A DNA stretch of 64,000 nt from Malacoraja senta (lineage: Eukaryota): the NCBI GenBank assembly GCA_038087875.1, contig CM075996.1, positions 4,714,001 to 4,778,000 of the forward strand, in the 5' to 3' direction. Below the pieces are notes generated by a model, which had not been told where the DNA came from, made no database searches, and saw only the letters and a list, made by a program, of their open reading frames with translations. Shown here one piece after another: positions 1 to 64,000 of the stretch (position 1 is its first letter; every line of letters starts with the position of its first letter). Both the position numbers and the translations under genes were made by a program.

Positions 1-79
1 TGAGGGGAGACTTGGGGAAGTGGAGGGGGAGGATTAGCTACAATCTCACTGCAATGTGGTTATGGTGGGATGTGAAGAA

Positions 80-364
80 ACATTCCAAAGAATGCTTCTT
101 CACATTCCAAAGAATGCTTCTTCACATTCCAAAGAATGCTTCTTCACATTCCAAAGAATGCTTCTTCACATTCCAAAGAATGCTTCTTCACATTCCAAAG
201 AATGCTTCTTCACATTCCAAAGAATGCTTCTTCACATTCCAAAGAATGCTTCTTCACATTCCAAAGAATGCTTCTTCACATTCCAAAGAATGCTTCTTCA
301 CATTCCAAAGAATGCTTCGTCACATTCCAAAGAATGCTTCTTCACATTCCAAAGAATGCTTCTT
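80..364. repeat. 22-bp minisatellite (CATTCCAAAGAATGCTTCTTCA)n, ~13 copies
   Basis: Units start at 81, 103, 125 ... 301, 323, 345. One variant unit at 301 (cttcgt). Confidence 0.97.
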
Positions 365-475
365 GTTACAATGCGTGTGGTAATTGATAAGCTGAAGCTT
401 TGCAGTGAAGAAACACTTGTATGAAAAACCTTAGGGACAGATTGGCCTATATCTGTGCTGTAGATTAGGCACTGT

Positions 476-1075
476 CAAGTCAAGTCTATTCGTCTTATAC
501 ACATACGTGATGTGCAGTGAAATGAAAAGTGGCAATGCTCGCGGATTGTGCAAAAAAAACTACAAACAGAATGGAACAGAATCACAAATTCACATATTAC
601 ATATTTGTGGGAGGGGAAAAAAAAGAAAAAACAGCAATTGAAAAAAGACACCACACAACAGTAGAATGGTTCAGTAAAGTTAGTCCCTGGTGAGATAGGA
701 GTTTACAGTCCTAATGGCCTCTGGGAAGAAACTCCTCATCCTCTCCGTTCTCACAGCATGGCAACGGGGGCGTTTGCCTGACCGTAGCAGCTGGAACAGT
801 CCGTTGCTGGGGTGGAAGGGGTCCCCCATGATCTTGTTGTCACTGGATCTGCACCTTCTGATGTATAGTTCCTGCGGGGGGGTGGGGGGGCGAGTGTAGT
901 TCCCATAGTGCGTTCGGCCGAATGCCCTACTCTCTGCAGAGCCTTCTTGTCCTGGGCAGAGCAGTTCCCAAACCAAATCGTGATGTTTCCGGACAAGATG
1001 CTTTCCACAGCCGCTGAGTAGAAGCACTGGAGGATCCTCAGAGAAACTCTGAATTTCCTCAATTGCAGTAGGAAC
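476..1075 (-). mobile_element. Rex1/Babar-like LINE 3' fragment
   Basis: ORF LRKFRVSLRILQCFYSAAVESILSGNITIWFGN..DKKALQRV resembles the RT C-terminus. (TTGAC)n tail at 476-486. Same family at 30772-31190 and 52676-53372. Confidence 0.8.
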
Positions 1076-1242
1076 AGCGGTGATATGATGGTCCTCAGGG
1101 ACCCTAAACAACACCAACACCAGACATGGACACAAATTGCTGGAGTAACTCAGGCGGCATCTCTGGAGAGAAGGAATGGGTGACGTTTCGGGTCGAGACC
1201 CTTCTTCAGACTGAGAGTTAGGGGAGAGGGACACTAGAGATA

Positions 1243-1590
1243 GGACGACAGGTGGCGCAATGGGCTAAGTGTTCGGCTGGCAACCGGAAGGTAGCCGGTT
1301 CGAATCCCGCTTGGAGTGCATACTGTCGTTGTGTCCTTGGGCAAGACACTTCACCCACCTTTGCCTGCGTGTGAATGTGTGTGAATGTGTGTGAGTGATT
1401 GGTGGTGGTCGGAGGGGCCGTAGGCGCAGATTAGCAGCCACGCTTCCGTCAGTCTGCCCCAGGGCAGCTGTGGCTACAGAAGTAGCTCACCACCACCGAG
1501 TGTGACTGAGGAGTGAATGAATAATGCGATGTAAAGCGCCTTGAGTATTAGAAAGGCGCTATATAAATCCCATCCATTATTATTATTATT
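1243..1590 (+). mobile_element. tRNA-derived CORE-type SINE with L2-type tail
   Basis: A box TGGCGCAATGG, B box GGTTCGAATCC, CORE-like GTGTCCTTGGGCAAGACACTTCACC, 3' TGTAAAGCGCCTTGAG..AAAGGCGCTATATAAAT(TTA)n. Confidence 0.85.
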
Positions 1591-1772
1591 AAGGTAGACA
1601 CAAAAAGCTGGCGTAACTCAGCGGGACAGCATCTCTGGAGAGAAGGGATGACTGAAGAAGGGTCTCGACCCGAAACGCCACACATTCCTTCTCTCCAGAG
1701 ATGCTGCCCGTCCCGCTGAGTTACTCCAGCATTTTCTGTCTATCTTCGGTGTAAAACTGCAGTTCCTTCCTA
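1591..1772. mobile_element. Penelope-like element (PLE) terminal fragment, fold-back hairpin, subfamily A
   Basis: Arms (gctggcgtaactcagcgggac..ctctggagagaagg / ccttctctccagag..gtcccgctgagttactccagc) are inverted copies around CTGAAGAAGGGTCTCGACCCGAAAC. Confidence 0.75.
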
Positions 1773-1944
1773 CGCACAACGCCAGCACAGTTTGTTCTCT
1801 CTGAGAAACATCCTGAGACAGAAGCCAAAACCCTTTTATGTTTACACACTAGACCACGGATTGAAACCCCAATGGAATTGTTGATGGAGTCCATTGACCC
1901 ACCGGCCTGCTCTGGTCCAGAGAAAAAAAAACATTTGAAGTAGA

Positions 1945-2580
1945 CTACATCATCTTGTTGGAACTGACAGTGCCGTGGGAGGACCGTCTGGAGGAGGCCC
2001 ACGAGAGGAAGATGACCAAGTACGAAGAGCTGGTCATAGACTCCCATAGGCAGGGCCGGAAGGCAAGGTGTATGCCCATCGAGGTTGGCTGCAGGGGTTT
2101 TGCAGGGCAAAGCCTTGAGTGCGCTGGGCATCAACGGAGTGGCAAGGACAAGAGCCATCAAGAACAACACAGAGGCAGCGGAGAAGGCCTCGAGATGGCT
2201 CTGGATCAGGAGAGGAGGTCCATGGGGAGGGGCGGATGCCACCTGAACACAAGTCGTGGTCTGATCAACCACGGCTGGGTCGCCTGGGTGAAGGTGTCTG
2301 ATGTTGAAAGACCCGAAACACCCGACGACCCCGGGTTACATCACCGATGACTTGTTAAAGAAGGAACTGCAGATGCTGGAAAATCGAAGGTACATAAAAA
2401 TGCTGGAGAAACTCAGCGGGTGCAGCAGCATCTATGGAGCGAACGACAGTCTGAAGAAGGGTTTCGGCCCGAAACGTTGCCTATTTCCTTCGCTCCATAG
2501 ATGCTGCTGCACCCGCTGAGTTTCTCCAGCATTTTTGTCTACCTACATCACTGATGATGTGTTCAGCAGCATCAAGAGAT
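1945..2580 (+). mobile_element. HERO-like (restriction-like endonuclease) non-LTR retrotransposon 3' fragment
   Basis: LLELTVPWEDRLEEAHERKMTKY..PIEVGCRGFAGQSL, then after a frameshift NNTEAAEKASRWLWIRR. Interrupted at 2351-2543 by a PLE hairpin. Confidence 0.75.
2351..2543. mobile_element. PLE fold-back insert, subfamily B, with 14-bp TSD
   Basis: TSD tacatcac(c/t)gatga at 2337-2350 and 2544-2557. Core CTGAAGAAGGGTTTCGGCCCGAAACGTT. Confidence 0.8.
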
Positions 2581-3072
2581 GTATTTTTTTTTAATCAATC
2601 TCACATTTCCCCTGCGAAGTTGCATACTTTCCCTTCAAATATCCCCCTTTGCAATTACTGCACCTGCCTTCCTTTAAGGACAAAGCATCGCACACCACGA
2701 GAATATGCTGCGTGTGAAACAATTACATCTCAGTGTCTGGTTCTTGTTGCCAATTACCTGAAGTGCTCCACTAAAACATCTTGTCTTTGACAATCACCGT
2801 GTATCGCAGAGCCACTAATAAATGCTCATCTACCTGCTCGGATCTGACCACAGATGATCGCCTCAGTACAAACCCACCAACATTAGCAGAGGCGTTGGGA
2901 ATTATCAGGGGGTGTCAATTGACGTAAAATCAAAGCATTTCTATTTCTTCAGATTCTGCGGTAGACACAAAATGCTGGAGTAACTCAGCGGGACAGACAG
3001 CGTCTCCGGAGAGAAGGAAAGGGTGACGTTTTCGGGCTGAGACCCTTTCACCTTTGTGCGATATTAGTATGA

Positions 3073-3401
3073 AAGGCATGTTCCCGATGTTGGGGGAGTC
3101 CAGAACCAGGGGGCACAGTTTAAGAATAAGGGGTAAGGCATTTAGAACGGAAATGAGGAAACACTTTTTCACACATAGAGTGGTGAGTCTGTTGAATTCT
3201 CTGTCTCAGAGGGCGGTGGAGGCCAGTTCTCTGGACACTTTCAAGAGAGAGATAGATAGGGCTCTTAAAGATAGCGGAGTCAGGGGAGAAGGCAGGAACG
3301 GGGTACTGATTGGGGATGATCAGCCATGAGCACATTGAATGGCGGTGCTGGCTCGAAGGGCCGAATGGCCTACTCCTGCACCTATTGTCTGTTGTCTATT
3401 G
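3073..3401 (+). mobile_element. CR1-clade LINE (HER1-like) 3' end
   Basis: MFPMLGESRTRGHSLRIRGK..FFT.RVV..NSL motif. Tail GGCCGAATGGCCTACTCCTGCACC(TATTGTC)n. Confidence 0.85.
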
Positions 3402-3825
3402 ACACTTCCAGAGCATTGAGCGTTTTGAAGCGGTGAAGTGGATGTATATTATCGTTATCAGATATTGGAAGGGAAATATGAGATTCACCTTAATTATGTG
3501 TTACAAATCACCTTTAAAAAGATAATAAATTACTTTGTACCGAGGTACAGAGCAACGCTTTTGTTTGCGTGCTATCCAATTAAATCAGACAATACTACAC
3601 ATTAATAGAATCGAGCCAAACACAAAGGGTGGAGTGAAGAGAATGATACAAAGTGAGAAATAGAGTTCTCAGAATTGTGGCATGACGATTCCAGAGACAA
3701 GTCTAATGTCTACGATGAGCTAGGTTGGAAAATTGGGGCCCAACCCTAGTTTGTGGGGGGACTGTTCAGAAGTCTGATAACAGGGGAATAAGCTGTTCCT
3801 CAGTCTGTGTGGGGTAAAGTGGAGT

Positions 3826-4030
3826 AGAAGGGAACTGCAGATGCTGGTTTACACCGAAGATGGACACAAAATGCTGGAGTAAGTCGGCAGGTGAGACAGC
3901 ATCTCTGGAGAGAAGGAATTTTGTGATTTTTCTGCTGAAGAAGGGTTCTCGACCCGAAACGTCACCTGTTCCTCTTCTCCAGAGATGTTGCCTGTCCCGC
4001 TGAGTTACTCCAGCATTTCGTGTCTATCTA
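3826..4030. mobile_element. PLE fold-back hairpin, subfamily A
   Basis: Inverted arms around CTGAAGAAGGGTTCTCGACCCGAAACGTC. Confidence 0.7.
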
Positions 4031-4455
4031 CGGGGCAGTGATGACCTTTGTTGCTGGTCTATTACCCTCCAAGAAGAACGAAGGATGTGAGTCTCGGAAA
4101 CCAGGATCACTCTGCCCAATCATCAGCACTCAGTCAATGCCCCATCTCATCGAAACTCAATCCTTTCAGTCCTCTGCCCCATCCACTCTTATGCCCAACC
4201 AACTCTGCCCCACCGTCTCCCTGCCCCTACCAACACTCTGCCCCACCAGGTCTCCGTCTGAACGATTCTCCGCCCCACCAACACACCACTCATTAACGAT
4301 CTGTCCCTTCACGACTCTGGCTCCACACCACACTCTGCCCCCATCAGTTCTTTGCTGCCCCCAACACTAACCCAACTCCATTCACAATCCGCTCCAGCAA
4401 AACTCTGGCCCATCCACTTCACCTCTTCAAAACGCTCAATGCTCTGGAAGAGTCA

Positions 4456-4975
4456 ACAGACAATAGGTGCAGGAGTAGGCCATTCGGCCCTTCGAGCCAG
4501 CACCGCCATTCAATGTGATCACGGCTGATCATCCCCAATCAGTGTTTAAGAAGGAACTGCAGATGCTGGAAAATCGAAGGTAGACAAAAATGCTGGAGAA
4601 ACTCAGCGGGTGCAGCAGCATCTATGCTGCTGCACCCGCTGAGTTTCTCCAGCATTTTTGTGTACCATCACCAATCAGTACCCCGTTCCTGCCTTCTCCC
4701 CATATCCCCTGACTCTGCTATCTTTAAGAGCCCTATCTAGCTCTCTCTTGAAAGCATCCAGAGAACCGGCCTCCACTGCCCTCTGAGGCAGAGAATTCCA
4801 CAGACTCACCACTCTCTGTGAGAAAAAGTGTTTCCTCGTCTCCATTCTAAACGGCTTACCCCTTATTCTTAAACTGTGTGTGGCCCCTGGTTCTGGCCTC
4901 CCCCAACATCGGGAACATGTTTCCTGCCTCCAGCGTGTCCAAACCCGTAATAATCTTACATGTTTCAATAAGATA
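4456..4975 (-). mobile_element. CR1 LINE 3' end with nested PLE-B hairpin (4544-4665)
   Basis: ORF HSLRIRGKPFRMETRKHFFSQRVVSLWNSLP..GYGEKAGTGY. Nested insert flanked by catc(c/a)ccaatcagt at 4530-4543 and 4666-4679. Confidence 0.85.
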
Positions 4976-5540
4976 CATTCAATAAGTCCCAGGAGCCCGG
5001 GGAGGTGGTAAATGTAATTCTGCTGGCGATGGAACAAGGGAGGGAAATAAATATTGCAGCAAGTGACCTGCCTGCGGTCAGTAAAATGCTGAAATCCATC
5101 ATCTAGGAGTCAGTCAAAATGCTGCAGTCCAAAGAAGGTCCCTGATGAGAATCGTTAGCTATCATGTTCTCCAGAGATGCTGCCTGACTGACCTGCTGAG
5201 TTGCTCCAGCACTTTGTGTCCTATTTTTTAAACCAACATCTGCAATTCTTTGTGTCTGCGTTCAGGAAACAGTAACAGGGTACAGAGAAATTCAGAACAC
5301 GTTTCTCAAGAGTGAACATGGTTTTTTGCAGGAAGAATCATAGTTTCACAGGTCTAATGGTTTAGCCGGCGGAATAGACACCGAGAGCCAGAGGACCCAA
5401 GGTAACCCTCGATTTTAAGAGACATTTCAGCAAGAGGCTACCTGGATAGAATAATCATTGGCGGAGGGAATGGATTCAAGGTCAGAGACAGTGGCTGAGA
5501 TTAAATGGGTAGGTTTTGGGTTGGTGATCTTTCACTAATG

Positions 5541-5760
5541 GTCACGGTGGCGCAGCGGTAGAGTTGCTGCCTTACAGCGAAATGCAGCGCCAGAGACCCG
5601 GGTTCGATCCCGACTACGGGTGCTGTCTGTATGGAGTTTGTACGTTCTCCCCGTGACCTGCGTGGGTTTTCTCCGAGATCTTCGGTTTCCTCCCACATTC
5701 CAAAGACGTGCATGTTTGTAGGTTAATTGGCTTGATTAATTGGCTTGATAAAATTGTCCA
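5541..5760 (+). mobile_element. tRNA-derived V-SINE (HE1-like)
   Basis: GGTGGCGCAGCGGTAGAG A box, GGTTCGATCCC B box, V-domain-like TGGAGTTTGTACGTTCTCCCCGTGACCTGCGTGGGTTTTCTCCG. Confidence 0.85.
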
Positions 5761-5910
5761 AGTTGGCGATATGCAGATTACTGCCCTGTTGACTACACAA
5801 TTCAGAAGGTTCAGAAGGTAATGGACTGCCACAGGGATCATTTCTGGGACCCCAGCTGTAGGCAAGTCATGTATAAAAAAAAAGAGTGCTACACATCTGT
5901 GTCTGGCCTT

Positions 5911-6460
5911 AGAAACATAGAAAATAGGTGCAGGAGGAGGCCATTCAGCCCTTCGAGCCTGCACCGCCATTCATTGTGATCATGTCTGATCATCCACAAT
6001 CAGTAACCCGTGCCTGCCTTCTCCCCATATCCCTTGATTCTGCTAGCCCCTAGAGCTCTATCTAACTCTCTCTTAAATTGGCCTCTACTGCCTTCTAATT
6101 GGCCTTTTAAATTGGCCTCTACTGCCTTCTGTGGCAGAGAATTACACAAATTCACAACTCTCTGGGTGAAAGGTTTTTTCCTCATCTCAGATTTAAATGG
6201 CCTCCCTTTTAATTCTTAGACTGTGGCCCCTGGTTCAGGACTCCCCTGTGGCCCCTGGTTCAGGACTTGGGAACATTTTTCCTGCATCTAGCTTGTCCAG
6301 TCCTTTTATAATTTTTGTATGTTTCTATAATATACCCTCTCATCCTTCTAAATTCCAATGAATACAAGCCCAGTCTTTCCAATCTTTCCTCAAATGACAG
6401 TCCCGCCATCCCGGGGATTAACCTGGTGAACCTATGCTACACTGTCTCAATAGCAAGGAT
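5911..6460 (-). mobile_element. CR1 LINE 3' end
   Basis: Same CR1 C-terminal motifs, (TTTCTATG) tail, internal short duplications. Confidence 0.85.
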
Positions 6461-7217
6461 TAGCAAGGATAAGCAAGGCCTTCATGTATATCTGAGTGGG
6501 AAGGTGATCCGTGAACAATGCACAAAAAAGATATAGCAGGGGAAGTGAATAGGCAAAATAATGTAACAGATGGTGCATAATGTGGAAAATGTGAGATCAT
6601 GAGAATGAGAAATTGAAACATTTTACAAAGTGTGAACTGCTGATGGATTCTAGTGAGCTGCCTCAGAAGACACAGGCAGGCACAGGCTGGCACAGTAAGT
6701 AATTAAGGCGGATGGCATGTTGGCCTTCCTTGAAAAGAGATTGAAGTACAAGAAATTCAGATGCACAGCACTTTTTATCAGAGTTCCACTCTGAACATGA
6801 ACAGTTTCCAAGGTGGAACCCGATGGCCAGCATTTCTGAGGCGAATCGAGCCCTCCTGAAAATCCACAGTGAATTCCTCGTGCCTTCAGTAGCACCTGAG
6901 ACGATGTCAATTCTCTAACATCACAGTGGGAGGGATATTAGATCCAGAGTGACACCCCTGGTACCAATGCATTTTCACAATGTAAAATTGGACTAAAACG
7001 TCACCTTGGCAATTTCTTGATATCCTTCAGAATCTTCCCCCACCGCCTGACAGCCAATAACAATAAGTCTGATGAAGGATCCCGACGAAACATCACCCAT
7101 ACTTTTTTTCCAGAGATGCTGCCTGACCCGCTGAGTTATTCCAGCACTTTGTGTCGAACAACACCAATAAAAACCTGGTCTTGCCCAAGCTCCTATCTGA
7201 CCCTAGACTACCTGTGG

Positions 7218-7737
7218 TCGGGTGGCCAACTTTCTCACTCCCAAATAAGGGGCAAAAGGTCAAAATAAGGGACAAATTCCCGACGGCTAATTCGTTGAGC
7301 GACTCGGCCGTGGCTGGGTGAATGATGAGTTGGCCCGGGTGCTGGACTGCACACAAAGCCCAGCCGGCGGGCCAGCTTAGGAGTTTTAGCCTGGGCGACA
7401 TCGCGCGCAAAGTCCAGCGCCCCATCCAACTCATGAACCGATGGTCGGCCGTGAGAAGGAGGGGTGGTGGTAGTGGTGTCGGCGGTAAGCGAAGGTACGA
7501 AGATCGGACAGCTGGCCGGGCTGCCGACCGACCGACGGGGCCACTGGCAAGGTGCTGCTGCTGCACTCCATGGGCTGCACTACGTCGAGACGAGTGAGGC
7601 GGGGCCGGACGCGGAGCCCCGACCCGACAGTCCCCTCGACCCGACTAGCAGCGGTCACATACGGGATATGGGCGGGATAACCAATTTAGCCCAAAATACG
7701 GGATGTCCCGGCTAATACGGGACAGTTGGCAACCTTA
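7218..7737. mobile_element. Non-autonomous DNA transposon, hAT (Blackjack-like) termini
   Basis: Imperfect TIRs TCGGGTGGCCAACT / AGTTGGCAACCTTA, subterminal AAATAAGGG / AATACGGG motifs, CpG-rich interior. TSD degenerate (5/8). Confidence 0.6.
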
Positions 7738-8110
7738 CCCAGTGCCATAGACTTTCCATGATCACCACAAATCTCCCCCCAAAGCCTGTGTTTAGACAAA
7801 GGCCACAATGAAAGCTCACCGCCCCTATCTGCTCTCTACCTGACGCCATTCCTAGTGACCTGAACTCACCTGATCACACCACAAACCCACTATCAGTCAC
7901 TTTACCAGCTCCAGTGTTGTAGGTTAATTGGCCCCTCTGTAAAATTGCCCCCTAATGTATAGGGAGTGAGTACAAAAGTTGGATAACATACAATTCCTGC
8001 CTCTAGCTTGTCCAGTCCTTTTATAATTTTATCTTATAGAAACATATAAAATTATAAAAGGACTGGACAAGCTAGATGCACGAAAAATGTTCCCAATGTT
8101 GGGCGAGTCC

Positions 8111-8843
8111 AATACAATACAATACAAAGCACTTTATTCGTCCCCGAGGGGCAATTTAAAAGGGCGCATTACAGTAGCTTCTAAAAAAAAAAAAAAAAAA
8201 AAAAAGAGACACAATCAACAAACATAAGCAGCACGCATACTGCACAATCAACCAACACACGCATCTCACAGACACACTGCACAATCACACAACACACACA
8301 GCACATCTACATTCAACACATAGTAATAATCTTCAACACATAGTAACATCCTCTAAAGTGCTTCCTTACTGCTTCAACCAGAAAGTGCCTATAGAAGGCC
8401 ATTTCACTTCACATGTTCGAGTCAGTGATCAGCATTAAAAAGCAGGACAGCCCTGGGGATGAAGGTTGCCTTCCTCCTCTGTGTCCGGCAACCCGGACAG
8501 CGAAGTCTGCGTCCTGAGGGGAGCCACTCAAACTCAGGAAACAGGATGTGAGAGGGGTCCTGAAGAATCCTGCGTGTCAACCTCCCAGACTGTTGGTCGC
8601 ATAGAGCAGCGAGAGTTCGGACGGGCTGCTCAATGATTTTTGAGCAGACCTTGACCACATTCAACAGGCGGTTTCTGTTTTGCAGGGTGATGGAGTGGAA
8701 CCAGCTAGTGAAAGAGAAAGTTATTACATTTTCAATGAATGCGTAGTAGAATGTGGTGAGAATGTCTTTGTTAATCCCAAATGACTTCAGCTTCCTGAGT
8801 AGGTACTGTCTCTGATGGCACTTTTTAAGGATTTCCTCTGTGT
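8111..8843 (-). mobile_element. Rex1/Babar- or L2-like LINE 3' fragment
   Basis: ORF KKCHQRQYLLRKLKSFGINKDILTTFYYAFIENVITF..DPSHILFPEFEWLPSGRRLR. (GTATT)n tail. Confidence 0.75.
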
Positions 8844-9016
8844 TAGAACCAGGGGGCCACAGTCTTACAATAAGGGGGGAGTCCATTTAAGACTGAGGTG
8901 AGAAAAAACTTTTTCACCCAGAGAGTTGTGAATTTGTGGAATTCCCTGCCACAGAGGGCAGTGGAGGCCAAGTCACTGGATGGATTTAAGAGAGAGTTAG
9001 ATAGAGCTCTAGGGGC

Positions 9017-9151
9017 GGGGAGATTGCAACCTTCATGTGGTCCGCCCTGTTTCGACGAATGCAATCAACCTGGCGTGCACAATCAAATAAGATCAAATAG
9101 AACAAGTTGTCCTACAACTTTAGGCTGTGCACGCCATACGCAAGAAGAAGA
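9017..9151 (+). mobile_element. 135-bp short retroposon with (AAG)n tail and 12-bp TSD
   Basis: TSD agctctaggggc at 9005-9016 and 9152-9163. Second copy at 15764-15892. Confidence 0.8.
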
Positions 9152-9904
9152 AGCTCTAGGGGCTAGTGGAATCAAGGGATATCATGATCACAATGAATGG
9201 CAGTGCTGGCTCGAAGGGCTGAATGGCCTCCTCCAGCACCTATTTTCTATGTTTCTAACTAGTTTCTAAGTGATCGATGGTCGGCATGGACCCCCGAGGG
9301 CTGAAATACTGTTTCTATGCTGTATCAGTAAAATACAAATAAAATCAGAATATGGGCTGCAGTCACAATATGTCTGGTGTAGCGATTACACCAGCTGAAT
9401 CACTGGTGAATGCACATCTCCAAGACTCCAGCAGTTCAAGGAGGGCAGCTCACAACGCCTTAAAGGCAATTAGAGATAGTAAATTAAATGCTGGCTCAGC
9501 CTGCGGAGTCCACAACGAATAATAAATGAATAATAACTAGAGTTTTGTTTTATAATCCAGCAGCTCCGGGCATTGATATGAACTACATCTTGTATAAAAG
9601 ATAACGTTTGCAATTAACAGATGGAAGTTAGGATAGAAGTAGTGTTTGCCTCTGGGGAGGAGAGCAGGTTTCCATGTATGAACACCCGATAAGCGATCAA
9701 TTTGAGTTTCAGGCACAGTCTTAACAAGGCTCAATATAAGTGGAGCAAGACCTTCCACTCTTAAACTCAAACGCTCGTGCAATGAAGGTTAACGCACCAT
9801 TTGCCTTCTTGGTCGCCTGCTGAACCGGGGGTTAATTTCCAGCCATTCCCTTACAAGATCAGCCGGAGTTACGCTCCACACCCAAAACCTTCCGATCTGT
9901 GGTT

Positions 9905-10125
9905 GGCACGGTGGCGCAGCTGGTAGAGACAACCGCCTCACGGTGACAAAGACCTGGGTTCGTTCCTGACCTCAAGAGCATTGTGTGTGGGACTCGCACA
10001 TTCGTCATCTAGCTTCCTCCCGCATCCCAAAGATGTGTGCTTTTGTAGTTTAATTGAACTCTGTAAATTGCCTCCCAGTGTGTACGGAGTGGACGTGAAA
10101 GTGGGATAACATAGAACTAGTGTGA
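9905..10125 (+). mobile_element. V-SINE (HE1-like), diverged
   Basis: GGCACGGTGGCGCAGCTGGTAGAG..GGGTTCGTTCC head and a diverged V-SINE body. Confidence 0.7.
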
Positions 10126-11222
10126 TCAGGTAGAAGGTACAGGAGCCTGAAGACTGCAACAACCAGGTTCAGGAATAGCTACTTCCCCACAGCCATCAGG
10201 CTATTCAACTTGGCTCGGACAAAACACTGAACATTAATAGCCCATTATCTGTTATTTGCACTTGATCAGTTTATTTATTCATGTGTGTATATATTTATAT
10301 AATGGTATATGGACACACTGTTCTGTTCTGTATTATTCATGCCTACTATGTTCTGTTGTGCTGAAGCAAAGCAAGAATTTCATTGTCCTATCAGGGACAC
10401 ATGACAACAAACTCTCTTGAACTTGAATCTTGAAAGTAGTGAGCAGTTTTGGGCCCCAATATGTGAGGAAGGATGTGCTGGTGTCCAGAAGAGGTTTACA
10501 AGAATGATTGGGTTAAACTATGATGAGCATTGGAAGTCTCAGGGCCAATACTCGCTGGAGTTTAGAAGGGTGAAGGGATATCTCATTGAAAACTACCGTA
10601 TAATCAAAGACCTAGATAGAGTGGACTTGGAAAGGAAGTTTCCAGTAATGGGAGAATTTAGGACCAGAGGGCACAGCCTCAGAATAAAAGGACATACCTT
10701 TAGAATAGGACTAGTGTGAACAGGTGATCGATGGTCGGCGCGGACTTGGTGGGTCAAAGGGCCTGTTTCTATGCTGCATCTTTCAATCAATGAATCAGTC
10801 TCTTATCATTTCTAACCTCTCTGTGTTGCTGTACGTTCACCAAAGTGAGTAAGGATATGCAGCTGGGTTGGGTGGACATCTGGGGATGGGATATGGGGAG
10901 AAAGCAGGAACGGGGTACTGATTTTGGATGATCAGCCATGATCGTAGTGAATGGCGGTGCTGGCTAGAAGGGCCAAATGGCCGACTCCTGCACTTACGTT
11001 CTATGTTTCTAGGATCCAGAGGTTGGGCAGGGCCACGGGTGGGTGGTAATAGATCATGGAGCTGCGATTATTGTTCAGCAGTTGTTGCAAACTTGTTGTG
11101 AGTGTGAGTTGTGAGCTGTTAGCTGCAATTATAGCCGGTCAGACAAAATCATATCATGTAAAAATATGTTATGGATATTCACAATATTCTCAAGAACCCC
11201 TTTGTCTTTATTTTGTTTGTAG

Positions 11223-11970
11223 ATACCTTGCCATCAGGTACCCCTTGAAATCGCGGGATCTTCGCACAGCGCGCAACGCCTTAATTGCCATCGGAATAAT
11301 CTGGGCCTTGTCAATGATTTTAGCTGGGCCTTACTTGAATTACTACCAGATTGTCCTGTACAACGGGGTGCCTGTCTGCGTGCCAATCTGGGAGGACAAG
11401 AGGAGAAAGGTCATGGATGTATCCTCTTTTGTTTTCGGCTATCTTATCCCCGTCACAATCCTGAGCTTTGCCTACACCAGGACAATCAAGTACCTGTGGA
11501 CATCGGTGGATCCCATTGAGACGGTGTCGGAAGCCAAGAAGGCCAAGCGGAAGGTGACCAAGATGATCATCATCGTTGCCGTGCTGTTTTCCCTGTGCTG
11601 GCTGCCCCACCATGTGGTGATCATGTGCTTCTGGTTCGGCCACTTCCCCTTCAACAAGGCCACCTACGCCTTCAGGCTCATCGCTCACTGCATGTCCTAC
11701 GCCAACTCCTGCCTCAACCCCATCGTCTACGCCTTGATATCCAAGCATTTCCGCAAACGGTTCAAGCAAGTCTTCACCTGCCTGCCGAAGAAGAAGGCCC
11801 TCAACAAGGTGCACGTCCTGCAAGTGGCCAACACCGTGACTGGGCTCCAGCCTGCCTCCACCGACATCTCCCAGACCAACGAACAAAACTACATGGTGGG
11901 TCGCTCAGCGCTGGTGGAAGGCAACCTGGTGCTTGGGGAGCCCGGAGCAGCTCAGAGGCACGAGGTCTGA
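11223..11970 (+). CDS. GALR3: Galanin receptor, terminal coding exon (DRY motif to stop; TM4-TM7 and C-tail), GALR2/3 type, most likely GALR3 orthologue
   Basis: Acceptor ttttgtttgtag|A TAC gives the phase-2 intron inside the DRY motif typical of two-exon GALR2/GALR3 genes. Translation RYLAIRYPL..CWLPHH..YANSCLNPIVYALISKHFRKRF, stop TGA at 11968-11970. Exon 1 is not in the window. Symbol rests on residue pattern plus linkage to GCAT. Confidence 0.85.
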
Positions 11971-12288
11971 CATTATCCTTCGGCCAGAAAACAAATCTGA
12001 GAGGAATGTTGTTCTCACCTCTGCCATCTGTTTCTCTGGCACGTTCAATGATTTCCTTCAGTAGCGTTGGGTTTGGAGTAGGAGTTGTTGGTTCATTTTC
12101 AATTTTGATGGAGCCATCTGATGAACAAGGGTGTGAAAAGGCACTTTGGTTTGAAGGTCAACATAACTGAGGAACTCTGCCGGCCACAATTAATTGGGTG
12201 CCAGCTTTTGCATTTCTAATCATGAAGTTGTTATTAACCATCTTGCCACGAATGTTGGTCAATTCTGGACATGCATAGTCTTCGACAC

Positions 12289-13165
12289 ACTTACTTACTT
12301 AATTACCTAATGCCTATGATGCCTCCTGGCAAGTAGGGCAGCAATGAAGGTCCTCCACTCAGTAGTGTTGATTCCTTCAGTTGCTGTTTCCGTAACATAT
12401 GTGTTTTACGAGACAGGGTTGTTAGCCCTGTGCTCAACCTCCAACCTGGAGGACCAGTGGATCGCTCTTCGTCTCGCCTCTCTACCCTTCTTCTTCTTCT
12501 TCTTCTTCTTCTTGGTTTCTTGGTCCTCCAAATATTCCAAATGGAATTTAAACTGGAGGTGGTGGAGGGAGGACTTAAGCCAGAAAGGGGTTTTTGGGAA
12601 GAAAGAGCTACCTTAAATTTAGTTGCATCTGGTTGGGTAACTATGGTAGGGTGAAGATTATTCCATGCTTTAATTGTGCGGGGGAAGAATGAATTGCTGT
12701 ACACATCTGTCTTGGTAGCTGGAATCTCAAATTGGATCGAATGTCCTCGTCTGCTCCTAATTGGTTTGGGTTTGGTGTAGGTCTTGTAATCTATGTTGAG
12801 CTGACCATTTAACATTTTGTAAAAACAGTCTTGTAAAAACAAGCTTCACGTCTGTCTTGGAGAGGGTTCCATCCCAGCGAATTCAGAAGTTTGGTAACAC
12901 TCGCTTCTCTCTCATAGGTGTTAGTAACAAATCGAGCTGCCTGTCTTTGGACACGTTCGATGGAAGAAATGTTTTTATTTGTGTATGGGTCCCATGCTGC
13001 AACTGCGTAGTCCAAATGAGGTCTAACGAGGGTGAAGTATAGCCCTCGACCTGTCCAGCATGGGAGGCCCTAACAGGAGACGAATCTCCCGCTGGCATAG
13101 CTCTTGGGGTCACTGAGACACACAAGGACCCCGACCACGACAAGGTTGCAATCCAACGGGGAGGA
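12289..13165 (-). mobile_element. RTE-clade-derived non-autonomous element (5' UTR joined to 3' end), interrupted by a LINE
   Basis: Minus-strand head GGATTGCAACCTTGTCGTGG..GAGCTATGCC..GGACAGGTC and GGTCCTCCAGGTTGG..GGGCTAACAACCC resemble RTE/BovB 5' regions. (TAAG)n tail at 12289-12301. Confidence 0.6.
12487..13040 (-). mobile_element. CR1-group LINE 3' fragment of a second, divergent family
   Basis: DYAVAAWDPYTNKNISSIERVQRQAARFVTNTY..LQDRRE..FFPRTIKAWNNL. (AAG)n tail. Near-identical copy at 38341-38923. Confidence 0.8.
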
Positions 13166-13526
13166 AGTCACGCCACTGACACTAACTACAAGACTTCCCG
13201 ACACTTTTCACCGGCTTCATATTATTCAGCAGGTTGCAAACTTGTTGTGAGTGTGTTAGCTTCAAGCAGCTTTATGTATTGTAGTGAGGTATCATGTCAG
13301 GAAGTAGGGAGTATTTGACTGAGTTGGTTCAGTTAGTTGTTTCAGAAATAAACGGTTCTGTTGAATTGGTCAAGTGTTACTCAACTCTGGCGTGGGGCGA
13401 TATTTGGAAAACACAGATTTCTCTTCGCCTGGGACTGTTAACATGGGCTTCTCTCCCTCTGTACACTGTCTTGGTACCTGTGATGTCTTGAAAACATCCA
13501 CGGCTTCACTCCTGCATCTTTAAAGG

Positions 13527-13737
13527 CAGTCTGAAGAAGGGTTTCGGCCCGAAACGTTGCCTATTTCCCTCGCTCCATAGATGCTGCCGCACCCGCTGAG
13601 TTTCTCCAGCATTTTTGTCTACCTTCAAATCCTAATATGGTCTGAAGAAGGGCCTCGACCCGAAACGCCACCCATCCCTTCTCTCCAGAGATGCTGCCTG
13701 TCTCGCTGAGTCATTCCAGCTTTTTGTATCTGTCTTC
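13527..13737 (+). mobile_element. Two tandem PLE terminal fragments (subfamily B then A)
   Basis: CAGTCTGAAGAAGGGTTTCGGCCCGAAACGTT at 13527 and GTCTGAAGAAGGGCCTCGACCCGAAACGCC at 13640. Confidence 0.75.
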
Positions 13738-14169
13738 TACAAAGAAAGCTTTAGCATTTGGTGAAAGTGTGAAAATAAATATTTGGTGACAGTACACTGC
13801 GTCAGTGATGGGTTATTGTTTGGTATTTTGGGCATCGCGGTCAGCATGGACGCGACGGGCTGAAGGGCCAGTTTCTATGCTGCATGACATTAATATTTCA
13901 TTTTAAGGAATGATTCATCTGAGCACTGAGGTGAACCTGGTGCGCAGGAGATGCCTTCTTCAGATGAATTATTAAATCCTTGTTCATTTGTTCACACAAC
14001 AAACCTGCAGCAAAGTTGCTCCTGCACATGAATCCATTCTCACTACCCCCCTCTTTCTTTCTTTCTCCTCCCCTCTCCATTTCTCTCTCCCCGTCACTCC
14101 ACTTCTCCCAACCCCTCTCTCCCTTGCTCTCCCCTCTATCTGTCTTTCTCCATCTTGCTATTGCTATTG

Positions 14170-14478
14170 CTATTCTTGCTATTGAGGGAGTGCAGCGTAG
14201 GTTCACCAGGTTAATTCCCGTGATGGCGGGACTGTCATATGCTGAGAGAATGGAGCAGCTGGGCTTGTACACTCTGGAGTTTAGAAGGATGAGAGGAAAT
14301 CTCATTGAAACATATAAGATTGTTAAGGGCTTGGACACGCTAGAGGCAGGAAACATGTTCCCGATGTTGGGGGATGTTGGGGGAGTCCAGAACCAGGGGC
14401 CACACAGTTTAAGAATAAGGAGTAAGCTGGCTCGAAGGGCCAAATGGGCTACTCCTGCACCTATTGTCTATTGTCTAT
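14170..14478 (+). mobile_element. CR1 LINE fragment with internal deletion
   Basis: ILAIEGVQRRFTRLIPVMAGLSYAERMEQLGLYTLEFRRMRG, followed by the CR1 tail. Confidence 0.85.
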
Positions 14479-15054
14479 TATCTCACTTTCTCTCTCCCAT
14501 CTCCCTCTTCCCCCCGTTCTCCTTTTCCCTCTCTCCCCTCTCTCTCCTCCTCTATCTTTCTCTCTCTCTCTTTCTCTCTCTCTCTGTGCCATCTCACTCT
14601 TTCTCCAACTGTATGTTTTCTCTTCTCTGCATCTCTCCGTCTCTTTCTGACCGCTGTCTCAGCGTAAGGGCCCGGCCATTCAAGGCAGAATTGAGGAGAA
14701 CTTTCTTCACCCAGATGGTGGTGAATTCTAGAACAACCCCCACCCCCCCACCCCCACCCGCCCCCCCCCCCCATGTTCTCCGGAGATGCTGCCTGAAGTT
14801 TATCCAGCACCTTTTTCTGCAAAACTACATCTGCAAATCCTTGTGTCCAGCAATGTATGCTTGCCAGGTTGCATTGTTAGAGGGAGAAGGAATTGTAGAG
14901 GATTGGAAGCAGTAACAACAATGAAATGAACGGAAGGCTGTGCCAGAGACTGGCAGTCGCAAACACACGAGGGAGGATATGTTTACCGGGAGCTTCAGTG
15001 ATGAACACCATAAATGGCTGACTGTTGGTGGGTAAACTGTGAACACAACAGACC

Positions 15055-15490
15055 ATAGAAACATAGAAAATAGGTGCAGGAGTCGGCCATCCGGCCCTTT
15101 GAGCCAGCACCGCCATTCAATATGTTCATGGCTGATCATCCAGAATCAGTACCCCGTTCCTGCTTTCTCCCCATATCCCTTGATTCCATTAGCCCCAAGA
15201 GCTATATCTAACTCTCTCTTGAAAACATCCAGTGAATCGGCCTCCACTGCCTTCTGTGGCAGAGAATTCCACAGATTCACAACTCTCTAAGTGAAAAAGC
15301 TTTTCCTCATCTCAGTCCCAAATGGCCGACCCCTTATTCTTCGACTATGATCCCCTGGTTCTGGACTCCCCTAACATCGGGAACATTTTTCCTACATCTA
15401 GCCTGTCCAATCCCTTAAGAATTTTATATGTATCTATAAGATCCCCTCTCAGCCTGCTAAATTCTAGTGAACACAAGCCCAGACGATCCA
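15055..15490 (-). mobile_element. CR1 LINE 3' end
   Basis: LGLCSLEFSRLRGDLIDTYKILKGLDRLD..MFPMLGESRTRG and CR1 tail. Confidence 0.85.
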
Positions 15491-15763
15491 TTCTTTGATC
15501 GATAACATTGCAGGTTTTCTGCAGTTCCAGCCAAGATGGATTTTGATTGTGTGGGGAAACAAGTGCACATTGATTTGCAATTGAACAAGAATATTTCTCC
15601 AGCCCTGACATCAGTGCCTTGACCTTCCTGTGGAGGTCCTGATGCAGCACAGCATGCCAGTGGTGAAGATGTAATGCAAGTTGCAGTAGACCAACTGGAT
15701 ACGTCTTAGTTTAGTTTAGCCTTCCTGAGCTTTAGTTTGTAGTTTTTAGTTTAGTTTAGGGAT

Positions 15764-15892
15764 GGGAGATTGCAACCTTCACGTGGTCCGCCCTTTACCG
15801 ACAAATGCAATCAACCCGGCGCGCACAATCAAATAAGATCAAATAGAACAAGTTGTCCTACAACTTTAGGCTGTGCACGCCACACGCAAGAG
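15764..15892 (+). mobile_element. Second copy of the 135-bp short retroposon
   Basis: Near-identical to 9017-9151, inserted in a (GTTTA)n tract. Confidence 0.8.
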
Positions 15893-16232
15893 GTTTAGTT
15901 TAGAGATACAGCGCGGAAACAGTCCCTTTGGCCCACTGAGTCCGCGCTGACCAGCGATCCCCGCACACTAACACTATTCTACACCCAGGAGTTTTGGGTT
16001 AAGAGGGAAAAATAGATCAGCCACGAATGGATGGTGGAGCAGACTCGATGGGCCGAATGGCCTAATTCTGCTCCAATGCTGCATAGTTGCTAGTTTTTGG
16101 AAACCTATGGAGTCAACGATGGCTCACCTTCAGCCTGGCTTGCAATGTTATCAAGGATGGGGCAAGTTAGAAGCTGCTCCTTCCTCAAGGGTGTAAGTAC
16201 GCAGAATGTTAATACACATTCAGAAATTCACA

Positions 16233-16740
16233 TCCAGAGTAGGGGAATCGAGGACCAGAGGACATGGGTTCAAGGTGAAGGGGAAAAGATTTAACAGGAA
16301 TCTGAGGGGTAACTTTTTCACACAAAGGGTGGTGGGTGTATGGAACAAGCTGACAGAGGAGGTAGTTGAGGCTGGGACTCTCCCAACATTTAAGAAACAG
16401 TTAGACAGGTACATGGATAGGACAGGTTTGGAGGGATATGGACCAAGCGCAAGCAGGTGGGACCAAAGATACTAGATCTTTGGGTGGGACTAGTGCAGTT
16501 GGGACATGTTGGGCCGAAGGGCCTGTTTCCACAATGTTCCCAGCAATGTCCCTGTGATGCTTTCAAGAGAGAGCTAGATAGGGCTCTTAAAAATAGCGGA
16601 GTCAGGGGATATGGGGAGAAGGCAGGAACGGGGTACTGATTGGGGATGATCAACCATGATCATATTGAATGGCGGTGCTGGCTCGAAGGGCCAAATGGCC
16701 TACTCCTGCACCTGTTGTCTATTGTCTATTGTCTATTGTC
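16233..16740 (+). mobile_element. Two adjacent CR1 3' fragments
   Basis: RVGESRTRGHGFKVKG..FFTQRVVGVWNKL, then DAFKRELDRALK..GYGEKAGTGY with (TATTGTC)n tail. Confidence 0.8.
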
Positions 16741-17404
16741 AAACCCGAAATATTTTTTAGAAAAGCGTTCCCTGCATCATAAACATTGGACATTGCTTCT
16801 GTAAACTGACTGCTGGGAAAAATTATATTCCGGTCAGGACTGCAAGAAATAAAAGAAAATGAAGTTGGATGATTCAAAGCTCCAAGGGCCCTGGAGAATA
16901 GAAAATATCTTTCCAATTTATTCTGACGAGCGTGCAGTGGAAGGAACGCCGTTCTATCTCTGAACAAATACTGGCCGATGATTTAGTGATGTATAAATGT
17001 AGACTCAAGCGACCATAGGGAGTAAGGAAAGGTTATTTAAAAATGTAAATAATGCAAATGAATGTACATTTTTCATAGGCTTGTTAGATTTTTAAAACAT
17101 CGTGTATTTAAAACTCCTTCACAAGGTGTTGAGTGAAAACTCAGACTGTCAATAGGCTCCAGGACTGGTGGGGGCCAAGCAAGAGCCATTCAACCATTGG
17201 AAGCAAGTAAGTAAGTAAGTAAGTTTATTGGCCAAGTATTCACATACAAGGAATTTGCCTTGGTGCTCCGCCCACAAGTAACGACATGACCTACAGTGAC
17301 AGTTACGAATGACTCAGAAAACACTAAACATTAATAATAATAAGACATTAATGATAAAACACCATTGATCAAGCATGTGAACCAACACAAGGATACCATT
17401 CTTT

Positions 17405-17935
17405 GTGTGGGAGGGAACTGCAGATGCTGGTTTAAACTGAAGATAGACACAAAATGCTGGAGTAACTCAGCGGGACAGGCAGCATCTCTGGAGAGAAGGA
17501 ATGGGTGACGTTTCGGGTCGAGACCCTTCTTCAGACTGGTTAGGGATAAGGGAAAAGAGAGATATCGACGGTGATGTGGAGAGATAAAGAACAATGAATG
17601 AAAGATATGCAAAAACATAACGATGATAAAGGAAACAGGCCATTGTTAGCTGCTTGTAGGGTGAAAATGAGAATTTTGTGCGACTTGGGTGGGGAGGGAT
17701 AGAGAGAGAAGGGCTACTTGAAGTTAGAGAAATCAATATTCATACCACTGGGCTGTAAGCTGCCCAAGCGAAATATGAGATGCCGTTTAGCTGCACTCTG
17801 ACAATGGAGGAGGCCGAGGACAGAAAGATCAGTGTAGGAATGGGAAGGAGAATTAAAGTGTTTAGCAACCGGGAGATCAGTAGGTCCAGGCGGGCTGAGC
17901 GAAGGTGTTCCGTGAAACGATCGCCCAGAATACGT
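17405..17935 (-). mobile_element. Penelope-like element 3' region (GIY-YIG end plus 3' UTR)
   Basis: Minus strand encodes LGDRFTEHLR..DLPVAKHFNS..HLIFRLGSLQPSGMNIDFSNFK-like sequence, followed by the hammerhead-like core and terminal arm. Confidence 0.75.
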
Positions 17936-18402
17936 CTCTTGCCTTGTTTGTGTGACCAGACCTTACTAAACAGCAGATAGACGACACAAGATGCTGGAGT
18001 AACTCAGTGGGACAGGCAGCATCTCCGGTGAGGAATGGGTGACGTTTCGGGTCGAGACCCTTCTTCAAACTGAACAAACAAACGTCCTTGGCTCCAAATG
18101 TTGAAATCGTGGCCAACCAATTAGCCACAGATGACCCACCGCTGACTGCTCTGGTGTTAAAGAAGGAACTGCAGATGCTGGAAAATCGAAGGTACACAAA
18201 AATGCTGGAGAAACTCAGCGGGTGCAGCAGCATCTATGGAGCGAAGGAAATAGGCAACGTTTCGGGCCGAAACCCTTCTTCAGACTGATAGGGGGTTCTG
18301 ACTGCTCTGGGTTCCTCTGCTCATGTACACACACTCCAGTATACAATACTCATGTGTACATCTGGGAGTCACTTTTTATGTGTAAGCGTGTGGTGTATGT
18401 TT

Positions 18403-19142
<740 letters not shown>

Positions 19143-19527
19143 ACGTGGTGATGAATAACACCTAAGAACAAAATCAATTCCTGCACACAGATGACTGCGG
19201 GAGATTTATCGAACTCAGCTTGTTTAATTTCTTGTTCGTTTCTGGTTTAATTTTCGAGTCTAAAATCAATTTCCTTTGCCTCAGTCATGGGCTGCATGAA
19301 CATTAGATCAAGGCTCACACAGGAAGCTACTTGTGCAGCTCCACTGATACTCCATGCAGTTACTTCATTAGCTGCAGAGCCCCTGTGAATCTGGCCCTCA
19401 GTAAAAACACTGACATGGCCAAGAAGATGTGAGATTGTGTGTGAGCCGCACCAATGATCCCAACCCTGCCGAGCGAGTGAAAGGTCAGCAAGCAGGTGTG
19501 AGGGTGAGCCCCTTCGTTCATTGTGTA

Positions 19528-19723
19528 CGAAGGAACTGCAGATGCTGGTTTAACCCGAAGATAGATGCAAAAAGCTGGAGTAACTCAGCGGGACAGGCAG
19601 CATCTCTGGAGAGAAGGAATGGGTGACTGAAGAAGGGTCTCGACCGAAAACGTCACCCAATCCTTCTCTCCAGAGATGCTGCCTGACCCGATGAGTTACT
19701 CCAGCCTTTTATATCTATCTTCG
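19528..19723. mobile_element. PLE fold-back hairpin, subfamily A
   Basis: Inverted arms around CTGAAGAAGGGTCTCGACCGAAAACGTC. Confidence 0.75.
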
Positions 19724-19957
19724 GGACAATAGACAATAGGCAATAGGTGCAGGAGTAGGCTATTTGGCCCTTCGAGTCAGCACCGTCATTCAATGTGATC
19801 ATGGCTGATCATCCCCAATCAGTACCCCGTTCCTGCCTTCTCCCCATATCCCTTGACTCCGCTATTTTTAAGAGGCCCTATCTAGCTCTCTCTTGAAAGC
19901 ATCCAGAGAACCAGCCTCCACAGCCTTCTGAGGCAGAGAATTCCACAGACTCACCAC

Positions 19958-20352
19958 CAAAGATACTAGAGATCTCACCACCAAAGATACTAGAGATCTC
20001 TCCAGAGATGGCGGGAAAACAACACCATACACCTCTGCACATCGATGGAGCTGATGTGGAAAGGGTCAACAGCGTGAAGTTCCTAGGACTCCACCTGTCA
20101 GATGACCTGACGTCCACGACCAACACCACAGCACTGGTCAAGAGAGCCCAGCAGCGACTACACCCTCTCCGAAGACTACGTAAAGCAGGTCTCCCCACTA
20201 CACACCTACGAACTTTTTATAGGGGGACAATCGAGAGCACATTAACGTCGCGTTTTGCATTAAAAATGGCGGCCGTGACGTTCCGTTACGTACTACACGT
20301 CACTCCATTGGATTTCGGAGGAGTGGTCTATCTTGCTCCTCTAGTATCTTTG
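19958..20352. mobile_element. MITE with 14-bp TIR (CAAAGATACTAGAG) and 8-bp TSD, inside a CR1, carrying a LINE RT fragment
   Basis: TSD ctcaccac at 19950-19957 (duplicated at 19974-19981) and 20353-20360. Internal PLHIDGADVERVNSVKFLGLHLSDDL..KRAQQRLHPLRRL. Confidence 0.75.
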
Positions 20353-20699
20353 CTCACCACTCTCTGTGAGAAAAAAAGTGTTTCCTCGTCTCCGTTCTAA
20401 ATGGCTTACCCCTTATTCTTAAACTGTGGCCCCTGGTTCTGGACTCGGGAAGGGTTAATTAATGTCTGTGGGACAGGAAGGGGTTAATGTCTGGTGAACA
20501 GGGGAAGGTGCGTTTTTGCAACATTCAGCAAACACAGCACGGAGACAACTCTCACCTCGCACTGGAGGGCAGCTCACTGGCTGCCACTCAGACAAAGAAA
20601 ATCAGAAGGCTGACAGCATATCCGTGCCTGGTCACGGATGGGTTGCAGCCAACGTGACACGGCGCTCCCTTGACAGGACTTGTTTATCTCAACACCTAT

Positions 20700-20910
20700 T
20701 GCAAAACCTCTCTCCAAGGTTTTCTCTCCCCCTTCCCCCCCTCTCTCAACACCCCCCCCCTTCTCTTCCTCTCCCCCTTCCCCCCCACTCCCTCCCCCAT
20801 CTTCCCCCTCCCCATTTCCCCCTTCTTCCTCCTCCCCCCTCCCTCAACACCCCCCTCTCTCCCTCTCCCCGCCCCTTTCTTCCCCCTCCCCCTTCTACCC
20901 CCTCCCTCTG
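20700..20910. repeat. C/T-rich low-complexity tract (G-rich on minus strand)
   Basis: Runs of C4-C9 separated by T. Confidence 0.85.
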
Positions 20911-21737
20911 GTGAAAATCTTGCCCCTCATGTTGCTATTACATCTTTTCCTTCTCACCTTAATCCGATTACCTCTTGATTCCCCTACTCTGGGTACAAGA
21001 CTCTGTGCCTTCACCCTACCTGTTCCCCTTGTGATTTTGTGCACCTCTATAAGGTCACCCCTTATCCTCCTGCGCTCCGAGGAATAAAGTCCCCGCCTGC
21101 CCAACCTCTCCCTGTAGCTCAGGCCCTCGAGTCCTGGAAACATCCTGGTAAATATTTTCTGCACTCACCTTCAATGCCAGCTGAATGATTAAAATAATGT
21201 GAAATACCTGAAGCACTCTGGTGCACCTCTTGCACAGGCCGGGAAATCCCCCTCCAATACAATCACTGTCCACATAACAACCTCCCCCCTGATGTGAAGC
21301 TGGGGTTTAAAAGAAACAAAGATGTCAAGCTGGGGTCAGGTGCGAAGTGCATCCTGACCATCGCGACAGCCCAGCACTGCTCCATCTAGTGGACAGTGGA
21401 TGTATTGATGACTGGTGCTCAGCTCACTTTTGGCCAAACACAGTGGAAATGGTGCCTGGGCTTATTATTGTCCCTTGTACTGAGGTAGAGTGAAAATCTT
21501 TATTTTGTCTGCCATCCTGGAAAATTATACTGTACATGAGAATCATACTCTACGAGTCAAACTGGACGTGAGTCTGAAGAAGTGTCTCAACCCGAATTGA
21601 ACTTAATTTAATTTATTTGTCATTCAAAGAAATGTCGTTATCATACAGTCATAAGAATAAAAAGCAAACAAATCACACAATTACCTAAATTGAACAAAAA
21701 CATCCATCACAGTGAACCTCCCCCAGGCACCTCCTCA

Positions 21738-21993
21738 CCGACCAGCGATCCCCGCACATTAACACCGTCCTACACCCACTAGGGACAATTTTTACATTTA
21801 CCAAGCCAATTATCCTACAAACCTGTACGTCTTTGGAGTGTGGGAAGAAACCAAATATCTCGGAGAAAACCCACGCAGGTCATGAGGAGAACGTGCAAAC
21901 TCCGTGCGGACAGTACCCGTAGTCGGGATCGAACCCGGGTCTCCGGCGCTGCATTCGCTGTAAGGCAGCGACTCTACCGCTGCGCCACCGTGA
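21738..21993 (-). mobile_element. V-SINE (HE1-like)
   Basis: Reverse complement of the 5541-5760 element, with a longer 3' part. Confidence 0.85.
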
Positions 21994-23057
21994 CGTTTTG
22001 TCTGCTGCACAGACTCAACACCACCGAACCTCTGACACTCGGTCCGTGAGGCTTCAATTGGGCCTAATCTCTCCTAAAGCCCCCCCCCCCCCCCAAAGTT
22101 TCGGCACTCCTTGCCACTGTTCGCCTCAGCAACACCAGGGGCATTCAGAGACCTCCCTTTGTCCCGCAACGCAGAAACCTGCAGATTGCAAACGCTACCA
22201 CAAGGCTACAAGGTGAAAAGAATGTAGCAGTGAGTCACACGTCTTCATTCTTTTACAAGTACATCCTTGGCACTTCCTCCACATCTCCCAGAGTGATAAA
22301 TAGAGTCAAAAAATACTCTAGCTCAAGGTTGTTCATGAAATGATTGTGCTTTGCTGTTACACTGCATCACCAAGGCAACAACTCTTTACACTGAGTTCAC
22401 CACCTCCACATTTAGTTCATTATTATTGTCAGATGTACCAAGGTACAATGAAAAGCTTTTGTTGTGTGCTTTCCAGTCAAAGAAAAGATTATGCATTTAG
22501 TTTAAGAAGGAACTGCAGAAGCTGGAAAATCCAAGGTAGACAAAAATGCTGGAGAAACTCAGCGGGTGAGGCAGCATCTATGGAGCGGAGGAAATAAATA
22601 GGGCTCTTAAAGATAGTGGAGTCAGGGGATATGGGGAGAAGGCAGGAACGGGGTACTGATTGGGGATGATCAGCCATGATCACATTGAATGGCAGTGCTG
22701 GCTGGAAGGGCCGAATGGCCTACTCCTGCACCTATTGTCTATTGTCTATTGAAATAGGCGACGTTTCTGATCGAGACCCTTCAATCTGAAGCACAGCTAC
22801 CCACGGTGACAATGCCACCAGTACCTGGCAAAGCCACAAGCACCACCGCCTCGAGGGTGGAGGGCCTCCCTTCCATTGGCTCCATCTGTACTTCACGCTG
22901 CCTTGGCAAGGCCACCAGCAGAATCAACAACCAGTCTCACCCCAGTCCCTCACTCTTCTCTCTTCCATCAGGCAAGTGGTACAGAAAATGCACACCAGAA
23001 TCAGGGACAGTTTCCTCCTAGCTGCTATCAAGCAACTGTACAGTCCTCTCATCAACA

Positions 23058-23640
23058 GGCAATAGACAATAGGTGCAGGAGTAGGCCATTCGGCCCTTCG
23101 AACCAGCACCGCCATACAATGTGACCATGGCTGATCACCCACAATCAGTACCCCGTTCCTGCCTTCTCCCCATATCCCCTGACTCCGCTATCTCAAGAGT
23201 TCAAGAGAGAGTTCAAGAGAGTTTATTGTAATGTGTCCCAGATAGGACAATGAAATTCTTGCTTTGCTTCAGCACAACAGAATGTAGTAGGCCTACCTCA
23301 TAGTAGGCTTTAAGAGCTCTATCTAACTCTCTCTTGAAAGCATCCAGAGAACCGGCCTCCACCGCCCTCTGAGGCAGAGAATTCCACAGACTCACCACTT
23401 TCTGTGAGAAAAAGTGTTTCCTCGTCTCCGTTCTAAATGGCTTACCCCTTATTCTTAAACTGTGGCCCCTGGTTCTGGACTCCCCCAACATTGGGAACAT
23501 GTTTCCTGCCTCTGGTGTGTCCAAACCCTTAATAACCTTATATATTTCAATAAGATATCCTCTCATCCTTCTAAATTCCAGTTTACAAGCCCAGCCGCCC
23601 CATTCTCTCAGCATATGACAGTCCCGCCATCCCGGGAATC
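23058..23640 (-). mobile_element. CR1 LINE 3' end with nested short LINE-tail fragment (23195-23305)
   Basis: LEFRRMRGYLIEIYKVIKGLD..FFSQKVVSLWNSLP. Confidence 0.8.
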
Positions 23641-23806
23641 AGCTAGAGTGCGGTCCTGACCTCCCATCTACCTCATTGGAGATCTTTGAACTACCTTTGT
23701 TTAAGATTTGTAATTGTAATTAATTTATTAGCCAGTTATGTAAAACATACAAAGAATTTGATTTGTCATACAGTCATACCAAAAAAGCAAAAAGACACAC
23801 AATAAC

Positions 23807-24052
23807 TTGAAGGTAGACAAAAGTGCTGGAGAAACTCAGCGGGTGCAGCAGCATCTATGGAGCGAAGGAAATAGGCAACGTTTCGGCCCGAAACCCTTCT
23901 GGAAATAGGCAACGTTTCTGACCGAAACCCTTCCGGGTTTCGGCCCGAAACGTTGCCTATTTCCTTCGCTCCATAGACGCTGCCTCACCCGCTGAGTTTC
24001 TCCAGCACTTTTGTCTACCTTCGATTTTCCAGCATCTGCAGTTCCTTCTTAA
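23807..24052. mobile_element. PLE-B fold-back insert with 12-bp TSD
   Basis: TSD acacacaataac at 23795-23806 and 24053-24064. Internal duplication of GGAAATAGGCAACGTTTC..CCGAAACCCTTC. Confidence 0.8.
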
Positions 24053-24193
24053 ACACACAATAACATATTAGCTTCTTCCCTCCTTTTCTCCTGCGGTCGG
24101 GCAGTCAAACCATCCCGCAGTCGGGGCGATCGTAGCTCCCATGTCGGGGCGATCGAAGTTCCCGCGATCGGGGCTGTCGAAGTTCCTGCCTTT

Positions 24194-24538
24194 GGAGCTC
24201 CCGAAGTCCATCCCTAACCAAGGGACCGCGAGCTCCGCGATGTTAAGTCCGCAGGCTCCCGCGGTTGGAGCTCCCGAAGTCCATCCCCAGCTAAGGGACC
24301 GTGAGCTCCGCGATGTTAAGTCCGCAGGCTCCCGCGGTTGGAGCTCCCGAAGTCCATCCCCAGCTAAGGGACCGCGAGCTCCATGATGTTAAGTCCACAG
24401 GCTCCCGCGGTTGGAGCTCCCGAAGTCTATCCCCAGCTAAGGGACCGCGAGCTCCATGATGTTAAGTCCGCAGGCTCCCGCGGTTGGAGCTCCCGAAGTC
24501 CATCCCCAGCCAAGGGACCGCGAGCTCCACGATGTTAG
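24194..24538. repeat. 73-bp CpG-rich tandem repeat (~4.7 copies) inside a dispersed repeat
   Basis: Units start GGAGCTCCCGAAGTC at 24194, 24267, 24340, 24413 and 24486. Related degenerate units at 60640-60845. Confidence 0.9.
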
Positions 24539-24599
24539 GCTGCAGTGCGGACGGAGATATGATACGGAAAAAGTGGCATCTCCACCGAGGAAAGAGATG

Positions 24600-25120
24600 T
24601 GGACTCTTATACATCGGCGAGACAAAAGACTGGGCGATTGTTTCGCTCCGTTCGCCTTCCTGATCTCCCGGTTGCTAAACATTTTAATTTTCCTTCCCAT
24701 ACAGACCTTTCTGTCCAAGGCCTCCTCCATCGTCAGAGTGAGGCTAAATGCAAATTGGAGGATCAGCATCTCATATTTCGCTTGGGCAGCTTACAGTGGT
24801 ATGAATTTGATTATTCTATCTTCAAGTAACCCGGGCATTCTCTCTCTCTCTATCCCTCCCCCAAGTACATTGCACCAGCTTCTCATTTTCACCCAACAAA
24901 TAGCCAACAATGGCCTGTTCCCTTTATCATCGTTAATTTTTGACATATCTTTCATTCATTGTTCTTTATCTCTTTCTCTGCATCATCCTCTGTATCTCTC
25001 GCTTCCCTTTCCCGTGACTTTGTCTGAAGAAGGGTCTCGTCCCGAAACCTCGCTCATTCCTTCTCTCCAGAGATGCTGCCTGTGTCCCGCTGAGTTACTC
25101 CAGCTTTCTTGTGTCTATCT
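24600..25120 (+). mobile_element. Penelope-like element 3' region
   Basis: GLLYIGETK-LGDCFA..DLPVAKHFNFPSHTDLSVQGLL..CKLEDQHLIFRLGSLQ (GIY-YIG-type), then CTGAAGAAGGGTCTCGTCCCGAAAC. Confidence 0.78.
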
Positions 25121-25280
25121 TCTATCTTTAATCGGACTTTATCTTGCGATATGTTGTACCCTTTATCCTTTACTTATGCAGTGTGGCAGCTTGTTTGTAA
25201 TCATGTGTAGTCTTTCCGCTGGCTGGTTAGCAGGCAACAAAAAAAAGCTTTTCACTGTACCTCGGTACCATAAACAAAAC

Positions 25281-25679
25281 CAAAGATCCTATAGACCACT
25301 CCTGCAAGATAGACCACTCCTGCTAAATGCAATGGGCTGACGTGTAGTACGCAACGGAGCGGAACGTAGGCCTTTTTTTCATCCATTTCAGTAACCGGAC
25401 CCGACCCGACTCGCACTGTAATCAAACGTTGCGGGGGAACAGTTTGTGTTAATAAATTATAATTCTGAAAATGACGAGAAGATTTTTACCAAATTAATGT
25501 TATTTTACGAGAATGTTTCCGTATCCGGCTTCCGTCTCCGCACTAGTATCCTATGGGATCTTTGGTGTAGAGACGGAAGCCGGTTACGGAAATGGGCCGA
25601 AAATGACCCATGAATCTGCCCATCACCATACTACGTCTTTTTCGTCGAGTGGACTATCTTGCTCGCTATAGGATCTTTG
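25281..25679. mobile_element. MITE with perfect 14-bp TIR (CAAAGATCCTATAG) and perfect 8-bp TSD
   Basis: TIRs at 25281-25294 and 25666-25679. TSD aacaaaac at 25273-25280 and 25680-25687. An 8-bp TSD fits the hAT or P superfamily. Confidence 0.88.
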
Positions 25680-26044
25680 AACAAAACTATCAACCATCAG
25701 CTACCGTGGCCATCGGTGGTTTGTGGTGGGGCATATAGTGACGCAGTCAATCTGCCTCGCTTTCTCTAACAAACAATGCCTTTGTGAGTTACAGCGTCCA
25801 GATACGAGCTGATTAATTGAGATGTGTAGCCACTCAATTGTCTGGAGAATGGAGCCGATGTGAATGAATGTGCGGGTCAGGGCACAGCAGAGTGCAACCT
25901 CCTCAGCACAAGAGACGTGAGCCGGTGAAGCTGAAAACACATTGATCCTCGGATGCAAATTAATTGCGACAGAAAGGTTACAGTTTCGAGACAACGCTCT
26001 CATTTTAACTCTTGCTTTGTTTCAAAGGGACACATGAATTCAAA

Positions 26045-26332
26045 GGGCGGTGCGGTGGTAGAGTTGCTGCCTCACAGCGCCAGAGACCCGGGCTTGATCC
26101 TGACCACCGGTGCTGCCTGTACGGAGTTTGTACGTTCTCCCCGTGACCTGTGTGGGTTTTCTCCGGGATCTCCGCTTTCCTCCCACACTCCAATGACGTA
26201 CAGGCTTGTAGGCCAATTGGCTTGGTAAAATTGTAAATTGTCCCTGGTGTGTGTAGGATAGCGTTGGTACACTGGACCCGCCTGTCAGCATGGACCCGAT
26301 GGGCTGAAGGGCCTGTTCCATGCTGTATCTCT
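26045..26332 (+). mobile_element. V-SINE (HE1-like) with CR1-type tail
   Basis: tRNA head, V domain, 3' GGGCTGAAGGGCCTGTTCCATGCTGTATCTCT. Confidence 0.8.
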
Positions 26333-26738
26333 CGTCTAATTGAATTCAAATCCATGTCCTCCGACTTCAAAGTGTCCTAAGCCAAAACGGCACCCATCCA
26401 TGTCCTCCAGTGGTGCTGCCTGACCCGCTGAGTTACTCCAGCACTTTGTGTCCCCCCCCCCCCCCCCCAATCTTTGTGTGCTCCTCCATCCATCGTTGCC
26501 TCCTGCTCCAGCCTCCTGTCACCTCCTCACCGCACTATTAGGAGCCATCATCTCAGGTTCTCGAGTTTGTTGCTTAAACGTGCAGCTCTATCGGCATTGG
26601 CGAGGCCGTATCTGGAGTATAGCACGCAGGGAGGATGTGGGGGCTTTGGAGAAGACCAGAACACTGCCTGGATTAGAGGGTTTCAGCTACAAGGATAAAC
26701 TTAGATCATTTCCCCTGGAACGTCAGAGGTTGAGGGGA

Positions 26739-26855
26739 TTAAGAAGGAACTGCAGATGCTGGAAAATCGAAGGGTTTCGGCCCGAAACGTTGCCTATTTC
26801 CTTCGCTCCATAGATGCTGCTGCACCCGCTGAGTTTCTCCAGCATTTTTGTCTAC
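26739..26855. mobile_element. PLE-B rearranged insert with 15-bp TSD, inside an old CR1
   Basis: TSD cagaggttgagggga at 26724-26738 and 26856-26870. Confidence 0.8.
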
Positions 26856-28151
26856 CAGAGGTTGAGGGGAGACTTGATTGAAGTATAGATTATGAGAGGC
26901 TTAGATAAGGTAGGTCAGAGCACCCCCCCCCCCCCCAAGAGTGGAAATGTCCAATAATAGTCATTCAAATTTCAATGTACCTTGATTGGTACATGTGACA
27001 ATAAACTGGCCTTGAAACCTTGAATAGCTACAAGGAGAGGAGGGAAAGTTTAATGGAGATGTGTATTTTTTTTTACAGAGCATGGTGGTGACCTGGAACT
27101 CATTGCCAGGGGTGGTGGCGGAGGCAGATGCAACAGCAGCGTTTAAAACACTTTTGGATTGGCCCGTGGAAGTGCAAGGAATAGCGGGATATGGATCACG
27201 TACTGACAGATGAGATCAGTTTAACTTGCCATCATGATTGGCACATTGTGGCCCTTAGCGCCTGTTCCTGTTCCTGCTCTGTACCTTTCTGTGTGTAGGA
27301 AAGAACTGCAGATGCTGGTTTAAAATCAAAGGTACTGTGGACGCAAAACGCTGGAGTAACTCAGCGGACAGGCAGCATCTCTGGAGAGAAGGGACGGGTG
27401 ATGTTTATGGTCGAGACACACTTCTTCAGACTCATCCAAGTCAGACTGATTCAGTCTCGACCTGAAACGCCACCCGTTCCTTCTCTCCAGAGATGCTGGC
27501 TGTCCCGCTGAGTTACTCCAGCGCTTTGTGTCTACCTGTATCTCTCTATGTTCTATCACCATATCTCCACCGCCCACCCACTGCTCTGAAATATTCCCTA
27601 AAATCCAGCTCTTGAAAACCAGGATTTTATTTAATGCTGGAGAAGTCCTATTTGTTACTTTTATTGTTGACCGGATGCCTAAAGTCGTGCCCAGAAGCAT
27701 AAACTAATTTAGCAATGAGCAATAAAGTTACTCATTGTAAATACACACATCTAGTATTGATGAATAATACATTGCTCTGGGAGAATCACATTGTGTATCT
27801 GCTTTATATCAATGACACATAACAAGCAGTCGTAGTTGGTTTGAGAGAGAGGTGCACTTAACTGAACTGTAGTTGCTGATTTACACCAAAGACACAAAAT
27901 GCTGGAGTAACTCAGCAGGTAACTTAACTGAACAACATGTTGAGACCTTAAGACCCCCGATTCCAACGGTTTTCTTTCTAGTCTGTATCATGAAACGAGG
28001 CGAGAGGGAGATGGGGGCGGGCGAGGGGCCGGGGGGCATGCTTGGGGTGGGGACGTTTTGTAAAGTTTGTACATTGAAGTTTTTCCCCGCCTGACCGGGA
28101 CAACACTCAGGTAATGGTTGAAGAAGCTACAGGTAACATGAATTATCAGAC

Positions 28152-28374
28152 AATGGACACAAAAAAGCTGGAGTAACTCAGCGGGACAGGCAGCATCTCT
28201 GGAGAGACGGAATGGGTGACGTTTCGGGGTCGAGACCCTTCTCCAGTCTGAAGTAGGGACTTGACCCGAAACGTCACCCATTCCTTCTCTCCAGAGATGC
28301 TGCCTGTCCCGCTGAGTTACTCCAGCTATTTGTGTCTATCTTCGGTTTAAACCAGCATCTGCAGTTCCTTCCTG
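28152..28374. mobile_element. PLE-A fold-back insert with 13-bp TSD
   Basis: TSD tgaattatcagac at 28139-28151 and 28375-28387. Arms about 80 bp. Confidence 0.82.
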
Positions 28375-28792
28375 TGAATTATCAGACCTTGCTTTCAGGA
28401 AAATCACTTCAAATTGCAGAGTAAAAACAACCCTCTCCAGCTCCCCCTAGAAACGTTGGCAGTTATTTCATCTCTGGTTGCCCCATCCCCTGCTGGTGGA
28501 AATAATAGATTTAAACGATCAAGTGAACGGAATTGAATCAGGAGCAGACCACAGATTAGCTGCAATATCCTATTTTATAAATGCAATCAAAAAGAAACAT
28601 GTTTCTCACAAGTCTGACATATGCTTTCCAAAAAAAGGCACAAAAATCACATTGGAACCCTGATTAAATTAGTTTGCCCGGAAAGCAACATTCATAATTT
28701 TTTTGGAGTGGAAATATAATTTGGCTCATCAATGTCCTTCACGACACACACACACAGACAAAATCAGCTGCTCTTTGAGCTTCGGACATCCG

Positions 28793-28944
28793 TCAAGGAA
28801 TGACTCCGTGCTTGCGGCCGACCTCCAGGAAGGCCTGCACACACCGGTCGATGTCCTGGTCGCTGTGGGAGGCCGAGATCTGCACACGGATCCGGGCTTT
28901 GCCCTGGGGAACGACGGGAAAACTGAAGCCGATCACGTAGATTC
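28793..28944 (-). CDS. GCAT: GCAT terminal coding exon (equivalent to exon 9)
   Basis: cctcag|GA ATC TAC: (G)IYVIGFSFPVVPQGKARIRVQISASHSDQDIDRCVQAFLEVGRKHGVIP*. TGA at 28795-28793. Confidence 0.95.
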
Positions 28945-28984
28945 CTGAGGGAAGAGCAGGGGCGGCGAGTTAAACGCCGGCTGC

Positions 28985-29283
28985 GGAGATACAGCGCGGA
29001 AACCGGCCCCTCGGCCCACCGGGTCCGCGCCCAACAGCCATCCCCGCACATTAACACTATCCCACACCCACTCCGGACAATTTTTACATTCACCAAGCCA
29101 ATTAACCTACAAACCGGTACGACTTTGGAGAGTGGGAGGAAACCGAAGATCCTGGAGAAAACCCACGCAGGTCACGGGGAGAACGTGCAAACTCCGCACA
29201 GGCAGCACCCGTAATCGGGATCGAACCCGGTCTTCCGGCGCTACATTCGCTGTAAGGCAGCGACTCTACCGCTGCGCCACCAC
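28985..29283 (-). mobile_element. V-SINE (HE1-like), full length, in GCAT last intron
   Basis: tRNA head at the 29283 end, CR1-type tail ending ~40 nt before the acceptor of the last exon. Confidence 0.85.
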
Positions 29284-29892
29284 GACCACCCGAGGAACTA
29301 GCGGATGGGAACAGCGTTTCCCACGAAGGCAGTTACAGAGAACTCGCCATCTAGGCCGCACGCTACAGGAATGAAAGGGTTAACGCACGATGAGCGTTTG
29401 ACGGCGCGGGGCCAGCACTCGCTGGCGTTTGGAAGAATGGGGGGTGGGGGACATCAATGAAACTTACCGAATAGTGAAAGGTCTGGATAGGGTGGATGTG
29501 GAGAGGATGTTACAAGAAGAGGTAGATACATTTTTGAAAGCACGTATTTAGAACCAGGGGTCCTGGCACAAGAGGAATTGGGCCTTGGTTAGAGTAGTGA
29601 TGATTGCGTTGAATGGTAGGGTAGGCGTGAGGGGCAGAGTGGCCTCGTACCGCTCCCGCTTCTCGGTGTTGGCAGCTCCGTGGTCGGCAGAGGAACACCA
29701 GTTGCCACCTTGGACAGTTCAACAAGGAGCACAGGATCCTCTGGCAACCTCCAGACAGAAAGGACACCGCGGTCTGGGCCACTGAGTCAGCCTGGAACGA
29801 GCGGACAGGAGCAACAAGGGCTGCAGTGAATCACAGAGCCGCACTGCGCCCACGCTGGGCTGACTAGCTCGGCTCCTGCCCTGCCCCCTTAC

Positions 29893-30014
29893 CTCGTTGC
29901 AACATGTCCTCAGACATAGCGGATGCCAGCCGGGCATCGCCCAACATCAGCGGGCAGATGGGGTGGTCCATGCCACCGATGGAGAATCCTGCAGCCGTCA
30001 TCTGGCTGCGGAAC
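29893..30014 (-). CDS. GCAT: GCAT internal exon (equivalent to exon 8)
   Basis: gtgcag|G FRSQMTAAGFSIGGMDHPICPLMLGDARLASAMSEDMLQR G|gtaagg. 122 bp, phases match the neighbouring exons. Confidence 0.95.
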
Positions 30015-30052
30015 CTGCACAAAACAGCAAAGAGTCCAATTAGAAGCATTCA

Positions 30053-30224
30053 AAGGTAGGCCAAAAAATGCTGGAGAAACTCAGCGGGTGAGGCAGCATC
30101 TACGGGTCGGGACCCGAACCGTCACCTATTTCCTTCGCTCCATAGATGCTGCCTCACCCGCTGAGTATCTCCAGCATTTTTGTCTACCTTCGATTTTTCC
30201 AGCATCTGCAGTTCTTTCTTAAAA
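30053..30224. mobile_element. PLE-B fold-back insert with 15-bp TSD
   Basis: TSD aattagaa(g/a)cattca at 30038-30052 and 30225-30239. Confidence 0.8.
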
Positions 30225-30771
30225 AATTAGAAACATTCATTTCTTCATAGGAGAAAAATTAGGCCATTCAGCACATCAAGTCTACTCTGCCATTCAATCG
30301 CGGCTGATCTATCTCTCCCTCTCAACCCGTCTCCAGCCTTCTCCCCATAACCCTTCTCCCGGGCACGCGTAATGATCAAGAATCTGTCCGTCTGCGCTTT
30401 AAATATACCCAATGACAGCCTCCACAGCCGTCTGTGGCAATGAATTCCGCAGAATCACCACCTTCTGACGCAAGAAATTCCTCCTCGCCTCCTTTCCATG
30501 GGAACGCGGCTGTGCCCTCTGGTCCTAGAATCTCCCACGTGTGGAAACATACACTCCACCCAGGTCTTAAACATTCCTGCAAGCTCAAGTGTGACCTCTG
30601 GGCCCCCAGTAACACTGCGCCCTCTATCCCCTTCCAATCTCCCTGGGGCTCTCCACTGAGCTCACCTTGCCTGCCATCCCCGACACCCTCCCGAGTTCCC
30701 CCTCCCCATTACGTTCTTGCCCAGCCACCGTGCCCTTCCCTTTTTGCTTCCATCCTCCCCTCCACTGACCG

Positions 30772-31190
30772 ATGAGAAGTTGAAGGTGCAACTCCAGGGC
30801 CAGCAAGATCATGGGGGACCCCTTCCACCCCAGCAACGGACTGTTCCAGCTGCTACGGTCAGGCAAACGCCTCCGTTGCCATGCTGTGAGAACCGAGAGG
30901 ATGAGAAGAGGTTTCTTCCCAGAGGCCTTAGGATTGTAAACTCCTATCTCACCAGGGACTAACTTTACTGAACCATTCTACCGTTATGTGCTGTCTTTTT
31001 TAAATTACTGTTTTTTTCCTTTTTCTTCCCTCCCTCCCTCCCCACAATATGTAATATGTGAATATGTGATTCTGTTCCATTCTGTTTGTAGTTTGTTTGT
31101 TTGTTTTTGTTGCACAATCCGCGAGCATTGCCACTTTTCATTTCACTGCACATCTCGTATGTGTATGCGACGAATAAACTTGACTTGACT
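30772..31190 (+). mobile_element. Rex1/Babar-like LINE 3' end
   Basis: Same family as 476-1075. AATAAA then (CTTGA)n tail. Confidence 0.8.
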
Positions 31191-31559
31191 TAAAGGGAGA
31201 TGTGCGGGGCGATTATTTAAAAAAGGTGTCGAGTGCCTAGAAGGAGCTGCAGGGGATGGTGATGGAGTCAGATACGGTAGTGGCGGCTGAGAGTTCGGAA
31301 AGGCATGGAAGCACTCCGGATGCTGGCAATCTTTGTGCCCCGGCCTCTCTCCTCAACAAGGACACCCTCCACACCTCCCCCCTCCCCTCCCCCGCACTCA
31401 CCCGGCACTCGACTCCCCTGCCCCCACCCATCCGCGGCAGGGAAAGTAACAGGGAAGAAAGGTTTGGGACTACAATTCTCCCTACAAGACCCACAAATTC
31501 TGGCAAGTGAACGATACCCAGGGCAGAAGATCGCCTTCTGGCAGAAGGTCGTCTACCAT

Positions 31560-31885
31560 GGCACGGCGGCGCAGCGGTAGAGTCGCTTCCCCACAGCACC
31601 GGAGACCCGGGTTCGATCCCGACCACAGGTGCTGTCTGTACGGAGTTTGTACGTTCTCCCCGTGACTGCGTGGGATTTCTCCGGGTGCTCCGGTTTCCTC
31701 CCACATGCCAAAGGCTTGCGGATAATTGGCTTCTGTAAACCGGTCCCTGGTGTGTGGGTTATGTACGGGGTGATGGCGAATGTACGGGTGATGGCGAATG
31801 TACGGTGATGGCGAATGTACGGAGTGGTGGCGAATGTACGAGGTGATGGCTGGTCGACGCAGACACGGGCCTGTTTCCGCGCTGA
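31560..31885 (+). mobile_element. V-SINE with internal expanded ~18-bp tandem repeat (GTACGGGTGATGGCGAAT, ~5 copies)
   Basis: tRNA head GGCACGGCGGCGCAGCGGTAGAG..GGGTTCGATCCC. Repeat at about 31761-31850. Confidence 0.82.
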
Positions 31886-31913
31886 ATTTTTGACAAGAAA
31901 AAGACCGACCTAC

Positions 31914-32085
31914 CGCTTGACCTTGGACTCCATGGTGCGGGCAATGTCATTGCTGTCCATCAGGAGGTCCAGAGCTTTGGAGGCACATCCGACCACGGGA
32001 GGGGGCAGCGTGTTGGAGAAGAGGTAGGGCCGGGAGCGCTGCCGCAGAAGGTCCACCACTGCCTTGGGTCCCGTGGTGTAGCCAC
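31914..32085 (-). CDS. GCAT: GCAT internal exon (equivalent to exon 7)
   Basis: accag|[60 protein letters not shown]|gtagg. 172 bp. Confidence 0.95.
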
Positions 32086-32159
32086 CTGGTAAACAGACGG
32101 CATGTCAATGACTCCGGTAATGGTGCAGCCACAGGAGAGGGGCACTCCACCCATTGGGT

Positions 32160-32328
32160 GGGAAAGTACTGCAGATGCTGGATAAAATCGAAGGTAGTCA
32201 CTAAATGCTGGAGTAACTCAACGGGTGAGGCAGCATCTATGGAGAGAAGGAATGGTCGAGACCCAAAGGGGTCCTTCTCTCCATAGATGCTACCTCACCC
32301 GCTGAGTTACTCCAGCATTTAGTGTCTA
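32160..32328. mobile_element. PLE fold-back insert with 16-bp TSD
   Basis: TSD actccacccattgggt at 32144-32159 and 32329-32344. Confidence 0.82.
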
Positions 32329-32807
32329 ACTCCACCCATTGGGTCTGGGCCCATACTCAGCAACTACTCCCCGAATTAGTCCACAACATCACCACCACAT
32401 TTCCCTAACTTCAGGTAGCCCTGGCATTCTCTCTCTCATTCTCTCTCTCACACACACATTCTCTCTCCCTCTCCACTCCCCCAAGTCGCACCAGCTTCTC
32501 TTTTTCACCCAACAAAAATCAGGCTTGAAGGGCCGAATGGCCTAATCCTGCACCTATTGTCTATTGTCTAACAATGGCCCGTTTCCTCTATCACCGTTAC
32601 TTTTTTGCATATCTTTCATTCATTATTCTTTATCTCACTATATCATCGCCTATATCTCTCGTTTCCCTTGTCCCTGGCCAGTCTGAAGAAGGGTCTCGAC
32701 CTGAAACGTCTCCCATAGAGATGCTGCCTGTTACTCCAGCTTTTTGTGTCTATCTTTGGTTTAAACCCACATCTGCAGTTCCTTCCTGCACCACCACAAG
32801 CAATATG

Positions 32808-33412
32808 TTCACTGAAAGTAAACATGCAGGTACAGCAGGCAGTGAAGAAAGCTAATGGCATTTTGGCCTTCATAACGAAAGGATTTGAGTATGGGAGTAA
32901 AGAGGTCCTTCTGTAGTAGTACAGGACCCTGGTGAGATCACATCTGGAGTATTGTGCGCAGTTTTGGTCTTCTAATTTGAGGAGGGACATCCTTGCTATA
33001 GACGCAGTGCAGCGTAGGTTCACCAGGTTAATCCCCGGGATGGCGGGACTGTCATACGAGGAAAGATTGGAAAGATTAGAAACATATAAAATTATAAAAG
33101 GACTGGACAAGCTAGGGGCCACAAAGAATAAAGGGGAGGCCATTTAAAACTGAGATGAGAAAAAACTTTTTCACCCGGAGAGTTGTGAATTTGTGGAATT
33201 CCCTGCCGCAGAAGGCAGTGGAGGCCAATTCACTGGATGAATTTAAAAGAGAGTTAGATAGAGCTCTAGGGGCTAGTGGAGTCAAGGGATATGGGGAGAA
33301 GGCAGGCACGGGTTATTGATTGTGGATGATCAGCAATTATCATATTGAATGGCGGTGCAGGCTCGAAGGGCCAAATGGCCTCCTCCTGCACCTATCTTCT
33401 ACGTTTCTATGT
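32808..33412 (+). mobile_element. CR1 LINE 3' region with internal deletions
   Basis: VRSHLEYCAQFWSSNLRRDILAIDAVQRRFTRLIPGM, then the CR1 tail. Confidence 0.85.
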
Positions 33413-34203
33413 TCACCTATTGTGCTTGTGTGTGGTATGATTTGATGGATAGCATGCAGAGCAAGCACTTTACTGTATCTCTGCATAAGTGTAGAGGAAC
33501 CATTGAACAATGACAGCGTAGGTGGGGCACGTGGTCAGTGTGGGCAAGTTGGGCCAAAGGTTTATTACTCTATTGTGCACCACTTTGGGCATTGAGAAGT
33601 CTCTCCTGAACACACTATTGGATTGGTGACTACTTACTTAGTTCCTCACCGCCTCCCCCTCCCCCTGTCAGACTCCATCTTGAAATCCTGATCCAGTCCT
33701 CGCTGATCAGACAGAGCTTCAGATTAATTCCAATGATTAATACCAATAGGTTTAGAGTCACGACCACAGTCACTTTAGTCAGAGCATGATGTGTCTGTGG
33801 AATTCATTGCCACAAATGGCTGTGGAGGCCCAGTCAATGGATAATTTTTAAGCCGGAGATCGACAGATTCTTGTTTAGTGCGGGTGTCAAAGGTTATGGG
33901 GCGAAGGCAGGGCAATGGGGTTGAGAGGGAAGGATAGATCAACCACGATTGAATGGCGGAGTAGACTTAATGGGGCGAATGGCCTAATTATGTCCCTCGA
34001 ACTTATGACAAAGCCTCGCTATTATCTTTTTCTGCATATCTAGGTCATGAGGCAGAGACAGAGGCAGAGGCAGAACTCCACGTGTGGTCTATCCAAAGAC
34101 TGACACAAAATGCTGGAGTAACTCAGTGTGTCAGGCAACGTTTCGGGTTGGGACCCTTCTTCAGGCCCAAACTAACCAATCTCCAACACATCCAGAGCCT
34201 CAC

Positions 34204-34286
34204 CTGCTGCTCCGCCCAACGCCTTCCCCAGAGTGGAGTTGACAATGTGGACCCGGTCCATCACTCCCAGCAGCTCATCCGTGCCC
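34204..34286 (-). CDS. GCAT: GCAT internal exon (equivalent to exon 6), containing the PLP-binding lysine
   Basis: ggacag|G GTDELLGVMDRVHIVNSTLGKALGGAA G|gtgagg. 83 bp. TLGKALG is the alpha-oxoamine synthase PLP-lysine motif. Confidence 0.95.
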
Positions 34287-36147
34287 CTGTCCCAGAGAAA
34301 GGAACAACAGTTCACTCAGTCCCACTGCTTTTACTCTTACAAATGCATCTGGATTTCCGATTCATATCGCGAAACGGGGTCTGTGGTGCGAGGGTGAACG
34401 GAGCAAATGTCACAGGGCTGAGAACAGGACATATTCTTGTGTTGCTGGACGCCGGACATGATGGGGCCCAACGGCCTTCCTACAGGACTGTAAATGATGC
34501 TTTATCATTAATGTTTTATTATTATTAATGTTTAGTGTTTTCTCAGTCACTCGTAACTGTCACTGTATGTCATGTTGTTACTTGTGGGCGGAGCACCAAG
34601 GCAAATTCCTTGTATGTGAATACTTGCCCAATAAACTTACTTACTTACTTAAACGTTTTCCGATCGTGCGTCTACTGAACTGTTTTCCCGGGGTGGGAAT
34701 GTCAAAGACTAGAGGCCATAGTTTGAAGGTGAAAGGGGCAAAGTTTAAAGGAGATGCGCATCTTTTAGTTCAGTTTGCTTTAGAGATATGGAGTGGAAAC
34801 GGGCCCTTCGGCCCACAGCGACCAGCGATCCCCGCACACTAACACTATTCAACACACACTAGGGACGATTTACATCTATACCAAGCCAATTAACCTACTA
34901 ACCTGTACTTCTTTGGAGTGCGGAATTTTGTTTACACACAGGGGACGGTGTGGGCCTAGAATCTGCCACCATGTACCGTGGCATTTGTGAGGCTTTCAGA
35001 TAGGCATATGGATACGCAGGGAATAGAAGGATAAGGGTCATTTGCAGCCAGATGAGATTAGTTCATCTAGGCATCATGTTCGGCACAGACATCGTAGGCC
35101 ATAGGGCCTGTTCCTGTGCTTGAACTGTTCTATGTTCCATGAAGGAGTGGATTAAGGATTCGCTGGACGGTTGGGTCAGGTACTGTCTTCGAATCGGTTC
35201 CCATGCACACCTCAGCATAACCCATCTGACATATTCCACACCCCCACACAAATGACATTGGAACTCATTGCCACAGATGGCTGCGGAGGCCAAGTCAGTG
35301 GATAGTTTTAAGTTGGAGAGTGACAGATTCTTGATTAGTACGTGCGTCAGGAGTTTTGGGGAGACGGCAGGAGGATGGGGTTGAGAGGGAGAGATAGATC
35401 AGCCATGATTGAATGGCGGTGTGGACTTGATGGGCCGAATGGCCTAATTCTGCTTCTAAAACTTATGAGCATTCATCAGTGATAAAGTGAACAGACAAGA
35501 TCCTGCAGCAGTGACATCACCACTGCCCAGAGGAGGGACTGGGGCAAATAACACAATAAACTGCCCCCGTTGTTGGGGAAGTGATGCTGACTTTTTCTTT
35601 TTAAGATGTCCGCCTGCACCTCCTCCCTCTTCCTTCCCTCCCCCCACCCCAAACACCCTCCCCAACCCCAAACACCCTCCTCCCCTCCCCACACAAACCC
35701 CTCCTCCCCTCCCCACCCCACACAAACCCTCCCCTCCCCTCCCAATCCCAAGGCCAGATTCAGTCCAGAACAACAATTGGCTTAGGATGATTAGGATGAC
35801 AGGAATGTGAGGGATAACCTTTTCACACAAAGGGTGGCGGGTGCATGGAACGAGCTGCCAGAGGAGGTAGTTGAGGCGGGGACTATCCCAAAGTTTAAGG
35901 ATGGATAGGACAGGTTTGGAGGGATACAGGACAAACGCGGGCAAGTTGGACGAGTGTAGCTGGGACATGTTGGCCGGTATGGGCAAGTTGGGCCGAAGGG
36001 CCTGTTTCCATGCTGTATGAATCCATGCTCAGTCTGTTCCAGTGTCCTCTGTCACTCTACAAGCATCCACCTGTTCGTCCCCAGACCCGTGCACGCGTTG
36101 GGTTGGATGGGGAGGGGGAGGAGCAGACCCTGTGCTTGGCTCCGTAC

Positions 36148-36302
36148 CGTCCGTTGGGTCCCATGAAGCCGGTGGCGTGGCATTCGTCAATGAAGACCAG
36201 GGCGTGGTATTTGTCCGACAGGTCACATATCTCTTTCAGCGGAGCCACGTCACCATCCATGGAGAAAACCCCGTCTGTGACAATCAGGCGGATCCTGTGC
36301 TT
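36148..36302 (-). CDS. GCAT: GCAT internal exon (equivalent to exon 5)
   Basis: ttccag|[53 protein letters not shown]|gtacgg. 155 bp. Contains the FSMDG and DECH motifs. Confidence 0.95.
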
Positions 36303-36672
36303 CTGGAAGTGAACGCCAGAGGATTTAGAGTTCAAGCCAACCAGACCACCCAGGTCCCCCGACCCACACACACACACGCCTGCCAACCATCGCCACACCG
36401 TCCACACACCCCCCCCCCCCCCTGCACCTGCACCCAGCTCCCCTTCAATGGGTGCGTGTTACTCAACACAAACGGTTCTTTTGGTAGCAAGGTCTACTGT
36501 ATAGTAATGGCTGCAATTTGACAGGTATTTAATCATCTGTAAAGCAGCTTTAGTTGACCAAAGTTAACGGGCAAAAGTCTCTTGCCCAGAGCATATTTAA
36601 TATGCACATGGACAAGCATAGAGTCATACTGCATGGAAACATACCCTACGGCCCAACTTGTTTACGCCGACC

Positions 36673-36872
36673 NNNNNNNNNNNNNNNNNNNNNNNNNNNN
36701 NNNNNNNNNNNNNNNNNNNNNNNNNNNNNNNNNNNNNNNNNNNNNNNNNNNNNNNNNNNNNNNNNNNNNNNNNNNNNNNNNNNNNNNNNNNNNNNNNNNN
36801 NNNNNNNNNNNNNNNNNNNNNNNNNNNNNNNNNNNNNNNNNNNNNNNNNNNNNNNNNNNNNNNNNNNNNNNN
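36673..36872. other. Assembly gap (200 N)
   Basis: Run of exactly 200 n. Confidence 1.
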
Positions 36873-37749
36873 TATGAAGTGGGATTATGCTAACATCCTA
36901 TTTTAGCCAGCATGAACAATGAAGTTCTGCACCGAAAACTTCTGATGATTCAATAAAAACAATGGCACCAGTATTGAAAGACCAAGTAATTTTACACACT
37001 AATTATAATATACTTTTTCACTTCTTACCGATACACTGTTTTCTTCCACCATCTCAATCACGCAGGCAATGCAGAGCAACTGTTCCCTTTCCTGCATTTC
37101 GTCTCTAAACCGTACTGTCCAATGCCCATCGTGGCGGGAATGGCTCCATTCACAAACCACGTTACAGTTGCCAGGGCTCAAGTCCTCCATTTAACACAAT
37201 GGCTTCCCTCCCCACTAAAAACATAAATATTTAATTAATACAAGGTTAACATTTAGAGGGTTGCTAAAAGTCAGCTGCATAAAAATGATTTAGAGATGAT
37301 AACACGCATTTTAACATGATTTCAAATGAATGTTTTACAATCCAAATGATTTTTTTCCTGGATACAAATAACCACATTTTGCAATTTCTCCAGTGATGCT
37401 GCCTGACCTACTGAGTTACTCCAGCAGTTGGTGTCTGTCGATCTTTGGTATGAATCAATCAGCATCTGCAATTCCGTTATTACAGCTCTCTCGGTCCTGA
37501 TCCCTAGTCCTCTCCTCACACACCCACTTTATAGCGCAAATAACGCTGTCATTAAATCTCTGATCCATTATTCACACCAACCCTCTCAACCCCCTATAAT
37601 TGACCGAATGGGCCTCAACAAAACCCAGTAACTCATGCCCTCTGCCACCCTACCCACCACCAAAGATACAAGAGGAGCTCCTCTAGTACCTTTGCCCACC
37701 ACCCTCGCTTGTCCAGCTGCTGAGCTTCCACGTTCGCACACGTCGAATG

Positions 37750-37941
37750 TACGAAGATAGACCAAAATGCTGGAGTAACTCAGTGGGACAAGCAGCATCT
37801 CTGGGTTGTGGCCCTTCTTCAGACTTGACCCGAAACGTCCCCCATTCCTTCTCTCCAGAGACGCTGCCTCCTGCCCGCCGAGTAACTCCAACATTTTTGT
37901 GTCTATCTTGGGTTCAAACCGGCATCTGCAGTTCCTTCCGA
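37750..37941. mobile_element. PLE-A fold-back insert with 13-bp TSD
   Basis: TSD cacacgtcgaatg at 37737-37749 and 37942-37954. Confidence 0.8.
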
Positions 37942-38340
37942 CACACGTCGAATGCGTGCCTCAGAAAGGGCCAAGCATTCTCCGAGACCAGCCCCAAAAC
38001 CACGGCTGAGAAAGCAAACGCCACCCACGCTGCAGCAAAATGTCGGACTCAGTGGTTCTTCGCGCCTTCTTTCCCCGCCAGCGGACAACCTGCGCCGAGC
38101 GCGTGTCTCCGGCAGCGGCAGGGCGCGCCCACGGGGACCCGCGACCAAAGATGACGACGCCAGCCGCGCCCAAGTCTTAATTTACAAATCATTGGTAAAA
38201 AAAAAAGGCATTTAATATTCCAGCAAGATAATATTTAATAATAAATGCCCAAGTACTATTGTATATTCCTATTGTATATTGTATGTACTATTGTATATTC
38301 CTGCACCACTCTGCAACAAAGGAACAATCTAATGAAACAG

Positions 38341-38923
38341 GAATATTTCTTCCATCGAACGTGTCCAAATTCAAACCTTGAAGGGTTTCGGCCTGAAACG
38401 TTGCCTATTTCCTTCGCTCCATAGATGCTGCTGCACCCGCTGAGTTTCTCCAGCATTTTTGTGTACCTCCAAATTCAGGTAGCTCGATTTGTTACTAACA
38501 CCTATGAGAGAGAAGCGAGTGTTACCAAACTTCTGAATTCTCTGGGGTGGAACCCTCTCCAAGACAGACGTGAAGCTCACCGTTTGACCTGTTTTTACAA
38601 AATGTTAAATGGTCAGCTCGACATAGATTACAAGACCTACACCAAACCCAAACCAATTAGGAGCAGACGAGGGCATTCGATCCAATTTGTGATTCCAGCT
38701 ACCAAGACAGATGTGTACAGCAATTCGTTCTTCCCCCCGCACAATTAAAGCATGGAATAATCTCCACCCTACTATAGTTACCCAACCAGATGCAACTAAA
38801 TGTAAGGTAGCTCTTTCTTCCCAAAAACCCTTTCTGGCTTAAGTCCTCCCTCCACCACCTCCAGTTTAAATTCCATTTGGAATATTTTGGAGGACCAAGA
38901 AACCAAGAACCAAGAACCAAGAA
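38341..38923 (+). mobile_element. Second copy of the divergent CR1-group LINE, with nested PLE-B fragment
   Basis: ARFVTNTYEREASVTKLLNSLGWNPLQDRREAHRLTCFYKMLNG. PLE insert flanked by tccaaattca duplicates (~38364 and ~38468). (CCAAGAA)n tail. Confidence 0.82.
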
Positions 38924-40054
38924 TAGTGCTTTGACCTGAAGAAAATTATCAAGGACCCTGCTGTTTACTGTGTATATCCTTCTGTGTATATGAAGTATAT
39001 GAAGAATCCTGTGTATATGAAGTTATACTGTGTTTAACTTCACACTTGCATGAGTTAAATTCCATTTGCCAATCCTTGCCCAATTTCCCAGTTGATCTAG
39101 ATCCTGTTGTAATCTTACATAATCTTCTTCACTGTCCATTATACTACCAATTTTGAATTCTCATCCAAATAGTTAATATTGTTGTAGACCTAGCACCGAT
39201 CCCTGCCCCACACCGTTGGTCACAGGCCTCCAATCTGAATAACACCATGCTTTTTTCATTACCTCTCTAAATTAGTTACTACAATTAATATTTTTCCCCA
39301 AACGTTCCGCCACTAACGCTTAGTCAACGTGAAACACATAACCAGGCCCAGCAATGCTTCATTAGGATAGAAATATATTGATAAACGTTCTCTTGAACAT
39401 ACTTCAGAAATACCTGAGTGAAAAACAAAATTCTGGAGGAACTCAGCAGATCAGGCAGGTGGTGCGGAGGGAAATGAACAATGTTTTGTGTCAGACTTGA
39501 AGAAGATTCCTGACCCAAAACGTCATATGTCCATTTGCATGCACAGATGCTGCCTGACCTGCTCTCTGTTTTCAGCGCTCTGTATTTTGCTCAAAATTTC
39601 AGCAACTTCAATCTCTTGTTTTCAGAAATGTCTTCAACTTTGTAATTTATGCACAGTATCCTGCACAATATTTAGGAAATTAATATCACCATTATTCCCT
39701 GTTTACATTTCATGCACTTCTCTCAAGGAAATGTATTCTGTCCTTCACTCCTTCAGAACATTGTATCTGCTCCCATTTTCCCTTTTCCTATTTTTTTGGA
39801 ATATTTAACCATGAGACCTGTTATTTTTATAGCTGCCATAAAAACAAGTGCTAATTTAGTCTGTGATGATCCTAATTAATATTTCACAAATTAGATGTAA
39901 TTGCTTTAAAAAAATGGAATTAATTGCAGAAAACAGGCCTTCCAGATTGCTATGCTACTAATAACTTTTCAAATTAGTATTCTATTTCACTCCCATATCC
40001 ATAACTTCAAATCATTTTCAAATGACAGCTATGATCTAACTGAGTAGTAGATTA

Positions 40055-40335
40055 CAGGCAGTCCCTACGTTATGAAAGTTCCTGAGAACTGTTCGTAATC
40101 CAATTTTTTGTAAGTCGTTAAATTAATAAAAACAGTGTCAGGGGAAGGATCACATAAACAGCTGCGACGGGAGGGTGAGCAGGCACGGGAAGAATTCCTG
40201 CCACCAATCTCACTGACTTAATGAGTGAGTGAGTCCGCTCAGCACACGGCAGCTCTGCTCAGCTTGACCCAGCCCCTGATCGTTCGTATGTATGGATGTG
40301 CATAAGTCGGGCATTTGTAATGTGGGGAAGACCTG
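40055..40335. mobile_element. Old Tigger/pogo-like MITE
   Basis: TA|CAGGCAGTCCCTACGTTATG ... TGTAATGTGGGGAAGACCTG|CA imperfect TIRs. Confidence 0.55.
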
Positions 40336-42229
40336 CATACTTTAAAGTCTGAACGGTATACTCAAGGATACTCAGTATAACCTGTGCTGCGATATAGTGC
40401 CATCTGTATAGCTGCTGTCACTAACTTGGTGCCAGATTTATTCTCATTATCTCCCACAGCAACACCAGAGGTTTAATTTAGCACCTGTATATAATAGGCA
40501 AGTTCCACAAGGATACATCCTCCAATCTTCTGCATAAATCGAACCTGGATTCAGACTTTAAATTAACCAACTGTAGAAATGAAACAAATCATAAATATGT
40601 AGAGGAGAACCAGCTATTATACAATAATAGCTGTAGGATCTGATTCTTTAAAATTACCCTCTGCTTCCGATAACAGTGAAAATAGTCATACAGTTCAGAA
40701 ACCAGTCCATCCTGTTTCCATATTGTAGTCTGTTGACCAACAAATTCATAACATGGAGACGCAAAAGACTGCAGATATTAGAATCTGAGGCAAAAAACAA
40801 ATGACTGGGGAACACAGTGGGTCAGGCACCATCTGTGGAGGGAAATGGGCAGTTGACATTTTGGTTCAGCACCTTCCTCTGGACTGATTCGGAACATGCT
40901 TCAGTAATTTCTCTGTTCGATTTCATCAAAGATCACTGGGTTTCATCTTTACTATGGTCTAAGTATTTGCATCATCATTAACTTGCTGAGCCTTGTTGTT
41001 GCTCTGCAATTAACTTCATAAATAAACTTGATTATTAGTTTTAGGCTGAGTATAACAATTTGGCAGGATGGTATTTATTGCTTTTGAAATAGAGGTTGAG
41101 ATGGGCATCTTAAGTGGTCTCCAAAATACTGTACTGTAATTAAGGAATAATTGTTAGTTTTGTAGCATATTGTTCCATTCATGGTGCGTATAAGGGCACA
41201 GGTTTCAATTCAACAGTGCCTTGGCCTTTTTCACTTTTTTTTCCAGTGAGTTTAAGCAAAGCAGCATAAAACAAACGAAAGCAATTTGGCTGTACTATAA
41301 CTAATTATTTTACCACTAAGTGCTAATTTCTTCAAGAACTCCACAAACTTCATGTTCAGTGGCAAAATCTGATCTGAAATTATTTTAGCAGAGGTTGTTA
41401 ATTTGAACACGACTGCAGGTATGCCTAAAGATTCTGTGAAATTTCCAGTGGTCTATGAGATTTATTTGATATAAATGAAAATCTTGCATTCTGTAGACAA
41501 TGTTTTTGTCCATTCTTTTCAGATTATCTCATCAAATAAATGTCACAAATGAGATTCAATTTTCATCTTTCAATGTTATTATTCTATAAAATAATTGATT
41601 ACCCTCATTGCCGATTACCTATTGCCGATTGTCCACTATAATCGAGTAAAGAATTACCGAGTAATAGAGTATCATTGTATAAGTAATAGAAACAAAGAAC
41701 TGCAGGTGCTGAATAATACACAAAAGGACACAAAGTGCTGGAGTAACTCAACAAGTCAGGTAACATCTCTGGAGAACATGGATAGGTAACGTTTCTCTTT
41801 GAGACCCTTCTTCAGACTCTCGGTATGGAACTGGGCCTAGAATCCAGGTGAGTTGACGCCCCGGACTGCTGGTGGCCGTGGGAGAGGCGAGGATCATTGG
41901 TTGCGGCAAATGGGCAGCCGAAGTGCAAGCAAGGGTTGGTGGTAGGCGCAGCCTGGAAGCAGCCACGGAAGCTGTGTGGGCCGACGGTGGCGACAGTAGG
42001 TGCAGCCTGGAAGCGGTGCGGACGGTGACGTTGGCAGTCCAGCCTGGAAGTGGCCAGGGAAGGGTATTCACATTATGCTTTTGGAACAGTTCCTGGATTT
42101 TGACCAAGTAGTAATAATTGAACAGATTAGGATATTGTGTAACTTGGAGAATTCCAAAATGGTTGGCTTTCCATGCACCTGCTACCTTTGACTTTTTAGG
42201 TAGTGGAGACAGGTTTGTAGGTATAGGAG

Positions 42230-44270
42230 ATAATAATAATAATAATAATAATACATTTTATTTATATAGCGCTTTTCAGGGCTCAAAGTCGCTTTACATT
42301 GAGAGTCAAGAATAAACAAAACAAAATAGAGCAGTAAGACAGAGATGCAAAGGGGAGGGGAACATGGGACTAAGGGTATGCAGAGGTGAAGAGATGGGTC
42401 TTGAGGCGGGACTGGAAGATGGTGAGGGACTCAGAATTTCGGATCAGTTGTGGGAGGGAATTCCAGAGCCTGGGAGCTGCCCTGGAGAAGTCTCTGCCTC
42501 CAAAAGTGCAGAGGTTTGATTTCGGAGTGGAGAGGAGACCAGCTGATGTGGATCTGAGGGACCGTGAGGGTTGGTAGGGGGAGAGGAGGTCAGTGAGATA
42601 AGGGGGGGCCAAGTGGTTGAGGGCTTTGTAGGTGAGGACCAGGATTTTGTAGATGATCCGGTGGGAAATGGGAAGCCAGTGGAGTTCTTTGAGAACTGGG
42701 GTGATGTGGTGCCAGGATTTGGTGTGGGTAATGAGTCGGGCGGCTGCATTCTGGACCAGTTGGAGTCGGTTGATGTTGCTGGAATCGATGCCAAAGAGAA
42801 GAGAGTTACAGTAGTCCAGTCGGGAGGAGATGAAGGCATGGATGAGTCTTTCAGCAGCGGGGGGTGTGAGAGAGGATCTGATTTTGGCAATGTTGCGGAG
42901 GTGAAAAAATGATGTTTTGACAACATGGCGAATGGTTGTCAAAACAAAAGGGAGAGGGTTGAGTCAAAGATCACGCCAAGGTTGCGTGCCTGAGGAGATG
43001 GGGAGACAGTGGTGCCGTTAATAGTGAGAGTGGGGTTTGTTAATTTTAGTGAGTGTTGATTTGGAGCCAATGAGGAGAAATTCTGTTTTGCTACTGTTTA
43101 ATTTAAGGAAGTTGAGTTGCATCCAAGATTTGATGACTGATAGGCAGGAGTTGATATGGGAGAGAGGGGGGTGGTGGGGGGACTTGGTGCTGAAATAGAT
43201 CTGGGTGTCATCAGCATAGCAGTGGAAGTCCAGGTTGAAGTGACGGAGTATATGACCAAGGGGGAGGATGTAGATGATGAAGAGGAGGGGACCAAGAACG
43301 GAGCCTTGGGGAACGCCTTGAGTGACAGTGGTTGTGGCAGAGGTGTGGTTATGGAGAGAGATGAAGTGGGATCGGTTGGAAAGGTAGGAACGGAGCCAGC
43401 TGAGTGTAGAACCTTCAATGCCAAGGTCCCTAAGTCTGGTGAGCAGGATGTTATGATTCACGGTATCGAAGGCTGCACTCAGGTCGAGGAGGATGAGGAT
43501 ATTGAGGGAGCCAGTGTCAGCAGAGGTAAGGAGGTCATTGAGGACTTTGAGGAGAGCAGTTTCTGTGCTATGGAGGGGGCGAAAGCCAGATTAGAGGGGT
43601 TCGAATAGGTTAAACGCGAGGAGGTGGAATGAAGTTGTGACACGACGATACGCTCCAGGGTTTTTGAAAGAAAGGGGAGGTTTGAGATAGGGCGGTAGTT
43701 AATGAGAGAGGAGGGATCAAGACCAGGTTTCTTTAAGATTGGTGTGACAGCAGCAGTTTTGAAAGCAGAGGGGACAATTCCTTGGGACAATGAGGAGTTG
43801 AAGAGATTCGTGAGGTAGGGGCAGAGAGCGGGGAGGCAGGACTTCAGCAGGGGAGTGGGGAGAGGGTCGAGGGAGCAGGTAGTGGGTTTGGAAGAGCTGA
43901 TGAGTTTGGAGATTTCAGTAGGGGTGACCGGGTCAAACTGGGAGAGGAAGCAGTGAGGGGGAGGGGTATAGAGATCCGCGGAGATGTTGAAAGGAGGGGC
44001 CTTGGTAGGTGGTGGAGTAGATGCTGGGGAGTCAGGTACAGGGGATAAGGATTGATAGATGGTGCTGATTTTGTCAGCAAAAAAGTGGAGGAATGAGTTG
44101 CAGAGATCCGGAGTGGAGGTAGGGAGAGTGTTGGCTCGAGGCTTGAGGAGGTTGCACACTGTGGAGAAGAGGGTTCTGTGGTTTAGGCAGGGGTCGGTGA
44201 ATATGGAGGAGAGGTATGCAGATTTAGCAGCAATGAGGGCATCTTTGTAGGCAGTGAGGTGGAGTTTGTA
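42230..44270 (-). mobile_element. L2-clade LINE, 5'-truncated (~2 kb), frameshifted RT
   Basis: [65 protein letters not shown]. Tail TGTAAAGCGACTTTGAG..AAAAGCGCTATATAAAT(TAT)n. Possible TSD aggagat. Confidence 0.92.
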
Positions 44271-45829
44271 AGGAGATGCTGCCGGAGAAACTTTTTAGGG
44301 TCACTAGTACATTCTACAGATAATGCTATTGCAGATATGTTGCATTGGGGAGTGGATATGTAAACTACACTCTTTGTGGGGATGGGTGCTCTGGTCGGGT
44401 TTAAATCGGTAATGGCCTGTTTTCAAGCATATATATAAATCAGAGACAATGACGTAGGCTTGAAATTACTCACTAGAGTTTTATTAAGCATTATACTGTA
44501 GCCAAGAACATAGAAGGATCTTGTGATTTCTGAGCATCTGGCACATTGCAATCTGTTTTGTTAAATAGTCCTAAATTTACAAAAGGAAGAGACTATAGCA
44601 CAATAATAAAAAAAATGCAGTCTAATCCAGGGTTATACATTGGTTTGAAATGGAGTCAGATATCTTTCACTCATCCCCAAAGTACAGGATGCTGATTCCT
44701 GAAACTAGTTCTGATTACTCCTGCTTTATGCTTTTTCAATAAGGACACATTTTTATCTTGCGGGTATACCTAACACAGAGCAGCTAGTGACCATTGCCTG
44801 TCAAAATATCTGTAACGAAATTCCTTGATATGTCAACAGTAGGCATGCATCATTTATTGCATTCAAAATTCTGTTCCATTTTATAATATATATATATATT
44901 TTTTATTCTCGTTTTTGAGAATTTCTTCCCTCAGGAAAAGGAAATGGTAATTTGCGATGCATTTGTCACAAAATTGTTCCTTATTTTATTAATGATATGT
45001 CCATGATGAGCTTATTAACAAAAAGTGTCTGTGCAGATTGTTTAGATAAGTTGTCAGCAAGCTGGAAGCTTAGATCCGCATAGAACCCAAGCAAAGACGT
45101 TTGGATGACTTTTCTTAAATGTTAGTCCTATTAGAATTCTATTTTTGCAAAGGTTAAATTGATGAACTCATGCAGTGCCCTCTAGGCTAAGAAAGGGAAC
45201 AATCAACAAAAGCTCCTACTAGTCATTATCATGAAATGACTCCTGCTGCAAAGTGCACGTCATCTATGCCTCAGTCAGTAGCTGAGAGAGAATGGTGTTC
45301 AGACCCATTCCAAAAACCTAAGCACAGAATCCAGGCTGCCACTGCGGTACATTTTTGAAAGGGGTGCCGCACTATCAGAGTAGTATTAAAAAGGCAAAGG
45401 AGTTCTCTCAGTTATCCTGGTCAATATATACCTTTCAACCTATATCGCCAAAACTGGTCATCTGATGATAATGGGATGACGCAGGTACAACTTGGCTGCA
45501 GTGACTATAGTTTAAAGATAGGTAGACAAAAGTGCTGGAGAAACTCAGCGGGTGCAGCAGCATCTATGGAGCGAAGGAAATAGGCTACGTTTCGGGCCGA
45601 AACCCTTCTTCAGATACTTCACTGGTTGTAAACAATGCAGGATTTTTCCAGATTGTAAAAGGTGTCATATAAATGGTGGCTCTTCAAGTCTTGAACTTTT
45701 TCCAGGTCTTTTTTTAAGCTCATGTTTCAGTAGCCACTGAATCTGCTTCTGGAGTTAGTCATTGGGGCAGTTGCTTCACGTTGCTAAGCTATTGACGGAT
45801 GATGGGGCCACTGAGGCTTTTGTCATAGA

Positions 45830-47360
45830 ACACAATGCTGGAGTAACTCAGCGGGTCAGGCAGCAACTGTGGAGGACATGGATAGGTGATGCTTTAGGTC
45901 TTGACCCTTCTTCAGACTGATTGTAATAGGGAAGAGACAGCTGAAAAAAGTTGGGGCACAAGCTTGACGAACCCTGGCAAATGATTGGTGGATACAGGTG
46001 AGGGGGGGGGGAAGGGGGGGGGTTGATTGGCAGGTGGGTGGGAAAATGCAAGAGATGAAATTATCAAAATGGTGACAAAAGGGCCTAAAGGAGACAAGGA
46101 GTCACAAAGATGTCAGATCAGGAGAGGAGTGAAATGTAAAGCCAGAAGAAGGGATATAGGTGGAAGGGTCCGGGGGAGGGGAGGTAAAGGTGCGGCATAG
46201 TGGGTGAAATGGGAGTAAGGGGAGGGACAGGAAAGAGAAGGAGGGGGGTGTGGGGTAGTAGAAAAAGCAACAAAAGAGGGGTGTTACCTAAAATTGGAGA
46301 GTTCATAAACTACCCAAACGGAATTTGAGATATTGCTTCTCCAGTTTGTGTGTGGCTTCAGTCTAGCAATGGAGGAGGCCCGGGACAGTTAGATCAGTAT
46401 GAGAATGGGAAAGGAAATTAACATGGTTTGCAACTGGGAGACCAAACAGGCCCTGGCATACTGAGCTGGCTTGGCTGGCGGTGAGGGGAGCCCTCCCAGT
46501 CAGATCCTTCCTGCACCGTCGGAACCTCACTACCAGTGCACGCTGCCGTCGGGACGGCTGCTATGGAGAGGAGACGGTTGCCCACCTCTTTGCAGAGTGT
46601 GGATTTGCAAAAAGAGTCTGGAGAAGTATGCAAGGGTCCCTGGAATGCTTTATCCCGAACAGCTCCGTCACAGAGGACTCTGTGATTTACGGACTGTTCC
46701 CAGGGACACATTCAGAGACTGACATTGAGTGCTGCTGGAAGGTCATCAACTCGGTGAAAGACGCTCTTTGGTCTGCCCGAGCGTTGTTCACCACCCAGCG
46801 GAGTGAGATGTCCATCAGGGAATGTTGCCGACTGGCCTGCTGCGGACTGCAGGAGTACGTGCTGAGGGACGCACTGAAGCTCGGTGCAGCCAACGCCAAG
46901 GCTCAGTGGGGGAGGACCACAGCCTAGGGTCCTTTCGCTGCTGGACATGGAGGGCAGGGTGTGGTGGAGACGCCCCTCAAAATAAGGGAAGGAATCCCAC
47001 GCCAGTGGGCCACGTGAATGGCAAGGATGGGGGACAGATTCGTGAAATTTGAGCAATGTATATAGACTGTATCGGACAATTTGTATAGCCTCGGAAAATG
47101 TGTGATGAGTTTTTCGCACGGTTCATGTATTGTATATATTTATTACCTGAATAAAGTTTATTTTGAAATATAAAAATTAAAAAAAAATACTGAGTGTAAA
47201 TGTTCGGTGAAACAGTTGTCTCGTCTATGCTCTGTCTCATCAATGTAAATGAGGTCCCATCTACAGTGCTGAATACAGTGGTTGAGATTAAACGAGGTAC
47301 ATTTGAACCTCTGTCTCACCTGAAAGGGCTGCTGGGACCCCTGGAGAGAGGTAAAGGTGG
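45830..47360 (-). mobile_element. Old Penelope-like element 3' region interrupted by a Tx1 insertion
   Basis: Terminal arm and CTGAAGAAGGGTCAAGACCTAAAGC on the minus strand. GIY-YIG remnants at 46300-46460 and 47195-47340. Confidence 0.65.
46466..47186 (+). mobile_element. L1/Tx1-clade LINE 3' end (zf-RVT/CCHC region)
   Basis: WLAVRGALPVRSFLHRRNL..CRRDGCYGEETVAHLFAEC..LWSAR. AATAAA plus A-rich tail. TSD atactgag at 46458-46465 and 47187-47194. Confidence 0.85.
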
Positions 47361-47709
47361 AGATGTTAAATCTCCTGTTGTTGCACTGAAAAGTACCTGC
47401 CTTAAATTTAGTTGTTGCAGTGAAAACATCGATGTCTTAAATTTCGAAACCCTGATTCTACAGCTGACAAGCAACTAGAAACACTGATAATTACTGTAAG
47501 TAGAACTAATTTTTTAAACCTTTTAATCAGCAATTTAAAATGATGTGATCAAATTAATTAATTCCTATCCAAATAATCAGAATGCTATCAGTGAATTGAA
47601 GTTCATGAATTAAAGAGGCAATGGGAGCAAGTATATGAAAGTAATTAAGATAAGAAAACTGAGAATGATGGTAAACAATTGTTTTTTTGGACCAGAGGAA
47701 CGTATGCAA

Positions 47710-48396
47710 GGGTAGGCATGCAGGTGCAGCAGGCAGTGAAGAAAGCGAATGGTATGTTAGCATTCATAGCAAAAGGATTTGAGTATAAGAGCAGGGAGGT
47801 TCCACTGCAGTTGCACAGGGTCTTGGTGAGACCACACCTGGAGTATTGCGTACAGTTTTGGTCTCCTAATCTGAGGAAAGACATTCTTGCCATAGAGGGA
47901 GTACAGAGAAGGTTCACCAGACTGATTCCTGGGATGGCAGGACTTTCATATGAAGAAAGACTGGATAGACTCGGCTTGTACTCGCTAGAATTTAGAAGAT
48001 TGAGGGGGGATCTTATAGAAACTTACAAAATTCTTAAGGGGTTGGACAGGCTAGATGCAGGAAGATTATTCCCGATGTTGGGGAAGTCCAGAACAAGGGG
48101 TCACAGTTTAAGGATAAGGGGGAAGTCTTTTAGGACCGAGATGAGAAAATCATTTTTTACACAGAGAGTGGTGAATCTGTGGAATTCTCTGCCACAGAAG
48201 GTAGTTGAGGCCAGTTCATTGGCTATATTTAAGAGGGAGTTAGATGTGGCCCTTGTGGCTAAAGGGATCAGGGGGTATGGAGAGAAGGCAGGTACAGGAT
48301 ACTGAGTTGGATGATCAGCCATGATCATATTGAATGGCGGTGCAGGCTCGAAGGGCCGAATTGCCTACTCCTGTACCTATTTTCTATGTTTCTATT
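47710..48396 (+). mobile_element. CR1 LINE (HER1-like) 3' ~0.7 kb with open frame
   Basis: QVQQAVKKANGMLAFI..LVRPHLEYCVQFWSP..FFTQRVVNLWNSLP..GYGEKAGTGY*. Confidence 0.92.
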
Positions 48397-49569
48397 CCTC
48401 AGTGGCTGGTTTTGAGATCAATATATATTAAAGACCATAAATTATTTTTCACCATAAATTACTGATTACTAATACATAACCTTGAAAAGTCATGTTTAAT
48501 TGATTCACCTGAAAAATAATTGCTGTGCAATACAGTATTTATGAAAAATAATTGTATTGTATAAAATACATCCTATTGAAATAGGGCAATGATTTTAGAC
48601 CAATCTATTTGTGAAGGTACAGTTATGATGCTAAATTCTCAAAGGTATGTCTCACACCAAGTTAAGTGGTGTAAAAGTAATTGAGAATGGGGCTAAGGAT
48701 GAGAGCTTGAGTCAGAGGTGAAAGAACAGGGAAATTCATTTTATTATAATATTTCATATAATTTGTAATGTGATGCATTCCAGAATTTAAATGATCAAAG
48801 AAACAACTGGCAGTTAACTATCAGCAATCAATTTAACTAATAGTTTACCACATCCACAACTATTACAACCCTGAATCTCAGAGCACTAACATCTGTGGGG
48901 ACCTGCTCCTTCTGTGCTTCTGCAAGCAGAATGCACCATCTGGAGATCATAAATCCTGTTAGGTTGTGGATGAAAGACAGAGGATGACTGAGACAGTGGA
49001 GTTCCTCAGAGTAGTCAACATATATATTGTCAATTCTATCAATTTTCTTTTGTGAGGCAGCAGGGCATTTGTCCTATAGGCAACAGAGGAGATGCATTCT
49101 GCCTGAAAAGCACCAATCCATCCCGTCCATCAGCTTATCTGTGTAAAATGGAATGCATTTAATATTTAGACTAAGCAAAATGGAGCTATGAACTTGGAGG
49201 AAGTCTACAATGTCTGGTAGCATTGTTTTCTCTTACAAGTGCCTGGCCTCAGTTTCCTTGGAGGTGACCGCACTGTCTTTGATAGATTATAGAATTGAGA
49301 ATTCCACCACTATTACCTCACCTAGGATAGATGAGGATATCTCCATTCTCCCTGCCATAATGGACAGTACCTCACTTCCTCCATCCGCACCATTGCTTCT
49401 ACTATTCTCTTTGCTGTATCCATGGATTTATATCTCTGGTCTGCTGAGTTTCTGACTTGCATTCTCCACAAATTCCCTGCCACTTCTGTCTCTCGTTTTC
49501 ACTGCTGTGAAACTCATCATTTGCATGTATCCAGCTGAATAACAGGCCCACTCACTCTGTTGGTGACAC

Positions 49570-50258
49570 CTACAGGCTTTAAATTCCTGGGAATAAACAT
49601 CTCCCAGGACCTCAAATGGCAAATGAACACCGTCACTCTCGTGAAGAAGTCACAGCAGCGGCTGTATTTCCTGAGGTCTCTGCGGAGAGCAAACGTCTCA
49701 CAGCCGCTGCTGCTGTCCTTCAACCGATGCGCCGTGGAAAGTATCCTCTCCTATGGCATCCTGGTGTGGTTTGCTAGCTGCACTGTGGCTGAGAGGAGGG
49801 CGCTGCAGAGAGTTATAAAAACTGCACAGAGCATCACAAACGCTCAACTGCCCTCCATGGATGATATATATATAGGGCCCGATGCTGGCGCCGGGCCATA
49901 AACATCAAGCAGGACACATCCCACCCTGCCAACCACCTTTTCACTCTGCTACCCTCTGGGAGGCGATTCGGGTCTCTGAAGGTTCGCACCGGTAGACTAA
50001 AAAATAGTTTCTACCCATGTGCGATAAAAGAACTTAATTCCAACAGAGAACACTGGGGAAGCAAAATGTAATCCCAAGAAATGCAACATTCTTTTAAAAT
50101 TATTTTTAAATACTTATTTATTATTTTTACTAATAAGTGTACGTATGTGTCAATGGTTGTCGTGTTTGTACTTTTTAACCGGAGGAGATGCAATGGAATT
50201 TCGTTGCACAGTATTGTGCAATGACAATAAACGTACTCATTCATTCATTCATTCATTC
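49570..50258 (+). mobile_element. Rex1/Babar-like LINE 3' fragment (another subfamily)
   Basis: FKFLGINISQDLKW..KKSQQRLYFLRSLRR..VESILSYGILVWF. AATAAA then (CATT)n tail. Confidence 0.85.
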
Positions 50259-50910
50259 AATGCGTTGAGAGTGAACTGGTACTTTTAGGAAGATTACTAC
50301 TTTAAGCAGAGACCCTTGTACTTTCAGAGGGCCAAAGACAAAAGAAGAAAGGGTTAATATTTGGGTCTTGGGGGTTATCAGAGTGCACAAGAGGCAACTA
50401 ACAAATTGAGTGATGTTAAAATATCTGGTGTGTTTGACAGTTAAAGTTTTTACTTTGCCAATGTTCAACACCTGGTCGATTGCTGATCTCCAAGGTTTTC
50501 CCTCATTTAATCACCCTTGTACAAAACGAAAATGGGCACCTTTTGCTGATATACAATAATCCCATTTGTCCACAATAGGTCAAATTGACTCCACCATCTG
50601 TCTCCACCACCTCTTTTGGTTCCAATAATCTGTATTTAAAAAAAACTTTCCCCACAAATCCCTTTTAAAATGCCTTCTTATCACCTTAAACCTATGTCCT
50701 CTTGTTTTTGATACTCCTACAATGGGAAAGATATTCTATCTATCCTATCAATGTCCCTTAGAATTTTATTTATGTTTATCCGTCAACCTCTGCACACCTC
50801 AGGCCCATCCCGGGAAAACAAGCCCCACAGATCCAAACTCACTCCATAACTAAAATCCTACAATCCGGCAACATTCTGTGAATCTACTTTACACTCTCTC
50901 AAACAACTTA

Positions 50911-51133
50911 AGGGCCCATCCCACTTTCACGACCTAATTCTCTGCCGAGTTTGCCCTTGACTCATACTCGCAGCATGGTCGTCACGAGGTCGTAGGTAGG
51001 TCGTAGCAGGCCGTGATGCTAGTCGTAGGTACTCGTGGCATCAAGTAGGTCGGGGCGTTTTTTTTTAGCATGATGAAGAATGTCCACGAGTAAAAAAGGT
51101 CGTGAATTAGGTCGTGAAAGTGGGACAGGCCCT
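50911..51133. mobile_element. PIF/Harbinger-type MITE
   Basis: About 30-bp TIR AGGGCC(CA/TG)TCCCACTTTCACGACCTAATTC. 3-bp TTA TSD at 50908-50910 and 51134-51136. Confidence 0.85.
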
Positions 51134-52344
51134 TTACATCTTTCTTATAGTGTGCTGACCAGAACTGCCTGCAATATTTTGTGTAGTGTAACCAGTGTTT
51201 TGCAAAATTGCAACATGACATCCAAACTTTTACATTCCAAACCCTGTCCTATGCAGTATGCTCCCATGTGATCTCTGCGTCGAGCTCCCATGTGGTGTCA
51301 ACGTCAAAGCTCCCCCGTGGTCTCCGCATTGAATAGTAAAATTATACCTGTGTAGTAGCACGTCCGATTCAAACTTGTGTAACATCCGACTTACACAAGG
51401 GTCTGTGGGACGTAGCCCTTATGTGAGTCTGGGAGTGTCCGTAGTGCAAGCACTGAAATTTGAGAATCTGGCAGATGTAAGTGAGGTGGAGATTGTGAAG
51501 ATTGGCTACAATATGCATTAAGGCATGCTGGAAGGAAAGGAAAAACCTGCAGGCAATGGGAATCTGAAATATAAATGTATGCTATGCACATTGTAAGCTT
51601 TTGCCTGGAAGTAATCAGAAGGTCAGGCAACACCAGTGGACACATAGACAATGTTAATGTTTAAGGAAAAAAACCTTTTAATCAGAAATGCTGTCTCCGT
51701 GCCTCATTCACAAGTGCTGCCTGATTAGCATTTTTGGTTTGTGTGACTGAGTGGACATGCAGCTTGAGGAAGGCAGAGGAGAGGAGAGCATGGGGTTATT
51801 TGCACCCATGAGAAGAGCACATGGGAAGTGGCTTTGAGAAAGAAGAGAGGCTATGTTGAATGAGGGAGTGGAAGGAAGGGCTTTGCAGGAAATGAAATAA
51901 AGTTAAACATGCCCTAACTTTTCTGACCTGTTAAGTTAGATTAACCATTTCCTGCTCTAAATCCAGTTTCCAGGCATAATTTTCCTATCACTAACATGCT
52001 CAACCATCTCAATACAGATCCTCATGATGGGTGTAACATACTTCCTTTCCCTTCTTTTGATGAACAACACATTCCTTCTGGCCTCACTGCACCCACCATT
52101 GCTTCTCAGGGTCATCTTCCTTCCCTTGCTCACGCATCCCAATAAGTGTCAATAATTATTTCATGATTAAAACATATTTTCTTTAGCCTCCATTGTGGAG
52201 CTGAATTTCTAATAAGAAAGCAGGAAGCTTTATTAAACCGGCAGCCAGTTGCTAAATTAGGGCAAAATCTTATTTGGCTTGACTGCAGATTAATCAGGTA
52301 CTCAGACGTTGCACACCTTTTGCTTTATCTCTCAGTCTCCATTT

Positions 52345-54385
52345 CAAGGGACAGTATCCATTGACATCTACCACTGACTCCTGTAACTACATTGACTACA
52401 CATCCTCCAACTCAGTCTCTAGCAATTATATCATTCCTTTCCTGCAAGGACATTGTTTCTTTCTTGTAGTTTCTCCATCTCTGCTACATCTGCTGTAGAG
52501 ATGTGGCTTTCTACTCTAGGCCATCTGAGATGTTTTCTTTTTCAATTAACATGGTTTCTCCCTCCCCCCCCCCCAACACCCTACAACAATTGTGGATTTA
52601 ACCCTCACCTGTGTCTCCTCCGTTTCCTGCTATTCTGCTCTTACCCCCTCCCTCCTAGATAGATTTGAGATAAATCAAGTCAAGTCAAGTCAACTTTATT
52701 TGTCACATACACAGACAAGATGTGCAGTGAAATGAAAGTGGCAATGCCTGCGGATTGTGCAAAAACTACAAAACAGAATAGAACAGAATCAGTATTTACA
52801 TTTACATTTTAGAGACACAACACAACAGTAAATTAGTACAGTAAATTAGTCCCTGGTGAGATAAGAGTTTACAGTCCTGACGGCCTGTGGGAAGAAACTC
52901 CGTCTCATCCTCTCTGTTTTCACAGCATGACAGCGGAGGCGTTTGCAGTTGGAACAGTCTGTTGCTGGGGTGGTAGGGGTCCCCCATAATGTTGATGGCT
53001 CTGGATCTGCACCTCCTGGTGTATAGGTCCTGCAGGGGGGCGAGTGTAGTTCCCATAGTGCGTTCGGCCGAACACACTACTCTCTGCAGAGCCTTCCTGT
53101 CCTGGGCAGAGCTGTTCCCAAACCAGTTTGTGATGTTGCCAGACAAGATGCTTTCTACAGCCCCAGAGTAGAAGCACTGAAGGATCCTCAGAGAGACTCT
53201 GAATTTCCTCAGCTGCCTGAGGTGGTAAAGGCGCTGCCTTGCCTTACTCACCAGTGCGGCAGTGTGTGTTGTCCATGTCAGATCCTCTGTGATGTGGACT
53301 CCCAGGTATTTAAAGCAGCTCACCCTATCCACAGTAGTCCCATTTATCTCCAGTTGCGTGTACGTCCTCTTATGTTTTCCCTGGTCCTCGCGTTTCACCC
53401 TACCAGCTTCCACATTCAAAACATCAATCTCTGCTAATTCCTTCACATACAATCTTTCGCCGCCACATGTCAGACCACCTATCCCCACCCCTTTCTGCTT
53501 TCCGCAGAGACCTCTATCTCTGCAACACCTTTGTTTACTCATGCATCCCTCTCACAGCCACTTTCCACTGCAACTGCAAATGATGCAACACCTTCTCTCT
53601 CACCTCCATTCAGGGACCCGAATAGCCCCTACCAGGTGAGATAGTATTTACGTCAACCTTCTTCACCCTCATTTGCATTTAGTGGCCTGATGTACATCAG
53701 CGAGACCAAGCAACTGTAGACCAGAAGACTAGGCAACTGCTTCACTGAACACTTGCGCTCTGCTGGGCCTCCCAGTTCCTAGCCATTTAAATTCCTCTTC
53801 CCATTCCCATTCCGACCTGTCTGTGCTTGGCCTCTTCCACTGCCAGAGTGAGGCCACACACAAAATGGAAGAACAGCACCTCATCCCACCCCACCCCACC
53901 CCACAACTTAGGTAGCCTACAACTCAAAGGCATGAACATTGAATTCTCCAGTTTCAGGTAAACCCCCTCCTTCTCTACCTCTTCTTGTCCCATTTCTTTT
54001 CCCATCTCCATCTACTTATCACCCACCCCTCCTTACTCCAGATCACTATTTATCTCTCATCACCCACTATTCCTTTCTCTGGTTCTATATTTCACTCCCG
54101 TCTTCAATCCTTACTAGACTCCACATCTTTTCTTTCCAGTTCACCTCCAGCCTTGCTTACTATCTCCAATTATCCTTACTCACCTGAATCCACCTATCAC
54201 TTACATCTTTCCCCAACCCTTCCCCTCACCTCTCTTTAACAGCTTGCTCCCATTTATTCCTTCAGTCGGAAAAAGTGCCCTGGCCTGAAATCTGACTGTT
54301 TCCCTCCACAGATGCTGCTTGGCCTGCTGAGTTCCTCCTGCACTTTGTTTTTTGTTCAAGATCTTAGCATCTCCAGTCTCTTCTG
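52345..54385 (+). mobile_element. Degraded Penelope-like element (RT end, GIY-YIG, 3' UTR), split by a Rex1 insertion
   Basis: Remnants resembling DIY..TDS.NYIDYTSS at 52360-52410, MYISETK..LGNCFTEHLR..HSHSDLSVLGLFHCQSEA at 53685-53880, and a degenerate hammerhead-like core at 54263-54298. Confidence 0.65.
52676..53372 (-). mobile_element. Rex1/Babar-like LINE 3' fragment
   Basis: LEINGTTVDRVSCFKYLGVHITEDLTW..KARQRLYHLRQLRKF. (TTGAC)n tail. Confidence 0.88.
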
Positions 54386-57300
54386 ATGCAATTTCAAGTC
54401 AAGTCAAGTGAGTTTATTGTCATGTGTCCCTGGTAGGACAATGAAATTCTTGCTTTGCTTGAGTAACAGACTCAATTTTCCTATGTCTGTTACTATTGGC
54501 CTTCACACTGATACCAATGTTAGTTCAAACATGATTTGGGTAAATTCTTTTTAGGTAGGTTGTCTTTTTTTCTCCTCTACGAAGATCACAACCTTAAGGG
54601 CAAGCAGCCAACCTACTACCATCCCTGGGAATGCAGCAGTATAAAAAAAGATCTGGAAACTCAGGGAAGACAGTGCCATGTGCACTTCTTTCTGACCTTT
54701 CTCTCCTTAATGCGTTTCATTGACAGAACTTTGGGATCATTGTAAATGAAGAATGCACCATAGATTCACAACCTAACCTCTGAGTGACAACTGACGGAGC
54801 CAGAATACTCCCCTTCACACTTTAATAGCTTCTCTCAAGAGGCAGTAATGCATGACTGTTTTACAGTGACATGAGATTATCACGGTAGCATGTGACAGGC
54901 AAACTGCAATTAATTTTAATTGCACCAGAAGAGATTAGGAGAGATTCAATGATCATATTATTCTTATTCTTAGGATCTGTGTACTGGGCGAGTCACATCT
55001 AATCACTTTTGTGTACTTTCGCCTTTTCAAGTACTGATATTATTGCATCTATACTGTCAGGTTTATTATATTATCAAAAACAAACTTGTATTAAATAATT
55101 AAGATCAGTTTGCACATGTATATTGATCAATAATGATTGCTGTTTATGTGGGCAGTAGTGATATGTTACATTAATATGACTATTCCGCCAAGCCTAATCA
55201 CTCACATGATTCCAACATTAACATGACAAGTAGATTACCTAGTCATAACCTTCTGCAGCTCTTAAATTTAAACAATTACTTATTTGCCTGTCACACAGAT
55301 GTAGATCAGGATGGTGTACAGTGGTGTAAAATGAATGATAGCAATTGGACAATTATCAACAGAAAGAAAAATCAGCAATCATGCAAAATGGGCTACTGAC
55401 TCAATATCATCTATTTTCCATCATTACATAAAGCAATAATCTGTTCCATGAACCAGAGTGTTTCTCTCCCAGTTGACTTTTACATATGCCAAGAAAGTGG
55501 ATAGCTTCTGTTCCTTTTTTCAGCACTGCACAATTGAAAATTTTGGTCTGATGCAGAGAATCAAGAAAATACAGTTAATTCTTGAGAAGTTTGGGAAATT
55601 CAGCAAGTCACTTCTGGTTGCAATGTGTACTGGCATTCATCACAAGTCTGGCACGTTCACAGTGTGATACAACTCTTTCTTCAGTGCTCATGTACAATGT
55701 TGCCAAGATAAACTGAGTTTGCACAAATCATTGGTCATTCAGATAACAACATACTTTCATAGTGCATTATTTCCCAAGAAATTTAAATATGCACTTACTG
55801 CAGACCACTACGATCTGTTGGAGAACTCTCTGGGATTGCATATATATTTGGAAGGCTGTTCCTGCTACTCGTGGTAACTTTGGACAAGGTGTTTTCCATT
55901 TAAATATTTATCACCTTCTAACCATTTGGTGAATCAGCATTGGTCCTGGTGAATGAACTGGATGTTTCCAGATAGTTATCAGTTGCAGACTCAGTTCTTA
56001 GTTCTAGCTCCAAAAAATGTTCTAGCTCCAAAAGCTTCAAATTAATGTTGTCAAGAGTCGTGAACTTCTGTGGTCAGAGCTGTGACCTTGTGTGGACTGA
56101 TCTACTGCAGTCACTTTCACCCTGAGCTTCGCAACAGTGGCTATCTCAATCACAGTTTGCTGCTCAACCAGCAATGTGGAGTGTGTTGATCACTATATAA
56201 AGAAATGGGATTCTGACTATATTACCTGATATGGATGAGCATCCAAGTTGGATGAGCATGTAGATTTGCAAAGATTATAGGCTTCCCAACGGTTCAAGGG
56301 GGTGATATACTTCTCGCTCACCAGTAGATCCCAGAGCTTTTCATGAATAACAATAGAAATCCCTCCTTAAATGTACATGGCCCTATCCATGAGAAACCTT
56401 TCATAGTCACTGATGTGTAGCCAGGGAGTTTGCAGGACTCATTTATTTTTATTTATTGTGTTGCCGTATTTCAGCAACCACTCTGCCCCAATGGCTGGAT
56501 ATGCAAATATAAGGATAATAATTTCCACAACTTCCAAAGTCGTAGTGCGAGACCTGTCATGTGCAACCAGAAGGGATTAAATTAGATTGACATCATGCTC
56601 ATGGCAGACATGTGGGCTGTAACTACGCTGTACTGAGCACAATTACAGTATAATGATAGCTTTGGGACCACGAGGATGGAAGAAAGAATGCTGCCATTGT
56701 CCTCAAGTGGCACTTGATGTCAATGCAGCCTTCCTGCCTGACCCTCATACCCTTGATCCCTTGGATGTACTTAATGACACAACAACATTCCTTTGTGCTT
56801 GTCCTAGCATGGAAGACAGAGAGGAAAATTAATGACGAGATGCTTTTTCTCCCATGTTCTTTACTGTAAACTGCCCACATCTGCTGATAGTGGGTATGTG
56901 CAAATTCCTGAGTGGATTAGGCTAAAGCTTGCTCTGCCATCATCTTCATTTGATCCTTCAAAAGCCATTGGACCTCTTATATTTAAAGCCGCTGTTTTAA
57001 GCACCTAATTGTTTTTGTCTAAATAAACTGGTCGAAATTAAATTGGGCACCGTAGAGCCCGTGTTAATTCTTCAATTACTTTGTTCAAATTTCTCATGTA
57101 CGTTTTAATACAATGTGCTATCTACCACATTGGTAAAAGTAGTAGGAAGGCAATAGCGCTTGTGACACTTGCAAACACAATGTTACGCAGATTGTTCTGT
57201 TAATCCTCGTATATTGATGATGTTGTAACAGCATTGCCAAATTGGGCCACGATGATCCTGCTGAACTCATACCTATTAAGCACAGATAGGACTCAGTGGT

Positions 57301-58589
57301 GAACAGCAGGAAGATACCACCCCCTCCACCCACCTGTGCTATTTAAAAGAATCTTGAATTACTTGCATTTTTTTGTTTGATTGATTGAAAGGATAATGTG
57401 TCTTGTGTAAATCTGCTGGAGTTTTGTATGGTATATCATTGGTGTTTGAGAAATCATAGGACTGTACTGTACTTTAAGGTACAGTTAACAAGATGCAACC
57501 ATACATAGGGACTTTGACTATATCTCTAAACTCACAGCATGACAGGGACGAGAAAGAAAGGTCCCATTACGTATGGCTGCCTGTCACGTGGAAATGGAGA
57601 AAAACCATGAGCAGGAAGCACTAACCACAGCTGCTTTCCAGGATTTCTCCTCTATTAACTTGACCAAGAAGAAATACTTAAGGAGACATCTTTCTGAAGA
57701 AGGTCCTCCCAAGTCTCTACTCCATGCTGCATGCTCATCTACAGCTGCATAACCTTGTCAATAGGAAAGAACAAAATTGATGTGCTGGTTTTGGAGGCAC
57801 TGATCCAACTTTGCAAGTTGTAGCACACTTCCACCGGGGGGAGTAATCATGTCTCCATACTCAAGCTGAAATAATGTCATCTGTGCAAAAAAAAAGAAGC
57901 CAAAGAAAATGCAGGGATTTATGAGGATTCCCACTATTAATTGCTGATAGCGTGCCTTAAGAGTGAATGATATCAATGGTTGTGGTGCCATCTGAAAGTG
58001 ATTAATAATATGTCCACAGGAAGTGTGAAAGAGAATTAATGACTTAATTCCACAAATCCACACATCTTTGGGATATGGGAGGAAACCGGAGCATCTGGAG
58101 GAAACCCGCATGGACACAGGGAGAATGTACAAAGCACACATACAACACCCGAGGTGTTGAATGGAGGTGTTCCACAAAGCTTTCACCCGAATAGCTTTTT
58201 GATTTTGCCAGTACAGAGGAGACCACATCATGACCACTGAATGCAATACACCACATAAGTACTGGTTTCCTCCTTTGTCATTTCACTATCTCTAGAAAAG
58301 AATTCTGAACCCATTATCCATGTTCTCCAGACCTGCATCAGAAATTTGGGAAGCAGTCAGAATTGTTTCTGGTGAGTCCCTGCAAGGGAGAGGGACTTTC
58401 CATTATGTGAACGACACTGTATGTGTGTGAGGGCAGGGTTGTCGTTAAAACAAACTCCAGCAACAATATTAGTGGAATATTTTTTTACAGCCGCATTATC
58501 AGATGTAAAAAAAAAAAAACCTCCGAATGTCTTATGAAATATAATAACGTTTTTCAAATTGCTGATGAATTATCAAAATCATTAGAGCA

Positions 58590-58790
58590 GGACGGTGGTG
58601 CAGTTGGTAGAGATGCTACCTCATAGCGCCAAAGACCCGGGTTCCATCCTGATCCTGGCCTTGACAAATTGCCCTAGTGTGTTGGGAGTGGATGAATTCA
58701 TGGGATAACACTGAGCTAGTGGGAAAGGATGACCAATGGTCGGTATGAACTCAGTGGGTTAAAAGTCCTGTTTCCATGTTGTATCTCTGA
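58590..58790 (+). mobile_element. V-SINE, internally deleted
   Basis: GGTGGTGCAGTTGGTAGA..GGGTTCCATCC head plus CR1-type tail. Confidence 0.65.
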
Positions 58791-60147
58791 ACATTAAAAT
58801 CTTTGATAAACACTTCAAAACACAAAAATATTCAAAATATTTGAATGAACATTAAAAAAAAAAAAATGTTCCAAACCATTAGAATCATAGAGTTGTAGAA
58901 CTATACAGCGTGGAAACAGACCCTTTGGCCCAAGTTGTCCATGCAAACCAAGTTGGCATTTTGTGCTCGTCCCATTTGTCAGCATCCATGTAAACCTTTC
59001 TAAGCCATATATCTTTCCAAATGTATTTTGAAACTCATATCTACTTCTATTGCTGCTTCTAGCAGCTTACACCAAATACAGATTACCCTCTGAGAGAAAA
59101 AAGTTGCCCCTGAGGTTCCTCATCTCACCAATCATCAACCCGATGAAAAATGTGAGTGTTCACTAAATCCATGCTCCTGATGATTTTGTATACCTTAGTA
59201 AACTCACCCTCCGACTCCTAGGCTCAAAATAAAAAGTCCCGGCCTCTCCCTAACTGAAGCATGCAAATCCAGGTAATATCCAGGTGAATCTTTACTGCGC
59301 CCTTTCTAACTTAAAAGCATCATTAACACTTATATTTAGTTGGTTGCTGTCTATTGAAAGCAGTGAAGCGGAGATCTCTCTAAGACAGATCTAACTTGGC
59401 ATAGTCTGTTCATGTAGATTCCTGGTGAGAATCTCTGCAGCTTTGTGCTTCATGCTGGAGACTATGAGGAATCTTGCATTAGAGTATAGTCAAGGAAACA
59501 ATGGCAAACAGCTGTCAACGAGTTTAAGAATGCTGCATTCATATACGTGCAGTAATTGCAAACTTACTGCCATTTATGTGACAAATTCTGTAAATTATAT
59601 ACGAAACTGTCAGCATTTGACTTCAAAATGCAGCACAATATCTCTCATGTTTACCTGATATGAGAATGTAATAAAAGAATGCAAGCTTTGCAGCCAGCTC
59701 TTAAAGGAACATACCATTACACCAAGTGTGGGGTGTGCTGCCAAAGAGCTCAGTTATTTGGGCAAGAAAAGATCCTTTACCATAGTTTACTTTTTCACTT
59801 CAGACCTGTATTGCTCCAATCTCACTTTGTAAGCATTAAGCATACATACTATTTTTTTTTAAATCATTTCTATGCAGCAAAAAGCACCCATGCATAAAGA
59901 ATCTTATTTAGACAGAGGTAATTAACATGCATTTGGAAGAGCCAATTGTATATTTAATTTTTTGTTACAATCTCCTGGGCGTGATCAGATATATCTGAGG
60001 ACAATACAAGAGACCAAGCGTAACAGGCCAGCTAAGCCGACCCATCTAGCAGTGTTCAATAGCAATCTTCAAGGAAACAATTTATAGTTGTCGGTTGAAA
60101 GGTCTGTATCCATGGGGGGAAAAGGCAGTTTGATACTTTTATCACAT

Positions 60148-61045
60148 TTCAAAGGGTTCAAAGGGTATTTTATTGTCATGTATATCAATTAAGGTACAGT
60201 GAAACTCGATTTACCATACGGCCATACTATAAAAAGCTACAAAACACACAACTACATAAAAGTTAACATGGGGTCAAGGAAAGAGCGTTCACGTCGCGGC
60301 TCTGTTTTCACCAATCTTTCCACCACCACGCACAAGAAGCACAAGAAGCGCAAGACAGACACCATTGTATGCAGATGCCGAGAAGTGTGTTCAGCTCTGG
60401 CTTCTAATCTTGTGTGTGGACTCGATAAGAAGAAGAAAGTTAACATAAACATCCACCATAGCAGATTCCCCACATTCCTCACTGCGATGGAAGGCAATAA
60501 AGTCTAATCTTCTTCACTCTTTATTCTCCCGCGGACGGGGCAGTCGAACAATCCACAGTCGGGGTGATCAAAGCTCTCACAGCCGCCGATTGAAGTGGGG
60601 CGGTCGAAGCTCTCGCGATCGGTGCGGTCAAAGCTCCTGCGGCTTGGAGCTCCCGAAGTCGGTCCCTAACCAAGGGGACCGTGAGCTCCACAATGTTAAA
60701 GTTCGCACGCTCCCGCGGTTGGAGCTCCAAGGTCGATCCCCGACAAGGACCACCAGCTCCACGATGTTAAGTCCTGCAGGTTCTCACGGTTAGAACTCCC
60801 AAAGTCGATCCCCAGCAAGAGGCCGCCAGCTCCTCGATGTTAGGTCGCAGCGCGGACGGAGATACGATACGGAGAAAAATCACATCTCCATCTAGGTGAG
60901 AAATCAAAAAAAGTTGCCCACAAACCCCCCCACATTAAAAAAAGTGAAACAACACTAAAACATACATTTAACACATACTAAAAAACAACAAGAGAGAAAA
61001 GGACGAGACAGACTCTTGGCGAAGAAAACATTGCGGCACCACGCA
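60148..61045 (-). mobile_element. Non-autonomous retroposon with CpG-rich internal tandem units, plus a nested insert (60270-60435)
   Basis: Homologous to 23715-24600. Minus-strand AATAAA plus short-repeat tail at the left end. Nested insert has TSD aaagttaacat and an (AAG)n tail. Confidence 0.6.
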
Positions 61046-61424
61046 GTTGCCAGTTTATATCCAGAAAAATTAATTATTGTACATTTAATGATACTGTCTC
61101 TGAGAGGTTTTATTCAGGTCATTGACCTGAAGTATTTAAACTAATTTCTCTCTCAACAGATACTGGCAGATACACTGACTATTTCTGTCATGTTCAGTTT
61201 TTATTTCAGCCTCAAGTCTTTGCCTTATTTGGCCTTATTAATTGGTTTTAGTGATGTTGGGTACGGGAAAAATAATTGTCCGGGGCACTTTTAGTATGTT
61301 GGGATAAGTTAGAACACCTGAGGTGTTGCTTTAAAATCTGATACAAAAAGTATTGTAATCGCTACTTTATGTGATCACATCTCCAAAGGAAGGCTTTAAC
61401 TCTCAAACCTTTTATTCAGAGTTT

Positions 61425-61481
61425 ATTCCTTCGCTCCATAGATGCTGCTGCACCCGCTGAGTTTCTCCAGCACTTTTGTCT
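61425..61481 (+). mobile_element. Very short PLE-B arm insert with TSD
   Basis: accttttattcagagttt repeated at 61407-61424 and 61482-61499. Confidence 0.72.
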
Positions 61482-61889
61482 ACCTTTTATTCAGAGTTTG
61501 GCCACTAAGTATCATTTGATAACTGGAACAAAAAACACAAAATGCAGGGGGACCTCAGCAAGTCAATCCGCATCTTGGAGGCAAAAAGTGTAAGTCGATG
61601 TTTCAGGTCAAGACCCTGCATCAGGGCTGAGAGGGAAGAGGAAAGATTGCCTATATGTATTGTAGCAGGACATTTGGAGTGAGGGGGTCGGGGGGGGGGG
61701 GGGGGGTGCAGAGGAATGAGGGATGCAGGGGGATGGAGGCTGGTTGGTGATAGATGGAACCAGGTGGGGATAGGGGATGGGAAATGTGAACAAATGTGAA
61801 CAGCCTGACTTCAGTGGTTGGTAAAAGTTTAGAGTCCATTATAAATGATACGGTTATGAAGTACTTGAAGTTCACGATAAAATAGGTTG

Positions 61890-62400
61890 AAGTCAGCACA
61901 GTTTTATGAAGGGGAGATCTTGCCTGACGAATCTGCTGGAATTCTTTGAGGAAGTAAATAGCAGGACAGACAAAGGAGAGTCAGTCGATGTTGTTTACCT
62001 AGATTTTCAGAAAGCTTTTGATAAGGTACTGCATGTGAGGCTGTTAAAGAAGATGAGAGCCATTGGTATCAAAGGAAAGATATTAGCTTGGATAGCAGAT
62101 TGGCTGGATGGCAGAAGGTAAAGAGTGGCAATAGAGGGGGCTTTTTCTGGTTAGCTGCCAGTGACTAGCAGAGTTCTGCAGGGGTCGGTGCTAGGGCCAC
62201 TACTCTTCACATTATATATTAATGATTTGGATGAGGGGATTTGTGGCCAAGTTTGTAGGTGATACGAAGATAGGTGGAGTGGCAGGTAGTGTAGGGAAAG
62301 CAGGGACTTAGGGTTAGGAGGGAGAGATAGTTCAGCCATGATTGAATGGCGGAGTAGACTTGATGGGCCAAATGGCCTAATTCTATTCCTATCACTTATG
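61890..62400 (+). mobile_element. CR1 LINE RT fragment joined to its 3' tail
   Basis: GRSCLTNLLEFFEEV..VDVVYLDFQKAFDKV, then [17 protein letters not shown]. Confidence 0.88.
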
Positions 62401-62439
62401 AACAAATGGAGAAAAATACTAGTTGGACAAGTATGTGAG

Positions 62440-62655
62440 GGAGGAGAACACAGGGGACATTATAAATAATGCAAGCGGAATATAAGATGCTGTTCTTCCA
62501 ATTTGCATTTGGCCTCACCATAGCAATGGAGAAGGCAGAGGACAGACAAGTCAGTGTGGGAATGGAAAGGTGAATTAAAATGACATGCAACCGGAGGCTG
62601 GAGATGGCTGTAGCGGACAGTGTGCAAACGTTCTGTAGAACTGTTGCCTAGTCTG
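62440..62655 (-). mobile_element. Penelope-like GIY-YIG C-terminal fragment
   Basis: PPVACHFNSPFHSHTDLSVLCLLHCYGEAKCKLEEQHLIFRL. Confidence 0.72.
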
Positions 62656-64000
62656 TAATTATTTGGTAGCTGCATTGCTTGTAACGGAACACAATCTACA
62701 CCAAGCATTGATCCTACATGTTGTCCTTTGAATTATTCTCCATTCTCTCTGCAATCATTGTTTCACCTTAAGCGTGGCACTTACTGCTGGGATATTTCTG
62801 GCTTACGTGAAAACAAATCTGAAGGTATGGTAAACTCTAAGATGATATTACTTTCAACACCCGACTGCCTCCATCTCCTAATGAGAAATTAAGACTGAAA
62901 GAGATGAACCATAATGTAGTGACCAAGGCTTCGATCTAAGCTAAAAGAATCAAATCACACCATAACAGTTGAATAATTTCAATTAATTATTCTAAAGAAC
63001 AAAATACAAATCTCCAGTAATAAAAGTGACCACAACACTTCTTCATTCACTTGTGTTCCTGTAGGAAATATGCTATTCATACTAAATCTGGCTTATTTGT
63101 AACTCCAGTATTCGTAACTGTAGATGCTTGGCTAATAGCTACATTTATACATTCTATCACCACCAGGGGGCCTGTACACCATTCCTGGTACAGTTTTGAA
63201 TCCTTACCTAGTTTTAATTCCAAATATGAACTCAGTGGCTTCTTACCTCTTGTTATATTTCTGTTATCACAAAAGCAATTTAATCCTTAATAGCTAAGGA
63301 TCTCCCATTCCACCACCCAACTGCAGTTTTTTCCCCAGTGATGTCTTTAGTGTTCATACCCGCTGTGTAAAATTTCAGCTCTTTCAGTCTTTCTTTTTAC
63401 TCTTGTAAAAAATGATCACTTGTGGTATGCATCATGCCACATCCTTCTGTTCTCATAATTTTAATTTTAATTTTCTGTCTTAAACACTTTAAACATTTTA
63501 GTTTTTTACTTGTAGCACATATTGAAATAAATCTCACCAATACTCTGGGTCATCTTTATTTTTTGAGTCCTACTATTGACAGAGTTCTTCCTTAAGCTCT
63601 TCCTTCACTTGGTGCATCAGTTCCAGTACTGATCCCAATGTCCCATTAAATGTTTGGATCCTTACATCCCCATGGCAATTCTGTTAAAACAACAAAAAGG
63701 CTCCAAAATATCCAATAGGAATTATGTGAGGATGTCATAACCAAAGTAAGCTTTGACAAAAAACTTGGGGAATTTATATTATGGATTTGTTCTGAAAACG
63801 GGTGGTAATTGGAATAGGTGTGCCTCATTAAACCAACTCACACGCTGTACTTGGCACAGAGCTGATTGCATTTCCCTTCCCAGGGATACAGCACAATTGT
63901 GTCAGCATCGTACTTGGCACATAAGGGAGTTCGCAATAATTGTTGTATAATGATTCTGTCACATGATGGTTGCCAGCAGCAATCACAGTGACAAAAGATG

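Follow-up and report, generated by a model that had tools for sequence, protein, structure and literature searches.

The short fold-back inserts dispersed through this 64-kb stretch of skate DNA (the window) are almost certainly the dead remains of Penelope-like element (PLE) insertions with extreme 5' truncation, and each of the 13 head-to-head pairs combines one tail-bearing arm with one tail-less arm. An arm comprises the last ~40-130 nt of the pLTR and contains a short stem-loop region besides the minimal hammerhead core, with or without a tail of ~30 nt. With arm coordinates referenced to the longest A copy (17409..17962), the outer end lies at +90..95 on one arm and at +119..128 on its partner in all 12 parsed pairs, the tail being on the left in seven and on the right in five. 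If ends were drawn independently, this one-tail rule would have p ~2e-4 (first 12 pairs); all pair statistics describe one 64-kb window and 13 pairs. The preliminary description had both target strands priming at the same RNA end, which is not supported because the arm ends lie ~26-36 nt apart in every pair, in the 12 parsed and in the thirteenth alike.

The inserts and longer copies are listed below, with target-site duplications (TSDs) given as left/right positions.

1591..1776 (.), A-type head-to-head pair with the tail on its right arm; TSD not found; (ATT)n run on the left flank
2337..2557 (.), B-type pair (2353), tail left; 14-bp TSD 2337/2544 (1 mismatch); minimal hammerhead core intact, 2451-2478
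3829..4029 (.), A-type pair, tail left; junction filler of 15 nt; TSD not found
4530..4679 (.), B-type pair (4542), tail left; 14-bp TSD 4530/4666 (1 mismatch); host a dispersed repeat
17409..17962 (-), longest copy of type A: C-terminal GIY-YIG remnant (17717-17962), spacer rich in pyrimidines, hammerhead core (17507-17534) and an end bearing the tail
17967..18072 (-), A arm lacking the tail, in tandem with the endonuclease remnant and immediately upstream of it
18142..18310 (-), single tail-bearing B arm, the B reference; 13-bp TSD 18142/18298
19529..19722 (.), A-type pair (19518), tail left; right end adjoins another repeat; no TSD found; junction close to that of 1591
22500..22782 (-), tail-bearing B arm, split by another repeat (22597-22752) with a 6-bp direct repeat
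23795..24064 (.), B-type pair, tail right; 12-bp TSD 23795/24053; 34-nt filler repeating part of the left arm; segregating sites +56/+57 differ
24586..25122 (+), tail-less A arm preceded by a spacer and by an endonuclease remnant that runs from the YIGET motif to the stop
26724..26870 (.), B-type inversion (26741), left arm tail only, right arm +5..+91; 5-nt microhomology; 15-bp TSD 26724/26856
27297..27537 (.), A-type pair (27288), tail left; possible decayed 16-bp TSD; two rare variants common to both arms
27856..27933 (-), short single tail-bearing arm; 12-bp TSD 27856/27922
28139..28387 (.), A-type pair (28153), tail right; 13-bp TSD 28139/28375; ~420 nt past the GCAT stop codon
30038..30239 (.), B-type pair (30050), tail right; 15-bp TSD 30038/30225 (1 mismatch); GCAT intron, ~37 nt upstream of the acceptor
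32144..32344 (.), A/B-intermediate pair (32154), tail left; 16-bp TSD 32144/32329; GCAT intron; arms mutually closest
32400..32786 (+), PLE 3' remnant: endonuclease stop, spacer, tail-bearing arm; split by another repeat at 32516-32567
37737..37954 (.), A-type pair (37753), tail right; 13-bp TSD 37737/37942; internal deletion in left arm
38364..38477 (+), single tail-less B arm; 10-bp TSD 38364/38468; empty paralogue at 12951
39409..39617 (.), old diverged head-to-head pair, tail right; the 13th pair, from the profile search
45825..46467 (-), an older copy in which a spacer separates the endonuclease remnant from a tail-less arm
53482..54384 (+), an older copy with a Cys-linker and endonuclease remnant, joined through a spacer to a tail-bearing arm
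61407..61499 (+), single tail-less B arm; 18-bp direct repeat 61407/61482, its first 5 nt also fitting the element

Census and Penelope identity

The arm family is larger than the ten inserts originally listed, eight of which are head-to-head pairs and two (38364 and 61407) single arms. In the window, blastn gave 53 arm matches grouped into 36 loci, whilst a profile search (E<1e-3) gave 52 matches covering 4,964 bp (7.8% of the window) and including the 13 pairs. Inserts measure 54-246 bp, the pairs being hairpins of 117-246 bp with both arms truncated within the pLTR. Both proposed subfamilies exist, with a mean pairwise identity of 83.6% for A (25 copies) and 94.0% for B (15 copies), alongside A/B intermediates (32154, 30050) and older diverged copies.

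All ten direct-repeat pairs reported earlier were found, at 10-18 bp, and two more (18142/18298 and 27856/27922) bring the window total to 12 TSD-bearing sites in the same size range. That these are true target-site duplications is supported by a low background, the same search giving a repeat of >=10 bp at only 2 of 300 random intervals, and by empty paralogues in the window for two of the 12 sites (13 for 4530, nine of them in exact register, and one for 38364), in which the repeat is present once; for the other 10 sites the window holds no empty paralogue. Three of the 12 parsed pairs have no TSD that could be found (1591, 3829, 19529), and the decayed candidate of a further pair (27297; 16 bp, 3 mismatches) is equalled in score by 8 of 200 random loci. 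No target motif was found at the TSD edges, the duplications being 59% AT as against 54% for the window.

The PLE origin is supported by five longer copies in which the arm is joined to GIY-YIG endonuclease remnants. Four of the seven matches of the remnant at 17717-17962 are skate proteins, at 63-71%, one of which led to proteins of 813-927 aa with a C-terminal GIY-YIG match in all eight tested (above the Pfam cut-off in three) and an RVT_1 match ahead of it in six; the same remnant matches one of these long relatives directly (45% over 51 aa, E 2e-9). None of the window's own six endonuclease fragments gave a Pfam GIY-YIG match, no RT remnant of the PLE was found in the 64 kb, and subfamily B was never seen there joined to an ORF remnant. 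A Zn-finger-like Cys motif, which is a feature of the Neptune/Nematis clade (PMC8557442), occupies the RT-EN linker of all eight long relatives and recurs in decayed form at 53482-53673 and 47188-47418 of the window; judged from these sequences, the source element was probably an endonuclease-positive (EN+) PLE of Neptune/Nematis type. The long copies also carry a donor-like motif at the stop codon, a pyrimidine-rich spacer and an acceptor-like AG before the hammerhead (altered in 25022), features that would suit a retained spliceosomal intron.

A minimal-hammerhead descriptor matched the window eight times, always within arms, as against once in 30 shuffles combined, with a helix II of 4-5 bp and a helix I of only 0-2 bp in seven of the eight. 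The putative ribozyme, a sequence match whose core is partly lost in most hairpins, resembles the minimal PLE hammerheads (Cervera and de la Pena 2014 PMC4209133) in its core, in an extra base before helix II, in a G-C closing pair and in a palindromic CG that replaces helix III; metazoan PLEs are described there with dual hammerhead motifs 100-700 bp apart on opposite strands. Rfam returned no hammerhead family among 23 matches at E<=1, and its miRNA-type matches are generic hairpins below the gathering score.

Arm pairing and the routes to an inverted pair

The junctions between arms show microhomology or templated filler. The claim that they differ in each copy holds for most of the 12 parsed pairs, at least 11 being distinct, but those of 1591 and 19518 are nearly identical, although these two pairs carry the tail on opposite arms. 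In four pairs (2353, 3829, 19518, 26741) the tail-less arm includes 26-91 nt that are missing from the tail-bearing arm, and therefore neither arm is a simple copy of the other; in seven of the 12, as parsed, the tail-less arm is nested in its partner. The arms overlap by 42-88 nt in 11 of the 12 pairs, so that either the same RNA segment served as template twice or the arms came from two templates. Three of four testable B pairs have arms that differ at sites segregating among other B copies, the differences in 2353 and 4542 being in opposite phase; the chance of such allele differences is 3e-4 to 0.02, a post hoc and assumption-dependent estimate. Ranked by identity, the partner comes first of 24 for the arms of 32154 and second of 14 for those of 30050; this ranking does not settle the matter, since a young copy can be expected to lie closer to an arm than its partner does.

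The reading that we consider most likely, and rather probable, is that both target strands prime cDNA synthesis from different starts, often on separate templates, and that the two cDNAs are then end-joined. The RT-endonuclease, predicted to be a dimer for the anole element, would nick both target strands 10-18 nt apart; one target 3' end would prime at a distal internal start and the other at a proximal one ~30 nt upstream of it, in many cases on another RNA or another pLTR. Both cDNAs would abort early and end joining would link them head-to-head, a single arm with a TSD representing the case in which one cDNA had near-zero length. The one-tail pairing matches in vitro results on an anole PLE, for which two internal RT starts on either side of the tail, the extension of both strands and a predicted dimer were reported (PMC11167929). 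Formation at integration, as opposed to the copying of one MITE master, is likewise supported by the asymmetric ends, variable junctions and TSDs of 10-18 bp; variable junctions do not by themselves prove that the hairpins formed de novo, for the centre of a palindrome can also be deleted afterwards. More tentatively, and with somewhat less than even confidence, it may be proposed that two-ended, asymmetric integration is obligatory for PLEs, with a dimer always priming one cDNA per strand from a tail start and a tail-less start, frequently on two RNA templates.

Self-priming (PMC3846280) and endonuclease-mediated resolution (PMC8557442) have both been discussed for PLEs, and together they offer an alternative that is possible but unlikely, in which a single cDNA primed at the tail start folds back into a hairpin and is resolved by the endonuclease at the proximal site, so that one end keeps a tail. 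This would explain the strict one-tail rule directly, as well as the seven nested pairs, the 1-8 nt of microhomology at four of 12 junctions, the near-palindrome that immediately precedes the hammerhead core at the junction of 28153 and the rare variants common to both arms of 32154 and 27288. It is at odds, however, with the four clearly non-nested pairs (26741 by 91 nt), the segregating-site differences in three B pairs, the tail-less single arms with their own TSD (38364, 61407) and the in vitro evidence that RT does start at the proximal site. The within-pair similarity of the arms of 32154 and of those of 30050, with the shared variants of 27288, also fits one source or homogenisation.

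Less probable still is that longer canonical insertions (an inverted pLTR plus a 5'-truncated copy) later collapsed by cross-palindrome deletion and had their alleles mixed by gene conversion. The arms of 37753, 32154 and 1591 do show internal deletions, and longer remnants of the same family are present in the window, but even the young B pairs, whose arms are 93-97% alike, are short, single arms bearing a TSD also end near the hammerhead core, none of the 12 pairs keeps spacer or ORF sequence between its arms, and the origin of the inversion itself is left unexplained. Later palindrome-centre deletion or gene conversion could, in their own right, yield non-nested arms and allele differences.

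Copying as units from a few non-autonomous hairpin masters, whether MITE-like or retrozyme/SINE-like, is very improbable and in this window largely refuted: the one near-recurrent junction and a homogeneous subfamily B not seen joined to an ORF are set against ends unequal by 26-36 nt in 12/12 pairs, and so not symmetric terminal inverted repeats, TSDs of varying length, at least 11 junctions among 12 pairs, the opposite tails of the similar two, and the lack in the window of tandem arrays of hammerhead units, same-strand neighbours (13527/13640 and 17409/17967) being mixed-subfamily or ORF-separated. An assembly artefact or chance inverted repeats, suggested by a gap at 36673-36872 and the difficulty of assembling palindromes, are highly improbable given TSDs far above background, arms that differ within a pair, and contigs of run X1 (0-2 differences; possibly the assembly's own sample) that extend out of unique flank into 30050 and 32154 by 37 and 38 nt.

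Relation to known elements, age and host context

The class of element and its anatomy, an inverted pLTR plus a one-sided tail, are already known, and therefore this is not a new element type. Complex insertions of EN+ PLEs comprise a pLTR, an adjacent inverted 5'-truncated copy, a 30-40 bp tail at one end and a short TSD (Arkhipova 2013 PMC3846280; Craig 2021 PMC8557442). The skate inserts share the head-to-head inverted pLTR ends, the one-sided tail (here 26-36 nt), the TSD, the pLTR hammerhead, the C-terminal GIY-YIG and frequent 5' truncation, but differ in that both arms are truncated within the pLTR, in their density (13 pairs per 64 kb) and in a tail on exactly one arm of every pair, where published tails are 'optional' or 'often' one-sided (PMC3846280, PMC8557442); the TSDs also exceed the 8-10 bp of rotifer examples. 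As in PAc, the green anole PLE of the Poseidon clade (Frangieh 2024 PMC11167929), two preferred 3' ends bound the tail, the hammerhead lies upstream and the distal end runs into an AC-rich stretch, whereas no AT-rich cut motif is evident in the skate window and the clade differs; in the sections considered of that paper, the two RT starts are not linked to inverted pairs. The element characterised in vitro thus belongs to another clade. Non-LTR retrozymes (bioRxiv 10.64898/2026.07.22.740005) are likewise short, non-coding, PLE-derived sequences with type I hammerheads, known from a cartilaginous fish among other hosts, but are head-to-tail tandem units, whereas the skate inserts are head-to-head pairs or single arms; no head-to-tail type I hammerhead array occurs in the window. 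The inserts do not fit the definition of MITEs either, given their unequal ends, TSD lengths and junctions.

In twin priming of L1, the second target strand primes a second cDNA, producing an inversion inside the TSD. The 26741 inversion has exactly this non-overlapping form, unlike the other 11 overlapping pairs.

The value of the inserts lies in their strict long-end/short-end pairing, which hints at how inverted copies form; their origin, like that of one-sided tails, is described as an open question in PMC8557442 and PMC11167929. Abundant short, TSD-bounded pairs make three models countable by tail pairing, arm nesting and allele phase on thousands of copies. If true, the obligate asymmetric rule would explain the inverted pLTR, one-sided tail and TSD of all EN+ PLEs, would make elasmobranch genomes a very large natural record of asymmetric PLE integration and would imply that these genomes generate their own class of intronic dsRNA stems of ~60 bp.

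That the inserts are among the latest here fits subfamily B but not the older A, and other repeats have since inserted into a B arm (22597-22752) and a PLE remnant (32516-32567). Some hosts are presumably CR1 and HERO; of nine ORF stretches compared with Pfam to name the host repeats, four gave RVT_1, zf-RVT and ALKBH8_N-like matches, and the two around 2337 and 4530 gave no family. Four runs searched against 23500-32600 were swamped by repeats, with no empty-site joint among the 15 listed of ~21,960, and summed read depth there gives no copy number. At the 28153 insert, contigs of X2 and X4 begin 30 and 28 nt within the tail, below the 31-letter rule, which is no more than a hint of a shared older insertion. 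A metagenome scan gave 19 exact 19-mer matches, none extending into an arm, and no viral contigs.

Folding far exceeds that of shuffles at 4544-4665 (z -13.9) and 28152-28374 (z -21.5), but not for single arms (z about -0.9) or the 26724 inversion (z -0.54), whose arms barely overlap and form no long hairpin; RNAalifold on 17 tail-bearing arms gave a weak structure (-3.6 kcal/mol, two-sided change in one of nine pairs) and did not show a conserved RT-binding stem. The pairs, with a median stem of 60 bp and two of the 13 lying in GCAT introns, are a plausible source of dsRNA stems and, if transcribed, would be ready ADAR substrates; lizard Penelope repeats are heavily edited (PMC5625713).

Arm anatomy and element identity

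The repeated unit of the inserts, here termed the arm, is the pLTR 3′ end of a Penelope-like element (PLE) and occurs as two subfamilies, A and B. Read on the strand termed sense, it consists of a minimal hammerhead core at position 0 followed by ~125 nt. A descriptor built from the motif description in PMC4209133 returned 8 matches, 8/8 of them within arms, versus 1 match over 30 shuffles. Helix I is just 0-2 bp in 7/8 of these matches, and an Rfam search of the window did not call the arm hammerhead. Five longer copies extend upstream of the arm through a pyrimidine-rich spacer into the end of an ORF:

Spacers from endonuclease stop to hammerhead, with donor-like and acceptor-like ends (motif reading)
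17717-17540, minus strand, stop-to-hammerhead spacer
24826-25022, stop-to-hammerhead spacer
32400-32680, stop-to-hammerhead spacer
53958-54262, stop-to-hammerhead spacer
46290-45920, minus strand, stop-to-hammerhead spacer

The donor-like motif overlaps the endonuclease stop codon, and the spacer could be read as having the look of a retained intron. The arms derive from an EN+ Penelope-like element, whose Cys linker, a clade feature used for Neptune/Nematis placement in PMC8557442, points to a probable position in the Neptune or Nematis clade. ORF-linked copies are all A-type or older, and no B arm joined to an ORF was seen among the copies in the window. Six predicted elasmobranch host proteins (P0001-P0004, P0008 and P0010; e.g. 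neuromedin-U receptor and receptor-transporting proteins) terminate in PLE endonuclease sequence, reflecting either annotation read-through or exonisation. A repeat family of 73-bp tandem units, at 24184-24537 and 60633-60904, adjoins a PLE remnant at 24586.

One tail per pair and the formation of pairs

Outer arm ends fall into two classes, +90..95 and +119..128, the longer class carrying an outer tail of ~30 nt before which the shorter, tail-less class ends. Each of the 12/12 parsed head-to-head pairs combines one arm of each class, the longer lying on the left in seven and on the right in five. Since single arms use both classes, independent choice would make roughly one pair in two mixed, and 12/12 mixed pairs would then have p about 2e-4. 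The two arms end 26-36 nt apart in every parsed pair, and a 13th, old pair is also tail/tail-less; the proposal in the preliminary description that both strands prime at the same RNA end is thus not supported. At 13527-13737, a tail-less B arm is followed on the same strand by a tail-less A arm, with 13 bp between.

As described in PMC8557442, PMC3846280 and PMC8969392, the standard layout of a PLE insertion places a tail of 30-40 bp on one end, beside an inverted and truncated copy. Frangieh et al. (PMC11167929) showed that the tail of an anole PLE spans the interval from one internal RT start to another, and demonstrated cutting and extension of both target strands; the protein is a predicted dimer. 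The simplest reading of the pairs, and one we regard as reasonably probable, is that two primers, one on each nicked strand, would engage two different RT starts on the same or different templates, with early termination of the two cDNAs and then end joining.

Fold-back self-priming with endonuclease resolution is a possible but clearly less probable route. Copying of one arm from its partner should leave the tail-less arm nested within the tail-bearing arm; this is so in 7/12 pairs, marginally so in the pair at 23809 (4 nt), and fails in 4/12 by 26-91 nt. The pair at 26741 is an inversion with non-overlapping arms and in this respect resembles L1 twin priming, which yields non-overlapping inversions. 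Regarding templates, the four testable B pairs show 10 arm differences over 210 columns, of which 4/10, in three pairs, hit alleles segregating among other B copies (chance 3e-4 to 0.02, post hoc), in opposite phase between the pairs at 2353 and 4542. Rarer variants common to both arms of 32154, 30050 and 27288 count against a two-template reading. Later collapse of longer insertions, accompanied by gene conversion, is improbable as a source of such pairs.

Among the 12 parsed junctions, that of 2353 is blunt, 4/12 have microhomology of 1-8 nt, 2/12 a 1-nt insert and 5/12 a filler of 15-34 nt, largely made up of repeated or continued arm sequence. Fixed MITE-like masters are very unlikely; the one near-recurrent junction, in 1591 and 19518, has tails on opposite arms. 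An artefact is the least likely explanation of all; contigs of sequencing run X1, near-identical to the window, reach 37 and 38 nt into the 30050 and 32154 inserts, and are not independent support because the assembly itself may come from the X1 sample.

Published work already covers the element class, inverted copy, tail, target-site duplication (TSD), hammerhead and opposite-strand hammerhead pairs; the tail-pairing dataset provides a testable lead on the PLE insertion mechanism. The inserts lie outside the definition of non-LTR retrozymes in bioRxiv 10.64898/2026.07.22.740005, and that identity was rejected.

Target sites, abundance and age

All ten direct-repeat pairs first described were recovered at their coordinates (10/10; 10-18 bp, at most one mismatch each), and two more, 18142/18298 and 27856/27922, bring the total to 12 sites, against a background of 2/300 random intervals positive in the same search. 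Empty host-repeat paralogues were found in the window for 2/12 TSD sites, both sites' paralogues carrying the repeat once: site 4530, which holds pair 4542, has 13 (9 in exact register) and site 38364 has one (8/10 bases alike). The other 10/12 have no empty paralogue within the window. TSDs are clean in eight of the 12 parsed pairs, doubtful and decayed in one and absent from three. The family is denser than first noted, with 53 arm matches at 36 loci; in a separate profile search, arms cover 7.8% of the window and form 13 head-to-head pairs.

The view that these are among the latest insertions holds for B copies, which share 94.0% mutual identity, but less well for A copies (83.6%). Other repeats interrupt a B arm (22597-22752) and a PLE remnant (32516-32567), and PLE activity therefore overlapped with host-repeat activity.

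Folding and neighbouring genes

Tested pairs fold strongly (z -13.9 and -21.5), with the exception of 26741; 11/12 pairs have stems of 42-88 bp and the remaining pair has none, the median being 60 bp. Heavy editing of Penelope repeats in lizard, and of a palindromic repeat in frog, is described in PMC5625713. GCAT introns hold two of the pairs, ~37 and ~73 nt ahead of acceptors; a third pair is situated ~420 nt past the GCAT stop codon, ahead of the first polyadenylation-like hexamer at 27665.

Host genes and assembly gap in the window
36305-28796, minus strand, GCAT exons, residues 198-425
36673-36872, single assembly gap
11215-11890, plus strand, Rhodopsin-family GPCR (7TM receptor) exon, Pfam 7tm_1

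One GCAT exon matches the Leucoraja erinacea protein at 98% identity and its Rhinoraja counterpart at 96%, which marks the DNA as that of a skate. The exons encoding GCAT residues 1-197 did not turn up in the window, the assembly gap lying just upstream. The GPCR exon is presumably galanin-receptor-like, and a motif scan of the window did not find its first exon. The duplicated target 30038-30052 / 30225-30239 holds a putative branch-point-like heptamer (motif reading) of a GCAT intron; insertion would thus have duplicated it, leaving one copy ~25 nt before the acceptor. Two copies of a CR1-type 3′ repeat, 299 bp apart, form a 142-bp inverted pair (22611-22752 / 23052-23193), another potential dsRNA source. 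A CPEB3/HDV-like ribozyme gave a weak Rfam match at 60258-60321 on the plus strand (32.1 bits vs a gathering score of 35). An AT-rich 39-bp inverted repeat at 7994-8084, within another repeat and unrelated to PLE arms, yields several sub-threshold miRNA-type Rfam matches.
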